DNA of 64,000 bases from Candidatus Bathyarchaeota archaeon. GTDB taxonomy: Archaea > Thermoproteota > Bathyarchaeia > Bathyarchaeales > Bathycorpusculaceae. Made by a program: the position numbers and the translations under genes. The notes under the pieces were generated by a model. That model had not been told where the DNA came from. It did not search any database and saw nothing but the letters and a program-made list of their open reading frames with translations. The stretch spans positions 96,001 to 160,000 of the forward strand of contig CAWABA010000007.1 of the NCBI GenBank assembly GCA_963780185.1. Direction: 5' to 3'. This document shows, one piece after another, positions 1 to 64,000 of this stretch; position 1 is the stretch's first letter, and every line of letters starts with the position of its first letter.

Positions 1-854
1 TGCTCGTCAAGTTGCACGCCTGTCTTTTCAGGCTTCAAAACGTCAGCGTTAGACACCCTGCCCGTGGCAACCAGCACGGCTTCTGCGCTGAATTCGCGTT
101 GGCTTCCGTCCGCGCGGTTTCTTGCAACAAGCGTTTTGGTTTGACCGTCTTGCTTGGCTTCCAAAACCTCAAAGCCCGTGAATATTTCCATACGCTCCTG
201 CATCTCTTTCAAAAGTAAAGCGCTGATTTCGGGTTCTTCATCAGGCAGGACACGGTTGGGTCTTTGCAGCACTGTTGTTTTTGTGCCGATTCCTGCGAAG
301 AAGTGACCGTACTCCATGCCGATGTAGCCTCCGCCCACAATCAGCAGGCTCGAAGGCGGCTTTTGCAGTTGCAGAACCGTGTCGCTTGTCAGGTAATCTA
401 CTTTGTCTATCCCCTTGATTAGCGGCAGCCCATGCCGTGCTCCCGAAACGATAAAGATCTTGGGAGCTGTAATCGTGCGTTGACCGACCTGCAATGTGTA
501 GTCGGAGATGAACTCTGCCTTTTCTTTGAGCCAAACAAGATTCGGCGTGGCGTCCACAGCTAAAGCCTGATGCCCAGAGTCCTCCTCAACCAACGCATGC
601 ATCCTAGCCATGATGTTGCCAAAATCCACCGACTCCATCGATGCGTGAACGCCGAGCTTTCCTGCATCATGGATGGCGGCTATGACGTCGGAGGGGTAAA
701 TCAGCATTTTAGACGGGACGCAGCCCACGTTTATGCATGTGCCGCCCATTTTTCCATGCTCAAGCAGCGCCACCCTTAACCCTAAGTCAACGGCGGCTGA
801 AGCAACAAGCATGCCAGAACCTGAACCGATAACGATAACGTCAAACTGCTCCAT
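1..854 (-). CDS. Dihydrolipoamide dehydrogenase / class I pyridine nucleotide-disulfide oxidoreductase (runs off the window edge)
   Basis: Manual translation from ATG 854: MEQFDVIVIGSGSGML...GGTCINVGCVPSK (FAD-binding GxGxxG-like motif and CxxxxC redox motif), later IVGGGYIG. Absent from the ORF track because the stop lies outside the window. Confidence 0.88.
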   Translation of the reverse strand, partial: MEQFDVIVIGSGSGMLVASAAVDLGLRVALLEHGKMGGTCINVGCVPSKMLIYPSDVIAAIHDAGKLGVHASMESVDFGNIMARMHALVEEDSGHQALAVDATPNLVWLKEKAEFISDYTLQVGQRTITAPKIFIVSGARHGLPLIKGIDKVDYLTSDTVLQLQKPPSSLLIVGGGYIGMEYGHFFAGIGTKTTVLQRPNRVLPDEEPEISALLLKEMQERMEIFTGFEVLEAKQDGQTKTLVARNRADGSQREFSAEAVLVATGRVSNADVLKPEKTGVQLDE

Positions 855-937
855 AACAGAACCTCAAGCTACATTAGAATTTAGTACTGAATCAAATAAA
901 TCTTTCAAGCCAAAAAACCGTAGAAAACGCGAGCCGC

Positions 938-1760
938 TCATTCTGGCTGAGACATATAGTTCAAATCGCCGTTCGGCTCAAAATCAGCAATCAAAACACT
1001 TTGCCCATTATTAGAACCGATCAACTGCAACGTAATACCATCACCACCTTCCAAACCTACAGTTAATGATAAAGCATCGATTTGCAGCACAGTTCCCGTT
1101 TTGTTTTGCGCTAGCTCCTAAAGCCCGGTTATAGAACCATTGTAGTCCTAAAGTGTCGATTTGTTGGATTGCTTGGTGCGCCGAGGACTGCCTGTAAGGA
1201 GTTGAAAACGATGGTGTTGCTTGATTTGTTCCAACCTGTACGTGGTACTGGTACCCTGCGCTAGCTGAATAACCATAATAGGTGTTGGAGTTTTGACCGT
1301 AAAAGCCGACGTTTATGCTTCCACCAGTGAATTCTGTGTTTAGCCAAATCATTTCAGGGTTTGTCTTGCCGTGCTCTGAAGTAAGTAAAGCGTAAGTTGG
1401 ACTCTTTTCAATTCCATCAATCAACTGAGCTAACGAAACATTAAGAACGCTGGGATACGCGATCGTGACACCTGAAGGAGCCGCTACGCCCGTTGCTGGG
1501 TAGCCTGCATTCCAAAGCATGTAACTTTCAATTGACGTGAAGCTTATGGCAAAAATCAGGGCGCCAATAATTATGTATTTCAATATTTTCTTAGTATATC
1601 CATGGGCAACCAGCCGAATAACTGTTGGAACCAAGATGGCGGCGACGGCGACGATTTTCACCCATGAGTTACTCAGCAACAAAATTGAACAGAACAATCC
1701 TGCCGCTGCAAGCAAGGCAATGATGATGTTTTGTAGGATTGCTTTTACGCCAGTCGACAA
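938..1760 (-). CDS. Membrane protein (3 N-terminal TM helices plus extracellular domain), apparent +1 frameshift near 1127
   Basis: Track ORF 1041..1760. Removing one G near 1127 gives ...RALELAQNKTGTVLQIDALSLTVG...ADFEPNGDLNYMSQPE* ending at 938, a more plausible C-terminus. Confidence 0.6.
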
Positions 1761-1841
1761 TTAATTGCACCTTCACCATAAAACGGGTGCGGGTGATATA
1801 ATCCAATGTTTTTGTACAGTCGTACAAGACTATTGTACGCG

Positions 1842-2300
1842 TTAAATCGGCTTTTGCCTGACTATTCGGAGGCATTCATAAACCATAACTGCGATGACTG
1901 TAACGCCGAGTAGGATGGCAAATCCGCTGTCAAGGTTAACCACGAAATTTCCTTCGACCCAAGCAGCGGCAAGATAACAGGTCAGCATTGCAGAGAAAAG
2001 GACGGTGTAGAAGATGTATCTTGGCAGAAGCAAAGAGCCGAACTTAATAACCTGAGAAAGAGCACCCACCTTAACCTCTTTAGCAAGTGCGTATCCGTCA
2101 GAGTTTTTGACGACAAGCCCCAGGTTCTCTAGTTTCTCAAGATGGTATGCTGACAGGGTGGGGCTGGAAAACTCGAGTTTTTTCTGGACTTCCCTGGCGC
2201 CCATGGCTCTTTGATTCTCGACTAAGCAGAGGTAAACGCGCAGGGTGTTGCCTTTCAATTCGCTGAAGACCGTTAAATCATCTTGTTTTTCTGCGCTCAA
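1842..2300 (-). CDS. Membrane-anchored winged-HTH transcriptional regulator
   Basis: LKGNTLRVYL...GAREVQKKLEFSSPTLSAYHLEKLENLGLV HTH followed by two hydrophobic helices. Confidence 0.75.
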   Translation of the reverse strand: MSAEKQDDLTVFSELKGNTLRVYLCLVENQRAMGAREVQKKLEFSSPTLSAYHLEKLENLGLVVKNSDGYALAKEVKVGALSQVIKFGSLLLPRYIFYTVLFSAMLTCYLAAAWVEGNFVVNLDSGFAILLGVTVIAVMVYECLRIVRQKPI

Positions 2301-2403
2301 GGTTGCTGCCTTGAGGACAGGTTAGGTTTCGTGATAGTTGTCTTTTTCTGTTCGTAACGTGGAAAGCTGTCGAGTTGTTTATACGGAAACTTTAAAAGCA
2401 AAT

Positions 2404-2435
2404 GTTAGAAATATATAACGTTAGAAATACACAAC
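2404..2435 (+). promoter_or_regulatory. Putative operator: two tandem 16-bp imperfect palindromes upstream of the XRE operon
   Basis: GTTAGAAATATATAAC followed directly by GTTAGAAATACACAAC, just downstream of TATA-like TTTAAAA and upstream of ATG 2459. Confidence 0.55.
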
Positions 2436-2458
2436 ATTACTGAGAAGGTTAAAAACAA

Positions 2459-2749
2459 ATGAACCCAACAAACAACATCCCATTAGGAATCCCCAATGGC
2501 CAAAGCACTCCCGAAAAAAGTTGGCGCCGAAGATGGAGTCTCGGCTGCTACGGATTCTTGGGCTTCATCGGTTTTGAAGCGTTCAGAGCGGTCTCAAGCC
2601 ACAACCCGCTATTCTTGTTTATGTTCGGTTTCTTCAGCCTCTTCGGGCTATTTCAATATTGGAAAGAAGAACTCAAGTACCTGAGCGTCTTAGGCATCGC
2701 AGGCTTGTTAGCCCCAGCCCTCTGGGCGATAGGCGCTTTTAGGCTTTAA
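2459..2749 (+). CDS. Small membrane protein (DUF3796-like)
   Basis: GFLGFIGF motif, 3 TM segments. Confidence 0.6.
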   Translation: MNPTNNIPLGIPNGQSTPEKSWRRRWSLGCYGFLGFIGFEAFRAVSSHNPLFLFMFGFFSLFGLFQYWKEELKYLSVLGIAGLLAPALWAIGAFRL

Positions 2750-2764
2750 GAGGGGATTTGTAAG

Positions 2765-3112
2765 ATGGCAATAAAAATCAATGAACGCTACTTTGGCTTT
2801 CTTGGGTTCGCTGGCTTCGCAGGATTCATAAGCGGCAACTCAGTTTACTACATGTTTTTTATGTTATTTTTCTTCTTTGCCTTTGCAAGACCCAAAACAA
2901 AGCAGGGAACAGTTTTAAGCGATGAACGATGGGCTACAAACGTTACTAAGGCGTGTCGCAACGCATTTTTTGTTCTTCTAATCCCGCTGATGATAAGTAT
3001 TGCATTCTTCAGAAGCACCAATTACTTCCTGCTAGCGATAGAAGCCACGCCTATTGCAGCTTTGTTGGGCTTTGCTGCTTTCTTTGTTTACTATGATCTG
3101 AGGGGAGATTAG
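2765..3112 (+). CDS. DUF3796/DUF2178-like membrane protein
   Basis: [13 protein letters not shown] and DERW...KACRNAF motifs, next to an XRE gene. Confidence 0.7.
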
Positions 3113-3132
3113 CTATACCGCTTAAGACTCGC

Positions 3133-3315
3133 ATGAAAGAGCTGAGAGAAAAGAACCATCTCACTCAGGAGCGGCTGGCGCAGAAAGTAGGTGTGAGACG
3201 GGAGACGATTCTTTTTTTGGAGAAAGGCAAGTATAATCCTTCGCTGAAGCTGGCTTACGATATAGCCAAAGTGCTAGATGCCAAGATAGAAGACGTTTTT
3301 GTCTTTGAAGATTAA
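3133..3315 (+). CDS. XRE-family HTH transcriptional regulator
   Basis: [32 protein letters not shown]. Confidence 0.92.
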
Positions 3316-3378
3316 GCTTGCTCCGAGGAGCTGTGAAAGCTTTTATGCGAGTTATGGGTAACATGATTGAGGGTTTTC

Positions 3379-3486
3379 ATGGCAAAAGCAGCAAAACCAG
3401 CGAAATTGACAAAGGCAGAAGAAGAAAAGAAAAAGAAAGCCTACTACGCTAAGAAAGAGAAAAAAGCTAAAGAAGTTAAGAAATAG
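3379..3486 (+). CDS. Small Lys-rich protein (35 aa)
   Basis: MAKAAKPAKLTKAEEEKKKKAYYAKKEKKAKEVKK*; GAGGG upstream and T-tract downstream; below the track size cutoff. Confidence 0.55.
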   Translation: MAKAAKPAKLTKAEEEKKKKAYYAKKEKKAKEVKK

Positions 3487-3662
3487 CTTTTTAGCTTAGA
3501 ACTTTGGCAGAGCTTTCTCGTCTTGGATAGTGTTGATGCTATTTAACTCGCATTTGGTTAGGTACAACCATCTTTCACGATGCGTCAGGGAGAAACCGTG
3601 GAAGTATCTGAACACGTGATTTTGGTTTTTGTTGAAAAAGCTCTTATGTAAATCAGGAGTAT

Positions 3663-4931
3663 TTGCCAACAGGTGGAAACGCGGTAAAACTTTCGCTTCA
3701 TTATCGTGAGATAATATGTTTAGTCGTGCTGCTTCTCGCGGCTTTTCTAGTCAGGTTTGTGCTGTTTCCTCTTCCTGGTTACGACTTTGACATGTTAACA
3801 TTTGCATCGTGGATTGCCACTGCTACTGACCGCGGAATAAGACCGTTCTACGACCTTGTGAGTTGGTGCGATTATCCACCCTTTAGCATTTACGTTTTCT
3901 GTTGCTTTGGAAACTTGGCGAAGGTGTTTGGATTTTACACGATGTCAAACATCTACAGCGTAGTAAAGTTCATTCCTAGTTTTTTCGATTTGGCAACAGC
4001 AAGTCTGATTTATTTTTTTGTAAGAAAGCAGTTGAGTTTCAAACTCACCTTGGCAACTGTGGCTCTCTACGCTTTTAACCCAGCAGTAATATTTAACTCG
4101 GCAGTGTGGGGGCAGTTTGATGCGGTATACACTTTCTTTCTGGTCCTGTCGCTTATGCTTGTGCTTAAAGGTAAACCCAAACTTTCCGCAGCTGTCTTTG
4201 CGTTGGCTGTTTTAACTAAGCCGCAAGCCATCGCTTTAGCACCTCTCATTGCTTTTTTGATTTACAAGAGGAATGGGTTGAAGAATCTTGGTTTCTCGTT
4301 GGGTGTGTTTGCTCTGAGTGTTTTTGAGGTTATTTTGCCTTTTAACTGGACCAATCCTGCAACTTTCTTAACCCACATCTATTTTGGGGCATACAGCGGC
4401 TTCAAATACACTTCAGTAAACGCCTTCAACATTTGGGCTCTAATCGGCTTCTACAAGCCCGATGGAAACCTCTTCATCTTAGGCTGGGGGCTGTTTGCAG
4501 CATTAGCAGTTTTCATATTGTATGTACTCAATAAACGCGATAATGCTTTGAATGACTCGCTCGCCGTGTTCAGCGCTTTCCTACTCTTATTCGGTTTCTT
4601 TATGTTGGAAACCAGGATTCATGAGCGCTATCTGTTTCCAGCTATAACCATGTTGGCTTTAACACTTCCATTCATGAAGAAGAAAACTTGGCCAATCTTT
4701 GCCGTTTTATCAGGCACCCTTTATCTTAATCAAGCATACATTTTGTACTTCCTCAACGGTCATCTGCGTATTCCGAACAGGAATTGGGTTGATTTATCGG
4801 CTATCATTATCAATATTTTAACGTTTGTTTACTCTTTGGTTTTGCTGCTCACTTATGCAAGAAAGATCAACTTCAGACCCAAGGTTTGGCTAGCCAGGCA
4901 TCTACAACATAGTGGCAATAGCAATCTTTGA
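3663..4931 (+). CDS. GT-C fold membrane glycosyltransferase (mannosyltransferase-like)
   Basis: DYPP, NPAVIFNSAVWGQFD, TKPQ and HERY motifs; polytopic membrane protein. Confidence 0.85.
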   Translation: MPTGGNAVKLSLHYREIICLVVLLLAAFLVRFVLFPLPGYDFDMLTFASWIATATDRGIRPFYDLVSWCDYPPFSIYVFCCFGNLAKVFGFYTMSNIYSVVKFIPSFFDLATASLIYFFVRKQLSFKLTLATVALYAFNPAVIFNSAVWGQFDAVYTFFLVLSLMLVLKGKPKLSAAVFALAVLTKPQAIALAPLIAFLIYKRNGLKNLGFSLGVFALSVFEVILPFNWTNPATFLTHIYFGAYSGFKYTSVNAFNIWALIGFYKPDGNLFILGWGLFAALAVFILYVLNKRDNALNDSLAVFSAFLLLFGFFMLETRIHERYLFPAITMLALTLPFMKKKTWPIFAVLSGTLYLNQAYILYFLNGHLRIPNRNWVDLSAIIINILTFVYSLVLLLTYARKINFRPKVWLARHLQHSGNSNL

Positions 4932-4958
4932 CTGATTATTTTAATTTCTTGCTGAGCC

Positions 4959-5720
4959 CTAAAGAAATTTCGGTAAGGCTCTCTTGTCGTAGATGGGGTC
5001 GAAGACCGTTAGCTCGTCTTTTGTTAGTGGCAACACGACTCTGGACACCAACCCGTTTAGGCTGTAGGGGAGTCGTATGAGACGCATTTCCCCAGAAGTG
5101 ACCCACTCGTCAATGTGAAAGCCCGCCTTCTTAACCTGCTGCGCAAGCTCAAGCCTTTCCGCAGGGCTTAACTCGTAAGCATGCGCATCTAAAACGTGCA
5201 GATGAAAGCCTCTGCCTGAATAAACAGCCCGAACATCTGAGAAACGCACAGAAAGAAAATCCCAAAGCCCTACCGCTTCCTGCTGAACCATCTGCAACTC
5301 CAAATCGCAGAAGCTCAAACCCTGCTTCCTCTTCATTTTATCCGCCAAGCTGCCGTGGATTGGGCACGTGATGTTTTCTGGGTCAAGGTCAAAGGCAAGT
5401 TCCTGTCCCGTTTTGGCGCCGCCTTTGTCGTATACGTTGCGGTCGTAGTAGACGGCTTCGGGTAGAAACTCGAGGATTTGCTGGCGCACATCTTCCAAGC
5501 TTGAGTACTCGTCGACAATTATTGTTGTGGAGGCGTCTTTTTTGTATTTTTCAGGGTAAATTTTTGTGTGCCTGCCCATGATGACTGCAAATTTGACTCT
5601 GCCCGGTTGGTTGCTGAGCCATTGCGAGACGGCTTGCAGGTTAAATTCTGAAGTGTAAAACTGTTTTCTCTCCTCTAAAGAGGCGTATCTCATGCCAGCA
5701 GGCAAAGAATATTGAACCAT
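4959..5720 (-). CDS. DNA primase small-subunit-like (AEP) protein
   Basis: ELAFDLD, YSGRGFHLHV and RLIRLPYSLNG motifs. Start moved to ATG 5720 because the longer track ORF overlaps the ferredoxin. Confidence 0.82.
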   Translation of the reverse strand: MVQYSLPAGMRYASLEERKQFYTSEFNLQAVSQWLSNQPGRVKFAVIMGRHTKIYPEKYKKDASTTIIVDEYSSLEDVRQQILEFLPEAVYYDRNVYDKGGAKTGQELAFDLDPENITCPIHGSLADKMKRKQGLSFCDLELQMVQQEAVGLWDFLSVRFSDVRAVYSGRGFHLHVLDAHAYELSPAERLELAQQVKKAGFHIDEWVTSGEMRLIRLPYSLNGLVSRVVLPLTKDELTVFDPIYDKRALPKFL

Positions 5721-5825
5721 AACAACCACTGAACAAATTGGCAGCCGACCAAAAAAGGTTTTATGCAAACCCCCTTCAGAAACCCTAATATTTAGCGCTT
5801 TAATGCTGTTTATTGGTGAAATTTT

Positions 5826-6140
5826 TTGCCTATTGACCCGGATTTTCAAACAAAACGCCAAGTTGTCGGCGAACATAATGGACATAAAGTTTGGGGACCC
5901 GTAATAGCTCCTCAAAGACTGGGAATTCATGGAACCACAAGTGCGGTGGATTGGGATAGCTGCGTTGGAGACGGCGTATGCATCGACGTTTGTCCCGTTT
6001 CGCTGTATGATTGGGCTGAATCGCCCGGGCATCCGCTCTCTGAACGCAAATCTGACCCCGCCCGTGAAAACGACTGTATACAGTGCCTTGCCTGCGAAAT
6101 GCAGTGTCCAGCTCAAGCCATAAAAATTACGCCGCATTAA
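5826..6140 (+). CDS. zfx: Zinc-containing ferredoxin
   Basis: N-terminal extension IDP..VVGEHNGHKVWGP..LGIHGT with His Zn ligands; CxxDxxCxxxCP and CxxCxxCxxxCP motifs. Confidence 0.88.
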   Translation: MPIDPDFQTKRQVVGEHNGHKVWGPVIAPQRLGIHGTTSAVDWDSCVGDGVCIDVCPVSLYDWAESPGHPLSERKSDPARENDCIQCLACEMQCPAQAIKITPH

Positions 6141-6214
6141 GCGGCGCCCTGTTTGTTTTAGATTAACAAGTATTATATTAGCAAACGCGCCAAATAGTGC
6201 ATTGGGCACCGTCT

Positions 6215-6874
6215 ATGAGTAACGAATCAAAAGGCAAGGTCATTGCGGTTCTGCCAGCTGACGCCTCAGCAAAAACCACCGATGTAGTTGAAGAAATAAT
6301 TTCCTGCATAATGGAATCGGGCGAAGTTGACGTTGTAGGGGTAGGCGACGGGATTTTTCTGGCTTGTTCAGCCGTGAACATGGCGTCGGAAATCGCCAAA
6401 GTCTACGTTGAAGACATCTACATTGGAAACCTGGAAGCGCCAAAACTCGGCAAAGCAGCCGCCATCTCCGTGCATCTGGGGCAAAAACAAATCGGGGACT
6501 ACGCTCAAGCGGCAGAGCAAGAGGAGAAAGGGTTTGAAGATGTCGAGGAGCAAACCGTCAGCGTAAGCAGAGCGGCAACTATGGAGCGACTGCTCACTAT
6601 TGGTCTTTTGAGGCTTGCAAAATTTGAAAAAATCAGAATCGTCGCTGCAGGAGGCTCAATCAACGACGCCGTCGCACTCGCGTTGAGGCTGACTACGGGG
6701 CAGATATCCAAAGATGAAGTAGGCACCAAGCTCGTGCACCTGTACGCCATCAAAATGAGAAACGAACCCACAAAAAGCATAGCCGCCGTATCCATCTACC
6801 TACAAAAAGGGTTATCAACCATCTATAGCAAAAGGCAAAAAGACCTGCTTAAAAGCCTAGAAAGTGGAAACTAA
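6215..6874 (+). CDS. Protein with two tandem Alba-like domains
   Basis: Two repeats of an Alba-like pattern: EVDVVGVGDGIFLACSAV...AISVHL and KIRIVAAGGSINDAVALA...AVSIYL. Confidence 0.6.
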   Translation: MSNESKGKVIAVLPADASAKTTDVVEEIISCIMESGEVDVVGVGDGIFLACSAVNMASEIAKVYVEDIYIGNLEAPKLGKAAAISVHLGQKQIGDYAQAAEQEEKGFEDVEEQTVSVSRAATMERLLTIGLLRLAKFEKIRIVAAGGSINDAVALALRLTTGQISKDEVGTKLVHLYAIKMRNEPTKSIAAVSIYLQKGLSTIYSKRQKDLLKSLESGN

Positions 6875-6953
6875 CGTTTTTTCAATTTTGGTTAGGAAAG
6901 GAAAGAGTTGGGAAATCCGCAAAAAAACGCGGAAAATCATTTTGTTTTTATTT

Positions 6954-7562
6954 TTAAAGGCTTAGGTTCTTGTTTACTCTGTCCCAGTTGACGACGTTCC
7001 AGAAGGCTTCGATGAATTTAGGTCGCTCATTCTTGTAGTCGACGTAGTACGCGTGCTCCCAAACATCCAGAACCATCAGGATTTTGAACGTCGGGTAAAC
7101 GTTAACGTTGTGCTTCTCAATCTGCAGTATCAGCGGCCTATCGACGCATGGGTGAACGGCTAAGGCAGCCCATCCTGAACCTTCAGTGGTTGCCGCAGCT
7201 TTTGTGAATTCTTTCTTGAACTGCTCGAAGCTTCCGAATTCCTTGTTGAGTGCGTCGGCTAATGCTCCTCCAGGTTGTCCGCCGCCGCCTTTGCCTGCTG
7301 GCGCCATGTTTTCCCAGAAAATCGAGTGCAACAGGTGACCGCCGACGTTGAAGGACAGGTCTTTGAGTAAGGCTTTCATGTCGACTTCGGCGTTGTCTTT
7401 GCGTGCCTTGTCGAGTTTTTCGAAGTCCGCGTTTGCGCCGTTCACGTAGGCTTGATGGTGCTTGTCGTGGTGCAGTTTAAGCTGCGTCTCTGAAATGTAG
7501 GGTTCAAGGGCGTTGTAATCGTAGGGCAATTTGGGCAGACTAAATGATTTTACTTTTTCCAT
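6954..7562 (-). CDS. sod: Fe/Mn superoxide dismutase
   Basis: [19 protein letters not shown] and DVWEHAYY motifs. Confidence 0.97.
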
Positions 7563-7694
7563 AAAATTCACCAGAAATCAAACCAAACCAAAGGAGTAAA
7601 CAACTAATATACTTTACCTTAAGCGAGATTCAGGCAAATCCAGTGTGGCTTAAACTTATTACCTTCTTTTCATCTATTAGTTGCAGTGAATTTT

Positions 7695-8198
7695 ATGACT
7701 AAAACCGATCAAAACCTCAAGGACGCATTCGCAGGCGAATCCCAAGCCAACCGAATGTACCTAGCCTTCGCAAAGAAAGCCGACGAAGAAGGTTTCCCAC
7801 AAATCGCCAAACTTTTCAGAGCCGCAGCCGAAGCGGAAACCGTGCACGCCCACAACCACCTCAAAGTTATGGGGCAAGTGAAATCAACCAGCGACAACCT
7901 TGGCACAGCAGTCAGCGGCGAAACCTACGAATTCAAGAAAATGTACCCAGAGTTCATCGCCGAAGCTAAGAAGGAAGGAAACAAGAAAGCCGAAGTCAGC
8001 TTCAACTACGCGAACCAGGTTGAACAAATCCATGCAGCCATGTACCAGAAAGCGCTTGACGCCCTCAAAAGCAAGACGCAGCCGCCGAAAGCTGATTACT
8101 GGGTGTGCCCCGTCTGCGGAAACACGTTCGAAGGCAAAGAGCCCGACAAATGCCCGATCTGCGGTACGCCGAAAGAAAAATTCATGGCGATAAAGTAG
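7695..8198 (+). CDS. rbr: Rubrerythrin
   Basis: AFAGESQA, AETVHA, EQIH motifs; C-terminal CPVCG/CPICG. Confidence 0.95.
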   Translation: MTKTDQNLKDAFAGESQANRMYLAFAKKADEEGFPQIAKLFRAAAEAETVHAHNHLKVMGQVKSTSDNLGTAVSGETYEFKKMYPEFIAEAKKEGNKKAEVSFNYANQVEQIHAAMYQKALDALKSKTQPPKADYWVCPVCGNTFEGKEPDKCPICGTPKEKFMAIK

Positions 8199-8276
8199 GC
8201 GTATCAACCCTATTTTGTTTTTCACTTTTTCTGTTTTTCCTAAAGTAAAACAGCAGGTAATGAAAGAGGGGAAGGG

Positions 8277-9464
8277 TTAGGCTTTGATTTTTTGGGCTAT
8301 TTGCTTGCCAAAGTCAAAGCATTTTTTGAGGTCTTCATCGTCTGGGATGTATTTGATTTCGACTGTTGGCTCGTAGACTTCGAAGCCTGCTTTCTTCGCC
8401 ATTTCAACCATGCCTCGCACCGCGCCGCCGCCCCACCCGAAGGAACCGAAGAACGCCCACAGTTTGCCCCGAGGCTTCAAACCTGTTATGTATGTCAGAA
8501 ATGAGCCTAGTGTCGGGAACATTCCGCTGTTGAGAGTCGGCGAACCAACGATGACGGCTTTTGCCTCCAGGATTTCGGTTACGATGTCGGTGTTGTCAGT
8601 GGCTCGGAGCTTGAGAATCTTGACTTCGACGCCTTCGCTTACTACGCCGTCTTCTATAGCTCGCGCCATCTTGTTGGTGCTTCCCCACATCGTGTCAAAA
8701 ACCACCACAACCTTCTGCTTGGATACAAAGGCGCTCCACTGCAGGTAGGCGTTGATGATTTTCGAGGGGTCTTTCCGCCAGATTACGCCGTGATCAGGCG
8801 CAATCATCTCGATTGGGATACCCATCTGCACGACTTCCTGAATCTTGCGTGTGATAAGCGGAGCGAAAGGCATCAAAATGTTCGCAAAGTATATTCGGGC
8901 TTCCTCCATAAGCTCCTGCTGGTCAACTTCGTCGTCGAAACGCCCCGACGTTGCGTAGTGCTCTCCAAATGCGTCGTTGGATACCAAGATTTTGTCTTCC
9001 ACGATGTATGTGAACATGCTGTCGGGCCAATGCAGCATCGGTGTTTCAAGAAAACGCAACGTATGCTTACCAAGCTTAAGCTCATCGCCTGTTTTGATGA
9101 CTTCGACCCTGTTGAATTCGGCGCCGTAATGCTCGATAAGCGCGTCTTTTCCTCTTTGACACGAAATTATCTTGGCGTTCTTGCACAGTTTGGCGATTTC
9201 GGGAAGGCTGCCTGAATGATCCATCTCTACATGGTTAACGATGATGTAATCGATTTTGTCAAGGCTCACCAACTCCTCTATGTTATGCGCGAGTTCTTCA
9301 GCGAAGTTGCACTTCACTGTGTCGATGAGCGCGGTTTTCTCGTCCCTGATTAAGTACGCGTTGTAGCTGGTGCCACGGCGGGTTATGTACCCATGGAAAT
9401 CCCGTAGGTTCCAGTCGATGACGCCAACCCAGTTTATTCCTTCTTTCAAAACAACATTCGGCAT
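8277..9464 (-). CDS. fprA: Flavodiiron protein (FprA)
   Basis: NHVEMDHSGS, HWPDSM and DAFG motifs; flavodoxin domain TMWGST. Confidence 0.95.
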   Translation of the reverse strand: MPNVVLKEGINWVGVIDWNLRDFHGYITRRGTSYNAYLIRDEKTALIDTVKCNFAEELAHNIEELVSLDKIDYIIVNHVEMDHSGSLPEIAKLCKNAKIISCQRGKDALIEHYGAEFNRVEVIKTGDELKLGKHTLRFLETPMLHWPDSMFTYIVEDKILVSNDAFGEHYATSGRFDDEVDQQELMEEARIYFANILMPFAPLITRKIQEVVQMGIPIEMIAPDHGVIWRKDPSKIINAYLQWSAFVSKQKVVVVFDTMWGSTNKMARAIEDGVVSEGVEVKILKLRATDNTDIVTEILEAKAVIVGSPTLNSGMFPTLGSFLTYITGLKPRGKLWAFFGSFGWGGGAVRGMVEMAKKAGFEVYEPTVEIKYIPDDEDLKKCFDFGKQIAQKIKA

Positions 9465-9469
9465 ATTTT

Positions 9470-9904
9470 TTACTCCTTTGTCACGTTTAGTTTATAGTTT
9501 ATTTTGACTCCTGCCTTCTCGAAAAGTATGCCAACGGGGCATGTTTCAAGCGTGAGCTTATGCAGCCTCTCAACCCTCTCCTGTGGGGCATCTATCTTGA
9601 TGCTTATGTCAAAGGTTTCCTCGCTGATTGTCCCAGTTTCAGCAGATTTCACCGCTTCTACCTTAACGCTAAGTCCTTTGAGTGCCACCCGCATTTTCTT
9701 CGCCGTCAACGCAAAGATTGTAGCGTAGCAGCCTGCGTGGCTCATGACGCAGAGTTCAAGGGAGCTAGGTCCCAACCCAGTTCCAAGGTCAGGAGCAAGA
9801 TCTACGATGGTGCTGTGGGTTTCGCCGTCGTCAAGCATTATTTGGAAGCCTTCGATCAACTTGGCGTTTCCATACATTTTCGTTGTCAAATTCTGCATCT
9901 CCAA
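9470..9904 (-). CDS. OsmC-family protein
   Basis: GPSSLEL..SHAGC and C-terminal TCPV. Confidence 0.85.
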   Translation of the reverse strand: MEMQNLTTKMYGNAKLIEGFQIMLDDGETHSTIVDLAPDLGTGLGPSSLELCVMSHAGCYATIFALTAKKMRVALKGLSVKVEAVKSAETGTISEETFDISIKIDAPQERVERLHKLTLETCPVGILFEKAGVKINYKLNVTKE

Positions 9905-10114
9905 ATAACACAGGCAAAAATCAAGGTCTGATAGTTACAATTGTTTATATGGATTGCGTTTGCGGTTTTTTCCAAAAGGGTCAGGCAGGTAAACCACGCT
10001 ATCTGTCTTCTCAAGCAAGTCTTTGCATGCGCCCACGAGAAATTCAAAAATCAATATATGCCTGAATAACCTGTTTGATAATATAATCGTCCAGAGGTTT
10101 TGGAGGTTTAGCTT

Positions 10115-10759
10115 TTGAGTATGATTCCGAACGACAAGAAAGAGTTGCTTAAAGCAGACTTTAACGAGAAACTGGTTGACCCAGTTAAAATCATCATGTT
10201 TACCCAAGAGGTTGAGTGTCAATATTGCTCTCAAACAAGAGCGTTGGTGCAGGAACTGCCGCCTCTAAGCGATAAGATTTCGTTGGAGGTTCTTGATTTT
10301 GTGGCGAACGCAGCCCGAGCCAAGGAACTGGGAGTAGACAAGATACCTGCTTTGGCGATTGTCGGCAAGAAAGATTATGGCGTGAGAATCTACGGGATCC
10401 CCTACGGGTACGAGCTGCAAACACTTATTGAAGCGTTAATCACCGTTTCAAAAGGCACAACGGACCTGTCAGAAAAAACGAAATCGATTCTTAAAGAAGT
10501 AAAAAACCCAGTCCACATCCAAGTCTTCGTAAGCCTAACGTGCCCCCACTGCCCCACAGCCGCGGCGGTCGCGCATAAATTGGCGGTTGAATGCGAACTG
10601 ATAAAGGCAGACGTCATCGACAGCGGCGAATTCCCCGACCTAGCCATGAAATACAACGTAATAGGCGTCCCCAAAATCATAATCAACGAGAAAATAGAGT
10701 TTGTCGGAGCCTTCAACGAAGACCTATTCGCCGAACACGTCCTCTTAGGCGCCTTCTAA
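10115..10759 (+). CDS. Protein disulfide oxidoreductase (two thioredoxin folds, PDO/AhpF-N-like)
   Basis: CQYC and CPHC motifs, GIPYGYE. Confidence 0.92.
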   Translation: MSMIPNDKKELLKADFNEKLVDPVKIIMFTQEVECQYCSQTRALVQELPPLSDKISLEVLDFVANAARAKELGVDKIPALAIVGKKDYGVRIYGIPYGYELQTLIEALITVSKGTTDLSEKTKSILKEVKNPVHIQVFVSLTCPHCPTAAAVAHKLAVECELIKADVIDSGEFPDLAMKYNVIGVPKIIINEKIEFVGAFNEDLFAEHVLLGAF

Positions 10760-10836
10760 ACGGAGCAGAATAGCGGATCAAAAGAAAACGAAAAAAATAA
10801 ACGCCTAAACCTGAAAGCTCGGCAGTTTCCCTGCTT

Positions 10837-10983
10837 TTAGGCGCCAGCGTATTTTGCGGGGTTTTTGTCGAAGGTTGCTTTGCATGTGGGTGCGCAGAAG
10901 AAGTAGGTTTTGCCTTTGTAGTCGGATTTGAATTTGGCTTTTTTCTCGTCAACCATCATGCCGCAGATTGGATCTTTAACCAT
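10837..10983 (-). CDS. Stand-alone YHS/TRASH domain protein (48 aa)
   Basis: MVKDPICGMMVDEKKAKFKSDYKGKTYFFCAPTCKATFDKNPAKYAGA*; GGAGGTG ribosome-binding site upstream; missed by the track. Confidence 0.9.
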   Translation of the reverse strand: MVKDPICGMMVDEKKAKFKSDYKGKTYFFCAPTCKATFDKNPAKYAGA

Positions 10984-11010
10984 GTCCGTTTTCACCTCCA
11001 AACGTCCATC

Positions 11011-13132
11011 CTAGTAATTACTTTTCTTTGATTTAAATTTAGCAAACTTTAGCAGCGCCGAGTTGCTGACCACGGTTAAGCTGCTTATCGCCATGGCGCT
11101 CGCCGCATACATGGGTCCTTGTGGTCCAAGCAGTCCAGCAGCGGCAACTGGAATCATGATTGAGTTGTAGGCGAAAGCCCAGAACAGGTTCGTGTCGATT
11201 TTACGCATGGTTTTTTTGCTGAGTTCAATTCCTAAGGCTACGTCGCGCAGGTCGTCTCTTATGAGCACTATGCCGCCTGTTTCTTTGGCGATGTCGGTTC
11301 CGCTGCCGATGGCGATGCCGATGTCGGCGGTTGCCAAGGCGGGGGCGTCGTTTATTCCGTCTCCCACCATAGCTACCACTTTGCCTTGCGCTTGCAGCTT
11401 CTTAATGACGTCGGCTTTTTGCCAAGGCAAAACGTTCGCAATCACCTGCGTTATCCCCAACTGATTAGCGATGGCTTGGGCTGTTCGTTCGTTATCTCCC
11501 GTTAGGATTGCAACTTCCAAATTCAAATCTTTCAACTGCTCAATTGCTTCGGCAGCACTCGGCTTTGGAGTATCCATCGCAGCAATTAATCCGACACTTT
11601 TGCCGTCAACAGCCAGAATCATGACGGTTTTTCCCTGCGATTCCAACGACACCAAATCCGCGTCTACCTCGCTGATTGGCACGCCATATTCCTGCATCAA
11701 CTTGCGATTTCCAAGCAGAACCTTTCTTCCTCCGACACTGCACTGCACCCCCCTGCCGGGTAACGCCTCAAAATTGTCGGCTTGTTCAATATGCACTTTG
11801 TCGGATTCAGCCTTCAAAAGTATTGCTTCCGCCAGAGGGTGCTCAGAACCTTTCTCTGCTGCGCCTGCATATTCAAGCACTGATTGTTCGCTGAATCCAT
11901 TGTAGGTTTTGATGTCGGTTACACTTGGCTCGCCCTTAGTCAAAGTCCCGGTCTTGTCGAATATGACTGTCGTCAGCTTTCTTGCTTTCTCGACAAATTC
12001 GCCGCTGCGGAGCAAAACACCATATTCGGCGCCTTTTCCGATGCCTGCAAGAAGAGCTGTCGGGGTTGCTATTCCCAAAGCGCAGGGGCAAGAGATCAAT
12101 ATCACAGCCAACAGCACAAGGAACGCTGTTGCAAAGTTGCCGGTTGTGACGAACCAGTAGGCAAATGAAAGGGCTGCGGCGGTCAAAATTATGGGAACAA
12201 ACCATCTGACAATGCGGTCAGCAAATCTTTGAACGGGTGCGCTTGAAGCCTGCGCTTCTTCCACAAGATGAACAATTTGGCCAAGGGCGGTTTCGTCTCC
12301 GACACGTGTCGCCACAATTGTGAGGAGCCCCGTTTTGTTGATTGTTGCTCCGACAACTTCATTTCCGACAGTTTTCTCAACAGGAATGCTTTCGCCCGTG
12401 AGCAATTTTTCATCAACCGACGAGTACCCTGCAGTTACTCTGCCGTCAACTGGGACTTTTTCACCCGGCTTGACGATAATCGTGTCGCCAACCAGTACTT
12501 GATCAATCGATATGTCGGATTCTTTTCCATCTCTGACCACTCTCGCCATTGTCGGTTGAAGTTCGAGCAGTTTTCGTATTGAGGCGGCGCTGCGGCGTCG
12601 AATTAACTCTTCGATGTATCTGCCCAGCAGCACGAAAGCCAAGATGCCTATGGCAACTTCCATGTATCCTGAGCCCGGCTGTCCAGGCTGTGGGAAGAAT
12701 GAAGACGCTTATTACTCCGTAAATCCAGCCTGCGAGAACTCCGACAGTCACCAGCACATCCATGTTTATGTTGCGGTTTCGAAGCGACTGATACGCACCT
12801 TTGTAGATCCTGTAACCGGCAACCCAGACAATAGGTGTCGACACAATAAGCACTGCAATATCGTAGATTCTTAGGCCTCCGACAACATCAAAATACATTA
12901 TTGCGGTGATAAGACCGAACAGCGTAATCACTTTTAATGCAAGGGCTGCCACTGCGCCAGTCAACGTGAAGGCTACTCGGCGCTGCATCGCTTTGAGTTC
13001 GCGTTCTGGAGCCGTGTAGACGTCGAGGCATTGTTGGCTGCAGAAATAGTAGGTTCGGTCGCCTATTTTGGCGCTGAGGGCTGTTTCTGTGTCAACATCC
13101 ATGCCGCATACGGGGTCTCGTACTGTAACCAT
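11011..13132 (-). CDS. copA: Cu(I)-translocating P1B-type ATPase with N-terminal YHS domain, +1 frameshift near 12675
   Basis: DPVCGM...[35 protein letters not shown] and YN motifs. Track ORFs 12503..13132 and 11011..12663 join if one G is removed (AGSGYMEV). Confidence 0.9.
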
Positions 13133-13330
13133 ATTTTTTCCCGCTTAAGTTTAAGGATAGTTGGTGTTTATAACCATATAAATGTGTCTGAAAAAGATAT
13201 ATCTTTTAAACGTCAAAGCAGGCAAACGGAGAGCCACAGAGACGCCACTTAACTTTCAACAAAAAACTCCCCCAGCGCGGATAACCCAAGGTATAAACCG
13301 CTCAGAAGAGCACGCTAACCGAGAGAGCGC

Positions 13331-13606
13331 CTATTCTACCCGTTTAATTATGTGGTACCCAAACTGTGTCTTAACAGGTTCAGAAGTCTGCCCTTTCTCA
13401 AGCGCAAAAGCGGCTTTTTCAAATTCCTTAACCATTTTGCCCCTTGTGAAAGTGCCAAGGTCTCCGCCGTTCTTTGCAGATGGACATAGGGAAACGTTTT
13501 TGGCTAGGGCGCCGAATTTTTCTCCCTTATCGAGCCGCGCTTTGATGTTTTTGGCTTCTGTCTCTGTTTTGACGAGTATGTGTGCACAATGGACTTTGTC
13601 TGCCAT
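13331..13606 (-). CDS. Parvulin-type peptidyl-prolyl isomerase
   Basis: HILVK, SLCPS..GGDLG and [10 protein letters not shown] motifs. Confidence 0.95.
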
Positions 13607-13808
13607 AACCGCATTACTCGCCCTTTTGAGATATAACTGTTACCCGCGAATTCAGGCAATTGCCCTTTAGTTCATCAAGATTTGGAGTTTGCCATGATTC
13701 AGAGTTGACTTGCCTCGGGAAATAGGCATGAAAATGTCAAATTGCTTCGCGGTGCTTTTTGGGTTACTTCGAAGTTCGAAGTAGGCGCCTACATAATTGT
13801 TATAACAA

Positions 13809-13940
13809 ATGCAGCCAATAGCTTCTTTCATGGTAACCTCAATTCCCCTCAAGAACATAGAAGAAGAACAGAAAAGCGACCGCGCGACAGTGGAGCAGAT
13901 TTCAAAAGTCATCAGGTTTTTATGGAACATTGAAGACTAA
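13809..13940 (+). CDS. Possible small protein (43 aa)
   Basis: MQPIASFMVTSIPLKNIEEEQKSDRATVEQISKVIRFLWNIED* in an otherwise empty intergenic region; no motif. Confidence 0.25.
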   Translation: MQPIASFMVTSIPLKNIEEEQKSDRATVEQISKVIRFLWNIED

Positions 13941-14078
13941 CCGCAAAAACACCTAAAACAAAAAGATAACGTGTTTGCGATTTTGGATGAAAAAACAAAA
14001 ATTAACTAAAAGAAGGAATTAATCTCTCATTTTCGTTGTTTGAGAGCCACATGCGTAAGTGATTTTGAGTGTTCAGAT

Positions 14079-14258
14079 TTACTCTATTACTTGAATTGCG
14101 CCTTCAGGGCACTGGGCTTCACATGCTCTGCAAACCAAGCATTCGCTTACTTTTGTTGGTGTTGATTTGCCGTTTTTGATTTCGTAGACGCCGACTGGGC
14201 AAGTGTTTACGCATGTTTCGCATCCGGTGCATTTAGGGTCAACAACTATTTTTACCAT
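14079..14258 (-). CDS. 2[4Fe-4S] ferredoxin
   Basis: MVKIVVDPKCTGCETCVNTCP...CLVCRACEAQCP; GAGG upstream of ATG 14258. Confidence 0.93.
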   Translation of the reverse strand: MVKIVVDPKCTGCETCVNTCPVGVYEIKNGKSTPTKVSECLVCRACEAQCPEGAIQVIE

Positions 14259-14319
14259 TTTTTGTCTACCTCTAATTTTCTTGAAAAGCTCGTGAGTAAA
14301 ATAAAAGGTTTTAGGTGTT

Positions 14320-16149
14320 CTAGCGTGTTTTTTCACGTAATCTGAGCAGTATTCCATTCAAAGTTGATTCAGCTTTGTCCCTGTGTTTCTGGTAGTCCCC
14401 GATGTCTTTTTTGTAGGCTTCTATGGAGATTTCGCCTCTGCTCTGTTGGTCTTCTAGGTTCTTGATGTCTTCTTCAGCTTCAGATAGGTCTTCTTCGGCA
14501 GAGTCAAGTTGCTTAATTAAGTCTGAGTAGACGCCGCCTGAGTTTCGCAAGGTTTCCTTTGTTTTGGCAGTGTTCCGCGAGATTGTTTCTAACCGTGTCT
14601 CCATAGCTCCCCGTTGAACTTTGTATTGGCGTCTTGGAATCTTTCCTTTCTGCGCCTTCATATCTAACGATCTGATTTCAGCATGCAACCGTTTTTTGTC
14701 TTCATAGTACTCGGTGAATTCTCTAACGTTAACTGCAGTTGGACGCTGACCAGAAGCAGGTACATTTCTTGGCTCAGCAATTGGCGCTTGTTGCCCGGCT
14801 GGTTGTTCGGTTGCTTCTTCAGCATTGGATTTTGGAGTTGTCGTCTTTACTTTTCTGAAGGCAGATGGTTGTCTTTCGCTTGGTTTGCGTTTCTGGTAGA
14901 CTACGGCGCCTATGCATCCGATGACCGCTACGAGTGAAAGCCAGAAGGTAGGCATGAAAGAGACCCAGATTGGGTTGTAAGTGTAGGAGAATTGGATTGT
15001 GTTGCTTTGGGGCAGGATGTAGTTGAGGAAGGTTATTCCGTTTCCTGTTAATGTTAGGGTGTCTTGGAAGCCGGTTCTTGTAAGGGTGCTGGGCACGTTA
15101 ATCGATGATAACTGCGGCGTTGTGATTGTTGCTCCTTGAGGCGGGTTCAGCGTGAAGCTTGCTTTTTCGACGTAGTAGTTGAAGTATGGGAAAAGCATGA
15201 AGTTACTAAGCGTGTACTGTGCGCCTTTGATGGTTGCGCTTGGCAAATTGTAGCTGGCTGTTATCGTGGTTGATTGGCCAGTTCCCACCAGCGTTATCAA
15301 GGTGAAATTCTCCACTAAAGCGCCGTAGACATGTGAGGCGCCGGCGATTGTAAGCGCGGTGCCGGTTTCATCTTTTATCGCAACGCCTTTCGCGTTAGTG
15401 GGTAAATCCAGGAGAAAAGACTGCATGGAAGAGGTAGAGTTGTTGACGATTCTGTATGTGTCTGAAGCAGACACTTTGCCTGTTGGGTCAACCGTTACTT
15501 GACGGTTCAAATTTGTGACGGCTGCCATCTGTATGGTTTGGTTAGAAAACTGAATACCTGCGGTGGCGGTGGAAGATGTGTAGGCTGGCAGGTTTGGTGT
15601 GATATAGTTCTGTGTGTACACGGTTCCGTCAGTTTTGGTGATGTATATGGATTTAGGGGTGCCTGGAAGGGTTAGGGTGACGTTGCAGCTTCCGATGGTT
15701 TGAGTTAGACCGGGGTAAGCTGGAAAATTAAGGGTGTAGGCGCCTGTGTTAACTTCAGTAACGATGTTGGACAGAACAAATGCTACTGTGAAGACGCTGG
15801 GTGCTTGTCCATTAAAGTTTACTGCTGCACCGTAAAATCCGAAATGGTCACCTAACTGGACTCCTAAGTTTACTTGGTAAACGTGGTTAGAGTCGTATGC
15901 TACTGCGCTGAGGACGTCTGCGCTGTACTGTGCAGGTAACCCGATTGTGAAGCCGTCGGCTACTTGCCCGGAAACGTAAACGGTGTCTTGGAGGACGACT
16001 TGCCCAGTGTACAGGACATTAACCTGATGGTTAACCTGCGTGATGGTGTAGCCTGAGGTTTGGGCAGAAACCGAGCCAGACATGGCGACTGGCACGAAAA
16101 CTAGTAACAACGAAACAATAATCATCAATACTGCATTTGTTCTTTTCAA
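14320..16149 (-). CDS. Ribophorin I-like single-pass membrane protein with C-terminal coiled coil
   Basis: Signal peptide, two beta-rich repeats (HQVNVLYTGQVVLQDT; NRQVTVDPTGKVSASDTYRIVN..LDLP..AIKDETG), one TM helix, helical tail. Confidence 0.6.
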   Translation of the reverse strand: MKRTNAVLMIIVSLLLVFVPVAMSGSVSAQTSGYTITQVNHQVNVLYTGQVVLQDTVYVSGQVADGFTIGLPAQYSADVLSAVAYDSNHVYQVNLGVQLGDHFGFYGAAVNFNGQAPSVFTVAFVLSNIVTEVNTGAYTLNFPAYPGLTQTIGSCNVTLTLPGTPKSIYITKTDGTVYTQNYITPNLPAYTSSTATAGIQFSNQTIQMAAVTNLNRQVTVDPTGKVSASDTYRIVNNSTSSMQSFLLDLPTNAKGVAIKDETGTALTIAGASHVYGALVENFTLITLVGTGQSTTITASYNLPSATIKGAQYTLSNFMLFPYFNYYVEKASFTLNPPQGATITTPQLSSINVPSTLTRTGFQDTLTLTGNGITFLNYILPQSNTIQFSYTYNPIWVSFMPTFWLSLVAVIGCIGAVVYQKRKPSERQPSAFRKVKTTTPKSNAEEATEQPAGQQAPIAEPRNVPASGQRPTAVNVREFTEYYEDKKRLHAEIRSLDMKAQKGKIPRRQYKVQRGAMETRLETISRNTAKTKETLRNSGGVYSDLIKQLDSAEEDLSEAEEDIKNLEDQQSRGEISIEAYKKDIGDYQKHRDKAESTLNGILLRLREKTR

Positions 16150-16271
16150 TTAAATTCACCCAAGTGGAAGTTTGTTTAATGTTGTGTTAGCTTATTTATT
16201 TACTTTACAGTAAGGCAGGTTATATTTAGAACTTGAGCATAAAAACCAGGATAATAAGCCTTCAAAAGTCG

Positions 16272-16517
16272 CTAAATCTTGTTGACTGCCGCCAGCGCCC
16301 GCTCGGCGGTGGATGCACAGAAAAGCAAGTCGTCGATTGTGGCGGTAAATGTGGCAAGTTTGCTTTCGCAGCGAATCACAGTCACCACTTTGTTCTCTTC
16401 AACCGTGGTTTTCACGCGAAGTTTAGGCGGCGCCTTAAAATTGTCAGGTGAAACAGCGTTGGCAACCGCTTCGGCTTGATTCGGGTCAGCGTACTCAAGC
16501 GATATTGTTGCTTCCAA
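16272..16517 (-). CDS. pcc1: KEOPS complex subunit Pcc1
   Basis: AVSPDN and ATIDDLL motifs; conserved position after rps15 and the DHH gene. Confidence 0.85.
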   Translation of the reverse strand: MEATISLEYADPNQAEAVANAVSPDNFKAPPKLRVKTTVEENKVVTVIRCESKLATFTATIDDLLFCASTAERALAAVNKI

Positions 16518-17964
16518 TCTTTTCTCCCTTCAACTGTTTACCGACTAGTTCATTAAAATCTTTAATAAACCCGTTAATTTCGTCAATCGGCACTTGGGCT
16601 CCAGCGGCGATGTTGTGACCTCCGCCTTTGCCGCCGTGGGCTTCCGAAGCTAACCGCATAACTTCGCCGAGGTTTACGCCTTTTCGAATCGCTGCCTCGG
16701 TTGTTCTGCCTGAAAATTTAGCTGCGTTCTCTTTTTCCACGTTGGCGAAGGCGATGAGGGGTTTTTCGTTGTTCATAAGGCTTGAGACGATTATGGATGA
16801 GACGGTGCCGATGATTTTTTCGTTGATGAAGCTTTCGCCGTAGATGACGTAGATGTTTTCGAGTTCACGCATGCGGTCAGGTTTTTCCCCTATCCAGCCG
16901 AGGTACTTGTTGATGTTTTTGCGGTAGTCGTCGAGTATCTTGTTTGATTCTTCAAGAGCGGCTTTGCGGTCGCCCATGCATATGGCTATGCCTAAGCTTG
17001 GCTTATCCATGCGTCCCGTCGAGTTCAAAACGACGGCGAATTCTCTTGCGTCACGCAGCGGGGTGTTGGGTTCTTCTTTAGTCAAAACGTAAATGTAGCC
17101 GATGAGGTTATTCTCAACATCCATATGCAAACCCTTAGACAATAAATGATCCGCCAGAGCTGAACACAGCCGTTTTCTTTCCTCGTCGTTTAAGTCGCTC
17201 AGAGCCCGCGGTTTGCCCTCTTTCGTAAGGGGAATATTTAGGCTTGCCAGAAAAGCTAACGCCTTGTCTTCTTCTCCGCTTAAACCTGGAATAAACGGGT
17301 TAGTGGTGGTTGCCAGCATCTTGTAAATCGGACGGGTTTCCCTACCGAAAAAAGTCAAGTCCTTCTCAACTTTCACCAAGCCAGCTGCGACCGCGTCGTC
17401 AACAATTATTTCGTTGAGGCTGCAGAGTTTTCTTTGGTCATACTTGTCCTGCATGTCGCCCAACGCGCCCACTAAAGCTACAGGGGCTAAATCCACGTTG
17501 GCTGGGTTTACCGCTTTGGAAACGAAGTAGGCGACGCCTGAGCCGCTGACGTCGGAGGCTCCGTCGATCCCGAACATGTGCGGGTTAACCTGAACGAAGT
17601 TAGGGTTGTTGGATGACCCGTTTGCTTGATGGTGGTCAAGAATCAATGCTTTGATGTCAGGAATCTTCTGGTTTAGCATGTCAAGGTAGCCGCTGCCGAA
17701 ATCCGTGAAAATCACAAGCTGCGGTTTGTCCGCGACTATTTGCTCGATGATTTTTTCATCCAGCTGCTGAGTGATCCTGATTCTGAACTTGGCGTTTAGC
17801 CTGAACAGGGTTTTCGCCATGACGCCTGCCGCTGCGATTCCGTCGGCGTCTAAATGTGAGAAGACATGGATGAACCCGTCTTTTTTGGCTGCTTCCAAGA
17901 GGGGTTTAGAGGCTTCCGCTGCAGATGCTAAGAACCGATCTATTGATGCTTGCTGCGCAGCCAT
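16495..17964 (-). CDS. RecJ/Cdc45-like DHH phosphoesterase
   Basis: HLDADG, DFGSG, LDHH and GGGHNIAAGA motifs. Confidence 0.92.
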   Translation of the reverse strand: MAAQQASIDRFLASAAEASKPLLEAAKKDGFIHVFSHLDADGIAAAGVMAKTLFRLNAKFRIRITQQLDEKIIEQIVADKPQLVIFTDFGSGYLDMLNQKIPDIKALILDHHQANGSSNNPNFVQVNPHMFGIDGASDVSGSGVAYFVSKAVNPANVDLAPVALVGALGDMQDKYDQRKLCSLNEIIVDDAVAAGLVKVEKDLTFFGRETRPIYKMLATTTNPFIPGLSGEEDKALAFLASLNIPLTKEGKPRALSDLNDEERKRLCSALADHLLSKGLHMDVENNLIGYIYVLTKEEPNTPLRDAREFAVVLNSTGRMDKPSLGIAICMGDRKAALEESNKILDDYRKNINKYLGWIGEKPDRMRELENIYVIYGESFINEKIIGTVSSIIVSSLMNNEKPLIAFANVEKENAAKFSGRTTEAAIRKGVNLGEVMRLASEAHGGKGGGHNIAAGAQVPIDEINGFIKDFNELVGKQLKGEKIGSNNIA

Positions 17965-18057
17965 CCAAGGTTCACTCTTTGGCTAAAATGCGTGATTAGA
18001 TTTAAAGCTAGGCATCAAACTAAAACAGAAACAGCTTAAAAGAAAGGAAAGAGGCGT

Positions 18058-18498
18058 TTAGGTTACGGAGGCGATTTTTGCTTCGTACTTCCAGTTTTTG
18101 GCGATGACGCCTTCGCGTTTGTAGTATCTTGAAAGCTTGTGGATTCTTGCTTCGATGATTTGCATGTTGCGTTTGTTGTGGAGGTCTTTCTTGTTTTTGT
18201 CGAGGTGAACTGCGAGGCTCTGCGCTTTCTTCATGAGGTTCGTGAGGTCTTCAGGCATCGTTGGGGCTAACCCTGCGCTTTCCAAAACGTCGCTTATGCT
18301 TTTGCCGACGATTGGCTTTGCTAGGGGAATCGCGTATTGATCTCTAAGGATCGTGCCTATGCTGCTCAGTGAATGGCCTTCTTTAGCCAATTTTATTATG
18401 AATGATTCAACTTCTTCAGGCTGATACTTGCACCAGCTTGGAGGACGCCTGCTGACTGGGCGAATAGAATGGGATTTTCCTTTTTCCTGCTTTGGCAA
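18058..18498 (-). CDS. rps15: 30S ribosomal protein S15 (uS15/S13e)
   Basis: GKSHSIRP, IGTILRDQY, PEDL and KIHKLSRYYK-like motifs. Confidence 0.96.
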   Translation of the reverse strand: MPKQEKGKSHSIRPVSRRPPSWCKYQPEEVESFIIKLAKEGHSLSSIGTILRDQYAIPLAKPIVGKSISDVLESAGLAPTMPEDLTNLMKKAQSLAVHLDKNKKDLHNKRNMQIIEARIHKLSRYYKREGVIAKNWKYEAKIASVT

Positions 18499-18595
18499 AT
18501 GTTACACCTTAAACTGCACCTAAACCACACCGCGCCAATATTTAAAAGTAATCCTGTTGAGAAGCTGTTCGGGATAGAAAGGTCTTTTGTCTTAG

Positions 18596-19432
18596 TTATT
18601 GCACAAGTTTTGTCTCTGACGTTTCCTTTGTCAGAGTTGATGAATCTTCTGATTGATCCCAGATGGCTTCAAAGTATGTTTTCATTACCTTCAAGAGTTG
18701 AGGATGATTTGACCAAAGGCTCGGTATAGGTACACCCGCCGCTAAAGATACGCATAAATCCACTTCTGTTCCGTCGTAGATTGTGACCTCAGTTGGCACG
18801 GGAGAAGGAAGATATCTAATCTCGAACATTTGATTCGCCTGTAGACTTTCAATGATTTTCTGTGTCGACGGGTCATCTTCATGTTTCTCTGTAACTATTC
18901 GCATATTCACACCTTTGCCGAAAGTTCGCTTCAGGTCATTTTGGGCTTCAACCACTGCTGCACTAAATGCTCGCCAGTTCGCGATACCGTCTATAGTTCT
19001 CTTAGCTTTATGAAGCCTATCTGTGAAGGATCTGAGAAAAAGTTTCTCAGACGAGCAGATGACAAACTGGGGATCAACCTGCTGTGGAGGCGTTTTAAGG
19101 TTGCTGTCCTGAATGCTTTTAAGAGCAGTTGTTGCTTCTTCTTGCAGGTTCAGGTACTCCTGTCTCTTGTTTTGCATCAGAAACCAGAATCCTTCTCGCA
19201 GGGGGGTAGCTCTGTACATTATAGGGTCACCCACTATTTTCTCCGCCAACCCTAACTTTTCAAGCGACAGCATTACTCGGTACACGTCTGAGCGGTAAGA
19301 ATTTGAAGCTTTGGCGATTGTTTTCACTCCAACCGTTCCAAGTATGGTAAGGTTGATGTAAGTTGTCGCCTGCAAACGGGTAAGTCCCAAGTTAATCAAT
19401 GCGGGAACGCAAGTGTTGTTTTTTTGGCTCAT
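18596..19432 (-). CDS. TrmB-family transcriptional regulator
   Basis: LGLTRLQATTY...RSDVYRVMLSLEKLGLAEK HTH plus C-terminal IYDGTEV...YFEAIW effector domain; start placed at ATG 19432. Confidence 0.85.
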   Translation of the reverse strand: MSQKNNTCVPALINLGLTRLQATTYINLTILGTVGVKTIAKASNSYRSDVYRVMLSLEKLGLAEKIVGDPIMYRATPLREGFWFLMQNKRQEYLNLQEEATTALKSIQDSNLKTPPQQVDPQFVICSSEKLFLRSFTDRLHKAKRTIDGIANWRAFSAAVVEAQNDLKRTFGKGVNMRIVTEKHEDDPSTQKIIESLQANQMFEIRYLPSPVPTEVTIYDGTEVDLCVSLAAGVPIPSLWSNHPQLLKVMKTYFEAIWDQSEDSSTLTKETSETKLVQ

Positions 19433-19722
19433 CTTATCTCTCCTGCGACTATGCGCATTCTTTTCGGTTCCTCTAAAGAATTGGACTGTTATTTGTTTTT
19501 TCCCGAACGTCTCCCAAATCTTCGGCAAATACAGGATTTTTTGCTGCCTGCAACCAATCCTTGACGTCGATTTTTTTGTGCGGACAAACGATTATCAAAA
19601 TTCTCAACAAGAAATGATTGACCCAGTACCCGCCCGTCGCAAGTTAGCTGTCTGATGGGGCAGTGGGTGACCTGTAAGAGTGGGGTACTCTAACAAACGC
19701 TTAAACCACTTTTCCTAATCTA

Positions 19723-22480
19723 TTGCCGTTTACCATAAATATGGAGAATAAAAACATGGAAAATAAAATGAACTTTTGCAAAAATAAGACTGCAGCTATT
19801 GTCATCGGTATGCTGTTAATTGTTTCGATGTCTGCTTCATTGCTACTCATCCCGAACGCAAAAGCAACCACAGTACAAAACGAACCAACTTATGCTTACA
19901 TCGCGGTTTCAACTAACCCCGACGGCGTCGGCCAATCAGTCGAAGTTATCATGTGGCTTAACATTGTATGTCCATCAGCGGATTTATCAAATACCATTCG
20001 GTGGCACAACTACCAACTCACCATAACGGACCCTGACGGCGCAAACACAACACAGAGCTGGCCAATTTGCTGGGACACAACATCAGCACAAGACTACTCT
20101 TTCACACCCTCTAAAACCGGCACGTACACCCTGACTTTCAGCTTCCCAGGACAAAATTACAGCTTCCCAATAACCGGCAGCTTCTTTAGTTCTAACGCTG
20201 CCGACGAAGGCAACTGGTATGAAGCTAGCTCAGCCTCATGCAACCTCACTGTCCAATCAACTCAAATAGCCGGACTACCCACAACTCCGCTTCCAACTTC
20301 ATACTGGACACGGCCAATCTACGGCGAGAATCCAAACTGGTACATTGTTTCGTCAAACTGGCTTGGTGACGGCGCACCAGGATACGCTGGCTTCGTAGGC
20401 ACATACGACATGGGCGGCAACGGTGAACAATTAGCTGGAGCAGGCGATGTTGCAGGCTCAATGACCGGTCACATAATGTGGACTAAACCCATTGAAAGCG
20501 GCGGTATCGTCGGAGGAAACCAAACCTCAATTGCTGGAGACTCCTACTTTGAGGGCTCTGCATACAATCAGAGATACGTCAACCCGATAATAGTTGACGG
20601 AATGCTCTACTACAATCCACCAGTATCATTTGCCAACGCAAACTCTGGAAACCTCACATGCGTGGACCTGACTACGGGAAAAGTACTTTGGGTAGGTCCT
20701 CAAGTACAGATATCATTCGCCTACATCTACGATGTTCAAGACCCTAACCAACACGGAGTTTACCCACCAATCCTGTTCACATCCAACTTTGCCCAAGCTT
20801 ATGATGCATACACTGGAGCGTACATGTTCAGTGAAAGCGGCGTCCCATCAGGCACAACCATACTCGGTCCTAACGGCGAACAATTGATACTTGTCCTCCA
20901 CAACTATGGCACCACGGCCAACCCAAACTACTATCTACAAGAGTGGAATTCATCACGATTGTGGGGCAATAACTATTCTGGTTCATCGACATCGCCACCA
21001 GTAATTCCACCGATAAGCACAGAAAACGGAATCTCAGCAGACTGGGCAGGCGGCAATATCACAACCTACTCCTATGGAATGCCCGGTGTGACGTATCTCC
21101 CAAGCATGTATGACTTCAACGTTTCCGTTCCATACCTAAACACTGCTGGATCAATCACTGCAGTCGGAGCCATCTACAATGATGTGCTGCTCATCGAAAA
21201 TGGCAGTTTGCCGAACCCAGGAACCTTCATATTCGCTATGACTCCAGTAAGCAGTGCCCCATACGGATACGCTGCAATCAACATTGCCGAAGGCTCAAGC
21301 TCGTTAGGTTCGATAGCATGGCACCAGACCGAAACATCGCCATCAGGAAACATCACCGTCATGGAGGCTGGAATTGACACAGTAAACAAAGTCTTCGTTG
21401 AGTACTGGAGAGAAACCTCGCAATATGTAGGCTACAGCCTGACAACTGGAGCGAAACTTTGGGGCCCAACTGCTGAGCAAGCATACCTAGACTACTATGG
21501 CAGCCCAGCTTCAGGTACCTTAGCAAACGCCTTCGCATACGGCAAAATGTACACCAGTGCATACGCAGGCATAGTCTACTGCTATGATACAAAGACGGGC
21601 GACTTACTCTGGACCTACGGCAACGGCAACACAGATAACAACAGCACCAACTCGGGAATTGAAACTCCATTCGCTCGCTATCCAACTTTCATTAACGCCA
21701 TCGGCAACGATCTAGTGTACCTTGTCACCACAGAACATACCATTGAAACACCACTCTTCAAAGGCGCAGTTGCAAGTGCCATCAACGCAACAACCGGCAA
21801 ACTCAGTCTGGTCAGTATCAAGCTACACAGGCGAATTCGACGCGTTCAGCTATGCGGCAGCAGACGGGTACAACACATGGTTCAACGGCTATGACGACTC
21901 GATCTACACAGTCGGCAGAGGACCCAGCGCCACAACAGTCACGGCTTCACCAAGCGTTACAACATACGGAGACAATGTAATCATAAGCGGCACAGTCATG
22001 GATATTTCAACAGGCACAACGCAAAGCGAGCAAGCAGCGGACTTTCCACACGGAGTTCCAGTCAGCTCAGACGCAAGCATGACAGCATGGATGGGCTATG
22101 TCTACCAGCAGCAAGCAGAACCAACCAACTTCACAGGCGTACCCGTGGCAATCAGCGTCACAGACTCTAACCACAACACCAGAGTAGTAGGCACCACTAC
22201 GACCGACGAAAACGGAGTATTCCACCTAACATGGACACCAGACATAACGGGCAACTACACAGTCTACGCTAACTTCTTAGGAACCAACGGCTACTACGGA
22301 TCAAACGCAGAAACCTTCTTCAACATAATGAACGCGCCAGCAACAAGCGCACCGACAGCTACACCAGCCACTAACATAGCTTCCAACACCACCGTCGAAT
22401 ACGGAATAGCCGCCATCATCGTCGTCATCGTTATAATCGGCGCCATATTGGCAATGCTGACAGTCAGAAAAAAACAATAA
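19723..22480 (+). CDS. Large secreted PQQ-like beta-propeller protein with C-terminal TM anchor, +1 frameshift near 21804
   Basis: Signal peptide; DLTTGKVLW, SLTTGAKLW and DTKTGDLLW repeats. Removing one base joins the two ORFs (TGKLVWSVSSY). Ends in a TM helix plus RKKQ. Confidence 0.85.
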
Positions 22481-22700
22481 GGTGAAACATATGAAATCAA
22501 CAACACCTTCCTTTTTTTTGGTTCAAAAACAGACCTGGAAAACAAACGGGGCTGAGAAGGCTTTGGTCAATATCACAAAATTTCAATTGCAATAATGTGA
22601 ATTTGAAGCATTTTTTCTTTCTCCTTAAAAAAAGATGCGCCAGAACCTCAGCAAACCCGCTTTTTCAGCAACTGACTTTATAATCTGGTAGACCGCGTTT

Positions 22701-22868
22701 CTACCGCTTATTGCTGTACCAATCAACAAACCTTTGAATGGCATTTGCTCTATGCGAAAACCTGTTCGTCTCTTCAATCGTCATTTCAGCAAACGAAATG
22801 TGGCTTCCAACTGGCTGGAAAACGGGGTCAAAACCGAACGCTGACTTGCCAACCGTCTTGCGCTCAGA
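22701..22868 (-). pseudogene. C-terminal remnant of a Ham1/RdgB non-canonical purine NTP pyrophosphatase
   Basis: Manual translation ERKTVGKSAFGFDPVFQPVGSHISFAEMTIEETNRFSHRANAIQRFVDWY; no room for the N-terminal two-thirds before the gene at 23000. Confidence 0.75.
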
Positions 22869-22999
22869 TAGTTTTGTCTTCCAAATACCAGAGAGTGGTT
22901 CGCAAGGTTTTGCAGCGGTGGCGTCACAAATCTGCTTATATGCTTCTATTTTGAATAATAAATCAGTCAGAAATCGGCATAACTTCGGGGTTTAAAATT

Positions 23000-23926
23000 A
23001 TGAGTGAAGCAGTTCAAGCAACGGCTGAAAGGATAAGGAAATTGGAAGTTCAGGGCGCTCGAAACGTCGCGATAGCTGCCCTCAAAGCCATCCAAACGGC
23101 AGCGGAGACAACGAAGGCAAAAACCAAAAACGCCTTCTTAGGCGAACTCAAAGAAGCCCAAGCCGTCCTTTTCGCGTCGCGGGAAACTGAGCCGCTGATG
23201 AGAAACGCCCTGCGATACGTTATCCTGCAAGCCCAAGACAGCAGCACAGAAAAAGTCGACGCCCTAAGCGAGTTGGTAGCGTCCAACGTAGCTCTTTTCC
23301 TGCAGAATCTTGAGGCTTCAAGGGAACGAACCGCGGAAATAGGCGCCAAACGCATCCGCGACGGCATGCTGATTTTCACCCATTGCCACTCGTCCACCGT
23401 GACGCGCATGATTGCCAAAGCCAAGGCGGACGGCAAAAACTTCAGCGTCATCTGCACCGAAACCCAACCCGCCCTTCAGGGGAGGATAACGGCGCGGGAA
23501 ATGGTTGAGCTTGGCGTTCAAACCATGTTCATTGTTGATTCCGCAGCCCGCTCATACATGGGCGACGTCGATGTCGTATTTGTCGGCGCTGACGCCATCA
23601 CCTCTGAGGGCAACGTGGTTAACAAGGTAGGCACCAGCAGCATAGCGGTGTTGGCGCATGAAGCCAGAAAACCATTCTACGTCGTTTCGGAACTGCTAAA
23701 ATTCGACCCAGAAACACTCGGCGGTGCCTACGAGCGCATTGAGCACCGCAACCCAGCGGAAGTCTGGAGCGAAGCGCCAAAGGGCTTATCGGTGCGGAAC
23801 CCAGCCTTCGACGTTACGCCAAGCCGATACATCCACGGCATCATCTGCGAAGAAGGCATAATCCCGCCCCAATCAATAGTTGAAACAGTAAACCGAAGCT
23901 ACCCATGGGTCCTTAAGCAACTTTAG
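23000..23926 (+). CDS. Ribose-1,5-bisphosphate isomerase (eIF-2B-like family)
   Basis: VQGA, THCHSS, VGADAI, NKVGT and NPAFDVTP motifs; adjacent to RuBisCO. Confidence 0.9.
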   Translation: MSEAVQATAERIRKLEVQGARNVAIAALKAIQTAAETTKAKTKNAFLGELKEAQAVLFASRETEPLMRNALRYVILQAQDSSTEKVDALSELVASNVALFLQNLEASRERTAEIGAKRIRDGMLIFTHCHSSTVTRMIAKAKADGKNFSVICTETQPALQGRITAREMVELGVQTMFIVDSAARSYMGDVDVVFVGADAITSEGNVVNKVGTSSIAVLAHEARKPFYVVSELLKFDPETLGGAYERIEHRNPAEVWSEAPKGLSVRNPAFDVTPSRYIHGIICEEGIIPPQSIVETVNRSYPWVLKQL

Positions 23927-25155
23927 GCTTTCCAGTGTTCCAACGCAGTTTTGAGTTCTTCATGTGTTCTAGCGTATTCTGCCAACGTTACCCCTTTTAA
24001 GACTGCGTCTACGGCTTGCCGCATGGCTTTTGCTCCCGCCACTGTTCCGTCTGGGTGACCGTGGATTCCGCCGCCCGCTTGGATGACTACGTCGTTGCCG
24101 AAGGTTTCAAGCAGCGCAGGAACCAGTGTCGGGTACAGTCCGCCTGACGCGACGGGCAGAACAGGTTTTAGGTTGGCGAGCGGGTTTTTGCATGCATCGA
24201 TATTTTCGAGCACTTCAGCTTTTGTTTCGGACATTTTGCCAACTACCGTGCCAACGTGGAGCTGGTCGACGCCGATTAAGCGTGCCACCGACGCGATTGG
24301 GCGCATGGCGATGCCGTGCAGCTGGTTCTTTGTGAAAGCCGCGTGTCCTGCCCGATGAGCGTGAATGACAAGCTTGTAGTTTTGGTCTCGCAGCGTTTGC
24401 AGGGCTGACCAACCCGTGGTTAAGATGTCAACCATAACGTATTCGCCGCCTTGAGCGAGGACGGCTTCTGCGCGCTTGAGCATCAGGTCGGTTTCAGCTG
24501 TTATGTTGATCAGGTAGACTTTGCGTTCGCCCGTTTCCTCTTGCGCTTTGTCACGCTTGTCCAAAGTGTGCGCGAGTCGTTCTTCGAAGGGGTTGAACGT
24601 TTGGCTGCTCAGGTTTTCATCGTCTTTCACGACGTCGCAGCCGCCGCTCCATGCGTCATAAGCCACCTTCGCATGGTCTCGGGTGTTTAATCCGAGTTTA
24701 GGCTTGATTATTGTGCCGACAAGCGGACGCTCGGGGACTTTTAGGAGGCTGCGGATTCCCGCTATGCCGAAGGCGGGTCCTTTGAAGCTGCCTAGCAAGG
24801 CTTTTGGGAATTGGATGTCGAGGAGGCGCAGGTTTTTTAGAGCTTTGAGCCCGAAGACGTTTCCTGCCACGCTGCTCAGGATGTTGGGCATGTTGGCAGG
24901 TTCAAAAAGGTCAATCGGGTACGCGATTTTGATTGTGTTGCCTTCTACGCTGAAAACGTGGGCTGCCAGACGCTTCACGTAGGGCTTTTCGGTGGTGAGT
25001 TCTGTCCATGTGCCCACGCTGCTTTCTGCGGCGACTCCGCCTGCGGCTTCTTGGAGGCTGATGCCTTCGGGTTCAACGTAGAAGGTGCAGACCAAATCGG
25101 TTTCTTTAGGTTTATAAGCTGGGTCAATAAAGTCAAGGTACTTCAAAGCGTCCAC
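23923..25155 (-). CDS. rbcL: Form III RuBisCO large subunit
   Basis: AAESSVGTWT, GTIIKPKLGL, KDDEN, HAHRAGH, SGG and GGGIHGHP motifs. Confidence 0.96.
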   Translation of the reverse strand: MDALKYLDFIDPAYKPKETDLVCTFYVEPEGISLQEAAGGVAAESSVGTWTELTTEKPYVKRLAAHVFSVEGNTIKIAYPIDLFEPANMPNILSSVAGNVFGLKALKNLRLLDIQFPKALLGSFKGPAFGIAGIRSLLKVPERPLVGTIIKPKLGLNTRDHAKVAYDAWSGGCDVVKDDENLSSQTFNPFEERLAHTLDKRDKAQEETGERKVYLINITAETDLMLKRAEAVLAQGGEYVMVDILTTGWSALQTLRDQNYKLVIHAHRAGHAAFTKNQLHGIAMRPIASVARLIGVDQLHVGTVVGKMSETKAEVLENIDACKNPLANLKPVLPVASGGLYPTLVPALLETFGNDVVIQAGGGIHGHPDGTVAGAKAMRQAVDAVLKGVTLAEYARTHEELKTALEHWKA

Positions 25156-25221
25156 TCTGGCTAGTTGGAACGGGTTTTTCCTTAAAATCTTTAACTATCC
25201 TTTTTCGAGCCCGCATCTGAG

Positions 25222-25280
25222 CTCAGTCAAGAAACCTTGACTTGGCTTAGTCAAGAATCCTTCACGAATAACCTTTTATC
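25222..25280 (+). promoter_or_regulatory. Tandem AGTCAAG-N4-CTTGACT sites plus TATA-like box (copy 1)
   Basis: CTCAGTCAAGAAACCTTGACTTGGCTTAGTCAAGAATCCTTCACGAATAACCTTTTATC, ending 24 nt before ATG 25304. Confidence 0.7.
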
Positions 25281-25303
25281 ACTAATCAAAAGCATGATTG
25301 ATT

Positions 25304-26173
25304 ATGAATGGAATAAGCAAGAGTTTGGCCTTAATCGTCGTTCTAATTATTGCGTTTTCAAACCTGACGATAGTTAAGGTTGCTTTTTCTCAGGCAGCGC
25401 CAACGATTTCGCCACCAGAGTTCACGGTGAAGTATGACACAAATGCAAGTGATTACCCGCTGATAATGGGCAATATGGCAGGATTCATTATGCCTAATCA
25501 CTTTTCCAACAACCAAACAGCAGTAATCATCATAAAAAACGAGCCTATCAACTCGCCGTCAAATAACACCTACTACTTCTACAACCTTAGAGTCAAAGAC
25601 AGCACTGATTCAACTTGGGCAGAAATATACAATAACAACTTACAGGAGTCGCCCTTTGAATACACAATCATACGTGATAACGATAATTCATCAGCTGGCA
25701 CTACATTAGAGTTCCAAGTGCAAGCTGTTCTCCAGAATGAGACCGTAACTTACTTCAATAATCTACTCCCAGGCTTTCCAGCTGTCTTTCAGCAAGACAA
25801 CGTGGGCTATAAAGCAACTTGGACCGAAATCGCATCAAGCGACTGGAGCAATGTACAAACCTTGACTATTCCCGATGATCCAACAACTGTTGTTTCTTCG
25901 GTAACCATACCGGATTCGTCAACTACCCCGGGCAACTCGATAGATCCCCATTCTTCAAGTAGCCCCGAGAATTCTCAGACGCTCGCGTCCACTATTTCTT
26001 CAAATCCTTTGTCTTCACCCATCCTAACTTCCCCTCCGACACAAGTCATCGTTCAATCTGTGCCGACGTGGTTTTACTCTATTGTCATTATGCTGGTTGC
26101 TATCATAGTTGTCCTGCTAGGCATAATTGCTTTAACACAACGCAGGAACAAAGCAACAAAGAACAATACTTGA
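25304..26173 (+). CDS. Secreted, membrane-anchored protein (paralog of the next gene)
   Basis: Signal peptide, PEFTVK, FQVQA, SSDWSNVQTLTIP, Ser/Thr/Pro linker, C-terminal TM plus basic tail. Confidence 0.8.
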   Translation: MNGISKSLALIVVLIIAFSNLTIVKVAFSQAAPTISPPEFTVKYDTNASDYPLIMGNMAGFIMPNHFSNNQTAVIIIKNEPINSPSNNTYYFYNLRVKDSTDSTWAEIYNNNLQESPFEYTIIRDNDNSSAGTTLEFQVQAVLQNETVTYFNNLLPGFPAVFQQDNVGYKATWTEIASSDWSNVQTLTIPDDPTTVVSSVTIPDSSTTPGNSIDPHSSSSPENSQTLASTISSNPLSSPILTSPPTQVIVQSVPTWFYSIVIMLVAIIVVLLGIIALTQRRNKATKNNT

Positions 26174-26219
26174 AAACAATTTTCCACGCCCTGTGTATAT
26201 CCACCCCTCAACCTTATGT

Positions 26220-26278
26220 CTTAGTCAAGAAACTTTGACTGAGCTCAGTCAAGGAATCTTTACGAACAGCCTTTTATC
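26220..26278 (+). promoter_or_regulatory. Tandem AGTCAAG-N4-TTTGACT sites plus TATA-like box (copy 2)
   Basis: CTTAGTCAAGAAACTTTGACTGAGCTCAGTCAAGGAATCTTTACGAACAGCCTTTTATC, ending 25 nt before ATG 26303. Confidence 0.7.
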
Positions 26279-26302
26279 CTCTGCACATTCCTAATAGTAA
26301 GC

Positions 26303-27103
26303 ATGGGTAAAATCGGCAAAACTTCCGCATTACTCCTAACTCTTATTGTTGCTTTGTCATGTCTAACCGTGCTAACTGCTGAACCCATAAATGCACAATC
26401 AACTCCTATGCCGTCTATACCACAGTTCACATTGATGTTCCAAGATAATTCATACATTATTCAACCGACAACCGTAACCACAACTAACCCTTACACTGGA
26501 AACCAAACAGTCGTAGGCTCGACAATTGGCGCGTACATACATGACGCTTCAATTACAGTAAAAGTAACAAATCAGCCCTTCACTCCGTATATCGATACTA
26601 ACAATAACACTGTACAATTGTATTACGGTATCCGGTGGAAAGGGGAATACACCGTTGCTTGGGAAGGTAGCGCTCAGGGTATTAAGGCTTCAAATAGCGA
26701 CTACACTAACATATCGCTTGGTTTTACTAGCAACACCTACGATTATGACGATGCCGGATATGGCTATGCTGGACAAATCAATTGGCAAGCTCTTGGCAAT
26801 CCTGTAGAGATTCAAGTAGAAGCAATCGTAGGATACATCACTCAGACGCAAAGTTCTCTACTGGAAAGCCCACTTCAGTCTTTCACAGCCGTAGCCTCAA
26901 GTGATTGGAGCAACACCCAAACAATAATCGCAAGCAATGCCTCCGCTTTACCGAACCCAACAATGCCTCAATCAACAGCCACCCCAAGTTCCATGCCGAG
27001 CTCCACCTCAACCGTTCCTGAGTTTTCTTGGTTGGTGATTGTGCCTTTGCTTCTTTCTGTCTTCTGTGTTGCTGTGATAGTTAGGCATCGAAAAAACAGC
27101 TAA
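26303..27103 (+). CDS. Secreted protein with PEF-CTERM-like sorting signal
   Basis: Signal peptide, PQFTL, IQVEA, SSDWSNTQTI, then VPEF-TM-RHRK. Confidence 0.82.
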   Translation: MGKIGKTSALLLTLIVALSCLTVLTAEPINAQSTPMPSIPQFTLMFQDNSYIIQPTTVTTTNPYTGNQTVVGSTIGAYIHDASITVKVTNQPFTPYIDTNNNTVQLYYGIRWKGEYTVAWEGSAQGIKASNSDYTNISLGFTSNTYDYDDAGYGYAGQINWQALGNPVEIQVEAIVGYITQTQSSLLESPLQSFTAVASSDWSNTQTIIASNASALPNPTMPQSTATPSSMPSSTSTVPEFSWLVIVPLLLSVFCVAVIVRHRKNS

Positions 27104-27121
27104 CTTGCAAGCTACAGGCAT

Positions 27122-27289
27122 AAACTTTTGGAATATTCCAAAAGTTGCAGGCAAAAACCCACTGTTCTTGCGTTTACCCATTCAAAATCATCCAAAGAAT
27201 CAAGCCCTAAACCAGAAAAGCAACCCAAAACAAACCCCACGCAGAACCCGCCGACGAGGGGAGGGGGTCTAGTATTTACATCAAAAAAA
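27122..27289 (+). repeat. Dispersed ~165-bp intergenic element, copy 1
   Basis: 24-bp palindrome AACTTTTGGAATATTCCAAAAGTT, then AAGCCCTAAACC..AAAAGCAACCCAAAAC, then CCCCACGCAGAA.CCGCCGACGAGG..GGGGGT.TAGTATTTACATCAAAAA; matches 41321-41487 and 52686-52850. Confidence 0.9.
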
Positions 27290-27377
27290 CAAGGTAAAAA
27301 TGGCTTCGGCAAACCCAATCCCGCCATAGCAGGATTGTTAAATCTTTAACTATTTCTAGGCTCCATCAATTGTAGGT

Positions 27378-28931
27378 GTGATTAGTATGGAGTTAACGGT
27401 TGAACTCTTACCTATATTTACGGGCGGAAGCAGAATTGCCCTCCTCAGCGAAGAAAGCGCCAGCTCCCTAGGCGTGCACAGTTCCGATAGGATACGGATA
27501 AAATGCGGCAACCAAGAATTGATTGCCATCGCGAACATCGCAGAGTTTTTTTCACGTAAAACCATCGGGCTCTATGAGGAAACCGCTAAGGCGCTTGGCG
27601 TAAAGGAGGATGAAACGGTTTCGGTGGAGTTGGCTCCGCTTCCTGAGTCGCTTTTCAACGTGAGGGCTAAGCTGCATGGAGAACGTCTGCGCGAGAACGA
27701 TATCGTGACTATCGTTAGGGACGTGGTTGAGCGGCACCTAAGCACCGCCGAAATATCCGCTTTCTTAACCGCGCTTAGCATTCACGGGTTAAGTTCCAGC
27801 GAAAACGAGGCGCTATCCAGGGCTATGGTGGCTACGGGGAAAACGATGAGTTTCGGAGAAGGTCCCATCCTTGACAAGCACAGCGTCGGCGGGATTCCTG
27901 GCGACAAAACTTCGATGCTGGTTGTGCCCATCGTTGCCGCTGCGGGATACACGATTCCTAAGACTTCTTCGCGGGCAATCACTTCTCCCGCTGGAACCGC
28001 AGACAGAGTTGAAACCCTGTGCCCAGTAAACCTCGGCGTAGACGAGATAAAAGGGGTGGTGGCGAAGACGGGCGGGTGCTTGGTTTGGGGCGGTGCCTTG
28101 GAGCTTGCGCCAGCCGACGACCTCTTCATCCAAGTTGAGTACCCGTTGGGAATTGACCCAATGTTGCTGCCTTCGATTCTGAGCAAAAAGAAAGCCATGG
28201 GCGCCACACACGTCGCCATCGACATCCCCACAGGCATGGGCGCAAAAATCAAAACCCGAACCGAAGCCTACACGATAGCCTCGGATTTCGTGGACTTGGG
28301 AAAACGCCTCGGACTCAACATTCAATGCGCTTTAACCTACGGAGACCAACCCTTGGGCTGCGGCATCGGACCCGCATTGGAAGCCCGAGAAGCCCTAGCG
28401 ACCCTCCTCGGAGGCGGACCACCCGACCTGCGCGACAAAGCCGTCAGCCTTGCAGGGATGCTGTTCGAGATGGTTGGAACCGAGAATGGGCGCGCCAAAG
28501 CTGAGGAGATGATTGATTCGGGTAAGGCGGCGGCGAAGATGCGGCAGATTATTGCGGCTCAAGGTGGAAACCCTAAGGTGATGCCTGACGACTTGCCTGT
28601 GGGCTGTGAGCATGTTGAGGTGAAGTCGGAGCGGGCGGGCAAAGTCATTTGGCTCAGCACCGACAACATCGTACGCATCGCGAGGGAAGCCGGGGCGCCT
28701 AAAGAGAAAGGCGCAGGCATGATTCTGCACGCCAAACTCGGAGAAGCGGTGCATCGCGACAGCATACTCTACGAAATTTACGCGGAGAAAAACAGCAAGT
28801 TAACGTCGGCGCTGGAGCTTGCCAAGACGTTGCCGCCTATTCTGCTCACCACCAAACCCGCCGAGAAGATGATTCTAGACCAGGTGCCTGAGAAGCTTGC
28901 ACACGAAAAAACATTCAGCCTAGACAGGTAA
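27378..28931 (+). CDS. deoA: AMP phosphorylase
   Basis: DKHSVGGIPGDKT and PKTSSRAITSPAGTAD motifs, N-terminal barrel extension; clustered with RuBisCO and R15P isomerase. Confidence 0.94.
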   Translation: MISMELTVELLPIFTGGSRIALLSEESASSLGVHSSDRIRIKCGNQELIAIANIAEFFSRKTIGLYEETAKALGVKEDETVSVELAPLPESLFNVRAKLHGERLRENDIVTIVRDVVERHLSTAEISAFLTALSIHGLSSSENEALSRAMVATGKTMSFGEGPILDKHSVGGIPGDKTSMLVVPIVAAAGYTIPKTSSRAITSPAGTADRVETLCPVNLGVDEIKGVVAKTGGCLVWGGALELAPADDLFIQVEYPLGIDPMLLPSILSKKKAMGATHVAIDIPTGMGAKIKTRTEAYTIASDFVDLGKRLGLNIQCALTYGDQPLGCGIGPALEAREALATLLGGGPPDLRDKAVSLAGMLFEMVGTENGRAKAEEMIDSGKAAAKMRQIIAAQGGNPKVMPDDLPVGCEHVEVKSERAGKVIWLSTDNIVRIAREAGAPKEKGAGMILHAKLGEAVHRDSILYEIYAEKNSKLTSALELAKTLPPILLTTKPAEKMILDQVPEKLAHEKTFSLDR

Positions 28932-28990
28932 ACCAAAGCCCCGTCGAAAAAAAACCGCCAGCGATAGCCGCAGGGTCGCTTAGGGTCAAA

Positions 28991-29060
28991 AGGAACGGAA
29001 AGGAACGGGAAAGAACGGGGAACAACGAGAAGGAACGGGATTCAACGGGAAAAAACGTGA
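28991..29060. repeat. Seven-unit 10-bp phased tandem array with invariant AACG
   Basis: aggAACGgaa aggAACGgga aagAACGggg aacAACGaga aggAACGgga ttcAACGgga aaaAACGtga. Confidence 0.85.
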
Positions 29061-29119
29061 CCTGCCAAAGCGCCCAACCCCAAACAAGTCAAGCAACCCA
29101 AAACACAAACAGCAAATTT

Positions 29120-29485
29120 CTATCTTGTGATTGCCCCACCTATCAAGCCGCCGACAGCTGCAATTATACCCGCGAAAACCGCCAGTATTATGTCTTTTAC
29201 GCCTGTTTCTACGCCTTTTAGGGCTCCGAAGAACGCACCTGAAAACCCGCCTGAAATGCCGCCTGCAAACGCAAGCCCAACAAAGGCAACGACCGCGATT
29301 ATCACAGCGCCGAAGATGCCTGCGAGGAAGCCTGCAGCTAACCCTTTAAAGATGCCTCGCGCGATAAGTCCAGCAACTAGACCGCCGACAAAAATAGCCA
29401 AGACAAGACCCACTCCATGAATGAAATAGCCTATAGCCAGTATAACCAGGAACCCGACGAAAGCGCCTAACCCTGTGCTTCCCAA
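29120..29485 (-). CDS. Small Gly-rich membrane protein (DUF5518-like)
   Basis: GGLVAGLIARG...GFLAGIFG...GGLIGG. Confidence 0.7.
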   Translation of the reverse strand: MGSTGLGAFVGFLVILAIGYFIHGVGLVLAIFVGGLVAGLIARGIFKGLAAGFLAGIFGAVIIAVVAFVGLAFAGGISGGFSGAFFGALKGVETGVKDIILAVFAGIIAAVGGLIGGAITR

Positions 29486-29725
29486 ATTAATTCAACCTTA
29501 CAAGTTAAAGCTGGCTTGAACGCCTATAAGTTTTAGCCCAAACCCCTACAAAGACAACGCCCAGCCGTCGGCTTTTGAGGTTAAGCAAGGGCAACGCTGC
29601 ATTTTGGGGCAGCGGTCAGGCATTTTTTGCCACCGAACATGCGTTAATTTTAATAAAGGGATGTTGCAAGTATCCATAAAAGCAAGACGAGCGCAGGAAG
29701 AAAATTAAGGGGTAGTTTCTGAGAT

Positions 29726-30436
29726 TTGACAAAGCGCCAAGCCGTTTGGGTAATGACTAAAAAGGTATTCAGTCTAACCCTGATTCTAAACGCACTCATA
29801 ACGATAACCACGTTAGCAGGCATCCTCTACGGCTTTTACTTTGTTTGGCCAGGTTGGAAACCATATTTCCCTGACCTAATCAGCGGCAACATTTTCCTGA
29901 TCGCGGTGATAGCTGCACTCATCAACATTTTCCCAAGCGCAAGCATCGGGCGCAAATTGCACACGGGACGATTCCTCTTCCACCACTACGTTTACGGCTT
30001 CTTTGTGCTATTCTTGTCAAGTTTTTATGTCGTGGCGTTTACAGCTTTCACATCAATTAGCGGCTTGGTCATGCTCTTTCTAACCAACAATGCAAGCATA
30101 GCTGTTAACACAGGAAGATTCTTCATGTTGACGGGATTCACGCTGGTTCTCGACGACTTACCCGACGTGTCAAAACGGGTTGAATCGGCATTAAACAGGG
30201 TGAAATCTCAAGCCTGCAGGGTACGTCCAGTCTTCCATTACCTGCAGTTTATCACGGGAGCCATCACATTCTACATCGTTATCGCCATAGCTGTCTTTGA
30301 AGTCTATCATCCGTCCACAAACATCGCCAACTATCTAACCATGGGCACACTGCTGGTGACGAGCATCACGTCGTTTGCCTGCGTGAAAAGAAAATCATGG
30401 CTTAAAATTACGCCGCCAGAAGCTTGCCAACACTAG
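29726..30436 (+). CDS. Hypothetical polytopic membrane protein
   Basis: About six TM helices; FHHYVYG and LVLDDLPD motifs. Confidence 0.7.
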   Translation: MTKRQAVWVMTKKVFSLTLILNALITITTLAGILYGFYFVWPGWKPYFPDLISGNIFLIAVIAALINIFPSASIGRKLHTGRFLFHHYVYGFFVLFLSSFYVVAFTAFTSISGLVMLFLTNNASIAVNTGRFFMLTGFTLVLDDLPDVSKRVESALNRVKSQACRVRPVFHYLQFITGAITFYIVIAIAVFEVYHPSTNIANYLTMGTLLVTSITSFACVKRKSWLKITPPEACQH

Positions 30437-31140
30437 TCTTTTTGCTTAACGATTTCTTTGCCTATCTCTTCAAGCTGCGTCTTTGTGAAGGCTACAGCAC
30501 TTCTTTGTGAAGCTATGTGGTTTGGAAGCTGCGGAAGCTTAATAATGGGAACGGTGGGGTTGTTCAAGTGTAGGGTGACATGGTTGTTTGTGAAGACCAC
30601 TATGCCTTCAACCCAGACCCCGCCAAGCTTCAGAGACGGGGAAGAATGAATTAGATGTTTTATTTTGGAGGCGTTCCGCTTCACCTGCAAGCTTGGGCTG
30701 CTTTTGAAGTGGGGTTTGCCTGCCCGTTGCCACTCGTCGCCGTAACAGGTGATTTCGCCGTTCCAGTTCTTCGTCTCCAACACGAAGATGCCTGTTGGAC
30801 CCAAAATGATGTGGTCGATGTCTCCGCCGCCCCCACGCAGATGCAAGTCATTTAAAAGGATATAATCGTCGCTCAATTTGCTGCTGAGTAGTTTGGTTAC
30901 TTGTTTTTCGCCTGCCCAGCCGCCGCTGTAAATTCGGTATTTACGCAGGTAATAGTAGAATGCAGGCAAAGGCGCAAGGGACACAAGCAGCCCAGCCGCA
31001 TCTAGAAGGCTTAGGCTAAAGGAGTAAACCACGTTTAAGCAGACGGCGGAAACGATTAGGAAGAACACGAATAGGCACAAGGCTGCTTTCGCCAAGTTTT
31101 TTCTAACCTGGTTTTTCAGGTAACTGCCTGACCCTTTCAT
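30433..31140 (-). CDS. NERD (nuclease-related) domain protein with N-terminal TM helices
   Basis: GWAGEKQV and DIDHIILGPTGIFVLETKNW motifs; start placed at ATG 31140. Confidence 0.88.
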   Translation of the reverse strand: MKGSGSYLKNQVRKNLAKAALCLFVFFLIVSAVCLNVVYSFSLSLLDAAGLLVSLAPLPAFYYYLRKYRIYSGGWAGEKQVTKLLSSKLSDDYILLNDLHLRGGGGDIDHIILGPTGIFVLETKNWNGEITCYGDEWQRAGKPHFKSSPSLQVKRNASKIKHLIHSSPSLKLGGVWVEGIVVFTNNHVTLHLNNPTVPIIKLPQLPNHIASQRSAVAFTKTQLEEIGKEIVKQKD

Positions 31141-31265
31141 CTTCCTCAACGAATCCACCGCTCCATGACCTTTTCGTCCTAATGCTATATTACCTTTGCA
31201 TTTCTCGCAGGTCAAATGGGTACAATCAGCAATCTTTATAATCGCTTGCATTCAATGAAGCAAGC

Positions 31266-32456
31266 ATGTCCGCTGAAAAAGGAAAAACTGCTCATGGAAA
31301 GCTTTTCCTTCCCGCTTTGGGACTTGCAGTCTTCTCTGCGTGGCTCGTCACAGTCACGTTTGAACTCAACCTAATCGACATCGCTCACAGTTTCCATGTC
31401 CAAGTAGGCATAGCAGGCTTCACCGCCGCAGTCGGCTCCATCTCAGGCATCGCCGCTGGGTTGCTACTGTCCGTCCTAAGCGTACGCGTAAACCATAAGC
31501 TGCTGCTCATGACAGGGTTAGGTTGCACTTGTCTGGCTGCAATCGGATTCTTCCTAGCGCCGACTTTTGATTTGCTGCTGGTTCCCAACATCGCCGTGGG
31601 CGCTGGAATCGCAATGGCCACCGCGATGGCTTACTCGTTAATCGGCGATTTCTACCCGCTTGAAAAGAGGGGAAGAGCAATCGGCGGGATAGTTGCAGCC
31701 ACCGCCCTAACATACATCATCGGAACCCCCATAATAGGGGTGATTGCAAGCCTCAGCGACTGGAAGGCAACTCTAATCTGGTTTTCGCTGCCCGTAAGCT
31801 TGGCAAGTCTGCTGTTAGCGTTCGTGGCGATTCCAAACAAGACAAACCAGACGTTACCCGCCACTAGAGAGCCGTTCTTCGAAGGGTGCAAGCAGGCAAT
31901 TCTAAATAGGTCGGCAGTTGCCGCGTTGTTCGTCACGATGTTCAGTATGGCTGAGGGGTCAATCGCCTTCTACGCCGTCTCGTTCTTCCGCACACAATTC
32001 GCCATATCAGTAGAGCTCGGCTCTATGGTTATTCTGGTTGGAAACGTTCTTTCGGCTACAGGTGGGGTTGTGGCTGGACTTTTCGTGAACAGGGTAGGCC
32101 GCAAAAACCTGGGAACCGTAACTTGCCTGCTTGCGGCGTTGCTCACGTTGACATTCTCTTTCATGCCCACATTCGAATTGTCCTGGGTGCTTAATGCTCT
32201 GCGCTTCTGTTTCGCGGGCATGTCGTTCACCGCAGGCGGAAGCTTAGTTATCGAGCAACTACCCAAGTTCCGTTCAACCATGATGTCCCTCAACACGACC
32301 TTCATGAATCTCGGAATGCTTCTGGCGTCCCTGGCAGGCGGAGTAGCCCTCGACCTATACGGCTACCAAAGCCTCGCGTTGATTCTCGGCGGCTTAGGCG
32401 TGCTTGGCTCCGTTATCTGGATAACCCTAGTCAAAGAACCAATCAAAAATCCATAA
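31266..32456 (+). CDS. MFS transporter
   Basis: About 12 TM helices; EKRGRAIG and NRVGRK loop motifs. Confidence 0.9.
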   Translation: MSAEKGKTAHGKLFLPALGLAVFSAWLVTVTFELNLIDIAHSFHVQVGIAGFTAAVGSISGIAAGLLLSVLSVRVNHKLLLMTGLGCTCLAAIGFFLAPTFDLLLVPNIAVGAGIAMATAMAYSLIGDFYPLEKRGRAIGGIVAATALTYIIGTPIIGVIASLSDWKATLIWFSLPVSLASLLLAFVAIPNKTNQTLPATREPFFEGCKQAILNRSAVAALFVTMFSMAEGSIAFYAVSFFRTQFAISVELGSMVILVGNVLSATGGVVAGLFVNRVGRKNLGTVTCLLAALLTLTFSFMPTFELSWVLNALRFCFAGMSFTAGGSLVIEQLPKFRSTMMSLNTTFMNLGMLLASLAGGVALDLYGYQSLALILGGLGVLGSVIWITLVKEPIKNP

Positions 32457-32619
32457 AATCGTCAGAAGGAAGAAAAAAGAATGCTTAAGCGCAATGTATA
32501 GAGTGCTTCTATGCTTGAAGCGATAAAGATTAAGCCAAATATGAGCAGGCGGACAGCCGCTTTACCCAGAAATCACCCTGGAAATGCAAAAAACGCATGA
32601 CAGCAAACCCAAAGACCTG

Positions 32620-34548
32620 CTATGGTAGAGGAGAAGATTTCGCCATCCGACGTGAAACGGTTCGCCTTTTGCGTTGGATAATTTGCGTTCGATTATTTCC
32701 GATATTTGTAAAGTTATGAATTTTGTGGTTCCAAGGTAATGAGATTTTCTTTCTACTACAAAATATTACAAGCGCTATAAAGCATGCAGAAAGCGCGGCG
32801 AATGCACCATAGGTATATTCAGGAAGGACAAGGAAACCGCCTCCTACGGTTACGGCATTATTAACGAGAACATCTATGCCTACGTCATATCTGCCGTTGC
32901 CGTTTATGTCAATTAGAATATCATATTGCCCGGGTGATGCATTAGGATAGACGCTTGTGATGGCAATATTGCCTGAAATATCGGTCGTCACGCTGGTTGC
33001 TGTACTTGGCACAGTTGGAGTAACGGCTTCACAGTCAGTCCAATCTGTTTGATGCTGAACAATATCCATCGCATAGCTTTCGGACTTTTCAAAGTCAACA
33101 CCTTTTAGGTATACAGTTTCGCCTGAATTGAATATGTTTTTTTGCGTACCAGTTATATCGCATGTGGTAAGCTTAGAAGCAAGACCCCTTTCAGCGTCAA
33201 CTTGAATTTGCTCAGATGTTCTAGCGCAGTTATAGATTTTAACTTCGTCAATTATTCCAGCGAAGTATGTCCATGACCAATCTCCGTGACGACCTATTTG
33301 AACTGGAAGGCTATTGCTAAGGGTCGTTTGAGGAGTGCAACTGCCAGTAAGAACCTGTTGACCATTCACATACATAGCGTAACTATTGCCTGACCAAGTT
33401 GCAGCCAGATGGTACCATTTGCCTACTTGCGTGATTAGTTGAGAAGATTGTCCGCCAAGAATTGCTACTCCGTTGTCAGTCTCAAAAAACAATCGACCAC
33501 TATCAACAGTTCCAAGGAAATACTCCGCGTTTGTTGGAGGAGCCCAACCATCACATTTGCTGATTATACCGTTTGGTCGGGATGGGATACTATCTTCTTG
33601 AACCCAAGCTTCTAATGTTATCTGTGAAAACCCAGTCAAAGTCGGATTGTTCGGTACTTCAACCCAGCTATCAACACCGTTAAAATGTAGTGCCCCATCA
33701 ATTTTTCCTGTAGTCCACGTTGCATCGTAAATTATGCCGTTGTTTCCGTTTCCCGAGGAATCATAAGCCACATTGCCTGAGTCTTCATCAAACTTCCAAT
33801 AACCCACTAGTCCTGCATTGGGATTGGCGTAATCATTTTGAATATCCGTTGGGCTTCTTGCATAATTGTAGATTTTAACTTCATCTATTGCTCCATTAAA
33901 GTTATTATCATACCCCAATGAATGAGCGCCGATTGTAAGAGGGAAACTGGTTGGGTAATTTAAATTGCCTGAGAGGGCCTTGGTATTTTGCAGAGAGCCG
34001 TCAACATAGATTTTGAGGTTACTTCCATCATATGTGCCTGTAAGTTGATGCCATACACCTGCCTGCCAGTGACTAGTAGTTGTGGTGACTCCCTGCCAGT
34101 TTAGTCCTTGGAGAATAACTGCGAACCATATTCTGCCGTCATTGGGGTTGACCTGAAAAGTGTACTCATCTCCTTTATCAATAATGCTCGTAATTCGATT
34201 TAGGCTGCCGTCCAAAGTAACTGTCGGTTTAATCCAGCACTCTAAAGATATTGCATTCCCCTGAACAGCAACGCTTGGAGAAGTTGGAATAGAAACGTAG
34301 TCTTGAGAGCCATCAAAACTTAAGGCATTCGCAATAATTCCCTTAACCCAATGAGGCGCATAGCCAATAGTCCCAGTGTTCCCATTTCCACTGCTGTCAC
34401 TCACGGTAGTTCCTAAGCCTTCATCAAATTTCCAATAACCAAATAGCCCTGAAGATGGGACTGTATCTGCTATAACTTTAGAAGTTGGTATTATTAGCAT
34501 TGATGCACAAAGTACTACGAGAATAAACGTTGCTAGTGGCTTCTTCAC
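32620..34548 (-). CDS. Secreted protein with two LamG/concanavalin-like domains and a C-terminal VLPEY-TM anchor
   Basis: Two GYWKFDE...DSSGNGN...GxIDEVKIYN.AR repeats; start uncertain (GTG 34548 chosen). Confidence 0.85.
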   Translation of the reverse strand: MKKPLATFILVVLCASMLIIPTSKVIADTVPSSGLFGYWKFDEGLGTTVSDSSGNGNTGTIGYAPHWVKGIIANALSFDGSQDYVSIPTSPSVAVQGNAISLECWIKPTVTLDGSLNRITSIIDKGDEYTFQVNPNDGRIWFAVILQGLNWQGVTTTTSHWQAGVWHQLTGTYDGSNLKIYVDGSLQNTKALSGNLNYPTSFPLTIGAHSLGYDNNFNGAIDEVKIYNYARSPTDIQNDYANPNAGLVGYWKFDEDSGNVAYDSSGNGNNGIIYDATWTTGKIDGALHFNGVDSWVEVPNNPTLTGFSQITLEAWVQEDSIPSRPNGIISKCDGWAPPTNAEYFLGTVDSGRLFFETDNGVAILGGQSSQLITQVGKWYHLAATWSGNSYAMYVNGQQVLTGSCTPQTTLSNSLPVQIGRHGDWSWTYFAGIIDEVKIYNCARTSEQIQVDAERGLASKLTTCDITGTQKNIFNSGETVYLKGVDFEKSESYAMDIVQHQTDWTDCEAVTPTVPSTATSVTTDISGNIAITSVYPNASPGQYDILIDINGNGRYDVGIDVLVNNAVTVGGGFLVLPEYTYGAFAALSACFIALVIFCSRKKISLPWNHKIHNFTNIGNNRTQIIQRKRRTVSRRMAKSSPLP

Positions 34549-34734
34549 TGCTCTTTCCCCTGTTCTTTTCCCGCAGAAAACTATACCAAATGTTGTATTT
34601 TGTACTTTTTTAACATAGAAATGATAAGAAAAGCTTCGCTTCAACTCAAATTTTTGATATTAAACGCTATGGTGTGCCGCAAATAAGCGCAAATAAGTTA
34701 AAAAACAAAAGAAATTGAGAGTCTTTACACTTTT

Positions 34735-36144
34735 TTATTTCTTATTTGTTAGGTATTCGTGCATTGCTTTTGCTGCGCGTTTGCCTGCGCCCATTGCGCT
34801 GATGACTGTTGCTGCGCCTGTGGCTACGTCTCCGCCTGCGTAAACGCCGTCTAAACTGGTTTTGCCTACTTCGTTAACGCATATTGTTCCGTGTCTGGGG
34901 TCGCTTTGTAATCCGTCGGTGGTTCGCTGTATGATGGGGTTGGGTGTTTGACCGATGGCGATGATAACTGTGTCAACGTCCATTGTAAACTCTGACCCTG
35001 GAACTTCTCGGACTCCGCGTCTGCCTTTTGCGTCGGGTTCGGTGAGCTCCATCGCTATGCATTTCATGCTTTTGACCCAGCCGCTTTCGTCGCCGTAGAA
35101 TTCGACTGGTGCACCGAGAAACTTGCAGACCAAGCCTTCTTCTTCGGCATTCTCGACTTCTTCATGTCTTGCAGGCAACTCAGCACGCGAACGCCTATAG
35201 AGTAAGCAAACTTCAGCGCCAAGGCGCATGCTGCTTCTTGCGCAATCCATAGCGACGTTTCCGCCGCCGATTACGACCACATGTTTACCGATGCGTATTG
35301 GTGTATCATAGTCCGGGAATTGGAATGCTTTCATGAGGTTGACGCGAATTAGGAACTCGTTAGCTGAGTAGATTCCGCCCAGATTCTCTCCTCCGCAGCC
35401 TGTGAATTGTGGTAACCCTGCACCGCTGCCGATGAATACTGCGTCGTAACCGTTTTTCATGAGTTCTGGGATCGTGTGGATTCTACCAACGAGGTTGCCG
35501 AGCCGCAAGTCAACGCCGAGTTTCTGGATGTAGGCTACTTCATTTTGCACTATTGCTTTGGGTAAACGGAACTCTGGAATGCCGTAAGATAACACTCCGC
35601 CACCGACATGCAACGCTTCAAACATTGTGATTTCGTGACCGAGCTTTACAAGGTCAGCTGCCGCGGTTAAACCGGCTGGACCGGCACCGACTATTGCTAC
35701 TTTCTTGCCTGTTGGTACTGCTTTGGGTGGAAGTGCATAGCCGTTATCTCGTTCCCAATCTGCTAGAAACCGTTCTAAACGTCCGATGCTAAGCGGATCG
35801 CCCATTTTGCCTATGACACATTTACTTTGGCATTGTACTTCTTGGGGGCAAACACGTCCGCAGACAGCTGGCAAAGCGTTCTTGGTCTTTATCAATGCGA
35901 TTGCTTGATCGTATTTCTTTTCTCTGAGCAGTTTTATGAAGCCGGGAATTGGGACTTCTACTGGGCAACCAGTCATGCATTGAGGCTTAGGACACTGCAG
36001 ACATCGGCTTGCTTCTTCTTGCGCTTCCGCTTCATTGTAACCTAAAGCAACTTCACTGAAGTTTTTAGCCCTAACTTTAGGCTCTTGCTTAGCCATCTCA
36101 ACTGCTTTCTTGTTTAATTTCGGTTTAGGCTTAACTTCTGCCAC
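34735..36144 (-). CDS. nfnB: NfnB/SudA (GltD-like) large subunit of electron-bifurcating transhydrogenase
   Basis: RCLQCPKPQC..GCPV, CGRVCPQE..C, GAGPAGL, GGGNVAMD and GGDVATGAATV motifs. Confidence 0.88.
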   Translation of the reverse strand: MAEVKPKPKLNKKAVEMAKQEPKVRAKNFSEVALGYNEAEAQEEASRCLQCPKPQCMTGCPVEVPIPGFIKLLREKKYDQAIALIKTKNALPAVCGRVCPQEVQCQSKCVIGKMGDPLSIGRLERFLADWERDNGYALPPKAVPTGKKVAIVGAGPAGLTAAADLVKLGHEITMFEALHVGGGVLSYGIPEFRLPKAIVQNEVAYIQKLGVDLRLGNLVGRIHTIPELMKNGYDAVFIGSGAGLPQFTGCGGENLGGIYSANEFLIRVNLMKAFQFPDYDTPIRIGKHVVVIGGGNVAMDCARSSMRLGAEVCLLYRRSRAELPARHEEVENAEEEGLVCKFLGAPVEFYGDESGWVKSMKCIAMELTEPDAKGRRGVREVPGSEFTMDVDTVIIAIGQTPNPIIQRTTDGLQSDPRHGTICVNEVGKTSLDGVYAGGDVATGAATVISAMGAGKRAAKAMHEYLTNKK

Positions 36145-36970
36145 ACTTACAACCTCCACGCATTTCCCACAGTACTGAACTTAACCTTTCTTCAGGCAAC
36201 ATCGTGCGCTGCCTCAGAATCAACTCGTCAAAATCGGTTTGGTGACCGTCAAATTCTGGTCCATCAACGCAGCCGAACAGCATTTTGCCGCCGACTGTAA
36301 CTCGGCATACACCGCACATCCCCATACCGTCAATCATTATAGGCGTTAAAGTCACGATTGTCGGTATGCCGTAGGGTTTGGTGATTTCGCTAACATCCTT
36401 CATAAGAATGACTGGACCCATAACTACGCAGCGGTCAAACTTTTCTTTCTTAAGCAACTCTTTGAGGAAGTCTAACCCTTGGTAACCGGCTGATCCGTCG
36501 TCCGTTGCAATGTATACTTTGTCACTGTAACGTTTCGCTTCATTCTGCATCATTATGAACTCTTTTGTTCGCGCACCAAGAATCGTTGTTACGTTGTTGC
36601 CTGCTTCCTTCATGGCTTTAGCTTGCAGCAGCAAGGGTGCAATCATTACGCTTCCGCCGACGCAGAGAACTTTGCCGAATTTTTTGACTTCAGATGGGTT
36701 GCCAAGTGGGCCTGTGACGTTGTCGATGCATTCGCCCTGGTTTAGCAAGCCCAGTGCTTTGGTGGTTTTGCCGACTTCATGGAAAGCAAACGAAACCGTT
36801 CCTTTCGTCGTGTCGTATCCAGCGATTGTCAGAGGTATCCGTTCGCCTTCTTTACCGTTTATAACTATTAGGAATTGCCCAGCTTGCGATTTAGCTGCAA
36901 CATCTGGAGCTTCAACTTCGAACAGTTTTATTTTCGGGGCAAGTTCTTTTTTAGTAACTATTTTGTACGT
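36131..36970 (-). CDS. nfnA: NfnA/SudB small subunit; apparent ACG start
   Basis: The frame is open upstream of the track ORF to ACG-TAC-AAA-ATA ((M)YKIVTKKELAP..AGQF..GERIPLTIA). Contains DGMGMCGVCRV..CVDGPEFDGH. Length 279 aa. Confidence 0.85.
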   Translation of the reverse strand, partial: TYKIVTKKELAPKIKLFEVEAPDVAAKSQAGQFLIVINGKEGERIPLTIAGYDTTKGTVSFAFHEVGKTTKALGLLNQGECIDNVTGPLGNPSEVKKFGKVLCVGGSVMIAPLLLQAKAMKEAGNNVTTILGARTKEFIMMQNEAKRYSDKVYIATDDGSAGYQGLDFLKELLKKEKFDRCVVMGPVILMKDVSEITKPYGIPTIVTLTPIMIDGMGMCGVCRVTVGGKMLFGCVDGPEFDGHQTDFDELILRQRTMLPEERLSSVLWEMRGGCKCGRS

Positions 36971-38181
36971 TTTGCTTTCGCCTCCACGGTTATTTCACGT
37001 TTTGGTAACGCAGAGATTTTTTTGTAGAAATCATCCAGTTTCTGATTGAATTCGTCAGCGCATCTGGGTGACTCCTCGTATATTGTGAATCGTTCAAGCA
37101 GATTGTTCTTTTTCAGCACGGTGAATAACGCGGCTAAGTTGCGCTCTGCGGTTGCTCTGCCTTCTTGAAGCTTACAGTCTTGTGCTGAGCAAACTACTGC
37201 CATGACGCCGTCGAACCCACAGTTTAACGCGTTAACGACGTGAACGGGGTCTAAAGATTTGAAGCATGGAACTTCAAGAGCTAACACATTTTTGCCTGCA
37301 AAGACGCTGTTGGGGTTGTCTAAAGCTGAAAAGTTTGACCATTGACAGACGAATGCGAGGACTGCTGGACTCTGGTTTTTGGCTTTTAACTTTGCAAGTG
37401 AATCAGCGTAGCGGTTAACAACCTTTTCAAATTCGAATCCTTTTACTTGAATAGCGTGGTGTGGACAAACCAGTTGGCATGCGCCGCAGCCTACACATTT
37501 CTCAACGTTTACTTTCGGGGTGGCGAAGGATTCAAATTCAATTGCTTTGTAGGGGCAGATGAAGATGCATTTATCGCATCCGACGCATTCCTGCACATCG
37601 TAGACTGCTTTACGAGAGAACTTCACGACCTTAACTGCGTTCTCGTCGAAGCCCAGTTGTTTTAGAACGTCTCTGGCTAAAACAAGCCGGCGAGTGTTGA
37701 TTTTTGCACCTTCTTTATTTCTGCAGAACTGGTCTTCACATTGAACCGAAACAATATTTTTTACGCCTAAGCTTAATGCTTCAAAAACAAAATCGGTTGG
37801 AACTCTACCTGCGCAGGGTAAACGCAGTGCAATGTAATTGCCGACTTTCAATCCTTGCTCCTTAAAGATATCATGTACTTCGCCCGTTGAAGGTGAGTTT
37901 CCGCGGCACATCAAGACAAGGGTGTCAACGTTTTTGGTTTTTTCAAGCGCCTGTTTAACGAAGTTTGACAGGTTATCGTAAGTGTAATATTGCGATTTGA
38001 TAGCTGAACTTGGACAAGCACTGTAGCATATACCGCAGACTTGGCATTCTTGGCTGTTGACTTCCACTTTCCCAGCTGAGTCGCGTTTTATTGCATCATA
38101 GGGGCAAATTGACTGGCAAACGTAACATCTGCTGCACAAGTCTTGGTCGATTTCTACTACAGCGAGACATTTTTCACTCAT
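36958..38181 (-). CDS. Polyferredoxin/MvhD-like fusion: (2x[4Fe-4S] + MvhD-like) repeated twice
   Basis: Four CxxCxxCxxxCP motifs. LPCAGRV..C....C..KEG and VPCFKSLDP..GFDGV..C....C..QEG resemble MvhD [2Fe-2S] domains. Confidence 0.82.
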   Translation of the reverse strand: MSEKCLAVVEIDQDLCSRCYVCQSICPYDAIKRDSAGKVEVNSQECQVCGICYSACPSSAIKSQYYTYDNLSNFVKQALEKTKNVDTLVLMCRGNSPSTGEVHDIFKEQGLKVGNYIALRLPCAGRVPTDFVFEALSLGVKNIVSVQCEDQFCRNKEGAKINTRRLVLARDVLKQLGFDENAVKVVKFSRKAVYDVQECVGCDKCIFICPYKAIEFESFATPKVNVEKCVGCGACQLVCPHHAIQVKGFEFEKVVNRYADSLAKLKAKNQSPAVLAFVCQWSNFSALDNPNSVFAGKNVLALEVPCFKSLDPVHVVNALNCGFDGVMAVVCSAQDCKLQEGRATAERNLAALFTVLKKNNLLERFTIYEESPRCADEFNQKLDDFYKKISALPKREITVEAKAKRTK

Positions 38182-38453
38182 TCTGAAGCCTCTTTTCATA
38201 CACCGCTGCTACTTTAAACTGATCGTTTAAAGCTGATTAAACGCATGCAAAGGGTTTTAGAATGATATAATCCTTTCCCCGAATTTTCCGCAATATTCAA
38301 TATATTTTTCCCGCCATCATTTCCCTCTTCAGAGCCTTCTTTCTGGGAAGTTGAGACTGATTACACCTTTCCATACAGTTAACTGAGCAAACCGTTGCGT
38401 CGTTAGGCGTTTAATCTAAGTCGGTGCGTTTTGAGGGAGAACCCTGTTTTCAC

Positions 38454-39387
38454 CTATTTTCTGTAGTACGGTCTTCGAATGTAGCTGTAGGCTTCGAGGG
38501 CTGCAGTGATGCCTTGACCGACCGCTGTGCCTACCTGCTTAATCGGCTGGTCCGTAACGTCTCCGGCGGCAAACACACCTAAAAGATTTGTTTGCTGTTT
38601 CACGTCGACTTTGATGTACCCATGATCATCGGTCTCTACCCCGGCTGCTTTAGCGAGCTGGCTATTTGGTGCTTCGCCGATTTGTACAAAAACCGCGTCC
38701 ACCGCCAACTCACTTGTTTTGCCTGTCATGTTGTCTGAGTAGGGATACAGTTCTGACTTGTTTGTCGCCTTTGATTTCTTGAACTTCAGTGTTCCACATA
38801 ACCGTAACGTTGTTCTTGGAAGATATGTCCGTGACTAAGCTTTCCTCCGCCCGGAAGGCTTGCTGTCTATGAATCACGACGACTTGGGCCGCTAACCCTG
38901 AAAGATAAAGAGTCGTTATGCAAGCAGTGTTTCCGCCCCCGACGACTAGCACTCGCTTGCCCTTAAAGAAAGGTCCATCGCATATGCCGCAGTAGCTGAC
39001 GCCTCTGCCTTTGAATTCGTTTTCGCCTTTAACACCGATCTCCCGGTAGTGTGATCCTGTTGAGTAGATGATTGCTTTGGCTTTGTATGTTGCTGCCGAG
39101 GTTTTAACTGTCTTCTCTTCGCCCTGCAACTCCAATTCACTTACGGGTTCCAGCTCGTGGATGGTGGCGCCGACCTTTCTGCAGTGAGAAGCCATTTTTT
39201 CAGCAAGCTCTCCTCCGCTGATTTCAGCAAACCCAGGGTAATTAACAACCGTGGATGCATCGGCGATTGTTCCTCCCGGAAGTTTCTCATCTAAAATTAG
39301 GGTTTTGAGTCCGCTTCTTACAGTGTAGATTCCGGCGGATAACCCCGCGGAGCCAGCGCCGATTATTATTACATCCCAGTTCGCCAT
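38454..39387 (-). CDS. trxB: Thioredoxin reductase, +1 frameshift near 38736
   Basis: GAGSAG, GVSYCGICDG, GGGNTA and VFAAGD motifs; the two ORFs join as LLDNMTGK if one base is removed. Confidence 0.88.
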
Positions 39388-39514
39388 AAACACGCATCTC
39401 TTTAAGGAATAAGGGTTTAGGGCGGTTTATGAATTGTTCGATTCTTTTTTGCCGTTGCCAATAAGCTGATAAAGGTGAGTAGATTTATTTGTTTTAGATA
39501 ATGTGTTTTGAGGT

Positions 39515-41284
39515 GTGGTTTTGGCTAGGTTCAGGTGCACTGTTTGCAACTACATTTATGATGAAGCAAAAGAAGGAATGAAATTTAACGATTTGCCTAA
39601 AGAATGGGTTTGCCCAGTTTGCGGAGCCCCCAAATCATCTTTTGTCATGTTGACGGAGACCATTGAGAAGAAAACAGAGAAAAAGATTGAACACACTGTT
39701 TCAGAAGTTCTGATAAACCAGATTGCCGAGTGGGGCGTCCAGTACGTTTTCGGTATCCCCGGTACTTCAACTTTGGGCGTCGTGGATGCCATCCGCAAAA
39801 CCGACGGAAAAGTCAAGTACATTCAAGTTCGGCATGAACAGACCGCTGCGTTTATGGCTTCAGCCTATGGGAAACTAACTGGGCATGTTGCGGCTTGCCT
39901 AGGTATTTCTGGTCCAGGCGCGACGAATCTGGCTACTGGCCTCTACGATGCGAAGCTGGATCATGCGCCTGTTCTGGCGTTGACTGGTTTGGTGGCTAGG
40001 CAAATGATTGGTCCCGGCTCGATACAGGAGATTGACCAGTACGCCTACTTTGAGCCGATATGCGTCTTCAACAAGATCCTTATGGCTGAAGAGCAAACCA
40101 CCATGCTGGCTACTCTGGCGATTAAGCACGCACTTTTAAATCAAGGCGTCTCCCACATCGGGATCCCAAACGACGTGCAGAAGCTGCCGTACGAAGCCGA
40201 CATCTTGCCGTTTGAAGGCAGAATGCCTAATCTCGCCTATGGGCAGGAAGAATGGCTGATTGAGAAGGCAGCAAAACTTGTCGACCAAGCCGCGCGGCCT
40301 GTGATTCTTGCAGGTTTCGGCGCACGGGGCCAAGGCAGCAAACTGCTAAAGTTGGCAACGAAGATTTCAGCGCCCATCATGACAACATTCAGAGCTAAAG
40401 GCGTCGTGGATGAGTATGATCCGCTGAGCATCGGCTGCCACGGCGACCTCGGATCAACCGCTTCCGCAGAACTAATGGGGAAAGCAGATTTGCTTATTGC
40501 GATCGGTTCGTCGTTTTCAGATTTGAGCCATATTCCCCGGAAACGCACGGTGCAGATTGATATTAACCCGCTTATGATTGCGCGCAGGTACCCTGTGGAG
40601 GCATCTTTGCTTGGCAACAGCGCTGTGCTTATCCCGAAGTTGACGGTGCGGGTTCAAGAGAAGAAGAACGCAGCTTACCTCGAGGAAGTTGCCCGTTTGA
40701 AGCAGCAATGGCTCAGCCAAGTGGAGAAGGAAGCTAACCCCACCGTGAAGCCGATTAGACCCCCCTACATAATGAAAGTGTTAAACGACAAGCTTGCCGA
40801 TGACGCCGTGATTTCATTGGATGTCGGCGAGAACTGCTGGTGGTTCGGCAGAAACTTCAGGATGCATAGGTCGCAGAAGATGGTGATGTCTGGAACTTTG
40901 GCGACGATGGGTTTCGGGTTGCCTGGGGCTTTGGCTGCGGCGTTAGCTTACCCTGGCAAGCAGATTGTTTGTTTGACAGGTGACGGCGGCTTAACGATGG
41001 TTTTAGGTGACTTCCTGACCGCGCTGAAGTATCAGTTGCCCATCAAAGTCTTCGTCATAAACAACAGACGCCTCGGCATGATCATGCAAGAACAGAAAGT
41101 TGAAGGCTACGAAAGCTGGCAAACCGACCTATTCGACTTCAGCTTCGCCGATTTTGCAGAGCATGCAGGGGGCTTTGGCATCAGGGTTGCTGAACCAGGC
41201 GACCTTGAAGCAGCGGTTGACAAGGCATTAGCATCTGACAAGCCAGCCATCGTTGACATAGAAACCGACCCGCGAAGATTTTGA
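39515..41284 (+). CDS. Rubredoxin fused to pyruvate oxidase-like ThDP enzyme
   Basis: [16 protein letters not shown] at the N-terminus; [19 protein letters not shown] and GDGG..NN motifs. Confidence 0.88.
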
Positions 41285-41320
41285 GGCATAAATTGGGCTG
41301 ACTTGTAGTTTTTGTGGTGG

Positions 41321-41487
41321 TTTTTGGTTGTAAATACTATACCCCCTCCCTCGGTAGGCGGCTTCTGCGTGGGGTCTGTTTTGGGTTGCTTTTTTGGTTT
41401 AGGCTTAAATCCTTTAAGATTTTGAGAGCTAAAGAAACAGGGAAAACCATTGTTTCCGCTTGAAGTTTTGTAATATTACAAAAGTTT
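41321..41487 (-). repeat. Dispersed ~165-bp intergenic element, copy 2
   Basis: Palindrome TTTTGTAATATTACAAAA at 41466-41483 and the conserved CCCCACGCAGAAGCCGCC..GAGGGAGGGGGTATAGTATTTACA core on the minus strand. Confidence 0.9.
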
Positions 41488-41601
41488 GCTGGAAACCCTG
41501 ATGGCATCAATCAAACAACATCTCGCGCAAAGCAGCAATCGTTTAGGGTTGCTTTTTCCTAGTTTAGAGCTTGAATCTGGTTTAGGTTAGATGGCAAAAA
41601 G

Positions 41602-42363
41602 CTACCAGAAGGTGAACGCATAAGAAAGATGGAAAAAGCTGGCAGGAGTTTGCGGAGGCTCCTGAGGACTCTGCGGCTGCGTTTGGTTTTGCTCGTCTGG
41701 CTTAGGCTTCTTTTCTCTCAGCTGCGGCAGAACGAACTCTACCACTGCAATCACCAAAATAAGTGCGACGATTACTGGCAGACCCCACTTGTTATCATGC
41801 ACAAAGATTGTTACCCACCCAAACCATGGAATACGCATATCCACCTTGCCAACCACGTAACTCGCAGGTACTCCCGGCGGATTGTAGCTGTCCCACACGT
41901 CGTAGCCTGATTGTGGTGTCTGCGGATACGGGTTTCCGTTGCCATCACCTTTTGTGATGAAGTAAAGTTTGCCGTCGACTGTTTCGGTGCGGACGATGCG
42001 GTGCACAATCAAAGTGTCATACTGGCCAGGTTCAGGGTCATGGAAGACTATTATGTCGCTGTGGGGGTAATTCGTTTTTAAATCCTGAAGTTTGACACCC
42101 TGCACGATTATGATGTCGCCCACGCTCAGGGTTTTGTCAAACGGCGTGGCGATGGTTAACCAGAAGTTGTAGTCGGCTGCGTCATAAGGGATACTCATGC
42201 TGCCGCTTACCACAGTCAACGCTGGATCAGGCGTGTTCAAAGCTGACCGCAAACCGAAGAACAAGCCGAAAACCACCGCAATAACCAATACTATGGCGAC
42301 CGCAGTTTTGAAGTACTCATTTTTCCAAACGTTTCTTACAGTCGTCAAGTGGTTACCTCGCAA
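41602..42363 (-). CDS. Signal peptidase I (S26, Sec11-type)
   Basis: VVSGSM, GDIIIV, IVHRI and TKGDGN motifs. Confidence 0.9.
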   Translation of the reverse strand: MRGNHLTTVRNVWKNEYFKTAVAIVLVIAVVFGLFFGLRSALNTPDPALTVVSGSMSIPYDAADYNFWLTIATPFDKTLSVGDIIIVQGVKLQDLKTNYPHSDIIVFHDPEPGQYDTLIVHRIVRTETVDGKLYFITKGDGNGNPYPQTPQSGYDVWDSYNPPGVPASYVVGKVDMRIPWFGWVTIFVHDNKWGLPVIVALILVIAVVEFVLPQLREKKPKPDEQNQTQPQSPQEPPQTPASFFHLSYAFTFW

Positions 42364-42458
42364 CAGGAACTTTTAAGTAGAGTTATACGTAAAACGTCAC
42401 GGTTAAGCATTACGGAAACATAAGAGAAATTGCAAAAGTAAATTTTGCAAGTCTCAGC

Positions 42459-42755
42459 TTATTTTTTCTGCTTGACGATGTAGACTTCTCTGTTTCGGAC
42501 TCTGAGGGCTACGTTGTATTTTCTGTTCGGCAGCTTGTTGTATGACTTAACTCTGAACGAGAATGGCGCGTACAGTGACCTAACTGTTTTGCCTTCGACC
42601 TCGACTTTGAACATTTCCTCTGGGCTTTCAATAATCTGCTTGAAAACGGTGTCGTACTCGGGAATTTTGACTCTTTTTCTTCCTTCAGGTATTTCTTTTA
42701 CGGGGGTGGCTTTTGCGACGATTTTTTTATTGATGGTTTTTTCTGGATTAGACAT
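42459..42755 (-). CDS. Small basic hypothetical protein
   Basis: Clean 98-aa Lys-rich ORF with AT-rich upstream region. Confidence 0.6.
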   Translation of the reverse strand: MSNPEKTINKKIVAKATPVKEIPEGRKRVKIPEYDTVFKQIIESPEEMFKVEVEGKTVRSLYAPFSFRVKSYNKLPNRKYNVALRVRNREVYIVKQKK

Positions 42756-42894
42756 TTATTTCACTAAGTATAATATTGTATGCATTGCTATATAACACTA
42801 TATCACTAACGGCACTAAAATAACAATGACTTAACACATTTTATAACAGTTAATACATTGACGTTAATAAGAAGCTAGTATAAGCGGAGCCAAT

Positions 42895-43923
42895 CTAATT
42901 CAAATTTCGCGGTTTTATTTTATTTGGGAAAACCCAATCTGCCCAGCTACGCAAATCCCATGAAAGAACCAGAGAAGGCTCCACGTAACAATGAAGATTG
43001 CATTTTACACAATCCTGCATGGCTTTCCAATCAAAATTTGAAGTTGCCGATTTAATGCTGTTCTCAAAAACAGAAACACCTGTCTCATACTGATTATGAA
43101 CGTAACATGGCAGAACCAGCCGTCCGTCGGTGCCAATATTAATGATGGACCAGGGTTTGCATTTCCAGTTCTTTTCCTTAGCTATCACTTTAAAATAACC
43201 AGTCGAGTTCATAATCGGGTAGCCTTTTTTCTTTAATTCAATAAGCTCTTTGGCGACCTTTCTGATTTCGGCGGTTTGAGGTGCAGATGCATCAGCGCTA
43301 CGGTATTCGTGCCCAACCGACAAAACTATTTTCACGCCTAAATCCTTAGCCAGCCTCACCAAGTCCGGCACATCTTGGACGTTATCAGCCATAACGGTCG
43401 TGTTGATGGTTATCGAAACCTTCTCTTTTGCTTCAGTTATGCCTTCTACCGCTCTTTTGAAACAGCCGTCAACACCTCTAATCATGTCATGAGTTTTCTC
43501 CAGACCATCTAAAGAAACAAAGAGGATGCCGCTGATAAATGGGGCTATTTCATCTACCCTTGATTTGAGCAGCGTGCCGTTGGTAATAATGTTGGTATGC
43601 AAAGGCAGAGAACGAGAATAGGCCAAAATTTCAGGCAGGTCTTTTCTTAGGAGTGGCTCTCCCCCTTCAAACGCAACGGCACAGACACCTGAATCGTATA
43701 GTTGCTTTAGAATTTCTTTTTCTTTTTTAGTGCTTAAATTTTCGCTGGAACGTCTCCAAAAGGGACACATTTTGCATTTAAGGTTACAGTTATAGGTTAA
43801 TTTATGTCCACCAAATAATGGCGTTTTTACTCCGATCGAGTTTAGAATTAACCCACGGTACAATCTCAAGCCAATTCGAAAGGTTTCTTGATACCTGATA
43901 GCCTTGTTAGCCAAAAATGTCAA
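42895..43923 (-). CDS. Radical SAM protein (PTO1314-like, Cys-rich C-terminal domain)
   Basis: CNLKCKMC, GGEPLLR, CKPW..PC..CVKCNLHCYVEPS motifs. Confidence 0.88.
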   Translation of the reverse strand: MTFLANKAIRYQETFRIGLRLYRGLILNSIGVKTPLFGGHKLTYNCNLKCKMCPFWRRSSENLSTKKEKEILKQLYDSGVCAVAFEGGEPLLRKDLPEILAYSRSLPLHTNIITNGTLLKSRVDEIAPFISGILFVSLDGLEKTHDMIRGVDGCFKRAVEGITEAKEKVSITINTTVMADNVQDVPDLVRLAKDLGVKIVLSVGHEYRSADASAPQTAEIRKVAKELIELKKKGYPIMNSTGYFKVIAKEKNWKCKPWSIINIGTDGRLVLPCYVHNQYETGVSVFENSIKSATSNFDWKAMQDCVKCNLHCYVEPSLVLSWDLRSWADWVFPNKIKPRNLN

Positions 43924-44055
43924 CCTTAACCGAAATTATTGCCAGTGAAAGCCCTACGCTTCGCGCTTAAAAACAAAAAAGTAAATAACCTATTTAGGGT
44001 TATCTGGACACACAGTTTTCTTGGTGTTGTTTTATCGACGATTAGCATTGTCAAT

Positions 44056-44682
44056 TTACAGTACGAGTGGAGCTTGCAGAACGTTAAGAGTCGCGGTTTT
44101 TCCAAGACGCACCTGTCTTTCGCCCTTAAATGTGGAAACTGAAGCGTTCTTAATCTGCACAGTGTCTCCTACGGCAAGATTGTCTGCTTGCTCATTCCAA
44201 AGGCAGAGCTTGATTTTCCCGGTCTCGTCAGCTATCCAAGCATTGGTTACTTTGGCGCTGTTTCCGTAGCGCGTTTGAACTATCGAGGGCTTTTGAGTTT
44301 CAAGAACTTTGGCTTCCAAGTTGACTTTTTTCATTCCATGGCGAAGGTTTTGTACTTCCATAGACATTTTGGGCGAGGTGTTCTGTTTGTTCATCTGCCG
44401 ACGTATCTTGTCGGTGTCCATCCAGCTTTCAAAACTGATGTTTTTTCTAAGAAGAATTTCCTCAGCAATCCGAAACTGAACAATTACCTTAGTGTTTTTG
44501 GTGATTAGGAAGATAGCTTCGCCCTTTATGGTACCACGATATTCTACAGCTAAAGTTTGGCAGTTTGCTTTTCCTTTTTCTTTGGCTTCAACCATGGCGC
44601 GATGAAGCTCTGGAAGGTAGACACCTTCTTTTACTGAAAGAGAAGCGAGATACTCCATTATTGTTGTCTTTTTCTGATTCAA
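44056..44682 (-). CDS. OB-fold ssDNA-binding (RPA/SSB-like) protein with N-terminal extension
   Basis: IADETGKIKLCLWNEQA..VGDTVQIKNA. Confidence 0.85.
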   Translation of the reverse strand: MNQKKTTIMEYLASLSVKEGVYLPELHRAMVEAKEKGKANCQTLAVEYRGTIKGEAIFLITKNTKVIVQFRIAEEILLRKNISFESWMDTDKIRRQMNKQNTSPKMSMEVQNLRHGMKKVNLEAKVLETQKPSIVQTRYGNSAKVTNAWIADETGKIKLCLWNEQADNLAVGDTVQIKNASVSTFKGERQVRLGKTATLNVLQAPLVL

Positions 44683-44975
44683 GTTCTTGACTCCATGATT
44701 GTATTTTGCCAGAAACTATGGTAAATCAAAGTTCGGCGTAGGGATTACCCTTCTTCAATAAATTCCCCACAAACAAGTGATATGTGCTGTTTTAGTATAT
44801 AGGCTAGTAACCTAAGAAACGGTTTCTCTCCATGCAATTCCCAATTTTAGAACCCATTTAGGCGTGGTTGGCATCAAAATACATGGAAGAGTCCAACAAA
44901 ATTGGTTGGCAAGTTCGGGCATGTTTTTATCTGATGCCTGATTTAGGCTTCGATATAATTCAGAAGGGAGCTTTT

Positions 44976-45350
44976 ATGAAAAGTATAGCGTTGGTTGCAC
45001 ATGACAATAAGAAGAAGGATATTGTTGAATGGTGCGATTTCAACAAGGGAACGCTGTCAAGCCACTTTCTTTACGCAACTGGAACCACGGGTCAGCAGAT
45101 AATTGACAAAACAGGGTTGCAGATAAGTTTGCTGAAAAGCGGACCCTACGGCGGAGACATGGAGCTTGGAGCCTTGATTGCCAACAACAAACTGGATATT
45201 CTGATTTTCTTTTGGGATCCTTTGGAATCTCAACCGCACGATGTTGACGTAAAAGCGGTTCTCAGATTGGCAGTTTTGTACAATGTTCCCACGGCTTGCA
45301 ACAGAGCGACAGCTGACATGATAATTTCCAGCCCCATGTTCAACAAGTAG
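44976..45350 (+). CDS. mgsA: Methylglyoxal synthase
   Basis: IALVAHDNKK, ATGTTG, SGPYGGD and DPL..QPHDVD motifs. Confidence 0.95.
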   Translation: MKSIALVAHDNKKKDIVEWCDFNKGTLSSHFLYATGTTGQQIIDKTGLQISLLKSGPYGGDMELGALIANNKLDILIFFWDPLESQPHDVDVKAVLRLAVLYNVPTACNRATADMIISSPMFNK

Positions 45351-45394
45351 CAATAGGCTCTGAGACAAACCTCAATGTTTTTTGTTTGCGGTCT

Positions 45395-46636
45395 CTATTT
45401 CTTGGGCGTAAGGATTGCGGTTGCGTAGTTTTTGTCTTGGAAATATTTGTTTGCGACTGCCGTAAGGTCTTGCGCGGTCAACGAATTTATCTTGTCGATG
45501 TAATCCACTAATGAATTCTGGTTTTCGAAGAGAATCTCTTCGTAGGCGAGAAGTCTGGGCAATTCATGAGAACTATCAACTACCCTGAACAAGTTTCCAA
45601 TCAGCAAATTCTTACTTTTATCTAGTTCGTTTTTTGCCGAGGGTTGGTTTTTGATTTTTTTCAGCTCTTTCCGAATCAATTTTTGGGTAATATCAAGCGA
45701 CTTGTTTCTAACTGCACAGCCTACGGAGAAGTAGCCGTAATCCAAACCTGAAACATTCTCGGCGCCAAAATCGTAGGTTAAGGCTCTTTTCTCGCGTAAC
45801 TCCACAAACAGCCTGGAGCTTTCGCCCATTCCCAAAAGTGCTTCTATCAAATCCAAAGATGGCGTATCATGATCTTTCGCTGGAGCCGTTCTAAAACCAA
45901 AACTTAGGTAGGCTTGAGATAACCCTGATTTTTTGATTACTGCTTCTTTTTTGGGTACGCTATCTTCAGGCTTACGGTTCCTTCTTAAAACTGTACCTTT
46001 GTTGCCCTTGTCTTGAAAGTCTTGAAGCACAGTTTCTGTCTCTTCCTTGGAAAAGTTCCCCGTCAACAGCAACACCATGTTTTTTGGCACATAATAATTC
46101 TGGTGGGTCCGCTCTAAGTCTTGGATTGTGACCTGATTAACTGTTTTTTTCAAACCTAGAACTGGGTTTCTCAGCGGGTGATTCTCGAAAAGACATTTAA
46201 CTAAAGTTTCTCCAATCAGGTCTGGGGGATTATCATGGGTTTCAGCAATTTCATTAATTATTACCTTGCGTTCCAGCTCAAATTTGTCTTTTTCAAACGT
46301 GCAATCGAAAAGAAGCCCTGAAAGAACCTTGGAAGCCTCAACGATTTTTCCAGACAAAACATCCATGGAACTAAAGGTAACTTCGTCAGAGGTTTCAAAA
46401 TGCGAGCATCCTCCTAACTTCTCTATTTCATGATGGAGCTTTATTCTTCTCTCGGAGCCGCCTACTAGCACATGCTCCAGAAAATGAGCCATGCCTGAAT
46501 CTTCGTCGTCGTCATCGTTTGACCCGTATTTAATGGCAACAGACAATTGAGCCGTCATCCTCGACGGACGCGGATAAAGCAACATGGTTAACCCGTTTGA
46601 AAGGACTTTTCGCTCCCAAGACAGACTATTGTTCAT
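45395..46636 (-). CDS. M16 family zinc peptidase
   Basis: HFLEH (HxxEH) and SSRLFVELREKRALTY motifs. Confidence 0.92.
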   Translation of the reverse strand: MNNSLSWERKVLSNGLTMLLYPRPSRMTAQLSVAIKYGSNDDDDEDSGMAHFLEHVLVGGSERRIKLHHEIEKLGGCSHFETSDEVTFSSMDVLSGKIVEASKVLSGLLFDCTFEKDKFELERKVIINEIAETHDNPPDLIGETLVKCLFENHPLRNPVLGLKKTVNQVTIQDLERTHQNYYVPKNMVLLLTGNFSKEETETVLQDFQDKGNKGTVLRRNRKPEDSVPKKEAVIKKSGLSQAYLSFGFRTAPAKDHDTPSLDLIEALLGMGESSRLFVELREKRALTYDFGAENVSGLDYGYFSVGCAVRNKSLDITQKLIRKELKKIKNQPSAKNELDKSKNLLIGNLFRVVDSSHELPRLLAYEEILFENQNSLVDYIDKINSLTAQDLTAVANKYFQDKNYATAILTPKK

Positions 46637-46854
46637 GTAAACCGAAGTAGCTTGCGAGCCTAAAAAGCCTGATTCCAAAAAATTGAAGTGGGAAAGCTGG
46701 TCTGCCGAACCAATTTAAGAGATTCAAAGCTCTCGCGAAATCAGAAAAACACGAAACAATTCTCGAAAAATAGTCTAATTCGCATATGTTATTGAAAAAT
46801 TGTGGCAAACGTCTATATGTTAGATGTCAGGATTTGAACTAGCAGCGATCTAAA

Positions 46855-47037
46855 ATGAACCCAGAGAATTACAAAACAAAAAGGAAGGGACAGCCAAAAT
46901 CAAGAAACTCGGCTGGACGAGCCAAAAGACGCGCAGCAGCTAAACCTTGGATTCTAACCCCCAGTGCAAAACTACGCCAAATCTACGCCACCAAAACAGA
47001 ATGGGCAACAAAGATTCTGCCTAAACTAAAAGAATAG
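46855..47037 (+). CDS. Small basic hypothetical protein
   Basis: 60-aa ORF with a TATA-like element about 40 nt upstream; no motif. Confidence 0.4.
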   Translation: MNPENYKTKRKGQPKSRNSAGRAKRRAAAKPWILTPSAKLRQIYATKTEWATKILPKLKE

Positions 47038-47143
47038 ACACTTAGCAGTTCATTATATTTTCAAAATAATTAGAAATTAAATGCAATTTTTATTTTAAGT
47101 TTCTCTCATGCCAAATTGGAAATTAGGTTAGTTGGAATTTTGG

Positions 47144-47221
47144 TGGTGGGCCGAGCCGGACTTGAACCGGCGACCTTTGGCGTGTAAAGCCAACGTCCTA
47201 ACCAGGCTAGACGACCGGCCC
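47144..47221 (-). tRNA. tRNA-Val (anticodon UAC), intronless, CCA encoded
   Basis: GGGCCGGTCGTCTAGCCTGGTTAGGACGTTGGCTTTACACGCCAAAGGTCGCCGGTTCAAGTCCGGCTCGGCCCACCA folds into a cloverleaf. Confidence 0.96.
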
Positions 47222-47315
47222 GCACAGTTTGCTTATCTGTTGCTTGATTTAAGCTGTTTGGATTAAGAAAATGCGTTGGTTCATATTAGAATTTTCCTTC
47301 TCTACGCAGCCTTCT

Positions 47316-48239
47316 TTAGGTTTTGTTTTTGGGTTTATTGAAGGTTACCAGGTAGACGCCTATGAAAATCAGAACTGCGCCCGCGATGACTGAGGGGTAG
47401 AGCACTTCGCCGACGAACATGACCGCGAAAACCGCGGTTATCAGGGGTTCGGCGAACAGGAAGGTGCTTGCTGTTGCTCCTGCCTTCTTGAGCACGTAGA
47501 ACCAGATGAAGTACCCAAGCAGCGAGCATGTTAAAGCCAGGTAAAGCACGCTTAGCCAATCGCCAAGAGTCATGGTGAAGAGCTGCATGAAGGAGCCTTC
47601 AGCCAGCGAAAAAGGAATCAAGCATAAGCCGCCGATCAAGCTAACGTAGGCGACTACGAGGAAGGCATCGTATTTCTGCATGATTTTCTGCCCCAGCAAG
47701 CTGTAACCCGCCCACATCAAAGGGGTCGAAAGCAAAATCAGGGTGCCGACCAGAAACGTCATATTTCCCTCAAGGTTCAAAAGGTCCGCTAAAACAACCA
47801 GCAAAGTCCCCGCAGCCGCAACGGCGATGCCGATGAACTGCTTGTTTCTTAGGCGCTCTCCGAATAGCCGCGTGGAAAAAACGGTGATGAGTATGGGCGA
47901 TAGGAGGCAGACCATGATGGCTGCTATCGTGGAGCCTGCCAACTGGATCCCCGTGTATTGGATGGTGAAGAAGAAGGTGACGCCGGTAAGCGCCAAAACC
48001 AAAAAGGCAAAGAGGTCTTTTCTCTCAACGCTAAGCTTGTAGTTTGGGCTCATACGTTTCTTTACCAGTAGCACGATGAGGAAGAATGCTCCAGCCACAA
48101 GAAACCTAAACGTTGCGACGGCAACCGGCGTCAACCCGACATCCAAAAGCTGCTTGACAACGACAAAGGAGCTTCCCCAGAACATAATCAGCAAAACCAT
48201 TAAGAAAACCTGAAAAGAACTGATTGACTGGGAAGCCAT
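47316..48239 (-). CDS. EamA/DMT family transporter
   Basis: FWGSSFVVVK, RFLVA and EPL motifs; about 10 TM helices. Confidence 0.92.
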   Translation of the reverse strand: MASQSISSFQVFLMVLLIMFWGSSFVVVKQLLDVGLTPVAVATFRFLVAGAFFLIVLLVKKRMSPNYKLSVERKDLFAFLVLALTGVTFFFTIQYTGIQLAGSTIAAIMVCLLSPILITVFSTRLFGERLRNKQFIGIAVAAAGTLLVVLADLLNLEGNMTFLVGTLILLSTPLMWAGYSLLGQKIMQKYDAFLVVAYVSLIGGLCLIPFSLAEGSFMQLFTMTLGDWLSVLYLALTCSLLGYFIWFYVLKKAGATASTFLFAEPLITAVFAVMFVGEVLYPSVIAGAVLIFIGVYLVTFNKPKNKT

Positions 48240-48378
48240 GCCTCAAAATACAGCCAATTGCCTTTTAAGCGTTAAACCCGCCTTCAAACGAATTTCACAT
48301 GAAAAGGCAAATGAGCACATCTCTGGCTTAGGCTGATTTATATATCGAGTTGAACTTAGCTTTTTAAGGTGAACGATT

Positions 48379-48837
48379 TTGGTTTCTGAAAAACTCGTAG
48401 ATTCCCTCAACAAAGCTATAGCCCGCGAGCTCCAAGTCAGCATACAGTACATGTGGCAGCATATTCAAGTCACGGGGATGGACGGCGCCGTGGTGGAAGA
48501 CATCTTCCGCAAGACAGCCATCGCCGAAATGAAGCATGCCGAACGCCTAGCCGAGCAGCTGGACTACCTCAACGGAGTGCCAACGGTTAAGCCTGACCCG
48601 ATTTTCGTCGGCGGCAGCCTCATCGAGATGCTTACCCAGAACCAGCGGGATGAAGAGGACGCTATTGAACTTTACAAGGAGGCAATTCAGGCGGCGGCGC
48701 AGGAAGGCGACTACACCACGAGGCGGCTGCTGGAAGAGATTCTGGCGGAGGAGGAACGGCACATTAACACATTTGGCAAACTGCTCGTCGGCATGACTGA
48801 GCCATTCACCCAGCCTGAAACCTCACAAACGGGATAA
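48379..48837 (+). CDS. Ferritin/bacterioferritin-like diiron protein
   Basis: RELQVSIQY, EMKHAE, EEDAIELY and EEERH motifs. Confidence 0.88.
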   Translation: MVSEKLVDSLNKAIARELQVSIQYMWQHIQVTGMDGAVVEDIFRKTAIAEMKHAERLAEQLDYLNGVPTVKPDPIFVGGSLIEMLTQNQRDEEDAIELYKEAIQAAAQEGDYTTRRLLEEILAEEERHINTFGKLLVGMTEPFTQPETSQTG

Positions 48838-48922
48838 CAAAGAAAAACGGCTTTAAGGCAACTCAAGCGTTCCGCCTTTATAGCAAACACATATATCAAC
48901 GTGGGCAGATGGGTTTTCTTCA

Positions 48923-50737
48923 TTGGTGCCAAGTTTGGACAGCCCCGTGTTTTTAAGATGCCCAGTTTGCGGAATCCAGATAGATGTAGAGAACTCGGCA
49001 ACAAAAATCGAAGCAGCATGCGAAAGCTTCGGGGGCAAAAAACACTGTTTCTGCAGCGAAAACTGCCGACGGCACTTTCTGGAGGACCGCCGAATCGCGT
49101 ATTTCTCCATGGAAATAGGCATCTCCAGCATTATGCACTCGTACAGCGGCGGCTTAGGGGTTTTAGCAGGAGACATAGTGAAATCCAGCGCAGACCTGCG
49201 GCTCCAGATGGTTGCCATCACATTGGCAAGCAGAAAAGGCTACTTCAGGCAAAAACTTACCCCGCTAGGCGACCAGCAAGAGTTTCCTGACGAGTGGGAC
49301 CCCGCCAAAACCTTAACCCGCATGCCCAACGTCGTCACTTTAACCATTGAAGGGCGCCCCGTTAAAGTACAGGCGTGGCTTTACGAGTTTCAGAGCGTCA
49401 CAGGCGGCATGGTGCCGATTCTGTTTTTGGATACGGATATGGAAGAAAACGCTCCTGAAGACCGAAGAATAACAGATTCACTTTACGGCGGCGACAAAAG
49501 CTACAGGCTAAAACAAGAGATTGTCCTGGGCATAGGCGGCACGAAGCTGCTGAAGAATTTGCCTTTCAAAATCCGCAAGTACCACATGAACGAAGGCCAC
49601 TCCAGCCTGCTAACGCTTGAGTTGCTCAAAGAAAACGGTATGGATGCGGAAAAAGTCCAGAACCTCTGCGTCTTCACCACCCACAGCCCAGTAGAAGCCG
49701 CGTTTGACCAATTCTCCTACGAGCTTGTCCAGCAGATGCTTGGCAAAGAGTACCCGTTGGCTGAGATGAAGCAGTATGCGGGAGCAGAAAACCTCAACAT
49801 GGCCTTCTTAGCGCTTAACTTAAGCAAATACATCAACGGCGTCTCGTTGGCGCATGTGGATTACTCCAGAAAACTTTTCCCAGGACGCTACATAAGGGCA
49901 GTCACAAACGGAGTCCACTCCTCCACATGGACAAGCCTATATTTCCGTCAACTCTTCGACAAGTACATTCCCGGCTGGGCAAACGAACCAATCCTTCTCG
50001 CCAAAGCCACCGAGATTCCTAACCGAGAAGTCTGGGACGCCCACATAAAAGCAAAAACAGATCTGCTGGCTTTCATAGAGAAAACCAACGGAAAAACATT
50101 GGATCCACAGGCGTTGACACTTGGCTTCGCGAGAAGAGCCACAGGATACAAACGCGCAACCCTAATCTTCAGCGACCTGCACAGGTTAACTGATATTAAT
50201 CGGAAAGAAAAAATCCAGATGATTTTCGCTGGAAAAGCCCATCCCAACGACACCGACGGCAAAAGGCTTATAAGACAAATCCATGACTACGCACGCACGC
50301 TGGAGGGTCAGGTGGATGTTGTTTACTTGGAGAATTATGATATGGACATCGCGGCGAAGCTTACATCGGGCGTGGATGTTTGGCTTAACACGCCTCTGCC
50401 GCCTTTTGAGGCTTCAGGAACCAGCGGCATGAAAGCTGCCCACAACGGCGTCGTAAACTTCAGTGTCCTTGACGGCTGGTGGATGGAAGGCTGCATCGAA
50501 GGCGTCACAGGCTGGGCCATCGGACCGCACCCCAAAGAGCTACTGAGCGAAAACGAAAAACGGGAACTGGAACTGCAAGACCTCTACAGTAAACTCGAAT
50601 ACCTAATCGTGCCGACATTCTACCGCCAAAAAGACGCCTGGATAAACTTGATGAAGAACTCCATTGCAAAAATCGCCTACTACTTCCAGACGCAATGGGT
50701 TGTGCGAAGATACATCACAGAAGCCTACCTCATCTAA
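48923..50737 (+). CDS. glgP: Alpha-glucan phosphorylase with N-terminal YHS/TRASH-like domain
   Basis: CPVCG...FCSENC, then AYFSMEIG, YSGGLGVLAGD and EASGTSGMKA motifs. Confidence 0.92.
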   Translation: MVPSLDSPVFLRCPVCGIQIDVENSATKIEAACESFGGKKHCFCSENCRRHFLEDRRIAYFSMEIGISSIMHSYSGGLGVLAGDIVKSSADLRLQMVAITLASRKGYFRQKLTPLGDQQEFPDEWDPAKTLTRMPNVVTLTIEGRPVKVQAWLYEFQSVTGGMVPILFLDTDMEENAPEDRRITDSLYGGDKSYRLKQEIVLGIGGTKLLKNLPFKIRKYHMNEGHSSLLTLELLKENGMDAEKVQNLCVFTTHSPVEAAFDQFSYELVQQMLGKEYPLAEMKQYAGAENLNMAFLALNLSKYINGVSLAHVDYSRKLFPGRYIRAVTNGVHSSTWTSLYFRQLFDKYIPGWANEPILLAKATEIPNREVWDAHIKAKTDLLAFIEKTNGKTLDPQALTLGFARRATGYKRATLIFSDLHRLTDINRKEKIQMIFAGKAHPNDTDGKRLIRQIHDYARTLEGQVDVVYLENYDMDIAAKLTSGVDVWLNTPLPPFEASGTSGMKAAHNGVVNFSVLDGWWMEGCIEGVTGWAIGPHPKELLSENEKRELELQDLYSKLEYLIVPTFYRQKDAWINLMKNSIAKIAYYFQTQWVVRRYITEAYLI

Positions 50738-50795
50738 AACCCAAAACCAACCATTCCGAAAGAACCAAGAAAAATGAAAAGGAAAAGAAAGCGGC

Positions 50796-52142
50796 TTAGC
50801 GGAGTTTCATGAGGACCATTTCTGCGGCGAGTACCATGGGTTCCCATGTTTCGCATAGCGGCGGCGCGTAGGCTGTGTCTGCTTTCGCTAGTTCCCGAAC
50901 AGTCATCTGCTTCTGTATGGCAAAGGAGAGTGCGTTTATGCGTTGGGTGACTTCTTCGCCGCCGATTATTTGGGCTCCGATTATGCGTTCCGACTCTTTT
51001 TCAACGATAAGTTTGACTTTGATGGGTTTAGCTGTGGGGTAGTAGTCGGCTTTTGTCTTGCTGCTAATCGCGCCCACGACCACTTCGATGCGGTTGCGTG
51101 CAGCCGACGTTTCACTTATGCCCGTGGCGCCCGCCTCAACCTCGAAAAGCCGCGTTACCGCCGAAGCCAGAACACCCGTGAACTGCGAGTAGCCGCCGCC
51201 CGCGTTTGCCCCCGCAACCTTGCCTTCGCGAACCGCAATCGTGCCCAGCTGAGCGCAGGTTGCCCTATGCGTTATGATGTTTGGGGCTTCCGCGCAGTCG
51301 CCCACAGCGTAAACGTCTTTCACGTCAGTTTCCATGCGTGCATTCGTCTTTATCGCTCGGGTTTCCCCCAACGGAATGCCCGCGTCCACAGCGAGTTTGG
51401 TGTTGGCTCTCACGCCAAAGGAGCTAACGAATAGGTCGGCTTCGATTTTTTCGCCTCCAGCCATGACAGCTGTGACTTTGGTTTCGCCGACGAATTCTTC
51501 AACGGGTTTGGTAAGAAGGATACGCATGCCTTTTTCCTGCAGGTGATCCGCAACCAGCTTCGCCATGTCCGCGTCAAGCAGCTGAGGCAAAATCTGAGGC
51601 AGCATCTCTACAACCGTTACCTGCAAGCCACGCTCGATTAAAGCGACGCCGAGTTCCAACCCGATTAAGCCAGCGCCCATAATAACTGCGGATTTCGCGC
51701 CTGCCTTAACTGCCGCATCGATCTTTTCGCCATCCTCTATGCCGCGGAGGCTTAGCACTCCAGGTTTTTCCCTGCCTTTAATCGGCGGGGTGAAAGAGTC
51801 AGCGCCCGTTGAAATAACTAGGCTGTCGTATGGGAGAACTTCGGTGGCTCCTTCTTTGGTGGCGATGGTGACGGTTTTTTCTTTGGTGTTGATTGCTGTG
51901 GCTTTTGTTTCGCTGCGTAAATTCAGCTTCAGCATTTGAAAGTATGCTGGTGGGTAAACGATTAAGTCGTTGAAGCTGGGGATTTGTCCGCCGATTACGA
52001 AGGGTAAGCCGCATCGGGAGTACCCAGCGGTTTTTTCCTGTGTGATGAGGGTGATTTCGGCTGCTCGGTCTTTTTTTCGTGCGGCTGAGGCTGCTTCTAC
52101 GCCGGCAGCGTTTGCCCCGATGACGATTACGCGCCTTGCCAT
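50796..52142 (-). CDS. CoA-disulfide reductase / NADH oxidase family flavoprotein
   Basis: YSRCGLP single-Cys motif; GAGLIGLE, YAVGDC and YAPP motifs. Confidence 0.88.
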   Translation of the reverse strand: MARRVIVIGANAAGVEAASAARKKDRAAEITLITQEKTAGYSRCGLPFVIGGQIPSFNDLIVYPPAYFQMLKLNLRSETKATAINTKEKTVTIATKEGATEVLPYDSLVISTGADSFTPPIKGREKPGVLSLRGIEDGEKIDAAVKAGAKSAVIMGAGLIGLELGVALIERGLQVTVVEMLPQILPQLLDADMAKLVADHLQEKGMRILLTKPVEEFVGETKVTAVMAGGEKIEADLFVSSFGVRANTKLAVDAGIPLGETRAIKTNARMETDVKDVYAVGDCAEAPNIITHRATCAQLGTIAVREGKVAGANAGGGYSQFTGVLASAVTRLFEVEAGATGISETSAARNRIEVVVGAISSKTKADYYPTAKPIKVKLIVEKESERIIGAQIIGGEEVTQRINALSFAIQKQMTVRELAKADTAYAPPLCETWEPMVLAAEMVLMKLR

Positions 52143-52156
52143 CGCGACGCCTTCAC

Positions 52157-52573
52157 CTATTTTTGTTGGACCTGACACTTATGCCAGTCGACGGCTTTGT
52201 CAAAGTCCATTAAATTCGCAAGCTCCGCCTGCAAGTTGGAGGGTTTAACAACTATCAGCCAGCCTTTGATGTATGGGTCTTCGTTGAGGGTTTCGGGTTT
52301 GGACTGGACTTCCTCGTTCACTTCCTCGATTCTGCCACTTACCGCAGCTACAAGGTCGGAGACGGCTTTAACAGATTCCAATGTTCCGTAAGGCTCGCTT
52401 TGCTTAACTTCGGTGCCTACACTTGGCAACTCCGCGTAAACGATTTCTCGTAGAGCCTTCTGCGCGTAGTCGGTGATGCCCATGCGGATTTTGTCGCCTT
52501 CAACCTTTATCCACGCAAAATCTTTAGAGTAGTAGAGCCCTTCCGGCACTTCGTACGATTCAACTTTAACCAT
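52157..52573 (-). CDS. gcvH: Glycine cleavage system H protein
   Basis: GITDYAQ, ESVKAVS (lipoyl-Lys) and NEDPY..GW motifs. Confidence 0.95.
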   Translation of the reverse strand: MVKVESYEVPEGLYYSKDFAWIKVEGDKIRMGITDYAQKALREIVYAELPSVGTEVKQSEPYGTLESVKAVSDLVAAVSGRIEEVNEEVQSKPETLNEDPYIKGWLIVVKPSNLQAELANLMDFDKAVDWHKCQVQQK

Positions 52574-52685
52574 GACATGAACCTTCCAGATTTTTGACAG
52601 ATAACAAATTTCAGATTCAAAGATTAAAAGGTTTCACAGCGGTTTTGAAAAGGGGTGAATTTTCGGGGTTCATTTTTGTTTTGGG

Positions 52686-52850
52686 TTTTTGATGTAAATA
52701 CTAATACCCCTCCCTCGTCGGCGGCTTCTGCGTGGGGCTTGTTTCGGGTTGTTTTTTTGGTTTGGGGCTTGATTTTGTTGTGGGTTTTGGTCGGGTTGAG
52801 CTGGGTTGGGTGGGTTTTCTGTTTGGGGTTTTGTAATATTACAAAAGTTT
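52686..52850 (-). repeat. Dispersed ~165-bp intergenic element, copy 3
   Basis: Palindrome TTTTGTAATATTACAAAA at 52829-52846; core CCCCACGCAGAAGCCGCCGACGAGGGAGGGGTATTAGTATTTACATCAAAAA on the minus strand. Confidence 0.9.
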
Positions 52851-52946
52851 AGCGGCTTGAATGGGTTGGCACCAGGGGAAGGCGGGTTTGGTTGGGTTTT
52901 TGTGTGGGTTTGGGAGGTTGGGAGCGAAAAGCCTTTATGTAACTTT

Positions 52947-52964
52947 TTGATTACATGTAATCAA
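52947..52964. promoter_or_regulatory. Putative ArsR autoregulatory operator
   Basis: Perfect 18-bp palindrome TTGATTACATGTAATCAA between TATA-like TTTATGTA and the ArsR start. Confidence 0.65.
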
Positions 52965-52984
52965 TTTACTACGTGAGGGGTCTG

Positions 52985-53287
52985 ATGTCCAAAACAATCG
53001 AACTCGCCAAAAAACTCGACGCCCTATCTCACCCCCTCCGCCTCAAAATAGTCGCCGCCCTCACCGACCGCGAAATGTACCTAAACGAAATAGCCAACAA
53101 AGTCGGCGTCAGCCGCGCCCTCGCAAAAATCCACCTAAAAAAACTCGAAAAAGCAGGGATAGTGGCAAGCCGCATAGTCACAGCAGAAAACGAAGCAAAA
53201 GCCCTACGATACTACCAACTAAAAAACTTTGACCTACACGTCAACCCCCAAACCATCCGAAAGGAGGTGGAAAACAATGGACAGTAG
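52985..53287 (+). CDS. ArsR-family transcriptional regulator
   Basis: ALSHPLRLKIV...VSRALAKIHLKKLEKAGIV. Confidence 0.9.
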   Translation: MSKTIELAKKLDALSHPLRLKIVAALTDREMYLNEIANKVGVSRALAKIHLKKLEKAGIVASRIVTAENEAKALRYYQLKNFDLHVNPQTIRKEVENNGQ

Positions 53288-53570
53288 ATCAGCCATAATC
53301 GGCACCTGCTGGATCGCCATCGCCGTCATCTCAGCCATGTACATCTACGTTGGAGGCGTAAACCTCGGCACAGACATCATCGTAGCCTTACTCGTTCTCC
53401 TCGCAACAGGCATCACCTTTGCCGTCGGCTTCGGATTGGAAGGCATGCGAAGGTACGGTCCACCCTCAAGAGCAGAAACCCAAGCATCCCTCGACCTTAC
53501 CGAACTGAAAAACTCCATAATTGAACTAACAAAAAAGGTGGAGGCACTACAGAAAGAACTACAAGAATAA
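53277..53570 (+). CDS. Small 2-TM protein with C-terminal coiled coil
   Basis: GGAGGTG ribosome-binding site before ATG 53277, overlapping the ArsR end. Confidence 0.7.
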   Translation: MDSRSAIIGTCWIAIAVISAMYIYVGGVNLGTDIIVALLVLLATGITFAVGFGLEGMRRYGPPSRAETQASLDLTELKNSIIELTKKVEALQKELQE

Positions 53571-53627
53571 AAACGGAGACCAAAAAAGGTCCTCCGCAAC
53601 TATTTTTTGAAATTTAAAGAAAAGGAT

Positions 53628-54713
53628 TTAGCGTTCCCGTTTGCCTGCTATCCAGTCTTCTGTCCATTGGCGTGCTTGGGAGTCAGGAACTTGGACTGGA
53701 GGATGTTTGAATGCATACGAGGGCATGCTGATGAGGGTACCTGAGATTTTGCGGTCTAAAGCGATTTTGGCTGCTCGGATAAGGTCGATGACTACGCCTG
53801 CACTGTTGGGGCTGTCTTCAACTTCAAGTTTAACGCTCATGTTAATGGGGCGGTCTCCAAAAGCGCGGGTTTTAAGCGAGATATAGCAGATTTTCTTGTT
53901 CTTAAGAAACGGCACATAATCTGACGGACCGATGCGCGTGGGCAAAGCGTAGGGAACAAGGCTGGTGACTGCTTCGGTTTTGCTGATGCGCTTTGACGTG
54001 AGGCGGTTTTCTACGGTCATGTTTTGGAAGTCTGTGTCGCCGCCAAGGTTAAGCTGGTAAGTTTCGTCGACGATGACGCCGCGGTCTAGGCAGAGGCGCA
54101 CGAGGGTTCGGTGCAGTATGGTGGCGCCGACCTGGCTTTTAATGTCGTCACCCAAAACGGGCAAGCCTGCCGCTTCGAATTTCTTTGGCCACTCCTTTGA
54201 CGCATCTGAGCCGATAAATTCAGGCATACAGTTTACTAAAGCGCATCCCGCGTCGATGGCACATTGAGCGTAAAATCGGACTGCATCATGGCTTCCCACA
54301 GGAAGATAATTAACAAGAACCTGAACTTTGGCGTCTTTGAGGGTTTTGACGATGCTTTCTTTGGTGGTTTTGCTGTCATCGTACACGCTGAAGGTTTCGC
54401 GCATGTGGGGTGCTGCGCCGTCAAGAATGATGCCAGGCGACACTTTCACGCCCAAATTGGGGACGTCGCTGAATTTTTCGCAGCAGTTAGGTTTAACCCA
54501 GATGGCTTCTGAGAGATCTTTGCCGATCTTGTTTTTGTTAACTTCAAAAGCGGCAACAAAATGTATGTCCTTTATGTGGTAGCCGCCGTAATTGACATGC
54601 ATCAAGCCGGGAACCGTTGTGTCTTCTTTTGCATCTTTATAATATTGAGTTCCCTGAACCAGGGCACAAGCGCTGTTGCCAACGCCCACAAGTGCAACAC
54701 GAATTTCAGGCAT
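53628..54713 (-). CDS. ino1: myo-Inositol-1-phosphate synthase
   Basis: VGVGNSA, NYLPVGS, GDDIKSQVGAT, GGDTDF and EDSPNSAG motifs. Confidence 0.95.
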   Translation of the reverse strand: MPEIRVALVGVGNSACALVQGTQYYKDAKEDTTVPGLMHVNYGGYHIKDIHFVAAFEVNKNKIGKDLSEAIWVKPNCCEKFSDVPNLGVKVSPGIILDGAAPHMRETFSVYDDSKTTKESIVKTLKDAKVQVLVNYLPVGSHDAVRFYAQCAIDAGCALVNCMPEFIGSDASKEWPKKFEAAGLPVLGDDIKSQVGATILHRTLVRLCLDRGVIVDETYQLNLGGDTDFQNMTVENRLTSKRISKTEAVTSLVPYALPTRIGPSDYVPFLKNKKICYISLKTRAFGDRPINMSVKLEVEDSPNSAGVVIDLIRAAKIALDRKISGTLISMPSYAFKHPPVQVPDSQARQWTEDWIAGKRER

Positions 54714-54783
54714 GTAACTGCAACCATCCAAGAGTTTTCTATGTTAGAATAGCCTTAATGTCCACCTACGCTATAACTTTTTC
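54658..54783 (-). repeat. ino1 promoter and 5' end, copy belonging to the intact gene (direct repeat with 56069-56191)
   Basis: Shared CCAGGGCACAAGCGCTGTTGCCAACGCC...CACGAATTTCAGGCAT...AACCATCC...TAGCCTTAATGT..CCTACGCTATAACTTTTTC. Confidence 0.9.
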
Positions 54784-54797
54784 CTCAGTTGACACAA

Positions 54798-55409
54798 TCA
54801 AGTCTTAAGCAGTTTTCTTATTTCAAACACAAAATCCCTTGCCCGCTGAAGGGAAGTCTGCGCATATCCTCTTTTTGCTTGCACTCCAATATCATACTGG
54901 AACTTGCTCCGTTTCTTACGTTCGCCCTCATAAGAAATAATCAGTTCGTCTGCCTTTTTCTGCATCCTTTTCATCAGTTCTTCTCGACCGACAAGCTCTA
55001 ACCCTACTGTCTGGGCTTCTTCATACTGCTCGAGGAGTTTTGCCAGTTTCTCGTTTGAAGCGAAGAAGTGTATGAGTGCATCAGCTGTGACCTTGTGCAC
55101 TATCTGCCCCGTGGCTCGGATGCCCTGTTTTGCCAGTATTGCCGTTGCCGCATAAAACATGGAGTAGTATGAAGAAACGATTACCCAGAGGTAAGACTCA
55201 AAATCTGCGCCGACTTTCAACGTATCTTTTAGGGAGTTATCGTCTGATACTTCCTGCAAAATTGAGGCAGTCCGCAGAGAAAAATCAGCGTTAGCCATGA
55301 AAAAATCCACAAATCGGGCTGCATCTTTATCACCTGTCCTTAGTAAGTCATCTTTAATGTAAGTTTTGACGTTTCTTTTGGCTTCCTCTAACCGCGCCTT
55401 TTCTATCAT
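54798..55409 (-). CDS. HEPN domain protein (putative toxin)
   Basis: WVIVSSYYSMFYAA..H and R-x4-Y (RSKFQY) motifs; 4-nt overlap with the MNT gene. Confidence 0.8.
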   Translation of the reverse strand: MIEKARLEEAKRNVKTYIKDDLLRTGDKDAARFVDFFMANADFSLRTASILQEVSDDNSLKDTLKVGADFESYLWVIVSSYYSMFYAATAILAKQGIRATGQIVHKVTADALIHFFASNEKLAKLLEQYEEAQTVGLELVGREELMKRMQKKADELIISYEGERKKRSKFQYDIGVQAKRGYAQTSLQRARDFVFEIRKLLKT

Positions 55410-56023
55410 AGTACTTCCTCCAATGTTTTAAGCAGAATCTCCGCCCCATATGGAACTATTCTGTTGTCTATTGCTTCCCAAGCAACATTAGGCTTTTCCT
55501 GTTTGAGGAGCTCCATAAACTCGCTATTAGTTAATATAATCTCATGGATCCCTAGTGGGCTAACACGCTGCACAGATCCTACCGCTGCCTCTACCTCTTT
55601 TTCGAAACTGTCCTCAGGAATTATTAAGAGCACGTCTAAATCCGATCTTGTTGAAGCAGTGCCCTTTACATGGGACCCAAATAGTATGAGGGTGAAGAAG
55701 GGCGATGAAATCTTGGAGGTTAAATCGTTAACGAGGATTTCTATGTCTTTATGTTTCTCAAAGAAGCGGCTAGCACGTACTCCTTCTATGTAGGCAAGAA
55801 GCGTCGAAGTGCCTTTTAGGTTGAGTCTGCAAAAAGTTACTGGACGTTTCTTCTCCGCAATTATGTAATGTTGCTGGGCTAGCCGCATGGTCATGGTGTA
55901 TGTGATTTTGTAGTCTTTTCCGATTGCTTCGGCTATTTGTCTCACTGTGAAGCTTTCCCGAATTCTTGAACTCAGAAAAGCTAGAATTTCGATTGAAGTC
56001 TTAGTTAATGGTTCTAAGTACAT
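55406..56023 (-). CDS. HTH plus minimal nucleotidyltransferase (MNT) antitoxin
   Basis: FTVRQIAEAIGKDY HTH; LFGSHVKG..SDLDVL (GS..DxD). Confidence 0.88.
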   Translation of the reverse strand: MYLEPLTKTSIEILAFLSSRIRESFTVRQIAEAIGKDYKITYTMTMRLAQQHYIIAEKKRPVTFCRLNLKGTSTLLAYIEGVRASRFFEKHKDIEILVNDLTSKISSPFFTLILFGSHVKGTASTRSDLDVLLIIPEDSFEKEVEAAVGSVQRVSPLGIHEIILTNSEFMELLKQEKPNVAWEAIDNRIVPYGAEILLKTLEEVL

Positions 56024-56035
56024 AATATTATGTAC
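56018..56035. promoter_or_regulatory. Palindromic operator overlapping the MNT start codon
   Basis: Perfect 18-bp palindrome GTACATAATATTATGTAC. Confidence 0.6.
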
Positions 56036-56055
56036 CTAAATACACATGTTAGCTA

Positions 56056-56191
56056 TTAATTTTGCGCTACCAGGGCACAAGCGCTGTTGCCAACGCCGAC
56101 CAAAGCTACACGAATTTCAGGCATCTAAAGGTAACCATCCGAGATTGTTATGTAGTTTAGCCTTAATGTTCGCCTACGCTATAACTTTTTC
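56056..56191 (-). pseudogene. Truncated second copy of the ino1 promoter and first 19 codons
   Basis: ATG 56124 gives MPEIRVALVGVGNSACALV-AQN*. Confidence 0.85.
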
Positions 56192-56379
56192 TAAAAACTT
56201 CGGTGAAAAATTAGGACTTGGGCTTGTTTTCGTCTTTTTGCTAAGTGATTGAAGTTATCCGTTGTTGATTGAGGCGCAATCTTTTAACTGTAATGGGGCT
56301 TGACTGAATCGCCCATGGAAATTCAATAACAAAAAACAATTCAAAGAACTTAAATACGGTAAGCAACAATGTGAATTAA

Positions 56380-57012
56380 TTGCTTCCCAAACAAGCGATA
56401 TGTTGGTCGTTTGAAACATTGATTAATCTTCCAAAAATGATTAATGCAGTGGGAAACGATTGCGTAGTGGCAACGGTCACCATGGTTTGCATGTATTGGC
56501 GACAAAGGAAGCAAGACTTAGACTGGAAGTTGCCGTTAGATTTTGAACATCAGAAATGGAAGGATTTTTACAAAAAAGGATTAACTTATGTACGAACGTC
56601 AGGAATGCCAGCCAATAACATTAAACGTTTTCTGAGCAAGTTAGAACTGCCCTTAAGCGCCAAACTTGTCCTTCTTGAAGACAAGTACGGGTTAAGGAAT
56701 TTGATCGACACAATGGTTCCGCCGATAGTTTTTTACGACCATACATATTTTCTAAAAAACGTTAGAGGTCCTGGACATGCTGTTATACTTGTTGACCAAA
56801 CTGACGAGCTCTTTATATCCGTTGACCCCTCTTTAGGACCGAAGTATTATTCTAAACCTGCCAAAACTGATTTTGAGGAAGCATGGAAGTTGGATCATAA
56901 TGCCACGATTATCCTTCTTCCGAAAATTGATAGTATCATAGAAAGAAAGATTCCCAGTCAGACAAAAAGCCTTATGCCATACTTAACAAGTAATCCAGGA
57001 GATAGAAAATGA
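56380..57012 (+). CDS. C39-like (papain-fold) cysteine peptidase
   Basis: NDCVVATVTMV (Cys), GHAVIL (His), VDPSLG (Asp) and FEEAW motifs; no signal peptide. Confidence 0.75.
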   Translation: MLPKQAICWSFETLINLPKMINAVGNDCVVATVTMVCMYWRQRKQDLDWKLPLDFEHQKWKDFYKKGLTYVRTSGMPANNIKRFLSKLELPLSAKLVLLEDKYGLRNLIDTMVPPIVFYDHTYFLKNVRGPGHAVILVDQTDELFISVDPSLGPKYYSKPAKTDFEEAWKLDHNATIILLPKIDSIIERKIPSQTKSLMPYLTSNPGDRK

Positions 57013-58007
57013 AACTAAAACTGCGCGTTCAGAAACTCGATGATCCTGAACTCATTGCTTACGACAGGATTCTAAGACACTACGGATCGGGCTGTTATGC
57101 CCAAACTCCAGAAGATAACGAAACATACTGGCGGGTTCCAATCGGAGCATATCTGCAGTCTAATGTGGTTGACGAGAAAACTGAAAAAGAAAGAGTATTT
57201 ACGCTTAACTTCCGCAATGTCGGAGAAATTACGATAAAAAAATCAACCATGCGAGTAAGTAAGGCCACACCCTTGTGGTCATTAGGAAAGAACATTTTTA
57301 ATAAGAAGAGCGAAATTAGGCGAGTTGTTGAAGAGGATTTAATCAAAATATTGGGCAACAGAGAGACCGGTATTCGTTTCGGGCAGCTCAAGTTCGCCTT
57401 CAGTGGCTTACAACCGATTTACCGCACGATTAACAGACTAATAGTGGAGGATTATCCGTCTTACGATGAAATAGTTAACGCGGGTAAAAACTATCCAGGA
57501 CAGGTTGACCTTTTGGTTGACATTGGTTACGCTGAGTACACGACCGATGAACCAAGAAAACTAATTGCCACGAACAAACTAAAGGAACTCTACGAGGAAA
57601 AGAGGAATATTGAGAAAACCGTCGATGTAGTTTTTGGCTTGGTTCTAGCAGAATTCTATTATGATTTGCAGAGATTAAGAAGAATTGCACAGTTTATTCC
57701 TTACGTTAGAGCGAGTACAGCTTACTATGGCAATGCCATCCAGTTTGGTAGATTAATCGGCATGCGAGAAAATACTCTCTGTGAGAATATCCGAGAGTAC
57801 TATAAGGGAGCACCAACGCCGCCCAAATTAAGGTATGGCTATCCTACCATAATTAGAGAACTAGTCGATGCGCAAATTCTGGAGTTCGACGATAACGAAT
57901 GTGTCACTGGAAAAATGGGCATTTTCAAGAAACTGATGTCGGTCAGGGAAAAAATACCCTATGGTGAAGTGCCCTTTCCCTTTGGAGACCTGATTAATGG
58001 GGCTTAA
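57009..58007 (+). CDS. Hypothetical protein, possibly two winged-helix-like repeats
   Basis: ATGA overlap with the peptidase; VDLLVDIGYAEY..IATNKLKEL and IRELVDAQILEF segments. Confidence 0.75.
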   Translation: MKLKLRVQKLDDPELIAYDRILRHYGSGCYAQTPEDNETYWRVPIGAYLQSNVVDEKTEKERVFTLNFRNVGEITIKKSTMRVSKATPLWSLGKNIFNKKSEIRRVVEEDLIKILGNRETGIRFGQLKFAFSGLQPIYRTINRLIVEDYPSYDEIVNAGKNYPGQVDLLVDIGYAEYTTDEPRKLIATNKLKELYEEKRNIEKTVDVVFGLVLAEFYYDLQRLRRIAQFIPYVRASTAYYGNAIQFGRLIGMRENTLCENIREYYKGAPTPPKLRYGYPTIIRELVDAQILEFDDNECVTGKMGIFKKLMSVREKIPYGEVPFPFGDLINGA

Positions 58008-58575
58008 TCAAATTGTCTCAGAACTCGTAAAAGTCTACAAAGTTGAAGATACGTATTACCCAAAATTCTCAATAGAAACAGATATCGAAGGAGGACTAAA
58101 TGGCGAAGCAAAGATAATTGTGAATGGTTTGTCTGAGTGCGGTTTCGATATTTCAACTGAGAATGTTTTTAAAATTATGGAAATAAAAAGGCTATTACTA
58201 AGCCGTTATCTATTGGACAAGGATGGCATTGAGTCAAAGCAAAAGTATACGAAATTACTTCTTGAAGAGATCAAACCAGTAGGTTCACTTTTGCCAATTG
58301 ATTTTTTGCTAGTGAATGGGGTTGTCGCCGTCACCCTGTATTTAGTTGCCCGCTTCGGCGGCAGCTTCATGGATGAAGCAGGCAAAATAGCAGCTCAGAA
58401 AGTTTTGGGCCAAAGCAAAAAAGCAGCTAAAAAACTCAATATGGATGTGTCGGAATACAATTATTTTATTGGGGAAATTCATTTGCTCATCCAAAACGGT
58501 GAATTGGAAAGGATAGTGAACCACGAAACACTAACTAAAAGCAAAAGCATTAGAAAGAAAACAAAGTTTGACTAA
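57997..58575 (+). CDS. Hypothetical protein with one central hydrophobic helix
   Basis: 11-nt overlap with the upstream gene; FLLVNGVVAVTLYLVARFGGSF segment. Confidence 0.7.
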   Translation: MGLNQIVSELVKVYKVEDTYYPKFSIETDIEGGLNGEAKIIVNGLSECGFDISTENVFKIMEIKRLLLSRYLLDKDGIESKQKYTKLLLEEIKPVGSLLPIDFLLVNGVVAVTLYLVARFGGSFMDEAGKIAAQKVLGQSKKAAKKLNMDVSEYNYFIGEIHLLIQNGELERIVNHETLTKSKSIRKKTKFD

Positions 58576-58708
58576 GTGCAGTCCGTCAAAGCGCGATGTA
58601 TTTTTTATGGTGCATGAATTCATGGCAAAATTAAAAGGGAACCACCGACACACTAGTTGACCAGCTGAAGATGAAGTTCAGTTTCTGGAAAATTGTGAGC
58701 CATTGATT

Positions 58709-59113
58709 TCATTTTCGTATTCGTAGTAGGTTTATGTTTGCGCCGTTGAATTCTTTGTCGCTGCCGACTACTAGTTTGGCTTTGTTGGCTTGGGCGGTGG
58801 CTACTGCGAAGGCGTCTGCTAGAGACATTGAATGTTTTGATTTGAGAAGGGCAGCTTCTCTCCACAGTCCGTCGTCTTCTATTGGAACGACTTTCAGGCC
58901 CATTTGTCGGAGCTTCTTCTCTTTTTCTTCCGCTAATTTCGGGTCTTTCCGACTGAGGATGTAATAGATTTCGGCTAGGTTGATTATGTTTATGTTGCCG
59001 TCGGCTGAGCCGTCACCGATCTGTTCAAGGATATCTTGAACAACTTCTGCTCCTTCTTCATTCAAATAGAAGGCAAGTAAGGCTTCTGCATCAAATGTGT
59101 AGTTTTCGGGCAC
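58709..59113 (-). CDS. vapC: VapC/PIN domain toxin
   Basis: FDAEALLA, NLAEIYY, SLADAFAVA and GSDKEF motifs; start uncertain. Confidence 0.9.
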   Translation of the reverse strand: MPENYTFDAEALLAFYLNEEGAEVVQDILEQIGDGSADGNINIINLAEIYYILSRKDPKLAEEKEKKLRQMGLKVVPIEDDGLWREAALLKSKHSMSLADAFAVATAQANKAKLVVGSDKEFNGANINLLRIRK

Positions 59114-59360
59114 GGCGTTCAAGCTTCCGCTCTTCTGCATATTCTTCTTTTCGCGCCTCTTCAAGAAGCTGCTTTGCGGTTTTTCCTTTGAAAATCTCCT
59201 TCAACGAGCCTCGTTCCTGGCTGGGCAAAGGTGCTGGTCTAAGAACGATTCCGCATTCGTTTTCTTCGAAGATGACCTTGTTCGTTATGCCATATTTCTG
59301 TCTTAATTTTTTAGGTATCGTCGCCTGCCCCTTTTTTGTGACTGAAACAACTTCAACCAT
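59091..59360 (-). CDS. AbrB/MazE-type antitoxin
   Basis: VTKKGQATIPKKLRQKYGI. Confidence 0.9.
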   Translation of the reverse strand: MVEVVSVTKKGQATIPKKLRQKYGITNKVIFEENECGIVLRPAPLPSQERGSLKEIFKGKTAKQLLEEARKEEYAEERKLERRARKLHI

Positions 59361-59515
59361 CCAAACGAACTCCAAGTAATAACATCTGAACCAGTAATAC
59401 TTAAACTTAATGGGAATACTATTCCGAAAAGTAGCACACCAGTTCAGCGTGCGAAAACAAGGGTTTACGGTAATATTAAAAGGGAACCGCTTACACCTTA
59501 AATATCCAGCTAAGG

Positions 59516-59896
59516 ATGAGTGTTATGAGTGCACCTGAAGTAAACATTTCCTACTCGCCATTCAAAGAAATTGTTGTTATGGAGAAAACCTTCTTCACCA
59601 CGCCTGAAGACATAGCAAGATTCACCTCCGTCATAGCAGGGGGCAAACTTGCGGGGCTTTACTGGGTTGAAGGCGTAGTCTTCCTATATTTCCCCCTCCC
59701 AGCATCAACAACCGCCGTGGCACGAGAGCTGCTGGAGAACCGCAAAGTTTTCTGGACGTTTGTCGGTTACTCGCTTATGCCAAAGTATGCGCAGACGATT
59801 GAAACTAAAGAAAGAATGATTGTTCCAGTCGTAGACATATCATCTGATCCTGTTCTGAAACAGGTTGCTATTTGGCTAAAAGAACAGCCGAAGTAA
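59516..59896 (+). CDS. Hypothetical protein
   Basis: Clean 126-aa ORF with upstream TATA-like TTAAATA, upstream of ribK on the same strand. Confidence 0.7.
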   Translation: MSVMSAPEVNISYSPFKEIVVMEKTFFTTPEDIARFTSVIAGGKLAGLYWVEGVVFLYFPLPASTTAVARELLENRKVFWTFVGYSLMPKYAQTIETKERMIVPVVDISSDPVLKQVAIWLKEQPK

Positions 59897-59915
59897 GCCT
59901 GTTGAAGGCTGATTT

Positions 59916-60302
59916 TTGCCGCAGATAACCTTCAAGGGCACGGTTTTTTCTGGCAGAGGCGAAGGACGAAAATTCATCGCTTTACCGTGGGTTAAGCGGC
60001 AGATAGAGCAAAAACTCGGGTTTACCCCATACGCTGGAACACTAAACATCCGCCTAACAAAAGAGAGCGCCCTGCAGAAAGGGATGCTTGAGAAAGCTGA
60101 AAAATTTGAGATTTCTCCCGAGAAAGGCTTCTGCACTGGATTCCTAATTAAAGCGTGCTTGGGGGATTTGATTTGCGGGATTGTGCTTCCGCAGGTGCCT
60201 AGTTATCCTCAAGATGTTTTGGAGGTTGTTGCCGCTTGGAATCTGCGGGAACGCCTCAAACTGGGGGACGGGAGAGAGGTCTGCGTCGCGGTTACTGTGT
60301 GA
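59916..60302 (+). CDS. ribK: CTP-dependent riboflavin kinase
   Basis: GTVFSGRGEG, GFTPYAGTLN and LEVVA..NLRERLKL.DG motifs. Confidence 0.92.
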   Translation: MPQITFKGTVFSGRGEGRKFIALPWVKRQIEQKLGFTPYAGTLNIRLTKESALQKGMLEKAEKFEISPEKGFCTGFLIKACLGDLICGIVLPQVPSYPQDVLEVVAAWNLRERLKLGDGREVCVAVTV

Positions 60303-61806
60303 CTGAGTTGCAGTTCTTTTTTATGAATGCTATGCGTTCGTCTGCAGCGCCGTACTTCTCAAGGTATTCGCCGTAGGTCACCAGTGCCTTCATCGCTCGG
60401 GCAGCAGCCTCAGGCGAAGAGTATGATGGAACGTTGAGTCTGTCGAAGCGTGAGCGGGTGTAGAGTGCCATTTCTGTTTCGCCGATATCGCACATAACGA
60501 TGGGTTTGTTGTATCTTGAGGCTATCATAACGATGCCGTCAATGTACTTCTCACGCAGTCCAGGCATATGATGGAGCCCAAGCAAGATTATGCCGTTAAT
60601 TTCTGGGTCCCGAAACATAACGTCCGCTGAGATAACGAATTGGTCATCAGTCACTGAGCCAGTAAGGTCAACGGGGTTTGATGTGGCGGAAATTTTGAGA
60701 ATTTGGTTAGTGTCTTTGAGCTGCTGGAACTCCGCCAGTATGTCGGGGGTGAATGTGTTGACGGTTAAGCCTAAAACCTCACATTCATCCACCGTCATGA
60801 CGCCAGGTCCACCTGCGTCGGTCAATATGCCCATGTTTCTCCCGACGGCTGGAGGCTGCATAGCGAGGGCTTTTCCCATGCCGAAGAAATCATCCATGTC
60901 CTGCGCCCTTATGACTCCAGATTGCTCGAAGGCGGCGTCGTAGATTTTGTCTGACCCAGCTATAGCGCCTGTGTGTGACGCTGCGGCTCGGGCGCCTGCG
61001 GAACTCCTTCCAGTTTTTATAACGACGACAGGTTTTTTGAGGGTTACTTTCTTTGCGATTTCCATGAATTCGCGCCCGTTCTTGACGTCTTCCAAGTACA
61101 TGAGCGTCACATGGGTTTCTTTGTCGTAGAGGAGGTAGTGAAGTATGTCTGATTCGTCTACGTCGCATTTGTTGCCGAAGCTAACGAATTTGCTTACACC
61201 CATCTGGCGACCTGTCAAGAAGTCAAGAGCTGCGGATCCGAAGGCGCCGCTTTGCGTAATCATCGCGATGTTGCCGGGCATCGGTCTTGGCGTCGCGACT
61301 ACTTCGTCGCCGGTGGTGAGGGTTTTGGTTTCGGGAAGGAAAAGGGTGTCGATGCCTGTTTTTGAATAGTAGACTCCGAGGCAGTTAGGTCCTAGGACGC
61401 GTATTCCGCCTTTCTTTGCGATTGCGACCACTTGCTCCTCAAGCGCTACGTTCCCAACTTCCTTGAAGCCAGCGCTGATTATGACGCAGGCTTTGACTTT
61501 TTTTGCGATGGCTTCCTCCATTACGCTCGGAACAACCGTTGCTGGAACGATGATGACGATTAAATCCACGTCGCCTGGAACGTCGCTTAAGCTTTTGAAA
61601 CATTTGAAGCCTAAGATTGAATCTTCGTTTGGATTAACTGGGTAAAGCTGTCCTTTGTAGACGCCACGTAGTTTGCTTGTTGAGAAGTTCTTGAAGATAA
61701 CGTGCCCTGCTTTATCGACTTTTTTTGTGGCGCCGATGACTGCCACTGTTTGAGGATTAAAGAAAGCATCCAACTTCCTTAATGCTTCTTCCATGTCACT
61801 TTTCAC
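60292..61806 (-). CDS. acdA: ADP-forming acetyl/acyl-CoA synthetase alpha subunit
   Basis: VAVIGA, GPNCLG, TQSGA, ASHTGAIAG and NPVDLTG motifs. Confidence 0.9.
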   Translation of the reverse strand: MKSDMEEALRKLDAFFNPQTVAVIGATKKVDKAGHVIFKNFSTSKLRGVYKGQLYPVNPNEDSILGFKCFKSLSDVPGDVDLIVIIVPATVVPSVMEEAIAKKVKACVIISAGFKEVGNVALEEQVVAIAKKGGIRVLGPNCLGVYYSKTGIDTLFLPETKTLTTGDEVVATPRPMPGNIAMITQSGAFGSAALDFLTGRQMGVSKFVSFGNKCDVDESDILHYLLYDKETHVTLMYLEDVKNGREFMEIAKKVTLKKPVVVIKTGRSSAGARAAASHTGAIAGSDKIYDAAFEQSGVIRAQDMDDFFGMGKALAMQPPAVGRNMGILTDAGGPGVMTVDECEVLGLTVNTFTPDILAEFQQLKDTNQILKISATSNPVDLTGSVTDDQFVISADVMFRDPEINGIILLGLHHMPGLREKYIDGIVMIASRYNKPIVMCDIGETEMALYTRSRFDRLNVPSYSSPEAAARAMKALVTYGEYLEKYGAADERIAFIKKNCNSVTQ

Positions 61807-61896
61807 CTTGTACCTGTACCGTATGTTGCCTCTGAAGTCTTGTTTTTATCTGTTACTCTTCTAAAATCAGGTTTTCTACTACAACATTATCGGTGC

Positions 61897-62757
61897 TCAT
61901 CTATTAACCTTCTTTACTACGCTTTTCCTAACGACGACCAGTGGCTTATGCTTGATTTTTGACAGCATCTCCCAGCTTACCCCGTTTACATCCACTTGAA
62001 ACCTGGAAGCCATATCCCAAACCGTCGCGCCTGAACCCGCACCCCTGGCTCTGTCAGCTATGTTGGTAATCGTCAACGCTTGACTGGCGTCAAGACTGCA
62101 ACCGGCGACCGCCAAAGGCGTCGAGCTTTTCTTGAGCTTAAGGACCCTGCCAATAACATAGGCTACAAGGCCGCCGAAAGAGTATATCCCCTTCATCGGT
62201 TTCGGTCTTGGCGTAAAAAAGAAGTTTCTGAACCTGTAAGTTTTGTCAGTATCAGCCACAACCACGCAGACGTTTCGCTTCAGCTTCAAAAGTATCCGCC
62301 GCTGGATTTCATCCGCCACCGCATCGGCGTTTTCTAAAGGCAAAGACACGTAGGCATAGGGGAGGTTGGAGCCATCGATTCCGCCTTCAGACCCAAACAT
62401 AAGCGCCTGCAAAACACCCGTCTGCTCCAGCGTCAACTGTTTATGTCGGCTGCCTGATTCAAACGGATAATTCCTCAGCCTAACCAACAGTCGCTGCCCA
62501 AAATGGCACATTACGCCGACGGGGTACCCCCAGGCAATTCGCATCCAAAAACGAGCTAAAACCTTGGCGGCTAAGGTGGGTTTCACGGTTTGTTCGTCTG
62601 CAATGTTGCCTTTTGCCGTTGAAACTGCCTTTTCGGAGATGACTACGAAGTCGTCGTTTTCAAGTTTCCCATCTAAAGCCTCGATTACCTTTGCGACGTA
62701 ATCGTCTTTGGGTTTCCAGTAACTGGTACAGACCGCCAGGGCGTAGTACTTAACCAT
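61897..62757 (-). CDS. Coenzyme F420-0:glutamate ligase (CofE)-like protein
   Basis: VVISEKAVS, GGIDGSN and VADTD motifs. Confidence 0.75.
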   Translation of the reverse strand: MVKYYALAVCTSYWKPKDDYVAKVIEALDGKLENDDFVVISEKAVSTAKGNIADEQTVKPTLAAKVLARFWMRIAWGYPVGVMCHFGQRLLVRLRNYPFESGSRHKQLTLEQTGVLQALMFGSEGGIDGSNLPYAYVSLPLENADAVADEIQRRILLKLKRNVCVVVADTDKTYRFRNFFFTPRPKPMKGIYSFGGLVAYVIGRVLKLKKSSTPLAVAGCSLDASQALTITNIADRARGAGSGATVWDMASRFQVDVNGVSWEMLSKIKHKPLVVVRKSVVKKVNR

Positions 62758-62963
62758 CGGCTCGGCACGTTCACAATGCAGTTCCAACTCACACTTAATA
62801 AAATGTCTTGTCTCAAACCCCCCAAAAACCCAATTGCCACATTCTTTAGTTAGGTCGCCGTCAGCTTCCGAGATGCCACCCTCTTTTTTTGCCCTTAACG
62901 TAGGAAAATCTTAAAACCCAAGAAAACAAGCTTTGAAGCAAAAAATGGGGCATTTAGTGAAGC

Positions 62964-63698
62964 ATGGGGCAATACGGAAAAATCGTAATTTACATGATGC
63001 ATGATTACCCGTTCGTCTACGAGTTGTTGGGGAGTGCAGCTGGGTCTCTGCTCAAAGTGAGGGCGCATGGAACCGTAAAGACAGAGGAGCTAATCGGCGT
63101 AATCTCCAACGTTTTTGCCCCCTTGAAGCCGCTGGGCTGGTCGATTAGTCTTCAGCAGGTTAAGCGGGAAATAGTTACTTTGCTGTCGATTCTTCGAAGA
63201 GAAAATGTTCATTCGATGATGGAGATTGGCACTCGGAATGGGGGAACGCTGTTTCTTTTCAGCTGGACGTTGCCGTCCGACGCGAAAATGCTTAGTTTAG
63301 ATTTACCCAGTGAACAGTCGATTAAACGTGGTTACGACCGCTTCAAGACATCTTACCTATCTAACTTTATCCAGAAAAGCCAACAGTTGACGCTTGTGAG
63401 AGGCGACTCCCACAGCCCCACGAGCTTTGCGAAAGTAAAATCTGCTTTGAAGGGGGAGCTGGATTTTCTTTTTATCGACGGCGACCACACGTATGAGGGA
63501 GTCAAAAAAGACTTTGAAATGTACAGTCCGCTGGTGCGAAGAGGCGGCTTGGTCGCGTTTCATGACATCTGTGGTCACCACCTCGGCGTCAGCGAAGTAG
63601 ACCGATACTGGGCAGAAATAAAAAACAGCTATCGCCACACCGAAATCATTGAAGACCCCCAACAAAAATGGGCAGGCATCGGACTACTCTACGTCTAA
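62964..63698 (+). CDS. Class I SAM-dependent methyltransferase
   Basis: MEIGTRNGGT, LFIDGDHTYEGV and GGLVAFHD motifs. Confidence 0.88.
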   Translation: MGQYGKIVIYMMHDYPFVYELLGSAAGSLLKVRAHGTVKTEELIGVISNVFAPLKPLGWSISLQQVKREIVTLLSILRRENVHSMMEIGTRNGGTLFLFSWTLPSDAKMLSLDLPSEQSIKRGYDRFKTSYLSNFIQKSQQLTLVRGDSHSPTSFAKVKSALKGELDFLFIDGDHTYEGVKKDFEMYSPLVRRGGLVAFHDICGHHLGVSEVDRYWAEIKNSYRHTEIIEDPQQKWAGIGLLYV

Positions 63699-63717
63699 CG
63701 AAAGTCCTCAGGATCTT

Positions 63718-64000
63718 TTAGAACAGGGCGTAGGGGTACCGTAGGTTGTTTTGGTATAGTTTGCCTTTTATGGGGATTGCTTGTCCGCAGACGGGGCATT
63801 TCATGTCGGCTGTGAGTTTCCATTGTGTTATGTCGTAGCCTTCGCGTCTGATTATTGCTTCGTCGCAGTTGGGGCAGTAAGTGTTTTCGGATGCGTGACC
63901 TGGCACGTTGCCGAGGTAAACGTAGTTTAACCCTGCGTGTTTTGCGGTCATGTAGGCTTTCTCCATGTCTTGAATGTCTGTCGCCGGAACCGTGGTCAGC
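63718..64000 (-). CDS. AmmeMemoRadiSam system radical SAM enzyme, C-terminal part
   Basis: GLNYVYLGNVPG..ENTYCPNC...IRR.GY...CPVCG; the gene begins beyond the window. Confidence 0.82.
   Translation of the reverse strand, partial: LTTVPATDIQDMEKAYMTAKHAGLNYVYLGNVPGHASENTYCPNCDEAIIRREGYDITQWKLTADMKCPVCGQAIPIKGKLYQNNLRYPYALF

Follow-up and report, generated by a model that had tools for sequence, protein, structure and literature searches.

Architecture and genomic setting of the repeat

What kind of element is found repeatedly in the intergenic DNA of an uncultured archaeon, next to genes that are unrelated to each other, and keeps its internal spacing exactly? It is a dispersed, non-coding, modular repeat of about 180 bases that is also found in a few other genomes. 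The 64-kb window, meaning the whole stretch of DNA analysed, holds three whole copies, each composed in the same order of a palindromic box A, a 58-nt spacer, box B, box C and an A-rich tail. Copy 1 lies on the forward strand at 27122–27302 (181 bp), with box A at 27122–27143, the spacer at 27144–27201, box B at 27202–27234, box C at 27235–27280 and the tail at 27281–27302. With copy 1 as query and the 64-kb window as target, blastn recovers the two others, both on the reverse strand and 179 bp long: copy 2 at 41309–41487 (E = 9e-28; box A 41487–41466, spacer 41465–41408, box B 41407–41375, box C 41374–41329, tail 41328–41309) and copy 3 at 52672–52850 (E = 6e-30; box A 52850–52829, spacer 52828–52771, box B 52770–52738, box C 52737–52693, tail 52692–52672), whose box C is one base shorter than in copies 1 and 2. 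The box C 18-mer, allowed up to three mismatches, matches four times in the window, three times exactly, against 0.04 matches expected.

The first-pass annotation had given the positions and strands of these copies correctly, with lengths of 165–168 bp that no longer stand. The left edge is sharp at AAAC; on the right, similarity extends about 15–20 nt beyond the earlier edge through the A-rich tail, and the full unit measures 179–181 bp. The strand that it described as strongly A/C-rich has an A+C content of 0.65, 0.64 and 0.78 in copies 1–3, and it is box B and copy 3 that show the extreme skew.

Gene calls around all three copies bear out their tandem, convergent and divergent settings. Copy 1 is flanked by a 266-aa secreted-protein gene (+, ending at 27103) and an AMP phosphorylase gene (+, starting at about 27388), copy 2 by the 3′ ends of a pyruvate-oxidase-like gene (+, ending at 41284) and a signal peptidase gene (−, ending at 41602), and copy 3 by the 5′ ends of gcvH (−) and of a gene for an ArsR-family regulator (+), which diverge. 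The repeat is present in both orientations and in three unrelated intergenic settings, and the adjoining housekeeping genes have no common function. The ArsR-family gene has an 18-bp palindrome of its own at 52947–52964.

Parts of the repeat also stand alone in the window. A solo box B on the reverse strand at 41541–41594 (nhmmer E = 0.003; blastn 84% over 38 nt at 41541–41578, E = 1.7e-5) has the same orientation as copy 2 and lies 53 nt upstream of copy 2 box A, about 8 nt past the signal peptidase stop codon. On the forward strand, a solo box B-like module at 29065–29105 (exact 14-mer at 29091–29104; blastn 78% over 41 nt, E = 7e-4) closely follows a 10-bp tandem array in the gap where the AMP phosphorylase (+) and DUF5518 (−) genes converge. 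The box B core decamer AACCCNAAAC is found isolated at 50738–50747 (+), immediately 3′ of the glucan phosphorylase stop codon within an A/C-rich stretch, where it weakly suggests a further fragment.

Conservation of the boxes and the box A palindrome

Pairwise identity between copies is about 76% over the whole unit and is concentrated in the boxes, with 20–22 of 22 positions identical in box A, 25–28 of 33 in box B and 37–40 of 46 in box C, against 22–29 of 58 in the spacer. The boxes are thereby 76–100% identical and the spacers 38–50%, and invariant columns number 80 of 101 in the boxes versus 13 of 58 in the spacer. The spacer had been called freely diverged, which it is not: it aligns gap-free, with 23, 29 and 22 of the 58 positions identical in the pairwise comparisons, whereas composition alone predicts 24–29%. 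Across all 159 columns, the alignment of the three copies carries a single 1-nt gap. The three-copy phylogeny is star-like, and the spacers are homologous, almost saturated and free of indels. The earlier view of a genuine multi-copy non-coding family under constraint is upheld.

Box A exists as two palindrome alleles. In copy 1 the G..C allele forms a perfect 24-bp palindrome at 27123–27146 (18-bp core at 27126–27143); among the window's 25 longest listed inverted repeats, any other perfect one is shorter. The T..A allele is perfect over 18 bp in copy 2 (41466–41483) and copy 3 (52829–52846). The symmetric G..C versus T..A change noted in the first-pass annotation is real. The box A pattern with up to three mismatches matches three times in the window versus 0.33 expected, a number reached by none of 100 shuffles. 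Folded as single-stranded DNA, the box A hairpin of copy 1 reaches −9.0 kcal/mol (z −4.54, with 0 of 200 shuffles as good), and the T..A hairpins reach −3.3 kcal/mol in both copy 2 (z −2.07, 11 of 200 shuffles as good) and copy 3 (z −3.17, 4 of 200).

Copies on other contigs and in other genomes

When the translated G/T-rich strand was compared with public protein sets, six spurious ORFs emerged that are copies of the element on other contigs; none of the six ORF matches carries a Pfam domain. These records enlarge the copy set, and in it palindromy and spacing are both conserved; their loss is what the first-pass annotation had named as an argument against function. In all six copies with both allele positions readable the alleles are unmixed (G..C in four, T..A in two, mixed in none), and the B-to-A distance is identical in seven of seven copies having boxes B and A, three from the window and four from other contigs.

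Other records are rearranged. In P0011 and P0017, box C and box B are followed by a different module, box A being absent from the 48 residues shown after box B; P0017 additionally has about 55 residues inserted between boxes C and B, and P0011 carries a partial box C in tandem. P0015 hints at a head-to-head doublet with a common box A, a lead only (BLASTP E = 0.066). Among 185,579 species-representative genomes, the exact box C 18-mer occurs at 104 loci, none of which belongs to a copy of the element; nhmmer scores reach at most 13.9 bits, versus 194–222 bits for the window copies. Since the 18-mer is not retained in these genomes, the sequence turns over quickly between lineages.

Coding and RNA readings

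We consider it highly improbable that, as in type I toxin repeats, the G/T-rich strand codes for a small hydrophobic membrane peptide whose stop codon would lie in box A, with box A doubling as a terminator hairpin. Such repeats, which encode toxins and antisense RNAs, share with the element an intergenic position, a length of roughly 150–180 nt and a short hydrophobic ORF on one strand, and six public records list ORFs from the G/T-rich strand as proteins. In copies 2 and 3 the T..A allele puts a TAA exactly within box A, and P0019 also terminates at that residue; a Met stands at the same position in P0018 and P0019; and box B translates into a conserved, hydrophobic sequence, G[FL]VLGCF.G.G, with four of the eight variable codons of box B synonymous (counted by eye in the window copies). 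A G/T-rich strand, however, yields few stop codons and hydrophobic residues by composition alone, and the ORFs start and end differently in every copy. Internal stops break the frame of copy 2, one of them after 32 codons, and upstream the frame of copy 3 is shifted. The box C core of P0015 and P0017 is read in another frame and is still similar, so that conservation acts at the nucleotide level, and it is equally strong over about 70 nt upstream of any would-be conserved start. The Atlas recognition score of 1200 falls well short of the 2300 attained by 91% of real families. A protein-coding small gene finds no support, as frame, start and stop are not conserved among copies; unlike type I toxin repeats, the element keeps neither ORF boundaries nor frame and has no stable predicted RNA fold. 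That the element is transcribed and acts as an RNA from either strand is also unlikely, though less remotely so. The A/C-rich strand might serve as an unstructured leader, 3′-UTR or antisense element, or the G/U-rich strand, which carries a C-rich stretch like an anti-Shine-Dalgarno sequence, might be a small RNA with the box A hairpin and U's at its end. The start of box A, AAACTTTT, matches eight of ten positions of AAnCTTTTAA, a promoter-like motif found upstream of window genes (matched by eye), and a small conserved A-rich patch follows about 30 nt downstream of box A; yet G at box A position 9 is disfavoured, with a frequency of 0.01 in that motif, and the promoter matrix finds no conserved high-scoring site in the element. 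Tail conservation decays where the start site of a TATA-like motif in box C would fall, by inferred placement, but the box C sequence TAGTATTTACA misfits the TATA form of this genome, the tRNA-Val promoter, for example, having GCTTAAAT. Archaeal terminators carry T runs. The element strand has no T run of at least 5, which would let transcripts of the genes lying upstream of copies 1 and 2 in the same orientation run on through it; the reverse strand has runs of 5–7 T, which, lying on both sides of box C, would stop any longer transcript. The structured ncRNA, one of three options in the first-pass annotation beside a functional site and a non-autonomous mobile element, finds no support in folding, whole-element folds being equivalent to shuffles on both strands (z −0.16 to +0.84). 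Apart from the box A hairpin, neither RNA nor ssDNA folding exceeds what shuffles give. Alifold retains the box A stem only, with one compensated pair, plus a weak pairing of C and G runs. No Rfam family matches the element at gathering score, and the first-pass annotation likewise assigned no family; at E up to 10 there are 5, 4 and 0 matches around copies 1–3, none common to copies, scoring 9.6–18.1 bits versus gathering scores of 37.8–75.

A mobile-repeat reading and comparison with known systems

The reading that we tentatively prefer, with somewhat less than even confidence, is that of a lineage-specific, non-autonomous modular repeat of REP/BIME/REPIN type. We infer mobility, a trans-acting enzyme and single-strand recognition in the following form. 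An enzyme encoded elsewhere in the genome would copy or move the element. Its recognition sites would be palindromic box A at one end and, a constant distance away, the box B-C block at the other, probably in the form of a hairpin on a single DNA strand. Selection for recognisability would hold the boxes and their spacing constant while the spacer drifts, and solo box B modules and rearranged copies would represent decayed or recombined relics.

End alignments, flank comparison and ORF scans confirm the earlier impression that terminal inverted repeats, target duplications and a transposase are missing from the window. No transposase, integrase or recombinase is found among 63 ORFs of the 64-kb window by NCBIfam or among 39 by Pfam. 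Local alignment of the left 45 nt with the reverse complement of the right 65 nt detects no terminal inverted repeat, as the scores are 10, 12 and 14, which 419, 231 and 63 of 500 shuffles equal or exceed, and the 10-nt flanks of the three copies have no direct repeat in common. The tetranucleotide AAAC is present at the left edge and within the A-rich tail, with similarity running on past the tail AAAC. Strand-specific single-strand transposition, as in the IS200/IS605 and RAYT families, leaves neither inverted repeats nor target duplication, and the asymmetric ends together with the lack of target duplication fit such a process. The sample is small, at three full copies in 64 kb. Against mobility, no pair shows the near-identity over its full length that recent transposition would give; the palindrome is at one end only; the T..A hairpin is weak at −3.3 kcal/mol; and folding of the box B-C end does not surpass that of shuffles (z −0.11 to +0.57 for the box B-C-tail block as single-stranded DNA on both strands). 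Long-term purifying selection at each locus, reflecting a host function, explains the star-like tree and the indel-free spacers at least as simply.

Several known systems resemble the element in part. The BIMEs of enterobacteria and the BOX elements of pneumococci are extragenic mosaics of a small number of named modules, which are also met singly or in different arrangements, and the modules of the element are likewise extragenic, separable and found alone or reshuffled; the sequences are unrelated, the host is archaeal, and BOX folds stably whereas the element does not. IS200/IS605 elements carry a hairpin close to either end, and their left end adjoins a short conserved target. Their non-autonomous derivatives share with the element the lack of terminal inverted repeats and target duplication, and are likewise strand-asymmetric with a palindrome near one end; here, in contrast, only box A folds, neither TnpA nor TnpB is encoded in the window, and a conserved left target is absent, the 5-nt left flanks (GGCAT, CCAGC and CCGCT) differing in all three copies. 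The ends of REPINs are conserved, the spacer between them is less so and its length matters, changes compensate each other, and singlets are left as relics (PMC3116915). Set beside this description, the element is like bacterial REP/REPIN sequences in being short, extragenic and non-coding, with conserved end blocks, a length-kept spacer, compensatory palindrome changes and partial units (PMC3116915). REPIN ends, however, are inverted copies of one REP that form a long whole-unit hairpin, whereas the ends of the element are unrelated and its fold equals shuffles; REP/REPIN sequences go with a single-copy gene for RAYT, a Y1 transposase, whereas the 64-kb window has no RAYT-like gene and the host is archaeal. 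MITEs, which are reported from several archaea (PMC10969869), are similar in their size of about 180 bp and in being non-coding, intergenic, multi-copy and in either orientation, but the element lacks terminal inverted repeats and target-site duplication, and the 64-kb window contains no parent insertion sequence. A CRISPR array or mini-array, in which identical direct repeats flank spacers, was set aside because boxes A and B differ and the spacers are homologous to each other. So was an archaeal replication origin, where boxes cluster around an AT-rich unwinding element beside an orc1/cdc6 gene: no Orc1/Cdc6 is found among the 63 ORFs, and the copies lie 11–14 kb apart.

A putative host DNA site

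Beside the tentatively preferred mobile repeat stands a putative cis-acting bipartite docking platform of the host, for regulation or chromosome architecture, which we regard as doubtful. A protein dimer would sit on palindromic box A and additional proteins on the box B-C block of 80 bp, with the 58-bp spacer holding both parts in a fixed helical register. The boxes are about 5–10 times better conserved than the spacer, indels are excluded over the 159 columns, and the B-to-A register is common to all copies that have both boxes, including the four from other contigs. No excess fold accompanies this conservation, so it is the sequence itself, not a structure, that is conserved, and the T..A hairpin is too weak for an obvious structural signal. 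Several genes for winged-helix regulators are near, of the ArsR family at about 52985–53287 and TrmB-like at 18596–19528 and 1842–2300. The neighbouring genes, however, lack a common function, and copy 2, between two 3′ ends, has nothing to regulate. The half-sites of a protein dimer need not change together, yet mixed alleles are missing from every readable copy; modules that occur alone and reshuffled are unusual for a fixed docking platform; operators of a regulon are usually about 20 bp long, not 180 bp; and species-representative genomes have not kept the box C core.

In its strongest form, which we hold to be quite unlikely, this reading makes the element not selfish: a bipartite docking site with its palindrome, 80-bp platform and fixed-length spacer would be maintained by the host for a chromosome-level function in this archaeal lineage. 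We know of no host-maintained bipartite docking site of such a kind described in archaea. If true, the site may act in, for example, domain organisation, segregation or as a replication-fork barrier, and the two palindrome alleles would mark two co-evolving classes of site.

Architecture of the three copies in the window

The window holds three copies of the repeat: copy 1 at 27122-27302 (+), copy 2 at 41309-41487 (-) and copy 3 at 52672-52850 (-). A blastn search with copy 1 recovers copies 2 and 3 (E=9e-28 and E=6e-30, respectively). Sequence inspection and alignment with flanks bear out the positions assigned to all three in the first-pass annotation. Of the edges proposed there, the left is sharp at AAAC; the right one does not hold, and because similarity passes it by 15-20 nt through an A-rich tail, the unit measures 179-181 bp. 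Pattern matches to box A and box C are confined to the three copies within the window and far exceed shuffled expectation, and an nhmmer profile retrieves no fourth full copy from the 64 kb. The copies fall within 25.7 of the 64 kb, a clustering that is not significant (P about 0.35, our own estimate). The A/C-rich composition runs ~85 nt past the box A edge of copy 3 (52851-52936, - strand reading), giving a skewed stretch of 296 nt (52641-52936) with short 9-11-bp tandem units inside; in the window search, 52851-52936 has no significant similarity to the element beyond copy 3.

Each copy is organized as a series of modules that differ markedly in conservation. In copy 1 (+), box A occupies 27122-27143 (pairwise identity 20-22/22), followed by a spacer at 27144-27201 (22-29/58), box B at 27202-27234 (25-28/33), box C at 27235-27280 (37-40/46) and the tail at 27281-27302 (13-16/22). 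In the three-copy alignment, 80 of the 101 box columns are invariant, as against 13 of 58 in the spacer; a single 1-nt gap occurs in 159 alignment columns, and differences are evenly distributed among the copies, forming a star-like tree. The spacer, earlier described as freely diverged, is diverged but not free, with 38-50% ungapped identity compared with 24-29% expected from composition. The spacers are thus still homologous and have drifted by substitution alone, a pattern that speaks for both the boxes and the length being constrained. A role for the spacers as guides or targets was rejected within the window, where the best other match is a 13-mer (E=0.037). The box A palindrome is perfect in every copy, over 24 bp in the first and 18 bp in each of the other two, and the alignment of the three confirms the symmetric G..C versus T..A change reported for it.

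Related copies on other contigs

The exact box C 18-mer occurs at 104 loci in species-representative genome contigs, all of them chance matches and mostly in G+C-rich bacteria, with a best nhmmer score of 13.9 bits among the matches listed; as a probe it is too strict, since related copies differ in the core. Plasmid and phage collections contain no blastn match to copy 1. Because stop codons are scarce on the G/T-rich strand, protein sets were searched with the 71-residue ORF on that strand of copy 1. A word-based search with this ORF returns no candidate. Exhaustive phmmer yields five matches, three of which (P0011, P0013 and P0015) are plainly translations of other copies; P0012 and P0014, long, unrelated tandem-repeat proteins with low-complexity matches, were dropped. 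A profile built from the phmmer copies added P0017, P0018 and P0019. None of these six database copies carries a Pfam domain, and the contigs encoding them range from 948 bp to 762 kb. Repeats on a stop-poor strand are traceable in this way via spurious ORFs in protein databases, an approach that may be reusable.

With all sequences anchored on the box B translation and compared ungapped, the near-fixed length and preserved palindrome proposed from the window extend to the larger set. The B-to-A distance is identical in 7/7 sequences (copies 1, 2 and 3, P0013, P0015, P0018 and P0019), and no mixed palindrome allele appears among the six copies with both positions readable, the database copies being read as peptides rather than DNA. 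Specifically, the G..C allele translates as LEYSK in copy 1, P0013, P0015 and P0018, and the T..A allele as stop-YYKS in copies 2 and 3, with P0019 terminating at the same residue. Template switching within palindromes could also give the symmetric change without selection; because both alleles recur unmixed, selection or a self-correcting mechanism is likely to keep them so.

P0011 and P0017 read through box C and box B into a different conserved module, and box A is missing from the 48 residues displayed beyond box B; ~55 residues separate C and B in P0017, and P0011 contains a tandem partial box C. The element family is truly modular. Past box A of P0015, G/T-type residues give way to a P/T/Q/K-rich segment that resembles copy 1 read forward, PPTR falling at offset 40-43 versus 41-44, with a weak BLASTP match (E=0.066 over 16 residues). 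This arrangement would fit two half-elements placed head to head with box A in common, and is offered as a lead.

Solo and fragmentary modules

Solo box B modules lie at 41541-41594 (-), 53 nt upstream of copy 2 (blastn E=1.7e-5), and at 29065-29105 (+; E=7e-4). The window has 11 occurrences of the box B core decamer AACCCNAAAC; 9 are intergenic, spread over five intergenic regions, and one of these is directly 3' of the glucan phosphorylase stop codon. Strongly A/C-rich stretches of the intergenic DNA are found at these places only.

A box C 11-mer in the 3' end of the DUF5518 gene (~29136-29160) raised the idea of an element insertion, which is ruled out: the C-terminus GGLIGG..TR belongs to the protein family itself (5/9 aligned homologues), and the box C-like piece is native coding sequence. 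The solo box B downstream of this gene stands despite that rejection. Directly before this solo box B, where the AMP phosphorylase and DUF5518 genes converge, lies a tandem array (28993-29057, +) in which a 10-bp unit, consensus GAACGGGAAA, is repeated 6.5 times at helical-turn periodicity.

Gene content and other motifs

The window encodes PriS, archaeal RecJ, S15, type III RuBisCO, AMP phosphorylase and many oxidative-stress proteins, and looks like archaeal chromosome. Among the Atlas clusters closest to this RecJ, most are from Bathyarchaeota and Nitrososphaerota, a weak indication only. Oxidative-stress genes are dense at 1-11000, 38454-41284 and 48379-52573, and include those for superoxide dismutase, rubrerythrin, flavorubredoxin, an OsmC-like protein, protein disulfide oxidoreductase, thioredoxin reductase, a Dps/bacterioferritin-like protein, CoA-disulfide reductase/NADH oxidase (adjoining gcvH) and a pyruvate-oxidase-like enzyme with an N-terminal rubredoxin domain. 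The thioredoxin reductase (38454-39393, -) is apparently divided between two ORFs that overlap (38710-39393 and 38454-38729), covering profile positions 1-221 and 219-300 of 300; a frameshift, sequencing error or recoding could account for this. The copper-type P-type ATPase ORF (11011-13181) matches CopA from profile position 293 onward only, with a 518-bp gap upstream, and its N-terminal metal-binding part may have been split off or lost. Possible defence or toxin-antitoxin genes encode a NERD-domain protein (30433-31251, -) that weakly matches a methylation-associated defence kinase, a nucleotidyltransferase-domain protein (55406-56023, -) and a PIN-domain protein (58709-59164, -).

Several upstream motifs are also observed. 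Two adjacent paralogous secreted-protein genes (25% identity, E=3e-9) have upstream blocks at 25156-25297 and 26174-26302, in which a ~60-nt unit combines repeated AGTCAAG..CTTGACT palindromes with a CCTTTTATC TATA-like box; this ~60-nt block also occurs facing the type III RuBisCO gene, on the opposite strand. An 18-bp perfect palindrome, TTGATTACATGTAATCAA, occupies 52947-52964, ending 21 nt before the likely ATG (52985) of an ArsR-family regulator gene, and is probably the operator of that gene itself; it has the hexamer TGTAAT/ATTACA in common with box A, in opposite arrangement. At 47222-47260 (-), a clear GCTTAAAT box stands ~25-32 nt upstream of the 5' end of the tRNA-Val gene, a useful reference for the host promoter form, and the motif AAnCTTTTAA recurs upstream of many window genes.

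Interpretation of the element

A small hydrophobic peptide terminating at the box A TAA is a very improbable product of the element. ORF boundaries are different in each copy, two in-frame stops interrupt copy 2, copy 3 has a frameshift within box C, P0015 and P0017 translate the box C core in the frame equivalent to frame 3 of copy 2 (LGRR...) with the match retained, and the Atlas search with P0013 gives low recognition (1200; best score 0.78) and nothing usable. Because of these features, the sequences point to conservation at the nucleotide level, with the ORFs as by-products of composition. A role at the level of the transcript is improbable as well, to a lesser degree. The element strand has no T runs and would allow transcription to pass, the reverse strand has several runs of 5-7 T, and the pyruvate-oxidase-like gene probably has its terminator in copy 2. 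The structured ncRNA suggested in the first-pass annotation is not borne out by folding, with z of -0.16 to +0.84 for the whole element on both strands and -0.11 to +0.57 for the box B-C block; box A alone folds better than shuffles, at -9.0 kcal/mol (G..C) and -3.3 kcal/mol (T..A). The window has only tRNA-Val at the Rfam gathering score, and the weak matches at E up to 10 around the copies (5, 4 and 0) are never common between copies, in keeping with the earlier view that no described family fits. Origin-box, C/D-box, H/ACA and riboswitch readings were considered and rejected by eye, and Rfam agrees. Scanning the element with a Gibbs motif from 48 upstream regions reveals no conserved strong promoter site.

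Conserved end blocks, a fixed-length drifting spacer, symmetric palindrome change, solo modules and reshuffled versions together form a five-feature pattern. A pattern of this kind is described for REPINs, which are non-autonomous and replicated by a single-copy transposase (PMC3116915). Because of this match, the favoured although tentative reading is that the element may be a non-autonomous modular repeat, recognised in trans and probably strand-specifically. Tested against the features that define REPINs, MITEs and IS200/IS605 derivatives, it lacks some defining feature of each family and is therefore not a member of any. In particular, a classical MITE is rejected: the reported absence of terminal inverted repeats and of target duplication is upheld, the ends aligning no better than shuffles and no duplication being common to the element flanks. 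No transposase is present among the window ORFs (NCBIfam, 63 ORFs; Pfam, 15 + 24), and the same searches find no integrase, ParB or Orc1/Cdc6. The main rival, a host docking site, is rather unlikely; it would explain at least as well why indels are absent, why the star-like divergence is old and why the T..A hairpin is weak, but accounts less well for the reshuffled modules and context-free locations. The GC-skew profile, inspected for a replication origin or terminus lying between copies of opposite orientation, is dominated by gene orientation and uninformative on this point.

Non-coding repeat families of uncultured archaea are nearly unexplored, and literature searches on Bathyarchaeia turned up nothing specific to such elements; the pertinent portion of a MITE review names archaeal MITEs for few genera only (PMC10969869). 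The constraints on the present element are unusually clean, with a palindrome altered only symmetrically and a spacing invariant in the 7 measurable copies from several contigs. If mobile, the element would point either to a transposition system not yet recognised or to REPIN-like, vertically inherited replicators in archaea; if a host site, it would give access to gene regulation or chromosome organisation in organisms for which genetics is lacking.

Follow-up and report, generated by a model that had tools for sequence, protein, structure and literature searches.

What is the function of a three-gene, plus-strand cassette that lies at 56419–58575, with a HEPN–MNT pair on one side and VapBC on the other, in the stretch of Bathyarchaeia DNA analyzed here (64,000 nucleotides, hereafter the window)? 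An earlier note on this DNA proposed an undescribed defense or conflict system in which a sensor, a protease and a membrane effector form one module. We assessed this proposal through gene conservation, structure models, genomic context and comparison with known systems.

Layout and conservation of the cassette

The three genes form a coupled arrangement. The open reading frames as listed span 56380..57012, 57009..58007 and 57997..58575, all on the plus strand, and their overlaps (4 nt between genes 1 and 2, 11 nt between genes 2 and 3) confirm the coupling described earlier. The first frame does extend from 56380 as previously given, but translation more likely begins at the TTG at 56419, because the resulting MINLPKM... 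is the N-terminus of gene 1 homologues. All three are genuine genes rather than chance ORFs: 78 homologues were found for gene 2 and 38 for gene 1, and gene order is kept in related loci.

The cassette is distinctly AT-rich, as had been noted, with a GC content of 0.396 over 56200-58618; the inositol-phosphate synthase gene has 0.50 and the interval 59516-61806 has 0.493. Both bracketing pairs were also recovered, although the HEPN partner was matched weakly (Table 1). The candidate TATA-like box lies about 63 nt 5' of the gene 1 TTG start and aligns with a conserved A/T block (…AAAAGGTTTAAAAATAGACC…) 5' of gene 1 in loci L005, L007, L015 and L018. A search upstream of gene 1 found no conserved palindrome or operator. 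No RNA run was listed among sequencing runs that share words with the cassette, only three DNA runs from one study, with at most 0.23 of the words.

Table 1. Coordinates of the cassette, its parts and its flanks in the window
Feature	Positions	Strand	Basis
Left flank, HEPN-type ORF	54798..55409		weak match, 17.5 bits, under cut-off of 22
Left flank, NTP_transf_2 ORF	55406..56023		28.5 bits, over its cut-off
R1', second copy of the ancestral spacer's left half, left cassette border	56054..56199		repeats D1, D3; empty-site alignment
Candidate archaeal TATA-like box (TTAAATA at 56350-56356)	56345..56360	+	sequence; conserved A/T block
Gene 1, putative cytoplasmic C39-like papain-fold cysteine peptidase, 197 aa from TTG	56419..57012	+	triad conserved; fold matches
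Gene 1, catalytic Cys codon	56461..56463	+	
Gene 1, catalytic His codon	56776..56778	+	
Gene 1, catalytic Asp codon	56794..56796	+	
Gene 2, 332 aa, undescribed family	57009..58007	+	AF2 model, VIA, relatives scanned
Gene 2, N-terminal alpha/beta domain, residues about 1-100, then a long helix	57009..57308	+	AF2 model
Gene 2, winged helix 1, residues about 126-200	57384..57608	+	AF2 model
Gene 2, winged helix 2, residues about 227-316	57687..57956	+	AF2 model
Gene 3, 192-aa putative single-pass membrane protein	57997..58575	+	hydrophobicity; downstream in related loci
Gene 3, hydrophobic segment, residues about 97-121	58285..58359	+	KD19 2.01
R2, copy of the ancestral spacer's right half, right cassette border	58619..58674		repeat D2; empty-site alignment
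Right flank, PIN ORF	58709..59164		64.8 bits
Right flank, AbrB/MazE type ORF	59091..59375		28.9 bits

The genes co-occur elsewhere in identical order. In non-duplicate loci from related Bathyarchaeia, gene 1 occurs at 30 of the 31 with room for it, gene 3 lies downstream in all 33 with room, and genes 1 and 2 overlap by 4 nt in 22 of 34. At more distant loci, the gene immediately upstream of the gene 2 homologue is C39-like in eight of nine cases, and the majority of distant versions consist of the peptidase and gene 2 only, without gene 3. Because these versions retain just two genes, the peptidase and gene 2 constitute the core pair. Gene 3 is unlikely to be an obligatory effector, since most distant versions have no membrane protein.

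The peptidase and its predicted partner

Gene 1 carries a conserved Cys-His-Asp triad. With residues numbered on the 191-aa form that starts at ATG 56437, C9 and H114 are invariant and D120 is nearly invariant among 18 aligned close homologues. In a 14-sequence alignment that takes in eight peptidases from distant loci, the His is invariant and the Cys and Asp are nearly so; the L059 copy in this alignment is N-truncated and does not include the Cys region. The catalytic arrangement recognized earlier is thus conserved in distant homologues as well.

The predicted structure of gene 1, a mediocre model (pLDDT 63.1), points to the same enzyme class. Foldseek ranks the peptidase domain of PCAT1 first (E 3.4e-4, prob 1.00), and the top VIA match has Z 9.7 and rmsd 3.6 over 129 aligned residues; all 50 VIA rows listed are papain-like enzymes. 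Closest in fold are three leader-peptide peptidase domains, those of PCAT1, LahT and ComA (VIA Z 9.7, 9.4 and 8.7, respectively). Foldseek, one of the checks suggested in the note, and VIA both return papain/C39 matches. At the sequence level, the gene 1 protein of the window matched no Pfam family, while distant orthologues exceed the PF13529 cut-off of 24 (46.6, 44.9 and 26.7 bits), and sub-threshold matches occur among the 18 close homologues to Peptidase_C39 (11/18) and C39_2 (6/18; best E 5e-4). Profile searches of PDB sequences with the gene 1 and gene 2 alignments gave no matches at E up to 10. Taken with the triad, these matches show a papain fold in gene 1 and make it a probable C39-like cysteine peptidase.

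Gene 1 is a 197-aa stand-alone ORF whose homologues, in the length classes searched, span 154-206 aa. Its N-terminus has no strongly hydrophobic stretch that would indicate a secretion signal (maximum KD19 1.45), and there is no ABC transporter among the ORFs within 53000-62000 of the window, both in agreement with the earlier description. No wall-binding domain was found in a Pfam scan. Separately, 13 of the 18 homologues of gene 1 gave matches to Arnt_C (best E 0.0022).

Gene 2 is a protein without a known family. Its AF2 model (pLDDT 86.1, pTM 0.81) contains both of the winged-helix segments that had been suspected from the sequence. VIA matches of this model to winged-helix domains reach Z 6-7.8, a range common for unrelated matches, and a match to a cystatin-fold design is equally weak (Z 7.8). 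Foldseek found nothing in the PDB at E <= 0.001; CorA, in the top PDB rows, was dismissed as the fold at a TM of about 0.1. No Pfam family was found in either set of gene 2 relatives scanned (59 and 52 proteins), apart from weak HTH_45 matches in 4 of the 52. By Atlas protein-language-model features, the nearest proteins are FokI recognition domains, at a borderline 0.90 that serves as a lead only. Gene 2 accounts for 184 cluster representatives among 1.84 billion proteins. Its modeled winged helices may bind DNA.

The proteins of genes 1 and 2 are predicted to form a complex. The predicted complex has an ipSAE of 0.80 (runs 0.79-0.82), a model confidence and not a measurement, against 0.02 for the best of three controls. 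Of 157 solved complexes, 116 attain the ipSAE mark, as do 2 of 215 mismatched pairs; these counts apply only roughly here because the alignments were our own. The runs share at least 94% of their contacts, with a partner pLDDT of at least 81. On the peptidase side, the predicted interface involves residues 10 and 109-115, flanking Cys9 and covering His114, and also takes in the invariant G56 and P58. On the gene 2 side it comprises residues 1-12 and 22-30, among them Q8, D11, Y25, G26 and C29, all nearly invariant. Gene 2 is thus predicted to bind the peptidase at its active-site face, a placement more in keeping with an inhibitor, an antitoxin or a substrate than with a detached sensor; it would suit a substrate as well as an inhibitor. 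A search for a cleavage site found no conserved double-glycine motif in either gene 2 or gene 3; the only conserved Gly candidates are G26 in gene 2 and a KPVG before the gene 3 helix.

Gene 3 has a single hydrophobic helix, as first described, between a soluble N-terminal part and a basic C-terminal tail. A juxtamembrane motif, RF.GSF.DEAGKI.A.K, is conserved. The Atlas yielded no usable relatives of gene 3 (best score 0.77), and a word search gave only three matches.

Mobility and genomic surroundings

The cassette is accessory and horizontally mobile. Its close form is present in 6 of 401 genomes of the class; within the genus, 1 of 40 further genomes has it, and a broad profile finds matches in 7 of 401 phylum genomes. 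Scans of genome contigs found none with a single protein and three with an alignment. The second genus member that bears the cassette carries it at a different genomic place.

An empty site is found in close relatives. Four same-genus genomes have both flanking genes: in three, the inositol-phosphate synthase gene adjoins a 126-aa ORF, and the fourth has other cargo at this site. In the window, the cassette sits exactly between duplicated halves of the spacer that separates these two genes. R1' contains the 5' end of the inositol-phosphate synthase gene together with the sequence upstream of it, aligns to the empty-site spacer of two same-genus genomes, and carries direct repeats D1 and D3, with 80-90% identity to 54643-54783. 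R2 takes in the start codon of the 126-aa ORF and the sequence upstream of it, and pairs with 59464-59519 as direct repeat D2.

Among ORFs beside the cassette, 9/132 are recombinases, an excess over the control ORFs (1/131; Fisher p 0.019) that comes from a crude comparison with a control from one genome and with loci that are not independent. Six of 30 loci have tyrosine recombinases within four ORFs, and two have transposases. At L018/L004 the cassette is a moron: it lies between portal-like and terminase genes, in the head-gene block of a head-tailed provirus. Virus genes are absent around most cassette loci, and no mobile-element genes stand beside the cassette at the window locus. In a viral collection the cassette was found on only one contig, two distant gene 2 proteins used as queries found no viral relatives, and 50,697 phage and 72,556 plasmid records gave no cassette match.

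The cassette maps to no known defense system. For each of the three proteins, PADLOC-DB 2.0 returned no family at E up to 1, and none reached a curated cut-off in Pfam, NCBIfam or PHROGs, where the only match was FapD C39 (E 0.16). The trio is undescribed in the literature found, supplementary tables aside. In the portions available, two "dark matter" reviews mention other C39 peptidases only (PMC4158269, PMC6393860), and a paper on Bathyarchaeia viruses does not use the words peptidase, protease or toxin (PMC10848311).

The expected enrichment in defense islands did not appear. PADLOC matches were obtained for 12 of 132 ORFs neighboring the cassette and 14 of 131 control ORFs (p 0.69), the controls being six arbitrary regions of its own genome and hence a crude, single-genome reference. 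Six arbitrary 20-kb regions of the same genome contain three PIN and two MazE ORFs, and the flanking toxin–antitoxin pairs carry little weight because VapBC pairs are common across this genome. Many loci have housekeeping neighbors only (e.g., L002, L003, L030 and most two-gene loci).

Candidate functions

The sensor/protease/effector proposal survives in part. The co-occurrence of the genes, the lack of a known-system match and the papain fold agree with it; the frequent absence of gene 3 from distant versions, the predicted position of gene 2 at the active-site face and the lack of a defense excess weaken it.

Several known systems resemble the cassette. The C39/PF13529 peptidases PCAT1, LahT and ComA share with gene 1 a papain-like fold with the Cys on a helix and, after it, the His and Asp in the beta-sheet half. 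However, gene 1 is free-standing and would be cytoplasmic, with no ABC exporter fused or adjacent, and the cassette has no leader-peptide substrate gene; its conserved partner is a 330-aa winged-helix protein. Protease-triggered defense is represented by CalpL–CalpT–CalpS and by gasdermins with an adjacent protease. The likeness here is in general logic, in which a protease is paired with a regulator or with a membrane protein, whereas the cassette contains no CARF, SAVED, NACHT or repeat sensor domain, and its gene 3 has no Pfam or PADLOC match and is missing in most distant versions.

Type II toxin–antitoxin modules include toxin-first operons of the HigBA or MqsRA type. The cassette shares with such modules a compact coupled operon, a candidate promoter of its own, a partner that would combine neutralizing and DNA-binding-type domains, and a patchy, mobile distribution with an insertion hot spot beside other toxin–antitoxin pairs. 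It differs in that a protease, rather than an RNase, a kinase or a poison of gyrase, would be the effector; the putative antitoxin (332 aa) is also far larger than usual, and a third protein is placed in the membrane.

A precedent for a neutralized C39 toxin also exists. According to the part of the preprint available, StbD-CT is a C39-family peptidase and cytoplasmic toxin, and its bound immunity protein StbI extends the peptidase beta-sheet and binds opposite the active site (bioRxiv 10.64898/2026.05.07.723447). As far as that part goes, StbD-CT/StbI, which serves contact-dependent inhibition, and the papain-like protease toxin/immunity pair PDB 9l5u would resemble the cassette in pairing a C39/papain-fold toxin with a directly bound small alpha/beta neutralizer, and gene 1 fold matches include both structures (Z 8.5 for 8ssm, Foldseek E 9.3e-3 for 9l5u). 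Toxins of the StbD-CT type, however, are C-terminal domains of large secreted effectors that act between cells, while gene 1 would be a stand-alone intracellular protein. Furthermore, gene 2 is predicted to cover the active site that StbI leaves on the opposite side, and gene 2, unlike StbI, carries two winged helices.

We tentatively favor a protease-based toxin–antitoxin-like module, serving in conflict or addiction and possibly in abortive infection, as an explanation that falls somewhat short of probable; any antiviral role is hypothetical. The three genes would form a self-contained mobile cassette with its own promoter, and gene 1 would be an active cytoplasmic C39-like peptidase and the effector. 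Gene 2 would keep the peptidase in a stoichiometric complex, with its N-terminal tail and alpha/beta domain across the active-site face, leaving the enzyme latent unless gene 2 is itself the substrate. The winged helices of gene 2 could bind DNA in operon autoregulation or in sensing a trigger. Gene 3, an addition of the Bathyarchaeia clade, might anchor or couple the complex to the membrane or be a further target. Once gene 2 was lost or displaced, the free peptidase would cut cellular or viral proteins. If this is true, a protease is the poison in an intracellular toxin–antitoxin-like module, a role so far known mainly from secreted interbacterial toxins. Genes 2 and 3 would then define two uncharacterized protein families, and the locus would exemplify how small cassettes accumulate at a single intergenic hot spot of uncultured archaea. 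If it is wrong, a conserved peptidase–partner pair still stands as a result. The predicted protease–partner interface is concrete and directly testable.

The same predicted interface can be read as that of an enzyme and its substrate. Gene 2 would then be an inactive winged-helix transcription factor that the peptidase processes on a signal, held at the membrane through gene 3 where present, and the cassette would be an accessory regulator, not a toxin. The tandem winged helices, the co-transcribed membrane protein gene, the housekeeping neighbors at many loci and an N-terminal tail of gene 2 predicted as a substrate-like strand near the catalytic His all speak for such a regulated-proteolysis switch. 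Yet contexts differ at every locus with no conserved adjacent target genes, the distribution is very patchy and includes an empty site, two-gene versions have no membrane partner, and the conserved cleavage motif is limited to one Gly. We regard the switch as unlikely. A bolder scheme, which we consider quite improbable, is an archaeal abortive-infection switch in which gene 2 is a nucleic-acid sensor that caps the C39-like protease: invading DNA or a viral protein would lift the cap, and the freed protease would cleave essential host or viral proteins and, in the Bathyarchaeia clade, also cleave or activate gene 3. This would amount to a protease-effector immune module with two undescribed protein families.

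Mobility itself allows that the cassette is instead cargo that serves a virus or integrative element, through superinfection exclusion, counter-defense or a life-cycle step such as protein processing. The provirus position at L018/L004, the nearby tyrosine recombinases and transposases and the recombinase excess over control suit this, but it is doubtful given a single contig in the viral collection, no phage or plasmid record, most loci without virus genes and a window copy without element genes. The fold similarity of gene 1 to PCAT1, LahT and ComA recalls the classical C39 role, maturation of double-glycine leader peptides for export of a bacteriocin or signaling peptide. That role is very improbable here: the free-standing peptidase has no ABC transporter near it among the ORFs at 53000-62000 of the window, nor one annotated among the up to four ORFs scanned on each side at 30 related loci, the cassette borders are too tight for a precursor gene, and the conserved partner is gene 2 instead. 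Equally hard to credit is a lysis or cell-envelope cassette with gene 1 as envelope endopeptidase and gene 3 as a holin-like protein. The pseudomurein endoisopeptidase PeiR is among the best gene 1 fold matches (Z 9.3, rmsd 4.4, 134 aligned) and one locus lies in a provirus, but gene 1 has neither signal sequence nor wall-binding domain, gene 3 is dispensed with in most distant versions, and gene 1 is predicted to form a tight complex with a winged-helix protein inside the cell.

The operon and its conserved core

We found the three translationally coupled genes of the earlier note in the table-11 ORF listing: gene 1, a C39-like peptidase; gene 2, its putative winged-helix partner; and gene 3, a single-pass membrane protein. 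Genes 1 and 2 overlap by 4 nt, and genes 2 and 3 by 11 nt. The homologues of gene 1 begin with MI.LPKM, and the same sequence follows a TTG codon at 56419 in the window. Judged from this match, gene 1 therefore most likely starts at that codon and encodes 197 amino acids. A conserved, A/T-rich promoter-like block belongs to the compact operon. The trio is indeed more AT-rich than its surroundings, with a GC content of 0.396 (56200-58618) vs 0.50 in the inositol-phosphate synthase gene upstream of it and 0.493 across 59516-61806.

Features of the operon and its insertion site in the window
Feature	Position	Strand	Remark
Gene 1 ORF	56380..57012	+	table-11 ORF listing
Gene 2 ORF	57009..58007	+	table-11 ORF listing
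Gene 3 ORF	57997..58575	+	table-11 ORF listing
Left half of ancestral spacer, two copies	54643-54783 / 56054-56191		direct repeat of ~140 nt around the HEPN–MNT pair
Right half of ancestral spacer, two copies	58619-58674 / 59464-59519		direct repeat of 56 nt around the VapBC pair
Inositol-phosphate synthase ORF	53628-54731	-	listed TTG start probably too far upstream
126-aa ORF	59516-59896		without Pfam match

The gene order is conserved. We recovered 44 related loci (three genomic, one viral and 40 metagenomic), and the relatives from the alignment scan came from Bathyarchaeia MAGs in every case. Without three duplicates (L004=L018, L022=L023 and L032=L030) and with the window, the set comprised 42 loci. 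In 30 of the 31 loci where the room is 450 nt or more, gene 1 lies upstream of gene 2; gene 3 lies downstream in 33/33, and a gap of -4 nt between genes 1 and 2 recurs in 22/34. The sole exception, L016, has an rve-type transposase (55-957) where the peptidase gene is expected, with genes 2 and 3 intact; this locus is a natural knock-out of gene 1. In eight of nine distant whole-genome loci, the gene 2 homologue is immediately preceded by a C39-like gene (N-terminally truncated in one of them); L067 carries the gene 2 homologue alone, and a gene 3 homologue was found only in L066. This distribution indicates that the peptidase and gene 2 form the conserved core, with gene 3 a clade-specific addition.

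Protein families and the predicted complex

In Pfam and NCBIfam, none of the three proteins reached a curated cut-off, and none matched PADLOC or PHROGs. Gene 1 has 38 homologues (154-206 aa). In 18 close ones, Cys9 and His114 do not vary and Asp120 is nearly invariant (numbering of the 191-aa form from the ATG at 56437). This bears out the Cys-His-Asp arrangement proposed from sequence. Weak C39 matches recur among 18 homologues (Peptidase_C39 in 11, C39_2 in six), and distant orthologues that keep the catalytic residues exceed the PF13529 cut-off. The AF2 model is moderate (pLDDT 63.1, pTM 0.65); its fold matches are nonetheless consistent. Foldseek ranks the C39 domain of PCAT1 first (E 3.4e-4), VIA-wide places PCAT1 (Z 9.7, rmsd 3.6, 129 aligned), LahT (9.4) and PeiR (9.3) nearby, and all 50 VIA-wide rows listed are papain-like enzymes. 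Arnt_C, an aminoarabinose transferase C-terminal domain, also matches weakly in 13/18 homologues in the gene 1 alignment A2 (best E 0.0022), more than the C39 models do.

Gene 2 has 78 close homologues. A search of 1.84 billion proteins gave 184 cluster representatives (E <= 0.001), and most of the 150 listed are 300-340 aa long. A Pfam scan of two sets of relatives (59 and 52) returned no family at cut-off. In the good AF2 model (pLDDT 86.1, pTM 0.81), residues about 7-100 form an N-terminal helix and antiparallel sheet, and there are also a long helix and a pair of winged-helix domains. The latter resemble Orc/Cdc6, MCM8, MarR and IscR at VIA Z 6-7.8, which the tool regards as the range of common arrangements. 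As the earlier note suspected, gene 2 likely carries winged helices. It also resembles a cystatin-fold design (Z 7.8, in the same range), with a fungalysin propeptide and YpeB ranking close by; an inhibitor-like N-domain is only a lead from the model.

A word-based search with gene 3 gave only three matches, and a profile of the ORFs that follow gene 2 shows that it is conserved. Its single hydrophobic helix, noted previously, has a KD19 of 2.01 and is preceded by KPVG and followed by the strongly conserved RF.GSF.DEAGKI.A.K and a basic tail.

One complex prediction for genes 1 and 2, with alignments of both, gave an ipSAE of 0.80 (runs 0.79-0.82); the highest of three controls reached 0.02. 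Contacts agreed by at least 94% between runs, and partner pLDDT was at least 81. The calibration mark, reached by 116/157 solved complexes and 2/215 mismatched pairs, applies only roughly here because author-built alignments were used. The predicted peptidase interface (residues 5-7, 10, 53-60, 77-82, 109-115 and 165-177) flanks Cys9 and takes in His114 as well as G56 and P58, both invariant. The gene 2 side involves residues 1-12, 15, 18-19, 22-30 and 47-50, among which are the most conserved positions of the gene 2 N-terminus; gene 2 residues 6-8 pair with peptidase strand 79-81. The prediction supports a complex and fits gene 2 as either inhibitor or substrate.

Insertion site and genomic neighborhood

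The cassette is accessory and sporadic: a close form occurs in 6/401 sampled class genomes (4/220 of good quality) and in 1/40 other same-genus genomes, a broad profile matches 7/401 phylum genomes, and its own genome holds one copy. Both flanking genes are retained in four of the same-genus genomes compared. Three of these (G753, G752 and G038) have an empty site, where ~110 nt separate the synthase gene from the 126-aa ORF and the genes for riboflavin kinase and acetyl-CoA synthetase come next. The region of a fifth, G742, showed none of the right-flank genes. In the window, ~4.8 kb is inserted into this ancestral spacer of 110 nt, and the trio lies exactly between the inner copies of its two halves. 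Each TA-type pair has its own direct repeat, and three cassettes have thus accumulated at one intergenic hot spot. Both bracketing pairs reported earlier are present, although the HEPN match is weak (17.5 bits, below cut-off; nucleotidyltransferase 28.5, PIN 64.8, AbrB/MazE-type protein 28.9). The fourth genome, G751, carries other cargo there (L081 1824-7000). Its two VapBC pairs, one of which shares 89-93% identity with that of the window, are accompanied by a ParB-like gene, an SspD-like PAPS reductase (PADLOC SspD, 101.5 bits), a membrane protein and two further ORFs, one HTH-like (190 aa) and one unknown (315 aa).

As regards the flanking genes, the synthase has a second paralogue in its own genome (44% identical). 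Six relatives have a TAA within the first residues of the match, and the ORFs in L081 and L084 are 361 aa from an ATG. In four same-genus genomes, the 126-aa ORF is conserved (80-84% identity) and immediately precedes the riboflavin kinase gene.

In G399 (locus L001), the one other member of the genus that has the trio, it lies elsewhere, beside transposases. The only viral contig found with the trio (L018/L004, 1315-16993) comes from a Bathyarchaeia host and is a head-tailed virus or provirus. It has genes for major head, scaffold, portal-like and terminase proteins, and the trio is an oppositely oriented insert in the head-gene block. Isolated phage and plasmid records gave no match. Up to four ORFs on each side of 30 loci (132 ORFs) include tyrosine recombinases in six loci, restriction nucleases in three and transposases in two, besides a caspase-type protease, an AbiL/OLD-like ATPase and antitoxin-type genes; elsewhere (as in L002, L003 and L030) neighbors are plain housekeeping genes. 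By the same ORF rule, six arbitrary 20-kb regions of the window's genome gave 131 control ORFs. Recombinases (E <= 1e-8) number 9/132 vs 1/131 (p 0.019), with a single control genome and non-independent loci. PADLOC matches (E <= 1e-6) number 12/132 vs 14/131 (p 0.69; loci again not independent), the control matches being mostly generic ABC ATPases and helicases. This gives some support to an association with mobile DNA and none to the defence-island residence suggested earlier. TA neighbors are unremarkable in this genome, whose control regions contain three PIN and two MazE ORFs.

At one locus, L017, four consecutive candidate defence genes lie directly upstream of the trio (3281-7218): PDC-S02/Mrr-like (384 bits), a DuOB protein (PDC-M45A) and two DUF488 proteins (PDC-M45C and PDC-M19A). 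In one control region (L090 1878-7883, contig C5), uvrC, uvrA and uvrB appear split into several ORFs, with UvrA_inter, ABC_tran, UvrB, Helicase_C and UvrB_inter on separate ORFs; these may be frameshifts or assembly errors.

Candidate function

A protease with conserved catalytic residues, a partner predicted on its active-site face, a compact operon and mobility together are best fitted by a toxin–antitoxin-like conflict module, a reading we hold tentatively. Gene 1 would be the effector, a cytoplasmic protease, and gene 2, with its DNA-binding-type domains, would sit on the active-site face. A regulated-proteolysis switch seems unlikely, and a function for the carrier element more doubtful still. 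Leader-peptide maturation and lysis both fit poorly and are very improbable. An antiviral defence role is possible.

Literature searches and passages from the main text of papers gave no description of the trio. It would be a protease-based toxin–antitoxin or conflict module built from two undescribed families. One preprint (bioRxiv 10.64898/2026.05.07.723447) provides a precedent in StbD-CT, a C39 toxin that acts in the cytoplasm, and its bound immunity protein StbI; there, StbI binds the face opposite the active site, whereas gene 2 is predicted on the active-site face.
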